Shown here piece after piece: positions 1 to 24,452 of a DNA stretch of 24,452 bases; the first letter of the stretch is position 1; every line of letters starts with the position of its first letter. The notes beneath the pieces were generated by a model that searched no databases, was not told the DNA's origin, and worked only from the letters and a program-made list of their open reading frames with translations. Both the position numbers and the translations under genes were made by a program. This DNA comes from Deltaproteobacteria bacterium (GTDB lineage: Bacteria; Desulfobacterota; DSM-4660; Desulfatiglandales; HGW-15): positions 1-24,452 of the forward strand of contig JAGUZM010000005.1 of NCBI GenBank assembly GCA_020060805.1, given 5' to 3'.

Positions 1-43
1 TGAACGTTCCTGAATGTTAATAAACTTTGCTAATTAGCCTCTG

Positions 44-1345
44 TCATTTCATCAAATAGTTAGGAAGAAAAAGAGCGAGCTGAGGAAACAGAAACAGCAG
101 TGCCCCAAAAACGACTATCCCCAGCAAGAACGGAACTACGCCCCTATAGACTGTCGCCATGGGTGTCCTGCTGATTTTGTGAACGATGAACACATTTGAA
201 GCCACCGGCGGTATGACAATACCGATCATTACCGTCATCGCGATGATAATGCCAAACCAGATGGGATCAAACCCCAACTTCTGAACAGCAGGAAAGAAGA
301 CTGGCGTAGCAAGGACCATGAAAGCAAGGTCATCAATAAACGAACCACCGATCAGGTACACCAAGCAGATAATTAAAATAACGACATTCCTATGAACGTG
401 GAGAGTTGTGACCCAATCTGATATAAGCTGAGGAATATTTGTTATGGTAATGAAATGGCCCAGTATTGAAGATCCTGCAATCAGCATAAGGATCATGCAA
501 GCGGTGCGTGTCGCATCTCTAATGGCCTTGACATAGGCTACGAAGGTCAATCTTCCAGTCAGAACTATTAGGAGGAGCACAGTCATTGTCCCCACGCTTC
601 CGGCTTCCGTCGGGGTAAAAAAACCAGTTAAGAGACCGACCAGCATAAGGGCGAATATAGCGAGTACGACTGCAGCTTCAGGTAGTGAGGCAATCCTCTC
701 CTTCCAACTAAACTTTTGACCGGCTGGTGCTACCGAGGGGTTAATTCGGGCCCATCCGTAGATGATGAGAATAAACAAGAGAGCAATCCCAAGACCCGGA
801 ATAATACCAGCCAGAAACAACTTGCCGATCGATTGTTCGGTAATGAGCCCGTAAATGATTAGAAAAATAGTAGGTGGGATAAGACAGCCAAGTGTGCCTA
901 CGATGGCCACGAGTCCCGTTGAAAGCCTTTTGTCATAATGGTAGCGATCCATTTCCGGAATAGCGACACTGCTGAATGTCGCAGCTGTTGCATTTGCCGA
1001 CCCACACAGCGCCTTGAATGCCGCAGCGCCCCCAACTGTCGCCATTGCAAGTCCCCCCGGAATGTGGCCTAAGAATCGGTAGGCTGTGTTATAAAGCCTT
1101 TGTGCCATTCCCGATGCGAAAGCAAGCTGCCCCATGAAGATAAACAGCGGGAAGACTGAATAGCCATACGATACGAAAACGTCGTAGACGTCTTTTGCCA
1201 TCATATGGGTTGCCGCTTCGAAATTAACGAGATAGCTGAACCCTGCGAACCCTACCAGTATCATACAAAAAGGCAGTTCGAGACCAGTGAAAAACAGTAG
1301 GAGGAGGGCAACCAAGGCAAGACATCCAACCATTACCTCATTCAT
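44..1345 (-). CDS. dctM: TRAP transporter large permease (DctM-like), 433 aa
   Basis: Multi-helix hydrophobic protein with TRAP large-subunit features (FPLFIFMGQLAFASGMAQRLY, GSANATAATFSSVAIPEMDR, GCLIPPTIFLIIYGLITEQSIGKLFLAGIIPG); overlaps the end of the small-permease ORF by a few bases. Confidence 0.93.
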   Translation of the reverse strand: MNEVMVGCLALVALLLLFFTGLELPFCMILVGFAGFSYLVNFEAATHMMAKDVYDVFVSYGYSVFPLFIFMGQLAFASGMAQRLYNTAYRFLGHIPGGLAMATVGGAAAFKALCGSANATAATFSSVAIPEMDRYHYDKRLSTGLVAIVGTLGCLIPPTIFLIIYGLITEQSIGKLFLAGIIPGLGIALLFILIIYGWARINPSVAPAGQKFSWKERIASLPEAAVVLAIFALMLVGLLTGFFTPTEAGSVGTMTVLLLIVLTGRLTFVAYVKAIRDATRTACMILMLIAGSSILGHFITITNIPQLISDWVTTLHVHRNVVILIICLVYLIGGSFIDDLAFMVLATPVFFPAVQKLGFDPIWFGIIIAMTVMIGIVIPPVASNVFIVHKISRTPMATVYRGVVPFLLGIVVFGALLFLFPQLALFLPNYLMK

Positions 1346-1820
1346 GCTCTCCTCCTACAATTCTCACAATGTCGCAGACGAAGACTACCGATAAAACGAA
1401 GAAGCACGCTGCAAGGGCGAAGGAGATGGGGTGGAGCGGAAGTTGAAGAGTGCCTGAGACTTCTCCTCCTTTCCAGAACCCGAAGCCTATTTTCATCGAG
1501 TTCCAGCTGATGAGGATAGATAAAACGATGGCCGCGCATCTCGTAGCGAGATCTACTAGGTTCCTTGTTTTTCGGGGTAGGGCGCTTGTGACGAAATCGA
1601 CGGAAATATGGTCTTTCATCCAAAAGGAAGTGGGAACAGTAAAGCCTATGACGATTCCGCAACAGATTGCAATAATTTCAACGGCACCGGGTATCGGCAT
1701 GCCGAAAGGTCTCATCACTACGTCAAACGTGGTTAGCAGCATGATGAGGGTCAGGAAAACGCCTGCTATAGCATGCATTGCTAGATTGATCCTGGCAAAA
1801 GTCTTGATAAAGACATTCAT
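1338..1820 (-). CDS. dctQ: TRAP transporter small permease (DctQ-like), ~160 aa
   Basis: Four hydrophobic segments, FDVVMRPFGMPIPGAVEI small-subunit motif, adjacent to dctM. The ORF track starts at 1895, but the start MNVFIKTF at 1820 has a GGAGGA ribosome-binding site 6 nt upstream. Confidence 0.87.
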   Translation of the reverse strand: MNVFIKTFARINLAMHAIAGVFLTLIMLLTTFDVVMRPFGMPIPGAVEIIAICCGIVIGFTVPTSFWMKDHISVDFVTSALPRKTRNLVDLATRCAAIVLSILISWNSMKIGFGFWKGGEVSGTLQLPLHPISFALAACFFVLSVVFVCDIVRIVGGEHE

Positions 1821-1882
1821 AAAGCGTCCTCCGATCCATACGACCATTCCTCCTCGGCCGAGTGTCTCTGAACGTGAGCAAA

Positions 1883-2374
1883 CTACTCCCACCAAACACC
1901 GGTCGTCTTCCAGAATTCCTTGTCCTCCTCTTTCCAGTCCGGCCCAAATGTCTTGTCCATATATGAGCCAAGCCTATTGAACCATCGCCACCAAGGATGC
2001 TTTCCTTTATCTCGCGCCTCCAGTATATCGTTCAATAGAAGCACGATGTCAGACATCTTTTCCATGGGGATGTAGGAGGCTGCACCGTTGTGGAAAGACT
2101 TAAACAGGTTGTCCTTGGTCAGCGCATGGGCAGTGAGCATGACGGGAATAACGTCATGCTTCTTAGCTATTTCGAGGAGCTCGTATCCGTCGACACCCAT
2201 AATGTCCAATATCGCTATGTCGAAGAACTGTGTCTCCAGGAGCTCTTTTGCTTCCATGAAAGAAGATGCCTTTTCGACGTGACACATAGCCAGTAATTCG
2301 GCAAGTGCGCTGAGAACATCAGGCTCATCATCCACAACAAGAATTCTCTTCAACTCCAATAAATCGCGTTGCAA
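1883..2374 (-). CDS. Single-domain (REC) response regulator with a ~30-aa Trp-rich C-terminal tail (RR1)
   Basis: ILVVDDEPDVLSALAELL, FDIAILDIMGVDGYELL and VIPVMLTAHALT motifs; no output domain; tail WWRWFNRLGSYMDKTFGPDWKEEDKEFW. Confidence 0.9.
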   Translation of the reverse strand: MQRDLLELKRILVVDDEPDVLSALAELLAMCHVEKASSFMEAKELLETQFFDIAILDIMGVDGYELLEIAKKHDVIPVMLTAHALTKDNLFKSFHNGAASYIPMEKMSDIVLLLNDILEARDKGKHPWWRWFNRLGSYMDKTFGPDWKEEDKEFWKTTGVWWE

Positions 2375-2459
2375 CTTTTTTCTCCTTGTTCAGGTCAGCT
2401 ACTTTGTGGGTGTTTTCTGCGCTGGGTCAAAATACAGTGAAATAAAGGCGATGCATCTA

Positions 2460-4043
2460 CTACGGACGCTCGATAAATCCGACTGAAAACACATTATCTT
2501 GGCTATTGTAGGTTACACATGAATTTTGGCGCCACTTGCCGTCATCTGTTTTTCCGTAATCATAACGGATAAAGGCTCCGCGGCTTTCCTCTCTAAGGAT
2601 ACTTGTCTCAAGAATTGTCTGCAGGGTAAAGATGCCGCTTTTCAAGTCCTCCAGTTTCGCCACGTCACGCGAGTTGCTAGGCACAAGCCCCGAGACCCTG
2701 TTTTGAAGTTCGGAAACTCTCCTTATTCCCTCAGAAAGCCCCTCTTCACTCCTGACAACGCCGGCGTGTTTCCAGGCAATATCTCGCAGCAGCTGCCGTG
2801 CGCTTCTTAAATCAATGCCTTTAGAGGAACTCTTGAAAATGCCCGACTCAACTCTTTCGACGCCATTGGCTGCTATACCATGTTTTGTCGATGCATGCTC
2901 CGCCGCCCCTCGCCCTGCTATGATTCCGGTTACCGCGCACTCAGTCAAAGCGTTCCCCCTCATTCTGTTTGCCCCGTGAAACCCCCAGACTATTTCTCCG
3001 CAAGCAAAAAGACCCCGAAGAGTTGTCTCTCCATTTTCATCTACCTCCACTCCTCCCATAAAGAAATGCGCGGCAGGAGAAACAGGAAATGGGCTCCGGG
3101 CAAGGTCAATTTTCCTTTGTGGCAACAGAGTGAAAGGACGTTTCGAATACAAAGAAGCAGGGACACCCGTGTAATCCAGGGTGACCGGCCCCTGGAGACC
3201 TTCCTCATATAGAACGGCTGAGAAAGAATCCCTTCGACTCTCTATGGCTTCATTGGGATCGCCTATTCGGTGCTTGACAAGAATATCCTCCCCGCTGCTG
3301 TTGAGAATCCGCGCCTCTTTTGGATAAGGGGGATAGACGAGAAGAAATGGTGCGCCTCGTTGGGCAAGAACCAGTGGGTAGAACTGCACGAATTCCATAT
3401 CCCAGAGTCTGAGACCTGCCTTCGCAGCCAGATAGTAGCTCTGCCCCAGCATGTTCCTCTGATTGTCGTTGTGGAGGTAGAGCGCACCGGCACCGCCTGT
3501 TGCCAAGATCACAGCTGGAGCCTGAACTTCTGTCCGGCGGCCACTATTATCATAGCCTGAAACGCCTGATACCGAGCCGTCCCTGCTCATTATCTCCGTC
3601 ACATAGAATCGAGGGACTGATTCAATGCTCGGAGAGTTTTTTAGGTTGCCGGCGAGCCGTTTGACCAATGTGAGACCCCGTATCATATCGTTCGACTCGC
3701 TCTTTACGGCGTAACCTCCACGGAATGCCGCAAATTCCACTCCCCAAGAGGATAGTAGGGAAAAGGCCTCTAGCGCCCGGTCGGCAATCATATTCACTAT
3801 AGATTTTTTATTTAGGCCTTTGCCTGCAAGAAGGGTATCAGCAACATATTCTTCAACGCTGTATGCCTTGGACGGTCCTGCAAAAACTCCATTCGAGATG
3901 GCCGAGTTGGTTCCAAACCCGATACTGCCTCTATCCAGCAGCAGGACACGGGCGCCTTTCCGGGATGCTTCAAGGGCGGCAATCATCCCGGCACATCCGG
4001 CCCCGACAACCACAACGTCCGACCTGACCAATCGAATGGACAT
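2460..4043 (-). CDS. FAD-dependent oxidoreductase of the fumarate reductase/succinate dehydrogenase flavoprotein (FrdA/AprA-like) family, 527 aa
   Basis: N-terminal VVVVGAGCAGMIAALEASRKGARVLLLDR dinucleotide-binding motif; SPAAHFFMGGVEVDENGETTLRGLFACGEIVWGFHGANRMRGNALTECAVTG; C-terminal ESRGAF. Confidence 0.88.
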   Translation of the reverse strand: MSIRLVRSDVVVVGAGCAGMIAALEASRKGARVLLLDRGSIGFGTNSAISNGVFAGPSKAYSVEEYVADTLLAGKGLNKKSIVNMIADRALEAFSLLSSWGVEFAAFRGGYAVKSESNDMIRGLTLVKRLAGNLKNSPSIESVPRFYVTEIMSRDGSVSGVSGYDNSGRRTEVQAPAVILATGGAGALYLHNDNQRNMLGQSYYLAAKAGLRLWDMEFVQFYPLVLAQRGAPFLLVYPPYPKEARILNSSGEDILVKHRIGDPNEAIESRRDSFSAVLYEEGLQGPVTLDYTGVPASLYSKRPFTLLPQRKIDLARSPFPVSPAAHFFMGGVEVDENGETTLRGLFACGEIVWGFHGANRMRGNALTECAVTGIIAGRGAAEHASTKHGIAANGVERVESGIFKSSSKGIDLRSARQLLRDIAWKHAGVVRSEEGLSEGIRRVSELQNRVSGLVPSNSRDVAKLEDLKSGIFTLQTILETSILREESRGAFIRYDYGKTDDGKWRQNSCVTYNSQDNVFSVGFIERP

Positions 4044-4079
4044 TCTCCGCTCTCCGACTGTGGACTGCAGATTATGGGT

Positions 4080-5384
4080 TCATGAGGCGGTCCTCTTGTC
4101 CACAAACCGCTTTGACTTGTAATCCGATCGCGGAAGCGTATTTAGCGGGACTGCTTCTACAGGAATTCGAATTTCGAAACGTTCCCTTAGCGCCCTCTCC
4201 AGCCGTTTACAGAGTTGGGCCGGGTCGCGGCCTTTGCCGGGCTCGACGCACACCTTTACCTCGCCCATGCCATCTTTGGTATAGGCGATGATCTGGTACT
4301 CTTCTCCAATGAGAAGACAGCTCTCCACCACGTTGCCCAGATCAGAAGGAAAGAGGTTCATTCCCCGGATGATGATCATGTCATCACTTCTGCCGAGAAC
4401 ACCCCCTTCAAGCAGTCTGAAGGTGCGTCCGCACCCGCACTGCGCAGTACTTACTCGGACAAGATCGTGTGTCCGGAAACGTATCCCCGGAGAGGAGGTC
4501 CTGCCGAGATTGGTCAGGACCATCTCTCCCATATTTCCATCCTCCAAAGGCTCGCCGGTAGTTGGGTCAATCACCTCAAGGATGAATTCCGTCTCGTTGA
4601 CATGAATAGCGGTTCGTTGATGTTCGCAGTGAAGGGCGTAGGCGCCTACTTCGGTCAGACCGGGGTAATCGTAAGGAGTAGCCCCCCACGCCTCGGAGAT
4701 CTTCTTCTGAATCGAAGGAACGAGCCCTCCGGGTTCACCGGCATGGATCAGCAAGCGTACCGAACTCTTACTTAAATCTATGTTATTGTCCGCAGCGGCC
4801 TCTGCCATGCGCAAGGCATAAGTGGGCGTGCAGCAGACTACCGTTGCTTGGTTTTCTATGAGGCTCCTCAACCTTTGCACGGTATTCCAACCGCCACCTG
4901 CTATGGCAAGCGCGCCAATTTGAAAAGTCCCTTCGAAGAGACCCCAAAACGCCACGTGTGGACCAAAAGCAAACGGAAAAAAGACAACATCGGAGGGCCG
5001 CACACCCGAGGCCCACAGTGACATGGCAGCGCACTTGCCACGCCACTCCCAACTCTCTCTGGTATCCATCCATTTCAGGGGCAATCCAGTCGTCCCTGTC
5101 GTCTGATGATATCGGACATAATTCTCCAGGGGCTCAGAAAGGTTTGTTCCGAATGGCGGATTCTCCGTCTGATCCTTCTGGAAATCCCGCTTGTAGGTGA
5201 ATGGAAGCATCCTCAAGTCTTCGAGTGAGCGAACTCGTTCAGGATTGATTCCGCATTCCTCGTACTTCCGTCTGTAGAATGGGTTGCCACTCACCTTCCG
5301 CAGCAAACCCAGCAGCTTTTGTTCCTGGAGAGCACGGATCTCCCCACGTGAGGCCGCTTCGAAGGGGGTGAAGTTGGAACGCAT
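4080..5384 (-). CDS. Phenylacetate-CoA ligase (PaaK)-family AMP-forming CoA ligase, ~434 aa
   Basis: FYRRKYEECGINPERVRSLEDLRMLPFTYKRDF, HQTTGTTGLPLKW, YDYPGLTEVGAYALHCEHQ, GRSDDMIIIRGMNLFPSDLG. The ORF track starts at 5417; ATG at 5384 is preceded by AGGAGG with 6-nt spacing. Confidence 0.9.
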   Translation of the reverse strand: MRSNFTPFEAASRGEIRALQEQKLLGLLRKVSGNPFYRRKYEECGINPERVRSLEDLRMLPFTYKRDFQKDQTENPPFGTNLSEPLENYVRYHQTTGTTGLPLKWMDTRESWEWRGKCAAMSLWASGVRPSDVVFFPFAFGPHVAFWGLFEGTFQIGALAIAGGGWNTVQRLRSLIENQATVVCCTPTYALRMAEAAADNNIDLSKSSVRLLIHAGEPGGLVPSIQKKISEAWGATPYDYPGLTEVGAYALHCEHQRTAIHVNETEFILEVIDPTTGEPLEDGNMGEMVLTNLGRTSSPGIRFRTHDLVRVSTAQCGCGRTFRLLEGGVLGRSDDMIIIRGMNLFPSDLGNVVESCLLIGEEYQIIAYTKDGMGEVKVCVEPGKGRDPAQLCKRLERALRERFEIRIPVEAVPLNTLPRSDYKSKRFVDKRTAS

Positions 5385-5404
5385 TGTCTTCCTCCTGCCA
5401 ATTG

Positions 5405-5716
5405 CTATCTGTTCCACTCTTTCTGCGCACGCTCCAGCGCGGCAAAGACATCCTCGTAGGCATGCCCCGGAACGTATGGAGGCAGTTCCTCGATGATTCG
5501 GATATAGTAAGGCTGTTCAGATCTAAGCCCGGATTCGCCTCGCAGCCATAGGACATCCGCGCCGTGAAGTTCGTCCCTTGATCTGGCTATCTCGGCCTTC
5601 ACGTGTTTGGTGTTATACTTATCGGGTCCTGGAGTCAGGTCTTTTATGAACAATTGGGTCTTACCAATCTTCAGATCTTCGTATTTCCTAACAAACGTCT
5701 GCCATTCTCTGGCCAT
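5405..5716 (-). CDS. Small conserved-looking protein of unknown function (~103 aa), between the UbiD-like and CoA ligase genes
   Basis: ORF tightly packed between two clear genes. ATG at 5716 has AGGAGG 8 nt upstream, overlapping the ubiD-1 stop. No family recognised. Confidence 0.75.
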   Translation of the reverse strand: MAREWQTFVRKYEDLKIGKTQLFIKDLTPGPDKYNTKHVKAEIARSRDELHGADVLWLRGESGLRSEQPYYIRIIEELPPYVPGHAYEDVFAALERAQKEWNR

Positions 5717-5728
5717 AATTGCCACCTC

Positions 5729-7165
5729 CTATTTGAAACCGTAATTCTTCCAATTATCGAGTACCTTTTGTTGAATCTGCTGACCATAGATCCCCTTGAA
5801 ACACGATTTTATTGGAACGAGTTCCTTGTTCCAATCCGGCGGCCAGGTAGCGTCGAAAATCACCGAACACCCCTTGAGCGCGGCTCTTTCCTTGAGATTA
5901 TACATGGGCGTGAGGGAATTGGCTCTTCCTTCGTACCATTCGTAATGGATACCTCGTCCCGGGTGACAAACGGTTGCAAATGCGTGCAATACCTCATTCA
6001 TATTAAAGACGTCCACATCGGGCCCAACCATGATGTGTTTATTGGTCATGACACGACGCGCGCAAAAATATTCCAATACCTTTTTCGCAATTTCCGGCCC
6101 GCCCTCCTCGACACCAACTACGATGAGGTGGGTGACTCCTTCGGGGGGAACATAGACGTCGGTGACCGGAAGACCCCTTCGCAACAGCCCCTTTTTCATG
6201 GAGACGGCGGCAGTCAGTGAAGCGGCGATGTTGCTGTCGTCCGGGGGAGTCCCCAGCGCGATCATTGTGAGGATCGGATCGTTGCGGTGGGTTATAGCCG
6301 TGACCTTCACAGCGATTCCCTCGCACATGGTGCCGCTCCGAAACCCGGGATATTCGCCGAAAGGTCCATCCGGCGCAACCTTGTCAGGCTGCATTTCCGC
6401 TTCAATCACGATCTCTGCATTTGCTGGCACCATGAGATCAGAGGTCTCGCATTTGACTAATTCTACGGAAGCGCCCCCTAGTCCCCCCGAAAACTCCGCC
6501 TCGTTTTCCTGGAGAGGAATCGGCGCTGTGGCCATCAGGTGAGACACCGGGTCGGCCCCTAGTACAATGGCTACAGGCATTGGCTTGTTCTGGGGGAGGT
6601 ATCTTTCCTTGAAGATCTTGGCAAACTGGCTGGTGGTCTGGGGCCAACCCGTCAACCAGTTCTTGTTGTGAATCATAAAGCGATACATTCCCCAGTTGGT
6701 CCAGTTGGTCACAGGATCCTTGCAGATGATGATGTCCCAAGTACCTATGTACCGTCCGCCATCGCCTTCATGGATCATCGGCGCAGGAAATTTGTTCAGG
6801 TTGATATCGTCTCCCATCATAATATTTTGCTTGCAGGGAGCAGAGCGCTTCTCCAAGATCGTCGGCGGAATTTTACTGCCCAGCTTCACATCATAAGTGC
6901 GATAGATCTCACGTACGGAGGCGTTCCGAGGTAAACCCAAAGCCATGGCAACCCTCGGCCAAGTGCCAGAGGTGCCGTTAGAAATTGTATACCCCTTGGG
7001 GTAATCCTTGATGTTTTCGAACAGAAGACATGGCCCATACTGCTCATAGTTGCGGCGTCCGATAGCCCCGACCTCAATATCCCAGTCCACCTGTTTGGAT
7101 ATCCTGAGCAGGTCCCCTTCCTTCTCCAGAGCTTTGAAAAACTCCCTATGGTCTTTATATGGCAT
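5729..7165 (-). CDS. UbiD-family prenylated-FMN-dependent (de)carboxylase, 478 aa (UbiD-1)
   Basis: NWGMYRFMI, APIPLQENEAEFSGGLGGASVELVKCETSDLMVPANAEIVIEAEM, APDGPFGEYPGFRSGT, DVDVFNMNEVLHAFAT; GGAGGG ribosome-binding site. Confidence 0.93.
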   Translation of the reverse strand: MPYKDHREFFKALEKEGDLLRISKQVDWDIEVGAIGRRNYEQYGPCLLFENIKDYPKGYTISNGTSGTWPRVAMALGLPRNASVREIYRTYDVKLGSKIPPTILEKRSAPCKQNIMMGDDINLNKFPAPMIHEGDGGRYIGTWDIIICKDPVTNWTNWGMYRFMIHNKNWLTGWPQTTSQFAKIFKERYLPQNKPMPVAIVLGADPVSHLMATAPIPLQENEAEFSGGLGGASVELVKCETSDLMVPANAEIVIEAEMQPDKVAPDGPFGEYPGFRSGTMCEGIAVKVTAITHRNDPILTMIALGTPPDDSNIAASLTAAVSMKKGLLRRGLPVTDVYVPPEGVTHLIVVGVEEGGPEIAKKVLEYFCARRVMTNKHIMVGPDVDVFNMNEVLHAFATVCHPGRGIHYEWYEGRANSLTPMYNLKERAALKGCSVIFDATWPPDWNKELVPIKSCFKGIYGQQIQQKVLDNWKNYGFK

Positions 7166-7222
7166 TTTTATTTAACCCTCCTTGAAATGATCTCACGTTC
7201 ACCTTATTCGTTATGGCTCTTC

Positions 7223-7238
7223 AGCAAGGAGTGTGCCA
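7223..7238 (-). promoter_or_regulatory. Sigma54 (-24/-12) promoter for the ubiD-1 operon: TGGCAC-ACTCC-TTGCT
   Basis: Minus-strand reading TGGCACACTCCTTGCT; exact GG-N10-GC spacing; ~50-60 bp upstream of the ubiD-1 start, next to a divergent sigma54 activator gene. Confidence 0.82.
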
Positions 7239-7434
7239 GATAACCATTAAGCTATCCCGTCTGCATCATTTGCCGCCGATGGAAAACGAAGCGAGCGCGA
7301 TTCAAAAAGAGCAGGGGCAAGCGCAGCCACGTTTTCCTGATTTTTTGACAGGAGAGCTTGAATAGAGACATGCGTTCTATGAAGCCGTTCATTGTTTCTC
7401 TTGACACTAAATGCATTGATGGTATCCTCGATTG

Positions 7435-7457
7435 TGTCCAGCAAGTGGACATGTCCA
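7435..7457. promoter_or_regulatory. Putative activator-binding site (UAS) A: TGTCCAGCAAGTGGACATGTCCA
   Basis: Perfect TGTCCA-N5-TGGACA palindrome overlapping a perfect 12-bp palindrome TGGACATGTCCA; ~200 bp upstream of the ubiD-1 sigma54 promoter; matches sites B and D. Confidence 0.7.
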
Positions 7458-7475
7458 AGCACAACTTTTCCGAGG

Positions 7476-8912
7476 ATGATGATGATGTACACCACTGAAA
7501 GAGACCATCTCACAATAATGAAAGAGGCACTCGGCGCCTATGGGTTTTCTCGGCTGATATCCCTTGCGCTTCGTTTCTTTGTACGAAACGCGTACGAGAG
7601 CCTGGTCATTACGGACAAGGAGGGGCGGATCCGCTTCATGGACCGAGGTTCCGAGAAACTTTTCGGGCTGGGCAAGGGTGAGGCATCGGGGCTCGAAATC
7701 GAGGCTCTTCTCCCGGATACCGCACTGCCCAAGGTAATCGAGACGGGTTATCCATCCATCGGGCGAGTCCTTAACGTGAAGGGAGTGAAGAAGATCGGTT
7801 CTTCCTATCCCCTTATCAAGGACGGGGAAGTCATAGGCGCCATAGGTCGCGTGCTTTTTCACTCTCTCGAGGAGGTGGAGCGCATCAACGATAAGATGAA
7901 GATGCTCAGGAGAGAAGTACGGACTTTGCGTCAAAGGTCGCAGAGTGAGTACAGTGCAGCCTACACCTTCCAGAATATTTTGGGAAAGAGTCCCGGAATC
8001 AAGAACTGTATTGCGATGTCCAAGAAGATTGCCATCGTCCAATCCGACGTGCTGATTTCAGGCGAAAGCGGGACAGGGAAAGAGCTCTTTGCGCAAGCTA
8101 TCCACAATTTCAGCGGATCCGACAGGCCTTTTGTGCGTGTCAACTGTCCGGCTATTCCTTTTGAGCTCGCTGAATCAGAACTCTTCGGATACGAGAAGGG
8201 GGCTTTTTCGGGTGCCGACCGGGAGGGCAGGAAAGGTAAATTCGAGGCCGCCGAAAATGGGACCGTATTCCTGGATGAAATCAATTCGCTCCCCCTTTCC
8301 ATTCAAGGAAAACTTCTCCGTGTCATTCAGGAGCGAGAAGTGGAAAAGGTAGGAAGCACGAGAACGAAGAAGCTCGATATCAGGATTATTGCAGCTACCA
8401 ACACTGACTTGAAGAAGGCCGTAAGCGCCGGATCTTTCCGGGAAGACCTGTACTATCGAATTGCAAGAACAAGTATCCACATTCCTCCCCTGAGAGAACG
8501 AAAGGAGGATATCGCTATTTACGCAGAGCACTTCCTGGTTTCGATAAATAGGCGGTTTGGAACACATTTCAATAAAATCTCGGATGACGCCCTTGCTTGC
8601 CTGAAACAATACTCTTGGCCGGGAAACATTCGAGCTCTCATCAACGTCCTTGAGCAAGCATGCCTAAGAGAATGGGAAGGGGACGAGATTCCGTTGTCGG
8701 CGCTTCCAGATGATCTGACATCGGACTACCGGAGGGACGAACCGGTTCGAGGCAATCGTCTCAGAACCACTCTTGAAAAACAGGAAATGGAGTTAATTAT
8801 TCAGACTCTTAATCGGGTGAAGGGGAATAAGAGACAAGCGGCAGTTCTGCTCGGAATACCGAGATCGAGTCTCTATAACAAGTTAAATTTCTACGGCAAG
8901 CTAAAAGATTAG
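7476..8912 (+). CDS. PAS domain-containing sigma54-interacting transcriptional activator with Fis-type HTH (regulator 1)
   Basis: PAS-like N-terminus (SLVITDKEGRIRFMDRGSEKLFGLGKGE), Walker A GESGTGKELFA, GAFSGA loop, VFLDEINSLP, C-terminal NKRQAAVLLGIPRSSLYNKL. The track ORF begins with TTG at 7392; a start among the ATGs at 7476-7485 (GAGG just upstream) is more likely. Confidence 0.92.
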   Translation: MMMMYTTERDHLTIMKEALGAYGFSRLISLALRFFVRNAYESLVITDKEGRIRFMDRGSEKLFGLGKGEASGLEIEALLPDTALPKVIETGYPSIGRVLNVKGVKKIGSSYPLIKDGEVIGAIGRVLFHSLEEVERINDKMKMLRREVRTLRQRSQSEYSAAYTFQNILGKSPGIKNCIAMSKKIAIVQSDVLISGESGTGKELFAQAIHNFSGSDRPFVRVNCPAIPFELAESELFGYEKGAFSGADREGRKGKFEAAENGTVFLDEINSLPLSIQGKLLRVIQEREVEKVGSTRTKKLDIRIIAATNTDLKKAVSAGSFREDLYYRIARTSIHIPPLRERKEDIAIYAEHFLVSINRRFGTHFNKISDDALACLKQYSWPGNIRALINVLEQACLREWEGDEIPLSALPDDLTSDYRRDEPVRGNRLRTTLEKQEMELIIQTLNRVKGNKRQAAVLLGIPRSSLYNKLNFYGKLKD

Positions 8913-8924
8913 CCTGTTTTCGCA

Positions 8925-10841
8925 TCATGTCGTGGCCGCGGCGCTGCACCTTTTTACATATTCCGCGACTACTAGTGGAATCGCTATAGCGATTCCGACC
9001 GCGTCGAAAATCAAACCAGGGATGATCATGACACCCCCGCCGCAGAAAAAGATCATCCGCTTGGGCCAGGAGAGCGAGCGGAACAGATAGCCTTCAAGGC
9101 CCATTGATATCACGTAAATGCCAGCAATCGCGCTCACGGCTCCCTCCACAATGTCGAAAAGCGACCCCTGGAGCAGCAGGGCGGGGCGATATGCGAATAT
9201 GAATGGGATAATATATGCAGCAATCCCGAGTTTCATCGATTGCAGTGCGGTCTTGAACATACTTGCTCCGGCAAGCGAGGCTGCAGCATAAGCCGCCAGG
9301 CAGACCGGGGGCGTCAGAAAGGAGAGGATTGCGTAATAAAAAACGAAGAAATGCGCTATTAATCCAGGAATTCCGGAGTCGACCAGGGCGGGGGCGATGA
9401 GGACCACCATCAGCAGGTATGCGGCGGTGACTGTCATCCCCATCCCCAGGATGCTTGCACCGATGGCCGCAAACAGCAGGAGCAGAAAAACATTTCCTCC
9501 TGCCAAAGATACCAACATGTCGGAAAATATGAAACCGAGTCCGGTGATGCTCAAGACGCCGATGATAATGCCTGCCCCGGCACTCGTGACCCCTACTTCC
9601 AAAAGCCCCCTTCCAGTATCACGAAGGACCGAAAGAGCTTTGGTCCATGTCACGCCTTGATGTCTCGCAAAGCAGAGGCCCAATGCGAGAGACCCCCCGG
9701 CCGTAATGAGACCGGAGCTCTCCGGCTCCCAGCCAAAGAAGAAAAGCAAGCCGATCAGCACTAGGAATGGCAGAACAAATGTCCAGCCTTTCAACACGAC
9801 CCTCCAGAAATTTGGGATCTGCTCAGATGGCATGCCTTTGAGATCGAGCTTAGCCGCCCTTAAGTCAACCTGAATGAACACCGCAAGGTAGTAGAGAGTC
9901 GCTGGGATAATCGCCGCGATGGCGATCTCCGAGTAGGGGATGTTAAGAAATGTGGCCATCAGGAAGGCCGCCGCCCCCATGATGGGAGGCATGATCTGAC
10001 CGCCGGTAGAAGCGACAGCCTCGACGGCGCCGGCGAAATAGGGGGGGTAGCCTGATCTTTTCATCAGTGGGATCGTAAACACCCCCGTCGTCACCACATT
10101 GGCTACGGCGCTCCCCGAAATGGAGCCAAACAGGCTCGATGCGATGACCGCCACCTTGGCCGGACCACCCCTGTATCTCCCCATCAAAGAAAAGGCGATG
10201 TCTATGAAAACCTTCCCGCCGCCTATAACCGAAAGCACTTGTCCAAACAACACGAAAACCAGCACTATGGTCGCCGATACATTCAAGGGCACACCGAATA
10301 TCCCTTGTTCGTCCAGATAGAGAAAGGTGACCAAAGAGGTGAAGGGTATACTTCTCATCCCCAAGATGCCCGGGAAATGAGACGAAAAGAGCGCGTAGAA
10401 TAGGAAAGGCAACATGATAATCACAAAGGGCAAACCGACGACTCTTCTGGATGACTCAAGGACCAGTAGCACTGCAATGAGGCCGAGTAAGACACGTTCC
10501 TGTGTAATTAGACCCGACTCAACAGCAAGGATCTCGTAATTCACGCTGACATAGAGTCCCGACATGATCGCGAGAATGGCAAAACAAAAATCATACCACG
10601 GCAGCCGATTTAATGCCTTGCCTTTCCTAATGGGGAATAGAAGAAACGAAGCTGCTATCACTAAACCGAAAACTACCCCCAAATATTGCTGAGTAAACAA
10701 GGGAATTTTCACGAATTCGCTAAGATGCAGCATGAAGACGATGCCGCTTATAGGGATGAGGGCGAGAACGAAGTCGGTCAAACCCCCAGCCCATCCTTTG
10801 AGTCTCCGAAAAGAAGTCTCCACGCCCTTCCTTTCACTCAT
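8925..10841 (-). CDS. TRAP transporter fused permease (4TM/12TM type), 638 aa (permease-1)
   Basis: Long polytopic protein; FGSISGSAVANVVTTGVFTIPLMKRSGYPPYFAGAVEAVASTGGQIMPPIMGAAAFLMA is characteristic of TAXI-associated TRAP fused permeases; upstream gene encodes a TAXI receptor. Confidence 0.93.
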   Translation of the reverse strand: MSERKGVETSFRRLKGWAGGLTDFVLALIPISGIVFMLHLSEFVKIPLFTQQYLGVVFGLVIAASFLLFPIRKGKALNRLPWYDFCFAILAIMSGLYVSVNYEILAVESGLITQERVLLGLIAVLLVLESSRRVVGLPFVIIMLPFLFYALFSSHFPGILGMRSIPFTSLVTFLYLDEQGIFGVPLNVSATIVLVFVLFGQVLSVIGGGKVFIDIAFSLMGRYRGGPAKVAVIASSLFGSISGSAVANVVTTGVFTIPLMKRSGYPPYFAGAVEAVASTGGQIMPPIMGAAAFLMATFLNIPYSEIAIAAIIPATLYYLAVFIQVDLRAAKLDLKGMPSEQIPNFWRVVLKGWTFVLPFLVLIGLLFFFGWEPESSGLITAGGSLALGLCFARHQGVTWTKALSVLRDTGRGLLEVGVTSAGAGIIIGVLSITGLGFIFSDMLVSLAGGNVFLLLLFAAIGASILGMGMTVTAAYLLMVVLIAPALVDSGIPGLIAHFFVFYYAILSFLTPPVCLAAYAAASLAGASMFKTALQSMKLGIAAYIIPFIFAYRPALLLQGSLFDIVEGAVSAIAGIYVISMGLEGYLFRSLSWPKRMIFFCGGGVMIIPGLIFDAVGIAIAIPLVVAEYVKRCSAAATT

Positions 10842-10892
10842 ATCTCCACCTCTTTGCGTCGGTGACTACGTAAGCGATAACCTTATTGTTTG

Positions 10893-11921
10893 CTATTTCT
10901 GTTCCTTCTTCAGGAGTTCCTCCTGAATGTTTGCCATTTCTTTGGTCCAGACGCCCTTTTCTTTGAAAAGCCTCACCGCCCCGGGGTGATAGGGAACAAT
11001 GAACTGGTTGGTAAGAAAGATCTCGGGCTTCCACGCTTTCAATCCAGCATGGATTTTCCCAAGCTCCTGATGATGATCCCAGAGGATCTTCATCACGTCG
11101 TACACCTTATCGTCAGGGTAGTTTGACCTGCAAATCAGGTAGATATCGTACCCCCACAAATAGCCTTCCTTTTCAATTCCGGTGTTCCCCGGACCAGGGG
11201 CGACTTTGACAGGATAGCCCGGGAAGAATTGTCGGGTACGGGCCAAAGCCTCCTGGGAAGTATCGAATTGAAGAAGGCGAGCCCCCTTCTTCGCATGGAG
11301 TTCATCGATGATAGGCATGCCCAGCGCTGCCGCCCCGCTCGCATCAGCCCGTCCGTCGATTACCACCGCCACGGCCTCCTGGACCGAATTGACCGGCACA
11401 GGTGTCACTTCGCTCCACTTGACTCCACCATTAGCCAGATACGCCTCTATTTGCAGTTGAAGAGATGGTACAGGCATGTTGCCGCCGACCCGCTTTCCCT
11501 TAAGGTCAGAATAGGAGAAGATACCGGAATCTTTCGCCACGACCAGACATCCAAGGTTATTCACGCTTATGGCAACCAAACGGACCGGAAAACCTTTACC
11601 CCCCGACAGCTTGGAGTAGACCGATTCGCCCAGCCAACTCTTCTCTGCATCCCACATATTGAGAACGCCCAGATCAATGCTGTCCCGTTCCATGAACGGG
11701 AGCCATGCCACAGGCCCTTTCATAGGTTTTACTGTGGGGACAACATCAGAGTGATCGGAAACTACTTTTGCAACCGCAGTTCCTACTACGTTGAAAAAGG
11801 AACCGACCGGATGTGTCCCGATGCTCATGAATTCTTTTGCGGGTGCCGACTCTGCTCCAAGTACCCAAGCAAGACAAAGAAGGGTAGCCATTATGATCAA
11901 GAACTTCACATTCCTTTTCAT
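10893..11921 (-). CDS. TAXI-family TRAP transporter solute-binding receptor, 342 aa (TAXI-1)
   Basis: Signal peptide; FMSIGTHPVGSFFNVVGTAVAKVVSD, GKRVGGNMPVPSLQLQIEAYLANGGV; upstream of the fused permease; GGAG ribosome-binding site. Confidence 0.92.
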   Translation of the reverse strand: MKRNVKFLIIMATLLCLAWVLGAESAPAKEFMSIGTHPVGSFFNVVGTAVAKVVSDHSDVVPTVKPMKGPVAWLPFMERDSIDLGVLNMWDAEKSWLGESVYSKLSGGKGFPVRLVAISVNNLGCLVVAKDSGIFSYSDLKGKRVGGNMPVPSLQLQIEAYLANGGVKWSEVTPVPVNSVQEAVAVVIDGRADASGAAALGMPIIDELHAKKGARLLQFDTSQEALARTRQFFPGYPVKVAPGPGNTGIEKEGYLWGYDIYLICRSNYPDDKVYDVMKILWDHHQELGKIHAGLKAWKPEIFLTNQFIVPYHPGAVRLFKEKGVWTKEMANIQEELLKKEQK

Positions 11922-11998
11922 GGTCGTGCTCCTTTCCAGTTTAAGGTGAAAACCTATCTCCCCGGGATTCGGTCTTCCTCAGATCTTCGCTTGAACAA

Positions 11999-12014
11999 AG
12001 CAAAATACTTGCCA
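11999..12014 (-). promoter_or_regulatory. Sigma54 (-24/-12) promoter for TAXI-1/permease-1: TGGCAA-GTATT-TTGCT
   Basis: Minus-strand reading TGGCAAGTATTTTGCT; exact GG-N10-GC spacing; ~80 bp upstream of the TAXI-1 start. Confidence 0.72.
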
Positions 12015-12136
12015 CTCCGCGGCTTATCAAAGGCATTCGTCACGAATAGGCAGGGAAACTGTTTAAAAACAGCCATGAGATAGAAAATGCCCTCTTCAAA
12101 GCTTGCATTTCTGTATCTGAAGCGGACGCATGCCTT

Positions 12137-12159
12137 TGGACATGTCCATGCATTGGACA
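12137..12159. promoter_or_regulatory. Putative activator-binding site (UAS) B: minus-strand TGTCCAATGCATGGACATGTCCA
   Basis: TGTCCA-N5-TGGACA plus overlapping TGGACATGTCCA, the same three-half-site layout as site A; ~125-160 bp upstream of the TAXI-1 sigma54 promoter. Confidence 0.7.
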
Positions 12160-12382
12160 CCTGTTTTCGAATCGGTCTCGCAATAAGCCCACCCGGCAGA
12201 ACCGAACTTCACCACGACTTCGTTGGTATTGGTCCTTTGTCCAGTTGCTTTTCAGAATCGTCTCAACGCTTCGTCAATTGCTAGTCCGCGCGCCCTCTTG
12301 CCTTAGAACAGACATATTCTGAAGAGATCGTCGGCTCAACTTTGACGAATTCGTAAAAAGTCGAAAATGCGCTTTTTCAGTC

Positions 12383-12446
12383 ATCCCGGTGAAAACCGGG
12401 ATCCAGTGATTTCAAGAACTTCCGGATGCCGGATCAAGTCCGGCAT
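12383..12446. repeat. REP-like double hairpin inside the first repeat element
   Basis: ATCCCGGT-gaaa-ACCGGGAT (12383-12402) and ATGCCGGA-tcaag-TCCGGCAT (12426-12446), both perfect 8-bp stems. Confidence 0.75.
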
Positions 12447-12511
12447 GACGGCCTCAGGACTTTTTACGAGATTGTCAACTTTGATGCTCCCGTAAAAAGT
12501 CCGGCGCGTCC

Positions 12512-12549
12512 ATTCCGTTCATGGTTCGATACCTCACCACGAACGGAAT
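12512..12549. repeat. Palindromic repeat in the second element: ATTCCGTTC...GAACGGAAT
   Basis: Perfect 9-bp arms (13/14 when extended to ATTCCGTTCATGGT/ACCACGAACGGAAT); a related imperfect palindrome, CCGTTCCCCCTGAGGTATCGAAGGGTGAACGG, lies at 12574-12605. Confidence 0.7.
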
Positions 12550-12671
12550 ATCATACACTTACGGCTGTTTAGTCCGTTCCCCCTGAGGTATCGAAGGGTG
12601 AACGGGACTTTTTACGGGGCCTCAACTTTGATGTTTTGCGCTTTTTTATATGAAAATTACTCCATGTCTTT

Positions 12672-12687
12672 AGGCATGGTCTTTGCT
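12672..12687 (+). promoter_or_regulatory. Possible sigma54 promoter for ubiX: AGGCAT-GGTCT-TTGCT
   Basis: Exact GG-N10-GC spacing and a good -12 element (TTTGCT); the -24 element deviates (AGGCAT). About 195 bp upstream of the ubiX start. Confidence 0.42.
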
Positions 12688-12882
12688 GAACGGTTACATG
12701 TGGTGGAGCGGAGATGTGGATATCATCTCACTCTCACGCCGCTCATGATAGAATCGCAATTGATCAGCGAATGGCAAAGAAACTCGACCTACATGGTTGG
12801 ATACATTGCTTAAGCACGAGCACTTTAGACGCGGTCATAAAGCTATTGACGCTACACCAAAACGGTTTCCAAGGAGAATATA

Positions 12883-13470
12883 ATGGGAAAACGGATCGTG
12901 ATCGGATTATCCGGAGCAAGCGGGATGATATATGGCATACAGTTATTAAAGGTACTTAAGAACATTGAAATTGAAACGCACCTCATTATGTCAGAATCCG
13001 GCATGAGGAACCTTCAAATCGAGACTTCCTTTACTCCTTCTGAGGTTGCTGCTATGGCTGATTTCACATATGACAACAGAGATGTAGGCGCAGCTCTTGC
13101 GAGTGGATCATTTTTGACAGAAGGAATGGTGATTGCTCCATGCACCATAAAGAGTTTGTCTGGGATCGCCAATTCTTATTGTGAAAATCTGCTAGTAAGA
13201 GCTGCAGACGTCACACTTAAAGAAAAGAGAAAACTGGTTCTGCTGGTAAGAGAAACCCCTTTGCACATAGGACATCTGAGGTTAATGACTAGGGCCGCAG
13301 AAATGGGTGCGCATATATTGCCCCCTGTGCCCGCTTTCTATCACCGGCCAAAAACGATTGATGATTTGATCAATCAGACTGTGGGAAAGGTACTTGATTT
13401 TCTGGAGATTAGGCACGACCTATTTACTAGATGGGGGGAAGAGTCTCAAAGTGGGAAATCAAGACAATAA
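12883..13470 (+). CDS. ubiX: UbiX-family flavin prenyltransferase, 195 aa
   Basis: RIVIGLSGASGMIYGIQLLKVL, LIMSESGMRNL, APCTIKSLSGIANSYCENLLVRAADVTLKEKRKLVLLVRETPLHIGHLRLM, ILPPVPAFYHRPKTIDDLINQTVGKVLD are diagnostic UbiX/Pad1 motifs. Confidence 0.96.
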   Translation: MGKRIVIGLSGASGMIYGIQLLKVLKNIEIETHLIMSESGMRNLQIETSFTPSEVAAMADFTYDNRDVGAALASGSFLTEGMVIAPCTIKSLSGIANSYCENLLVRAADVTLKEKRKLVLLVRETPLHIGHLRLMTRAAEMGAHILPPVPAFYHRPKTIDDLINQTVGKVLDFLEIRHDLFTRWGEESQSGKSRQ

Positions 13471-13533
13471 TCTTGTAAAAGGAAATCAGGAGCAGCTTCG
13501 ACGATGATGGGGTTTTGAGTCTTAAAAAAATGT

Positions 13534-14523
13534 CTATAGATGTAATAACCTTTTCGCGTTTCCCTCGAAAATCATTTTCTTGTGATCCTCGGGGATGGTA
13601 ATCGTATTTATTGCATCGATCGTTAGCCGCAGGTACCTGGCTCCACACTCGCAGTCATATGGCATATCTGTTCCAAATAGCATATGCTCAGATCCAAAGA
13701 AGGCATATCCGCACATAAGACTGTTTGGTGCTCCATAGAGGGCGGTGTCGCCATAAAACCTGCGAAAATACTCTATTGGAGGTTTGTTGAGATGTTTTTT
13801 GAATTTCGCTCCGAGGCAAACGTCTGCAAAATCCTGACCGCCTGCCATACGATCCGCAAAGTAGGGTAGCATGCCCCCACAGTGATGGGTTATGATCTTC
13901 AAGTTGGGATATTTCTCCATGATCCCGCTAAAAACAAGCCTTGTCATTGCCGAAGTTGTTTCATAGGGCCAGCCAAACATGCTGAAGATCCAGTACTTGG
14001 AATGATCTTCACTCCTGTAATCGGAGAAGCTTCGATCCCTTTGAGGGTGAATCCAGATTGGAAGGTCGTATTGTGACATTTTGTCGTAAAGCGGGAGAAA
14101 CTCTTTTTGATCTATCGGTTTGTCGTTTGTGGGCGTATATATCTGCACACCCTTAAAGTTTAGTTGAGTGATAGCTCTATCGAGTTCCTTTAAAGCGGCA
14201 TCGATATCGTTCATAGGAAGGCAGGCTACTGCGGCTACAAAGCGCCGAGGATATTTGGCTACCAGCTCTGCCATTTCATCATTTGCGAGTTTTGCGAGCT
14301 CAACTGCTTCCTTATCTCCGACGACGGATTCGATGGGAGGAGAAGCCAGGGTCAAAACCTGTCTGAGCCCGTCGAACTCATCAACAATGCCAAACCATCT
14401 GTCCAAATCCCACAGGGTGGGGACCGCGTCATCCACCCCGCGCAGGTAATAGTCACTTCGCGCTTTTCGATCGAGAGCATTCTTATAGTTGATGGGTAGA
14501 ATGTGGGCGTAGATATCTATCAT
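13534..14523 (-). CDS. Amidohydrolase-2 family protein (ACMSD-like decarboxylase/hydrolase), ~329 aa
   Basis: MIDIYAHILP, LPIWIHPQRDRSF, NLKIITHHCGGMLPYFADRM, HMLFGTDMPYDCE. The track ORF starts at 14589; ATG at 14523 (MIDIYAH) fits the usual family N-terminus. Confidence 0.88.
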   Translation of the reverse strand: MIDIYAHILPINYKNALDRKARSDYYLRGVDDAVPTLWDLDRWFGIVDEFDGLRQVLTLASPPIESVVGDKEAVELAKLANDEMAELVAKYPRRFVAAVACLPMNDIDAALKELDRAITQLNFKGVQIYTPTNDKPIDQKEFLPLYDKMSQYDLPIWIHPQRDRSFSDYRSEDHSKYWIFSMFGWPYETTSAMTRLVFSGIMEKYPNLKIITHHCGGMLPYFADRMAGGQDFADVCLGAKFKKHLNKPPIEYFRRFYGDTALYGAPNSLMCGYAFFGSEHMLFGTDMPYDCECGARYLRLTIDAINTITIPEDHKKMIFEGNAKRLLHL

Positions 14524-14625
14524 AAATTTCGGAATCTCCGCTTGCTTTTTCAATCCGAGGCTTAATTCAGCTGCATTTCTTCGAGGCAATCATGAGCACG
14601 GTGCGGCTCCGTTCTACATGTATAA

Positions 14626-15759
14626 TCAATCCATTCTTTCCTGGATACATCCGAACGGCTCACGTTTGATCAATGCTTCAAAACACTTGTTGCAGGAGAC
14701 GCACTTCGCTTTGTGCGCGGGATCTCTTTGCCATTCGGTGATCAGTTGTGGTTCTCTTATAAGAGGACGTGAAAGCGAAATGAGATCAGCGTCTCCCGTT
14801 TCAATGATTTCTTCCATGAGACTGAAAGACCTCAAACCGCCTACTATCATAATAGGCACATTCACTTTGGGCCGAACTTCTTTACACCATGGCCTGAAAT
14901 ATGCCTCCCGATCACGCGCGGTGATCTGTGTGCGGAACTCTGATTTTGAATACCCTTTGCCCCGTAGTCCAAGGCTGATCTCCAATGCCGTATATCCGGA
15001 TTCCGCAAGGAGTCGGCACGCCTGCCGACCTTCTTCAAAGCTGAGTCCTCCCGGCCGACCGTCTTGTACCCCGATTTTGATCATCACGGGGTAGTCCCCG
15101 CCTGTCGATGCCACAATTTGACGATAGATCTCGAGATGTATCCGGAGGCGGTTTTCGAGACTCCCTCCCCACGAATCGGTTCGCCGATTTGTCAATGGTG
15201 AAAGAAATTGGCTCAAGAGATAACCGTGGGCGGCATGGATCTGCACAGCATCAAAGCCGCTCGCCCTGGCCCTTACCGCGGCTTCGCCGAAAGCGTGAAC
15301 TACCGTAGAGATGTGATCTTCAGTCATGACCTGGTAGGAGTTTGGGTCGAGCAAATCATCTTCAATTCGTGAAGGCGAAAGCGCCGACTGATCTTTAGAC
15401 TTTATGAACTTCACCCTCTCAATGCCGGCATGAAATAGTTGAGCCGCTATTTTCGCTCCGAAATTATGAACCTTGGATGTCAATTCCCTGAAACTTGGGA
15501 TGCAGTCATCCTTAGCCAGGGAGTTCTGAAAACCGGATATCCTTCCTGAAGGGTGCACATAGGTAATCCCTGTGATAATCAGGCCCACCCCGCCGCTTGC
15601 CAGATCGGAGCAAATCTTTAATTGCTCCGCTGAGACACAGCCGTTTCTCTCGGCCGAGCCATCGTATGTGGCAGACCTTACAAAACGGTTTCGCAAAACC
15701 AAACCACCGATCGGGAATGGCTGAAAAATCTTGTTCAATGGAGATCCCCCCTTTTTCAT
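14626..15759 (-). CDS. NADH:flavin oxidoreductase/Old Yellow Enzyme family protein, 377 aa, with C-terminal Cys cluster
   Basis: LFQPF-type N-terminus (KIFQPFPIGGLVLRNRFVRSATYDG), FDAVQIHAAHGYLLSQFLSPLTNRRTDSWGGSLENRLR, LISLSRPLIREPQL, CVSCNKC(X11)C. The start may be the TTG at 15738. Confidence 0.93.
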   Translation of the reverse strand: MKKGGSPLNKIFQPFPIGGLVLRNRFVRSATYDGSAERNGCVSAEQLKICSDLASGGVGLIITGITYVHPSGRISGFQNSLAKDDCIPSFRELTSKVHNFGAKIAAQLFHAGIERVKFIKSKDQSALSPSRIEDDLLDPNSYQVMTEDHISTVVHAFGEAAVRARASGFDAVQIHAAHGYLLSQFLSPLTNRRTDSWGGSLENRLRIHLEIYRQIVASTGGDYPVMIKIGVQDGRPGGLSFEEGRQACRLLAESGYTALEISLGLRGKGYSKSEFRTQITARDREAYFRPWCKEVRPKVNVPIMIVGGLRSFSLMEEIIETGDADLISLSRPLIREPQLITEWQRDPAHKAKCVSCNKCFEALIKREPFGCIQERMD

Positions 15760-15820
15760 TCCATTGTGAGAGACTGTACTGTAGAGAGACTTCTTTGTCG
15801 CTGTTCACGCCATTGCCTGG

Positions 15821-16309
15821 TCACGGTCCCGCCTTGATTCTGAACTCCTCGTCCATCTCGACCCAGCCCGGACCGAATCTCTGGTCATAAAAAGCGGCAA
15901 AACGATCGTACCATCGGGCCCATGTGCTTTTCCCCGCCTGCAGCGCCTCAAGGACGTCATTCAGGTAAGCGGCAATATTCTCGAGTTTTTCCTTTGGTAT
16001 GAAAAAGGCGGCACCCTGCTTGAATGACTTCACCGTGTCCTGAACGGTTAAAGAGTGGGCAGTGAGCATTACGGGGATCACCCTCCTGCGCTTTGCAACC
16101 TCAAGAAGCGAATACCCGTCGACTCCCATGATGTCGAGCACGGCGATGTCAAAGTACTCGTTCTCGAGAAGTTTCTTCGCCTTTTCAAATGTCTCGGCCT
16201 TCACCACGTCGCACATCGATAGGAGGGACTCCAGTGTGGCCAGAATATCGGGTTCATCATCGACCACGAGAACTCTTTTGTATTTCAACACGTCCTTTCT
16301 CCTGTTCAC
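15821..16309 (-). CDS. Single-domain (REC) response regulator with the same C-terminal tail as RR1 (RR2)
   Basis: VLVVDDEPDILATLESLL, FDIAVLDIMGVDGYSLLEVAK, VIPVMLTAHSLT, tail WARWYDRFAAFYDQRFGPGWVEMDEEF. True start may be GTG 16291 or TTG 16288, judging by the nearby AGGAGAAAGG. Confidence 0.9.
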   Translation of the reverse strand: MNRRKDVLKYKRVLVVDDEPDILATLESLLSMCDVVKAETFEKAKKLLENEYFDIAVLDIMGVDGYSLLEVAKRRRVIPVMLTAHSLTVQDTVKSFKQGAAFFIPKEKLENIAAYLNDVLEALQAGKSTWARWYDRFAAFYDQRFGPGWVEMDEEFRIKAGP

Positions 16310-16359
16310 TTATCCTCATTTTTGTCTGCCATTTGGACTTCATCCCTGCCGTGAGCCCC

Positions 16360-18249
16360 CTAGCTCTTGCTTTCTACCGGATACGAGCTGCCCCTAGACA
16401 TCCGTGAACGGATATTCCGCCATAACAGAATGGCTGCTATGGTCAACAGCCCGAGCATGTTCAATACTATGTTATGAGGGATAAGGCAAATGCTTGCGCA
16501 TAGGACGAGAAGCCTTTCAGGCAGCGTCAGCTTGGAAGTGGCGAAACCCAGGAACGACATGGATATTCCACCGATGGCGACGAACGCAGTGAAAATGCGG
16601 TAAATTACATAAACGACAGATCCCTTCAGCATGATCTCCGGCGAATAGACGAAGAGAAAGGGCACGATGAAAGTCGGCGCAGAAATCAGGAATGCCAGAT
16701 TGGTAGTTTTCAGAGGATCTGTCCTGGCAATACCCGCTGCCGCAAAGGAGCACGGTGCTGAAGGGGGGGTGATGTTGCCGAGAACCCCGAAGTGGAAAAT
16801 GAACAAGTGCGCTGCCATGGGATGTATCCCACTCTGAACGAGTGCAGGCGCGGCAAGGATTGCCAGGATGAGATAAGCCGTCACGGGGGGCAGAGGCAGC
16901 CCGATAATTACCGAGGCGACCATGGTCAGGAGGAGCAGGACGATTTTGTTCCCTCCTGCTACATAAAGCAGTATCTCTGTAAAGCGGAGTCCCAGCCCTG
17001 TGAGATTGATCACTCCCTCGATGATTCCGGCCGCTGCGCACGACATAATCACGATCAATGCCGTTTTCGGGCCGTTTTCAAGGGCCAGGATCAACTTTGA
17101 GAAGGACATCCTTGTCGCCTTTCGGAGTAGGCTGATGGCGAGCAGTGCAATGATTGCCCAAAACCCGGCCTTCTTGGTGCTCACATTCTCGACAATCAGC
17201 AGGTAGAAGATGACCAGGAGCGGAAAAAAGAGATGACCATACTGGCTCAGCAGTGAACGGATCTTCGGCAGTTCAGATTTGGGCGCCTTTACGAGCCCGA
17301 GTTTCTTGCCCTGGATCTGTATGAACGTGAATACGGTCATGTAGAAAAGGAGGCCGGGTACCAGTGCGGCGCGCATGACGTCCAGGTAGCTTCCGCCGAT
17401 GATCTCAGGGATGATGAAGGCCGCTGCCCCCATCACAGGGGGAACCAACATTCCCCCTGTTGAAGAAAGCGCCTCAATGGCTGCGGCCATTATGGGCTTG
17501 TATCCTGAGCGGATCATAAGGGGAATGGTCAAGGTGCCTACAGCCGCAACGTTTGCCGTCTGGCTTCCAGTCATCATGCCGAAAAGGCAGCTCCCCAGGA
17601 CGGCTGCTTTAGCGGCCCCGCCCCTGAACCTCCCAAAAATGCCGTAGCCAATGTTCGTAAAGGCGTGAGTACCACCCGTCTGTTCGAGGAAGGCACCAAA
17701 AATGAGGAAAATGATGATCACGGTCGCGGACACGCTCAAAGCAACCCCCAATATTCCCTCGGTGCTGAGGAACATGTGCGAAACCACCCTCTCGAACGAA
17801 TACCCGCTGTGAGCGAACATGGAAGGCAAGTACTTTCCGAACGCTACATAGGCAAGGCTCAACAAAACCAAAACGCACATGGTGAGCCCCATGATGCGAC
17901 GCGTCGCCTCTGTGACGAGCACGATCGCCGTTGTTCCCACAATGCAATCCAAAATGTTCGGCGAGCCCTCCCTTGATGCGATGTTCTCATACTCCAGCAG
18001 AACATAAAGGGAGATGAATGCACTCAAAAAAACCAGAACGTAGTCTATCGCCAAGGCGGTACCAGTGTGTCTGCTACGGAATGTTTTCTGCAGGGGCAAG
18101 AGAAGGAATACCAGGATGAGCCCGAACCCGAGATGGATAGATCTCTGCTGCATTGCAGGAAGCTGCTGTATCCCAGCAGTGTAGATCTGGAATAAAGACA
18201 TCGCGATTGCAATGATCCCTATGACCCTTTTTGAAGTAATCCATCTCAT
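16360..18249 (-). CDS. TRAP transporter fused permease (4TM/12TM type), 629 aa (permease-2)
   Basis: FGMMTGSQTANVAAVGTLTIPLMIRSGYKPIMAAAIEALSSTGGMLVPPVMGAAAFIIPEIIG; LGNITPPSAPCSFAAAGIA; similar organisation to permease-1. Confidence 0.93.
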   Translation of the reverse strand: MRWITSKRVIGIIAIAMSLFQIYTAGIQQLPAMQQRSIHLGFGLILVFLLLPLQKTFRSRHTGTALAIDYVLVFLSAFISLYVLLEYENIASREGSPNILDCIVGTTAIVLVTEATRRIMGLTMCVLVLLSLAYVAFGKYLPSMFAHSGYSFERVVSHMFLSTEGILGVALSVSATVIIIFLIFGAFLEQTGGTHAFTNIGYGIFGRFRGGAAKAAVLGSCLFGMMTGSQTANVAAVGTLTIPLMIRSGYKPIMAAAIEALSSTGGMLVPPVMGAAAFIIPEIIGGSYLDVMRAALVPGLLFYMTVFTFIQIQGKKLGLVKAPKSELPKIRSLLSQYGHLFFPLLVIFYLLIVENVSTKKAGFWAIIALLAISLLRKATRMSFSKLILALENGPKTALIVIMSCAAAGIIEGVINLTGLGLRFTEILLYVAGGNKIVLLLLTMVASVIIGLPLPPVTAYLILAILAAPALVQSGIHPMAAHLFIFHFGVLGNITPPSAPCSFAAAGIARTDPLKTTNLAFLISAPTFIVPFLFVYSPEIMLKGSVVYVIYRIFTAFVAIGGISMSFLGFATSKLTLPERLLVLCASICLIPHNIVLNMLGLLTIAAILLWRNIRSRMSRGSSYPVESKS

Positions 18250-18485
18250 GCTTTACTCCAATTCCGGCAGGATTTTGTCATTACTGCGGCAACTGAGCGT
18301 CATGGTTGTCGTTTTGCTGACCGGAGCCTGTCTCATCAAGACCGGCAAATGGAACTGCATGCCTCCACATTTTCAGCGGGACAGTTAGTCCAAGCCGGGT
18401 TGGCCGACAGTCCTATTCGGTCGCCTCTTGAGAAGGGCATTCGATAATGTGCATCAGGCGACTCTCTGCAAAAAGGTCATGGAGG

Positions 18486-19451
18486 CTACTTGAAAATACC
18501 GGCTTCTTTGAAGTACTTTTCAGCCCCTTTGTGAAATGGGAAGGCGATGGTGCGTTTTACGCTTTGAGGGTTCATCTCGTTCGCAACCGGGTGGATCTCA
18601 ATCAGCTCTTTTCTGTTTTCAAAAAGCGCTTTGGTCATTTTGTAAACGAGATCCTCCTTCACCCCTTCGTGGGTTTCGAGCGGCACGCCGAATACGAGAA
18701 TTGGCGTAGGCTGATCGACGCCGCTGTAAGATCCCGGTTTCAGAGTGTCATGATAGAGATATGGGTTTTCCGGCAGGATCTTCTTCAGCACTTCCTCGTT
18801 GGCTGGGATCACACGGATTTCCTTTCGAATGCTGAGTTCCTTCATGGCCGGAATCGGGTATGCGCCGGAGATAAACCCAGCATCGATGCTCTCGTCCTGC
18901 AAGCCCTCGACCACCTCCTTGTAGCCTAGCCACAGTTGCTTGTACATGTCTTTGGTGACTCCGTGGGCCGTGATCAAATCCAGAGCTAACTGTGATGTTC
19001 CGCTACCGGCCGCACCAAGGGCCACCCTCTTGCCCTTCAGATCGGCAATGGTCTTTATGGAGGAATTCTTGAGCACTACCAGGTTCATCCCCGCGCCGTA
19101 TAGAAAGGTGATGGCCCGGAGTCCATCGTAAGCCTTTTCAAATGGCGGCTTTCCTGCATAAGCCAAATAGAGAAGCTTCGAGTCACTTATCCCAAAGGCG
19201 GCCTGCCCCTTTGATTGTTTCTCGTCGAGATACTTGATCGTGGCGGAAGACCCGCCTGTCCCTTCCACCATCATCTGCACTTCGGGTACGTGTTTGTTCA
19301 GGACCTTGGCAATCGCTCCTCCAAGAAAGTAGGCTGTTCCTCCAGAGCCCGGCGTGTAAATGGGAATGACCTCTTTTGCAATGGAAACTGGAGTTTGACA
19401 AAGAACCGCCATCCCAAAAACTGCCATAAGGACCATTTCAAACTTTTTCAT
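18486..19451 (-). CDS. TAXI-family TRAP transporter solute-binding receptor, ~321 aa (TAXI-2)
   Basis: MKKFEMVLMAVFGMAVLCQTPVSIAKE signal peptide; IYTPGSGGTAYFLGGAIAKVLNKHVPEVQMMVEGTGGSSATIKYL. The track start at 19493 is less likely; ATG 19451 has AAAGGGGG just upstream. Confidence 0.92.
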   Translation of the reverse strand: MKKFEMVLMAVFGMAVLCQTPVSIAKEVIPIYTPGSGGTAYFLGGAIAKVLNKHVPEVQMMVEGTGGSSATIKYLDEKQSKGQAAFGISDSKLLYLAYAGKPPFEKAYDGLRAITFLYGAGMNLVVLKNSSIKTIADLKGKRVALGAAGSGTSQLALDLITAHGVTKDMYKQLWLGYKEVVEGLQDESIDAGFISGAYPIPAMKELSIRKEIRVIPANEEVLKKILPENPYLYHDTLKPGSYSGVDQPTPILVFGVPLETHEGVKEDLVYKMTKALFENRKELIEIHPVANEMNPQSVKRTIAFPFHKGAEKYFKEAGIFK

Positions 19452-19485
19452 AAAGCCCCCCTTTCTCTTAACGGGTTCGTTGCAA

Positions 19486-21057
19486 TCAAACATACTTGCG
19501 CCTCATCTCCTTCTTCTCCAGTTTGCCGGTCGGATTCCTCAGTACTTCATCGAAGATGATGCGCCTCGGTCTCTTGTATCTCGCAATTTTTCTTTCAAAA
19601 AAGGCGGTCAACTCTTTCTTCGTTTCACTTGAATCAGGGATATTCGACTTGAGTTTAATTACCGCCGTGACCATCTCACCTAGCCTGTCATCGGGGAGCC
19701 CTATTACAGCCACATCGTGAACTTTGGGATGAGTTTGTATCAGCTCTTCGACTTCAGTGGGGTACACGTTCTCGCCCCCACAGATAATCACGTCCTTTTT
19801 CCTATCGACGATCCAATAAAACCCCTCCGAATCCCTTCTCGCCAAGTCGCCGGTATATAGCCAGCCGTCCCTTATCGTTCTTGCGGTCAGTTCCGGATTT
19901 TTGTAATACTCTTTCATGACGCCGTTCCCTCGGACAACGATTTCTCCGACATCTCCCCGCCGTGTATCGTTGCCGGAATCATCCACCAGTTTCACCTCCC
20001 AGTTGAATCCCGGCTTGCCGATCGAGCCCACTTTGTGCTCGTTCTCGATCCCGAGGTGAAGACATTGAGGCCCAGTTCCCTCAGTGAGCCCATAGTTCTC
20101 ATCAAAGATCATGTTAGGGAATTCCTTTTTCCACCTCGTGATCAGACTCGGCGGAACCGGTTGCGCGCCGAGCAAAAGGAGTCGCCATTCACTCAAATCG
20201 TAATCTGATTTCTTCAGTGTCCCCGCTTCCAGTTCCCCCAGTATGTCCTGGATCCATGGAACGAGGAGCATGCAAACAGATCCTCGCTCCTCCGATAGAA
20301 CCCGAAAAATCGCTTCCGGAGTAATTTTGTCTCCCTGTATTATGGCCGATTCACCCATGATGAGACTGGAAAGCCAGTGAATAAAATCCCCGGTGTGGTA
20401 GAGAGGCTTCAGAATCACGAATATGTCGCCGCTCCTTCGAAGCTGATGTACCACCTCGATGATCGCAGCGTGCTCCATGTTGTTGTGGCTGAGCAGAATG
20501 GGTTTCGGCTTCCCTGTAGTTCCCGATGTGAAATAGAGACCGCAGGGGTCACTAGGCTCAAGGCGTGTAAAAAATGGTTCCGGGGAGGATCCAGCCATAA
20601 TCGCGGGGAGACATTCCATGCCCCTTGCGGCACTCGGCCCGTTGACGAATATGACGAAATCACGTTTCTTCTCGAGTTCCGCCTCGATTACTCTGGGGGC
20701 GAATTTCTCGTCGAGGATCATTGCCGCCGGTTCGGCTACGTCCATGCAGTGGCGGAAATCATCCGATGTGAACCGAAAGTTGAGAGGAACGACAACTGCG
20801 CCTGTACGAATGATCCCAAAGTACGCCGCCACCCAGGAGATGGAATTCATCATCCAATGAATCACCTTATCTCCCTTCCTTACGCCTCTTCCTGTGAGGG
20901 AGTTGGCGATCCTGTTGACCATCTCATTCAACTCTCTCCAGGTGACCTCAACTCGCAGGTTTTTACTCGGCAGCCGTTCAACGAGGGCGATCTTGTCAGA
21001 ATGCATCCTCGCGTTCCTTGCCAGCATTTCTGAGATATCCATGACGCCTATTACCAT
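19486..21057 (-). CDS. AMP-dependent acyl-CoA synthetase/ligase (class I adenylate-forming), 523 aa
   Basis: GLYFTSGTTGKPKPILLSHNNMEHA, ENYGLTEGTGPQC, GWLYTGDLARRDSEGFYWIVDRKKDVIICGGENVYPTEVEE, RNPTGKLEKKEMR. Start may be 21042 (MDISEM). Confidence 0.94.
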   Translation of the reverse strand: MVIGVMDISEMLARNARMHSDKIALVERLPSKNLRVEVTWRELNEMVNRIANSLTGRGVRKGDKVIHWMMNSISWVAAYFGIIRTGAVVVPLNFRFTSDDFRHCMDVAEPAAMILDEKFAPRVIEAELEKKRDFVIFVNGPSAARGMECLPAIMAGSSPEPFFTRLEPSDPCGLYFTSGTTGKPKPILLSHNNMEHAAIIEVVHQLRRSGDIFVILKPLYHTGDFIHWLSSLIMGESAIIQGDKITPEAIFRVLSEERGSVCMLLVPWIQDILGELEAGTLKKSDYDLSEWRLLLLGAQPVPPSLITRWKKEFPNMIFDENYGLTEGTGPQCLHLGIENEHKVGSIGKPGFNWEVKLVDDSGNDTRRGDVGEIVVRGNGVMKEYYKNPELTARTIRDGWLYTGDLARRDSEGFYWIVDRKKDVIICGGENVYPTEVEELIQTHPKVHDVAVIGLPDDRLGEMVTAVIKLKSNIPDSSETKKELTAFFERKIARYKRPRRIIFDEVLRNPTGKLEKKEMRRKYV

Positions 21058-21121
21058 CCTTCCGGCACTAAGGGTTGAGGAAGAAGGCCAGAACTATGAC
21101 GTTTTACCGGAACATACTAAA

Positions 21122-21162
21122 GGCCGCCAACCTTAACTAATCACGGCTGAAGGAAGGCGGCC
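21122..21162. other. Intercistronic stem-loop between ubiD-2 and the acyl-CoA synthetase gene
   Basis: GGCCGCC (21122-21128) pairs with GGCGGCC (21156-21162) with a partly paired interior; no T-tract, so not a classical terminator. Confidence 0.45.
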
Positions 21163-21173
21163 GGGAGCAAGAA

Positions 21174-22691
21174 CTACCTTCCCGTTTTGGCGAGCGACCG
21201 AGCATATTCGGTCTGCATGCCACGAAAATCGGCAAGCTGCTTCTCGGAGAACCATTTTTTCAGGTCAACTTTGTCCACAGGATAATGGGGTCGAGTGAAG
21301 TAGTGCGCGGTCTTGAAGGGCTTTGTTGCGTCGAATGCCATCCCGCCTTCCCATCCGCCAAGGCCACTCTGCCTGACTTCTTTTGGCTGGGCTGCTATGC
21401 CGCGCCCCCCGCGTGGAAGCTTAATAATATCTTTGTCGGGGTCGACACGGCTCTCCAGAGCCCACATCACGTCGTCGGCATTGTAGATGTCTACATCCTC
21501 GTCAACGGCAATCGCCATCCTGATACCAGGCGCATCCGCAAGCGCCGAAAAGAGAATGTTCCTCTGAAATCCTTCCTCCTGCGATCGCTCCTTGCGCACC
21601 TGGAAAATGACTCCACTCCCCCACTTGAAGTAATCGGGGATGTTGACATCCACACATATGCCCGGGGCAATCCTTTCTGCCATCTCGAAAAACGTTGCCT
21701 CCCTGAGCAGATCGAAACACGCGTATTCCAGCCCTGCCGCAAGGGGGGTGTAGAAGATGGGACGTTCCTTCCTCATGGTGACAGCGGTGACTTGGAGTTT
21801 ACGCACCTTCCATGTGGTGCCCATATATCCTACCCATTCCGGGAAAAAATTAGTCTCCCCCTGGCGCTGCACTCCCAGTTTTTCTGCTTCTTCGCTTTCC
21901 CACACATTCTGGGAGGTCGGCTCTAGATAACCTTCCAGCACTATCTCGGCATCCGCGATGGCATACGCATCAACGGTCCTCGCTTTCACCAGTTTGACCG
22001 GCGCCCCCTGAAATCCACCGGCGATTCCCAGTTCATCGCTTCCGTGAGGCACGATCGTTCTCACGTTCCAGGTGCCCGCCACGATGCCGACTGCAGGGCT
22101 GGGGTTCATATTCACGGTTATTGGAATCCTCTCGTCACGATGGGTCTTGAAGGCCATCATCCCAATGTGAGTGATTTGGGCAGTTGATATCGAAGCCCAG
22201 TCTTTACCCCTGAAATGAATCCGATTGAATGAGATGTTCGTATCGCCTTTTCTGTAGACATCGCACAGGAGCTGATTTCCGCACCCGATGATCCTGCCGG
22301 CATCGAATTCCGTGTGTTTGATGATCGGAAGCATTGTTGGTACATCGATGTCCTTGGTGATTACCACTTCCTGGCAAGGCGCGTCTTTCACTATCTGGGG
22401 AGGTATCGGCTCTCTCAACGCCTCCACAAACTTGAATTTAAGCTTGTTCGGGTCGCTCACTCCGTAGAGGTCGGCAATCGGTTCTCGCCTTCCGAAAATA
22501 TTGCCGAGGTCGCGAAAACCGGGGTATCCCTTTATTTTGTCGAAAAGGAGTATAGGTCCCTTCTCCAACGCCTTTTGAATCCCGGCGATTTCGTAGATCG
22601 GATCTACCTCTTCCTTCACATGGACCACCTGGCCTTTCTTATCCAGGTAAGCCAACGCCCCTCTTATGGACGTCACATCTCTTTTTTCCAT
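21174..22691 (-). CDS. UbiD-family prenylated-FMN-dependent (de)carboxylase, divergent subgroup, ~505 aa (UbiD-2)
   Basis: GPILLFDKIKGYPGFRDLGNIFGRREPIADLYGV, NPSPAVGIVAGTWNVRTIVPHGSDELGIAGGFQGAPVKLVKARTVDAYAIADAEIVLEGYLEP, DEDVDIYNADDVMWALESRVDP. ATG 22691 has GGAGG upstream (track start 22739). Confidence 0.93.
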   Translation of the reverse strand: MEKRDVTSIRGALAYLDKKGQVVHVKEEVDPIYEIAGIQKALEKGPILLFDKIKGYPGFRDLGNIFGRREPIADLYGVSDPNKLKFKFVEALREPIPPQIVKDAPCQEVVITKDIDVPTMLPIIKHTEFDAGRIIGCGNQLLCDVYRKGDTNISFNRIHFRGKDWASISTAQITHIGMMAFKTHRDERIPITVNMNPSPAVGIVAGTWNVRTIVPHGSDELGIAGGFQGAPVKLVKARTVDAYAIADAEIVLEGYLEPTSQNVWESEEAEKLGVQRQGETNFFPEWVGYMGTTWKVRKLQVTAVTMRKERPIFYTPLAAGLEYACFDLLREATFFEMAERIAPGICVDVNIPDYFKWGSGVIFQVRKERSQEEGFQRNILFSALADAPGIRMAIAVDEDVDIYNADDVMWALESRVDPDKDIIKLPRGGRGIAAQPKEVRQSGLGGWEGGMAFDATKPFKTAHYFTRPHYPVDKVDLKKWFSEKQLADFRGMQTEYARSLAKTGR

Positions 22692-22774
22692 TCTTCCCTC
22701 CTGATGATCGCAATTTCTTTGTTGGCTCAGTTCACTCAAAGTTGTCTACGCTCGATTTCTTATAACTGCCTATT

Positions 22775-22790
22775 AGCAAAGAACGTGCCT
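22775..22790 (-). promoter_or_regulatory. Sigma54 (-24/-12) promoter for the ubiD-2 operon: AGGCAC-GTTCT-TTGCT
   Basis: Minus-strand reading AGGCACGTTCTTTGCT; exact GG-N10-GC spacing; ~85 bp upstream of the ubiD-2 start. Confidence 0.78.
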
Positions 22791-22862
22791 CAATCTACTT
22801 GCCTGATTTTACACTATAAAATAAATGTACAACCAAAAAAAGTCTGCATATCCTCTCAAAGA

Positions 22863-22879
22863 TGTCCATTTTGCAGACA
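22863..22879. promoter_or_regulatory. Putative activator-binding site (UAS) C: TGTC-CATTTTGCA-GACA
   Basis: Same TGTC-N9-GACA spacing as sites A, B and D; ~75 bp upstream of the ubiD-2 sigma54 promoter. Confidence 0.55.
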
Positions 22880-22943
22880 TCGTTCTAGATAATATCTTCT
22901 GATTCTATGAACTTACTCAAATATTGAGATCATGACCTAAAAA

Positions 22944-22966
22944 GAGACATGTCTTTTTGCTGGACA
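22944..22966. promoter_or_regulatory. Putative activator-binding site (UAS) D: minus-strand TGTCCAGCAAAAAGACATGTCTC
   Basis: 18/23 identical to site A, including TGTCCAGCAA and GACATGTC; ~155 bp upstream of the ubiD-2 sigma54 promoter. Confidence 0.68.
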
Positions 22967-23027
22967 ACCTCATTCATCTGAACCATATTGGGGCAAGAAG
23001 ATTAGATTTTTGCTTTTGGAGCCGCGC

Positions 23028-24452
23028 ATGGATGAGTCCAGTTTTATGGCAATTATAAAAGAAGCGTTGGGTAGCTACCCTTTGAGCCCGGCGATTGCAC
23101 ATGCAATTAGATTTATGTTCATGAATAACTACGAAAGCATGGCAATCATTAATGATCATGGTGAAATCGAGTTCTTGGATCGGCTCTCTGAAAAGGCTTT
23201 CGGGGCTCCGCACGGGACCGCAAGAGGAAGACAGGCCAGAGAGATCATCCCCACTTCTGGACTTCCCGATGTACTTCAAACGGGTAAGCCCCACATAGGC
23301 AAGATTTTTAACGTTAAAGGAAGGCAAAGGATCGTCTCCAGATTCCCCGTATTTTGGGACGGACGGCCGGTTTCCGTTTTTGGCCGTGTCCTCTTGGCTT
23401 CTCTCGAAGAACTCGAAAGGGTACGGCACGAATCACAGAGGCTCAGAAACAAAGTCATCACTGTTCAGGAAAAAATACTCGGTGAACATCAGGCCACTTA
23501 TGTATTCGACAATATCCTCGGCACAAGCGGAAAAATACAGCAAACCAAGTTCCTCGCCATGAAAATGGCTGATAGTGATGCCGACATTCTCATTTATGGA
23601 GAAAGTGGCACGGGAAAAGAGTTGTTCGCTCATGCCATACACAACCAGAGCAGGCGTTCCACAAAGCCCTTTGTGAAAGTCAATTGTCCTGCTATCCCGA
23701 TTGAATTGGCAGAGTCGGAGCTCTTTGGGTATGAGAAAGGCGCCTTTACCGGAGCGAGAAAGGGAGGCAAGCTAGGTAAATTTGAAATAGCTCAAGGGGG
23801 CACAATATTCCTGGACGAAATAGGATCTCTGCCTATATCAATTCAATCTAAACTGCTCCGAGTTATCCAGGAACGAGAAATTGAGAGGCTTGGAAGCCAA
23901 AAGTTGATAAGGCTGAACATACGAGTAATAGCTGCAAGCAACATCGATCTAAGGGCACTTGTCGATCAAGCCAAATTCCGTGACGACCTCCTTTACCGTC
24001 TTTCAAAAGCGGTTTTGAAACTCCCGCCGCTTAGAGAGAGACCTGAGGATATTCCCACTTATATAAGCAACTACATGAAAGTAATTGGGAGAAATAAAGG
24101 GATTTCAAATGAGGTTCTGGTACATCTCATTAAATACTTCTGGCCTGGGAATGTCCGTGAGCTTATAAACACATTGGAACAATCGAATTTCCGAGCATCC
24201 CCAAATGAGGAAATCCGACCAGCCCATCTCCCAGAGGAGGTTAGGGCGGCCGATCGTTCTTCTGTTGAAGATAATTCTTCCCCGGAAGGTTCTCTGAGAT
24301 CAAGGATTGAGGAAACAGAAAAGAAATGTATCGCTAATGCCCTTCGGATAACCAAAAGGAATAAGAGAAAAGCAGCCCAATATCTGGGTATTCAGCGGTC
24401 CCTTCTCTATAATAAAATGAAGAAATACGATCTCGACAAAGACGTTCTATAA
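23028..24452 (+). CDS. PAS domain-containing sigma54-interacting transcriptional activator with Fis-type HTH (regulator 2)
   Basis: SMAIINDHGEIEFLDRLSEKAFG, YGESGTGKELFAHAIHNQS, GAFTGARKGG, IFLDEIGSLP, RNKRKAAQYLGIQRSLLYNKM. The track start is TTG 23010; ATG 23028 with GGAG 6 nt upstream is more likely. Stop at the window end. Confidence 0.93.
   Translation: MDESSFMAIIKEALGSYPLSPAIAHAIRFMFMNNYESMAIINDHGEIEFLDRLSEKAFGAPHGTARGRQAREIIPTSGLPDVLQTGKPHIGKIFNVKGRQRIVSRFPVFWDGRPVSVFGRVLLASLEELERVRHESQRLRNKVITVQEKILGEHQATYVFDNILGTSGKIQQTKFLAMKMADSDADILIYGESGTGKELFAHAIHNQSRRSTKPFVKVNCPAIPIELAESELFGYEKGAFTGARKGGKLGKFEIAQGGTIFLDEIGSLPISIQSKLLRVIQEREIERLGSQKLIRLNIRVIAASNIDLRALVDQAKFRDDLLYRLSKAVLKLPPLRERPEDIPTYISNYMKVIGRNKGISNEVLVHLIKYFWPGNVRELINTLEQSNFRASPNEEIRPAHLPEEVRAADRSSVEDNSSPEGSLRSRIEETEKKCIANALRITKRNKRKAAQYLGIQRSLLYNKMKKYDLDKDVL

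Follow-up and report, generated by a model that had tools for sequence, protein, structure and literature searches.

TGTCCA-N5-TGGACA elements as predicted enhancer sites of two PAS-domain sigma-54 activators beside UbiD, CoA-ligase and TRAP transporter operons

Enhancer sites of the form TGT-N10-12-ACA include those of NifA (TGT-N10-ACA), FhlA and 15 clostridial groups, among them PrdR, whose predicted sites read TGTC-N8-GACA and sometimes occur as adjacent pairs 17 nt apart (PMC6615313). A similar arrangement is found in Enterobacteriaceae, where three TGTC-N10-GACA motifs for GlrR (QseF/YfhA), a two-component response regulator with a receiver domain, are located more than 100 nt upstream of the sigma-54 promoter of the small RNA targets glmY/glmZ (PMC3045617). 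In Aromatoleum anaerobium, an anaerobic aromatic-degradation cluster contains three sigma-54 promoters with conserved enhancer sites, and its activators RedR1 and RedR2 are 97% identical, share a GAF+PAS N-terminus and form hetero-oligomers (PMC10084136).

The window described here (the whole analysed stretch of 24,452 nt from a Deltaproteobacteria bacterium) contains four TGTCCA-N5-TGGACA(TGTCCA) elements, which are very probably the sites of two related sigma-54 activators controlling the neighbouring operons for aromatic-acid breakdown and transport. The genes concerned are arranged as follows:

44..7165, minus strand: operon 1, PpcA-like UbiD (UbiD1), gamma-like small subunit, PaaK-like CoA ligase, FAD flavoprotein, stand-alone receiver protein, DctQ and DctM
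7476..8912, plus strand: regulator 1, enhancer-binding protein with PAS, AAA+ (sigma-54 interaction) and HTH_8 domains, adjoining site A; it has four in-frame ATG codons at 7476-7487
8925..11921, minus strand: operon 2, TAXI-type solute-binding protein and fused DctQM permease
13534..22739, minus strand: operon 3, UbiD2, FadD-like CoA ligase, TAXI solute-binding protein, fused DctQM permease, stand-alone receiver protein, OYE flavoenzyme and Amidohydro_2 protein
23028..24452, plus strand: regulator 2, paralogous enhancer-binding protein with PAS, AAA+ and HTH_8 domains, adjoining sites C and D

Pfam Sigma54_activat (E 1e-65) and HTH_8 are found in both regulators, which bears out the claim of a first-pass annotation that AAA+ sigma-54 activators adjoin A and C/D. 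The two proteins are 48% identical, and regulator 1 has an N-terminal domain with a predicted PAS fold that is PAS-only. The same annotation had described duplicated catabolic modules; the modules are parallel rather than recently duplicated, as the UbiD enzymes are only 25% identical, the receiver proteins 56%, and the ligases come from different families.

The four sites were recovered exactly where, and with the sequences that, the first-pass annotation had given:

7435-7457: site A, TGTCCAGCAAGTGGACATGTCCA, comprising the dyad TGTCCA-GCAAG-TGGACA (7435-7451) and an abutting TGTCCA (7452-7457); the 12-nt palindrome TGGACATGTCCA spans 7446-7457
12137-12159, minus strand: site B, TGTCCAATGCATGGACATGTCCA, which on the plus strand reads TGGACATGTCCA-TGCAT-TGGACA
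22863-22879: site C, TGTCCATTTTGCAGACA, a single dyad TGTCCA-TTTTG-CAGACA
22944-22966, minus strand: site D as first noted, TGTCCAGCAAAAAGACATGTCTC
22933-22966: site D in full, TGACCTAAAAAGAGACA followed by TGTCTTTTTGCTGGACA, that is, TGACCT-AAAAA-GAGACA and TGTCTT-TTTGC-TGGACA

Site B is the three-half-site unit of site A in opposite orientation. Three half-sites had been proposed for each of A, B and D, which holds for A and B; D has a fourth and forms a 34-nt double dyad of two abutting 17-nt dyads. The third half-site is better understood as opening a second, weaker dyad that abuts the 17-nt dyad. The centres of the dyad half-sites lie 11 nt apart, those of the abutting half-sites only 6 nt, normally an unusual geometry for a single HTH dimer.

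The frame TGTC-N9-GACA occurs four times in the window (0.34 expected), a count reached in 0 of 100 dinucleotide shuffles, and GACATGTC occurs three times (0.37 expected), again matched in 0 of 100. All four sites fall within the 2363 nt (9.7%) of non-coding DNA, upstream of sigma-54 promoters as had been claimed, and the motif is not equally common inside genes: TGTCCA-N5-TGGACA with up to two mismatches has only two coding-region matches in the window, at 3932 and 9780, both lacking the TGTC...GACA frame. A scan for -24/-12 elements (GG-N10-GC, at least 9 of 11 consensus positions) predicts a correctly oriented promoter between a site and the first gene of each minus-strand operon:

7223..7238, minus strand (7238-7223): predicted sigma-54 promoter P1, TGGCACACTCCTTGCT, 11 of 11 consensus positions, serving the UbiD1 operon
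11999..12014, minus strand (12014-11999): predicted sigma-54 promoter P2, TGGCAAGTATTTTGCT, serving the TAXI-TRAP transporter operon
22775..22790, minus strand (22790-22775): predicted sigma-54 promoter P3, AGGCACGTTCTTTGCT, serving the UbiD2 operon

Measured from the -24 GG to the site centre, A lies at about 207 nt, B at 130-139 nt, C at about 83 nt and D at 153-170 nt. All four therefore fall about 70-250 nt upstream of a -24/-12 promoter facing the genes to be regulated, in agreement with the enhancer distances suggested earlier. A search with the E. coli consensus found no IHF-like site between the sites and the promoters.

With its inverted repeat, its TGT/ACA ends and its position upstream of a -24/-12 promoter, TGTCCA-N5-TGGACA (TGT-N11-ACA) belongs to the TGT-N10-12-ACA class. 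It differs from the PrdR type in the N9 between TGTC and GACA, the longer half-site TGTCCA and the strongly conserved abutting TGGACATGTCCA. The best-scoring NCBIfam model for both regulators is PrdR (NF041552), but their scores of 428 and 404 bits stay far below the equivalog cut-off of 795, and in these Thermodesulfobacteriota-type organisms they would control UbiD, CoA-ligase and TRAP operons instead of proline reductase (prd) genes. NifA does not fit either, as its upstream activator sequence proper has a 16-nt TGT-N10-ACA frame, the score is 311 bits (cut-off 529), and the N-terminus is PAS where NifA has GAF. The GlrR sites share the TGTC/GACA half-site ends, the multiple copies and the downstream sigma-54 promoter, but their spacing is 1 nt longer; the GlrR/QseF score is 250 bits (cut-off 763), and the regulators here are one-component PAS proteins without a receiver domain. 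The locus resembles that of RedR1/RedR2, at the level of sequence, in having two paralogous activators and enhancer sites of a shared type at several sigma-54 promoters of one catabolic cluster. It is not of the same near-identical GAF+PAS type, given the 48% identity and PAS-only N-terminus, and the organism group and pathway also differ. The first-pass annotation had called the regulon uncharacterised; this holds for the regulator subfamily, whereas the motif class TGT-N10-12-ACA / TGTC...GACA had already been described (PMC6615313; PMC3045617). The locus would represent a sound but rather unexceptional form of gene control in bacteria.

The sites were also followed through a family set of 46 metagenomic loci whose regulators are homologues of regulator 1 (about 45-70% identical); as the queries used to collect these loci were regulator-1-like, the regulator-2 clade is represented by three loci. 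Allowing up to two mismatches, the 450-nt stretches upstream of the regulator-1 homologue genes (18.7 kb over the 46 loci) contain 46 copies of the dyad and the other 263 kb contain 18, so that the upstream stretches are enriched 36-fold. It is recognisable in 31 of 39 loci, 30-90 nt before the regulator start, and in nearly all of these sits between a -24/-12 element and the regulator gene; in 35 of the 39, a divergent -24/-12 element forms a sigma-54 promoter 70-300 nt past the site. The only clear peaks are TGTCC-N7-GGACA (22 of 37 regions) and the abutting GGACATGTCC (27 of 37). At the observed spacing, TGTCC...GGACA gives 26 matches, against 0 and 3 at the neighbouring spacings, and the 6-N5-6 dyad is the sole clearly enriched inverted-repeat spacing, accompanied by a weaker peak for TGTCC-N12-GGACA. 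Tandem copies, which in the homologue regions are offset by 10 or 17 nt, account for the further weak peaks seen where half-sites are offset by 10, 15 or 17 nt. The half-sites thus lie about one helical turn apart, the dyads usually occur in multiple copies, and the 12-nt palindrome TGGACATGTCCA is the most conserved core of the family.

Alignments of orthologous intergenic regions show the A-type block as almost the sole conserved block besides the promoter. The surrounding intergenic DNA cannot be aligned, yet the block is kept where the regulators are 45-70% identical. At the locus of the regulator-2 orthologue (L120), the sites have changed mostly in their spacers, two of the D half-sites carrying one change each; P3 is conserved there, and site C is kept with substitutions in the spacer only. 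In a further locus (L118), the region downstream of the regulator-1 orthologue retains a B-like block. For B and C, which are not next to a regulator start, comparative support comes from L118 (B) and the closely related L120 (C).

Depending on the locus, the divergent operon begins with a gene for UbiD, for BKACE or for a TAXI binding protein; the motif stays with the regulator while the target gene changes. Loci encoding unrelated enhancer-binding proteins served as a control: the 71 scanned (782 kb) contained no dyad with up to one mismatch and one exact core, against 33 dyads and 20 exact cores in the 282 kb of family loci. The motif thus co-localises and co-evolves with the regulator family and is absent from the control loci. 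The enrichment, the alignments and the clean control strongly support the earlier proposal that the sites are enhancers of the adjacent activators, and the conservation expected in homologous loci is seen for both dyad and promoter at the regulator-1 homologues. Very probably the elements serve as upstream activator sequences for one-component PAS/AAA+/Fis-type HTH_8 enhancer-binding proteins, which make up a large, uncharacterised subfamily.

Under this reading, each 17-nt dyad TGTCCA-N5-TGGACA would be bound by one dimer through its C-terminal HTH pair; the half-site centres of NtrC sites are likewise 11 nt apart. A second abutting dyad, which creates the palindrome TGGACATGTCCA, could hold two or more dimers side by side. 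The PAS domain would sense a signal, presumably an aromatic acid or pathway intermediate, whereupon the dimers would form an active ATPase ring. Through DNA looping this ring would reach the sigma-54 holoenzyme at the -24/-12 promoter about 85-210 nt away and open the promoter, switching on the UbiD/UbiX-type (de)carboxylase and CoA-ligase operon and the TRAP transporters. Regulator 1 most likely uses A and B, possibly with the ubiX promoter, and regulator 2 uses C and D.

The sites had been presented as a shared code tying three operons together, and the strongest alternative is a single regulon in which both paralogues bind all four sites, perhaps as mixed oligomers, and three to four operons are co-induced by either signal. 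The common TGTC-N9-GACA frame stands and speaks for it, as do the membership of both regulators in one subfamily with the recognition-helix residues R-S-x-x-Y-x-K conserved and the precedent of RedR1/RedR2 with shared enhancer sites at three sigma-54 promoters (PMC10084136). However, the paralogues here are far less alike than RedR1 and RedR2, the inner half-sites are GGACA in A and B but AGACA/TGTCT in C and D, and the clades show consistent differences in and beside the recognition helix (PRS[ST][FL]Y against QRS[LVA]LY). Since the motif is a family-wide signature of the PAS enhancer-binding protein subfamily, its presence at three operons is no proof of one shared regulon. The single regulon is therefore plausible though disfavoured; some cross-binding between regulators and sites is possible, and a division into two sub-regulons is no less likely than one regulon.

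The position of A and D relative to the regulator genes suggests a second function. The relevant promoter is:

7401..7428, plus strand: sigma-70-type promoter predicted for regulator 1 (TTGACA, 16 nt, TG-n-TATCCT)

It stops 6 nt short of A, which spans about +1 to +23 of the transcript, and the last half-site of D doubles as a -35-like hexamer for regulator 2. As A lies at about +1 of one promoter and D over the -35 of the other, the bound protein probably represses its own gene (A for regulator 1, D for regulator 2), and the site probably doubles as an autorepression operator of the regulator genes. In 16 of 30 homologue loci, as in the window, the dyad follows the end of a sigma-70-type -10 box by 4-6 nt. 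TGGACA resembles the -35 hexamer TTGACA, and promoter function could explain part of the conservation beside regulator genes. Sites with such a dual role are familiar from XylR at Pr/Ps (TOL plasmid) and NtrC at glnAp1/glnAp2, where enhancers likewise lie over a sigma-70 promoter, that of the activator's gene or of one next to it, and a single bound protein acts as both activator and repressor; the regulator subfamilies and motifs differ, and the overlap here is predicted from promoter-like sequences.

The same features would fit A and D being mainly autorepression operators or parts of sigma-70 promoters, so that only B and C, or none of the sites, activate sigma-54 promoters; the placement of the homologue sites shortly before the regulator start, directly after a -10 box, points the same way. 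This is improbable, because 35 of 39 homologue loci have a divergent sigma-54 promoter and most of them no other conserved dyad as enhancer, dual use has the precedents just named, and the palindromic partner TGTCCA plays no part in a -35 element. Still less credible is binding by another factor encoded elsewhere, for example of the CRP/FNR family, so that the sites would be tied to the enhancer-binding proteins only indirectly. Other regulators besides the latter use TGTC...GACA half-sites, and CRP/FNR-family proteins often recognise TGTC/GACA-type inverted repeats, but their frame is 16 nt and the dyad here 17 nt, the motif follows the regulator gene while neighbouring targets vary and is absent around unrelated enhancer-binding proteins, and the sites are spaced as enhancers would be from sigma-54 promoters, whose activity depends strictly on an enhancer-binding protein. 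Chance similarity, or functionless inheritance from a segmental duplication of a regulator-plus-promoter unit, could draw on the TGTCCAGCAA common to A and the reverse complement of D, part of the spacer included, but is effectively refuted by the comparative data (a block kept across 45-70% identical regulators amid unalignable flanks) and by the shuffles.

Beyond the three operons, the activator-site reading may extend to one further promoter:

12672..12687, plus strand: candidate sigma-54 promoter P4, AGGCATGGTCTTTGCT, upstream of ubiX (12883-13470)

Two MITE-like insertions make up about 300 of the 513 nt between B and P4. On this arrangement ubiX is a possible fourth target, to which B may be linked through P4; this candidate role and the likely autoregulatory operator role are both additions to the first-pass annotation.

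The dyad TGTC-N9-GACA is present four times in the window (at 7435, 12143, 22863 and 22950), against 0.34 copies expected, and none of 100 dinucleotide-preserving shuffles reaches four. The string GACATGTC occurs three times (at 7448, 12139 and 22946; 0.37 expected in the window). The positions and strings of the four sites in the first-pass annotation, named here A (7435-7457), B (12137-12159), C (22863-22879) and D, agree with the window sequence, and all four copies are indeed non-coding, falling within the 2363 nt (9.7%) outside the 19 genes. The count of half-sites was the one point to be amended: the sites stand as read, but D reaches leftward to a fourth half-site and spans 22933-22966, forming two abutting 17-nt dyads, TGACCTAAAAAGAGACA and TGTCTTTTTGCTGGACA. 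Sites with three mismatches in the window are nearly all coding and were dismissed. The gaps at 18249-18486 and 21057-21174 contain neither site nor promoter, and an Rfam search of the window gave no match.

The window comprises three minus-strand operons and three plus-strand genes:

7165 to 44, minus strand: operon 1, encoding a phenylphosphate-carboxylase-alpha-like UbiD, a gamma-like small subunit, a PaaK-like CoA ligase, an FAD flavoprotein, a stand-alone receiver protein, DctQ and DctM
11921 to 8925, minus strand: operon 2, a TAXI-type TRAP transporter
22739 to 13534, minus strand: operon 3, encoding a second, distant UbiD, a FadD-like CoA ligase, a second TAXI-TRAP transporter, a second receiver protein, an OYE flavoenzyme and an Amidohydro_2 protein
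7476-8912, plus strand: regulator 1, a sigma-54 activator
23028-24452, plus strand: regulator 2, a sigma-54 activator
12883-13470, plus strand: ubiX

The two regulators are paralogues (48% identical), and each contains Sigma54_activat, AAA_lid_14 and HTH_8 domains. In regulator 1, a PAS fold is predicted for the N-terminal domain (pLDDT 78), whose best PDB matches are CitA PASc, NifL and the N-terminus of TyrR. The true start codon of regulator 1 is ambiguous, because four consecutive in-frame ATG codons are present (7476-7487) and a GAGG Shine-Dalgarno-like sequence directly abuts the first.

A scan of the window for -24/-12 elements (GG-N10-GC, at least 9 of 11 consensus positions) returned eight matches, and the four non-coding ones all face the next gene:

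7238-7223, minus strand: predicted sigma-54 promoter P1 of operon 1, TGGCACACTCCTTGCT
12014-11999, minus strand: predicted sigma-54 promoter P2 of operon 2, TGGCAAGTATTTTGCT
22790-22775, minus strand: predicted sigma-54 promoter P3 of operon 3, AGGCACGTTCTTTGCT
12672-12687, plus strand: candidate sigma-54 promoter P4, AGGCATGGTCTTTGCT, 196 nt upstream of ubiX

Transcripts are predicted to begin close to 7212, 11988 and 22764 (minus strand, operons 1 to 3), 12698 (plus strand, ubiX) and 7435 (regulator 1). As had been proposed, the sites lie upstream of the operon promoters, with A about 207 nt, B 130-139 nt, C 83 nt and D 153-170 nt from the -24 element. Such distances are typical for enhancers; no match to the E. 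coli IHF consensus was found between sites and promoters. Since a good -24/-12 element precedes ubiX, the supply of prenyl-FMN cofactor for both UbiD enzymes may also be sigma-54 dependent. No motif copy is closer to P4 than site B, 513 nt away, and because some 300 nt of this distance consists of two MITE-like insertions, one may speculate that B once served, or still serves, both directions. These insertions are adjacent (12336-12635, about 150 nt each) and bear the terminal inverted repeats TCAACTTTGA..CGTAAAAAGTC and GACTTTTTACG..TCAACTTTGA; the second also includes an internal 36-nt hairpin.

Public metagenomes contain thousands of relatives of regulator 1, where their best annotation is "transcriptional regulator with PAS, ATPase and Fis domain"; named matches belong to Desulfobacteraceae, Syntrophorhabdus and Thermodesulfobacteriota MAGs. 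When metagenomes were scanned with an alignment of the N-terminal domain specific to the subfamily, 46 loci were obtained. In these, TGTCCA-N5-TGGACA (up to two mismatches) has 46 matches in the 18.7 kb immediately upstream of the regulators and 18 in the other 263 kb, a 36-fold enrichment. A minus-strand -24/-12 element is located 124-357 nt upstream of the regulator in 35 of the 39 loci having enough upstream DNA, and the dyad, recognisable in 31 of these 39, is there nearly always placed between that element and the regulator. The negative control consisted of 71 loci (782 kb) with unrelated sigma-54 activators, taken from a single-query contig search with regulator 1 that retrieved only distant activators (30-50% identity over the AAA+ domain). 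The control loci contain no dyad at up to one mismatch and one exact core, against 33 and 20 in the 282 kb of family loci.

When the intergenic region of regulator 1 is aligned with those of its orthologues (L118/L119, 70% protein identity; L073; L074), TGTCCA-N5-TGnACATGTCC is essentially the only block that is conserved; each of these loci also has the sigma-54 promoter, but the promoter does not form such a block. The regulator-2 orthologue (L120/L121, 87%) retains both C and D, with in-site substitutions mostly in the spacers and single changes in two half-sites of D. Enrichment before regulators and retention among orthologues together lend strong support to the interpretation, first made from the window alone, that the sites are enhancers of sigma-54 activators. 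The motif tracks the regulator rather than the target: most loci have a UbiD as the divergent first gene, but a TAXI binding protein takes this place in L074, L109 and L110, and a BKACE enzyme does so in L101 and L113.

In L118, a B-like block, GCACATGTCCATTTATTAGACA, lies downstream of the regulator-1 orthologue, beside the remnant of a transporter binding-protein gene. There the TAXI-TRAP operon of the window has been lost, and a 77-aa binding-protein fragment and the B-like sites TGTCTTGAAATGGACA and GCACATGTCCATTTATTAGACA remain (7124-7623), which looks like a decayed branch of the regulon. Off-region copies in L073, L078, L089, L090, L098 and L101 were considered as remote enhancers and rejected, being genic or without a convincing nearby, correctly oriented -24/-12 element (L073 and L089 offer only 9-of-11 matches, about 170-300 nt off). 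Half of the non-upstream matches (9 of 18) are perfect or near-perfect copies of TGTCCA-N5-TGGACA within the regulator coding sequence of a homologue sub-clade, at the codons for V-Q-[FY]-M-D-[KR], some 180 nt downstream from the site that precedes the gene (L075 1484-1500; L109 5117-5133; L110 about 5114; L111 about 3492; L105 about 5114). This dyad, absent from the two regulators of the window, may act as a further operator or simply reflect codon usage.

On the simplest reading, the element is built from a dyad of 17 nt whose half-site centres are separated by 11 nt, with a second dyad set directly against the first, so that the facing halves form TGGACA followed at once by TGTCCA. NtrC sites have the same frame, with half-site centres 11 nt apart. 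The second dyad is represented by only its first half in A and B, D has both dyads complete, and C is a single dyad. A spacing scan of 37 non-redundant upstream regions showed two dominant arrangements, TGTCC-N7-GGACA (22 of 37) and the abutting GGACATGTCC (27 of 37), with secondary peaks at half-site offsets of 10, 15 and 17 nt and a smaller one at TGTCC-N12-GGACA. Many homologue loci have tandem cores at a 10-nt offset, GGACATGTCT-GGACATGTCC, with TGACCA-N5 in front, and the regulator-proximal consensus is T-GGACATGTCC-AAAAA. In such compound sites, three to five half-sites are closely packed.

A second role is suggested at the regulator genes themselves. Regulator 1 is preceded by a strong sigma-70-type promoter (7401-7428; TTGACA, 16 nt, TG-n-TATCCT) that ends 6 nt before A. 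Among 30 homologue loci, 16 have a TANNNT box ending 4-6 nt before the dyad (10 of them with an extended TG and 10 with a -35 at the correct spacing), which puts the site at about +1 to +30 of the transcript of the regulator gene itself. In the case of regulator 2, the -35-like hexamer is the last half-site of D, an arrangement kept in L120. Because the sites overlap the transcript start or the -35 of the regulators' own promoters, negative autoregulation by the bound activator is likely, as with XylR at Pr/Ps and NtrC at glnAp1.

The first-pass annotation had also described one regulon shared by duplicated modules, and this is supported only in part. The common motif and the paralogous regulators speak for it. 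Recent duplication is ruled out by the protein identities between the catabolic modules (UbiD 25%, binding proteins 26%, permeases 33%, receiver proteins 56%), whose CoA ligases are of different families; on this comparison the two are parallel modules, not recent duplicates. The 12-mer TGGACATGTCCA is the same in A and B, whereas the inner half-sites of C and D, like the sites of the regulator-2-clade locus L123, read AGACA/TGTCT, and the recognition helix is LG[MI]PRS[ST][FL]Y in the regulator-1 clade and LGIQRS[LVA]LY in the regulator-2 clade. Since half-sites and helices differ by clade, albeit in a small sample, there are hints of partial specificity, in which A and B (perhaps also ubiX) would be served by regulator 1, and C and D by regulator 2; cross-binding between the two is possible.

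A more elaborate and rather improbable scheme would make the 12-nt palindrome TGGACATGTCCA and the fixed-offset half-sites (3 to 5 in 23-33 nt) a compact assembly platform, on which the HTHs of neighbouring dimers sit back to back, 6 nt apart, template the active ring and block the regulator's own promoter. Co-resident paralogues, the two of the window included, would then cross-bind or mix oligomers, because the paralogues of the family all use a near-identical core. If so, anaerobic aromatic-acid catabolism would be governed by a combinatorial network rather than by insulated one-regulator, one-operon switches.

By its pattern, the window element belongs to the known TGT/ACA enhancer class. 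In clostridial sigma-54 regulons, inverted TGT/ACA repeats 10-12 nt apart, similar to those of NifA and FhlA, are reported for 15 groups of activators, PrdR among them, and the PrdR sites are TGTC-N8-GACA, sometimes 17 nt apart (supplementary table; PMC6615313). Within this class the window element is distinguished by its own spacing (N9), a longer half-site and the characteristic abutting palindrome. Both regulators find their best NCBIfam match in PrdR, but their scores of 428 and 404 bits fall well short of the cut-off of 795. [quoted passage not shown] RedR1 and RedR2 set a precedent, being two paralogous activators of an anaerobic aromatic pathway in which three sigma-54 promoters have shared enhancers (PMC10084136). 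A literature search of incomplete coverage found no paper on this motif or regulator subfamily.

The general picture of sigma-54 enhancer action is unchanged, and the window is a well-behaved example of this architecture in an understudied group. PAS-type sigma-54 activators of this kind form a large, unstudied subfamily, to which a concrete DNA motif and promoter architecture can now be assigned; public metagenomes contain hundreds of its members, mostly from Thermodesulfobacteriota-like anaerobes. Their typical partners are operons for UbiD/UbiX (de)carboxylases, CoA ligases and TRAP transporters, of the kind used for anaerobic aromatic-acid breakdown. The motif may serve for regulon prediction in uncultured degraders, for tying orphan transporters and ubiX to pathways, and for effector-responsive biosensors.

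Each catabolic module also encodes one stand-alone receiver protein of about 163 aa without an output domain (1883-2374 and 15821-16309). Similar genes are found in operons under homologous regulators as well (L120 1026-1523; L097 about 6806-7276), and this recurrence suggests that the receiver proteins are conserved accessory partners in signalling. Finally, the decamer GGACATGTCC (window 7447-7456 and 12138-12147) fits the eukaryotic p53 half-site consensus RRRCWWGYYY, which we take to be a coincidence.
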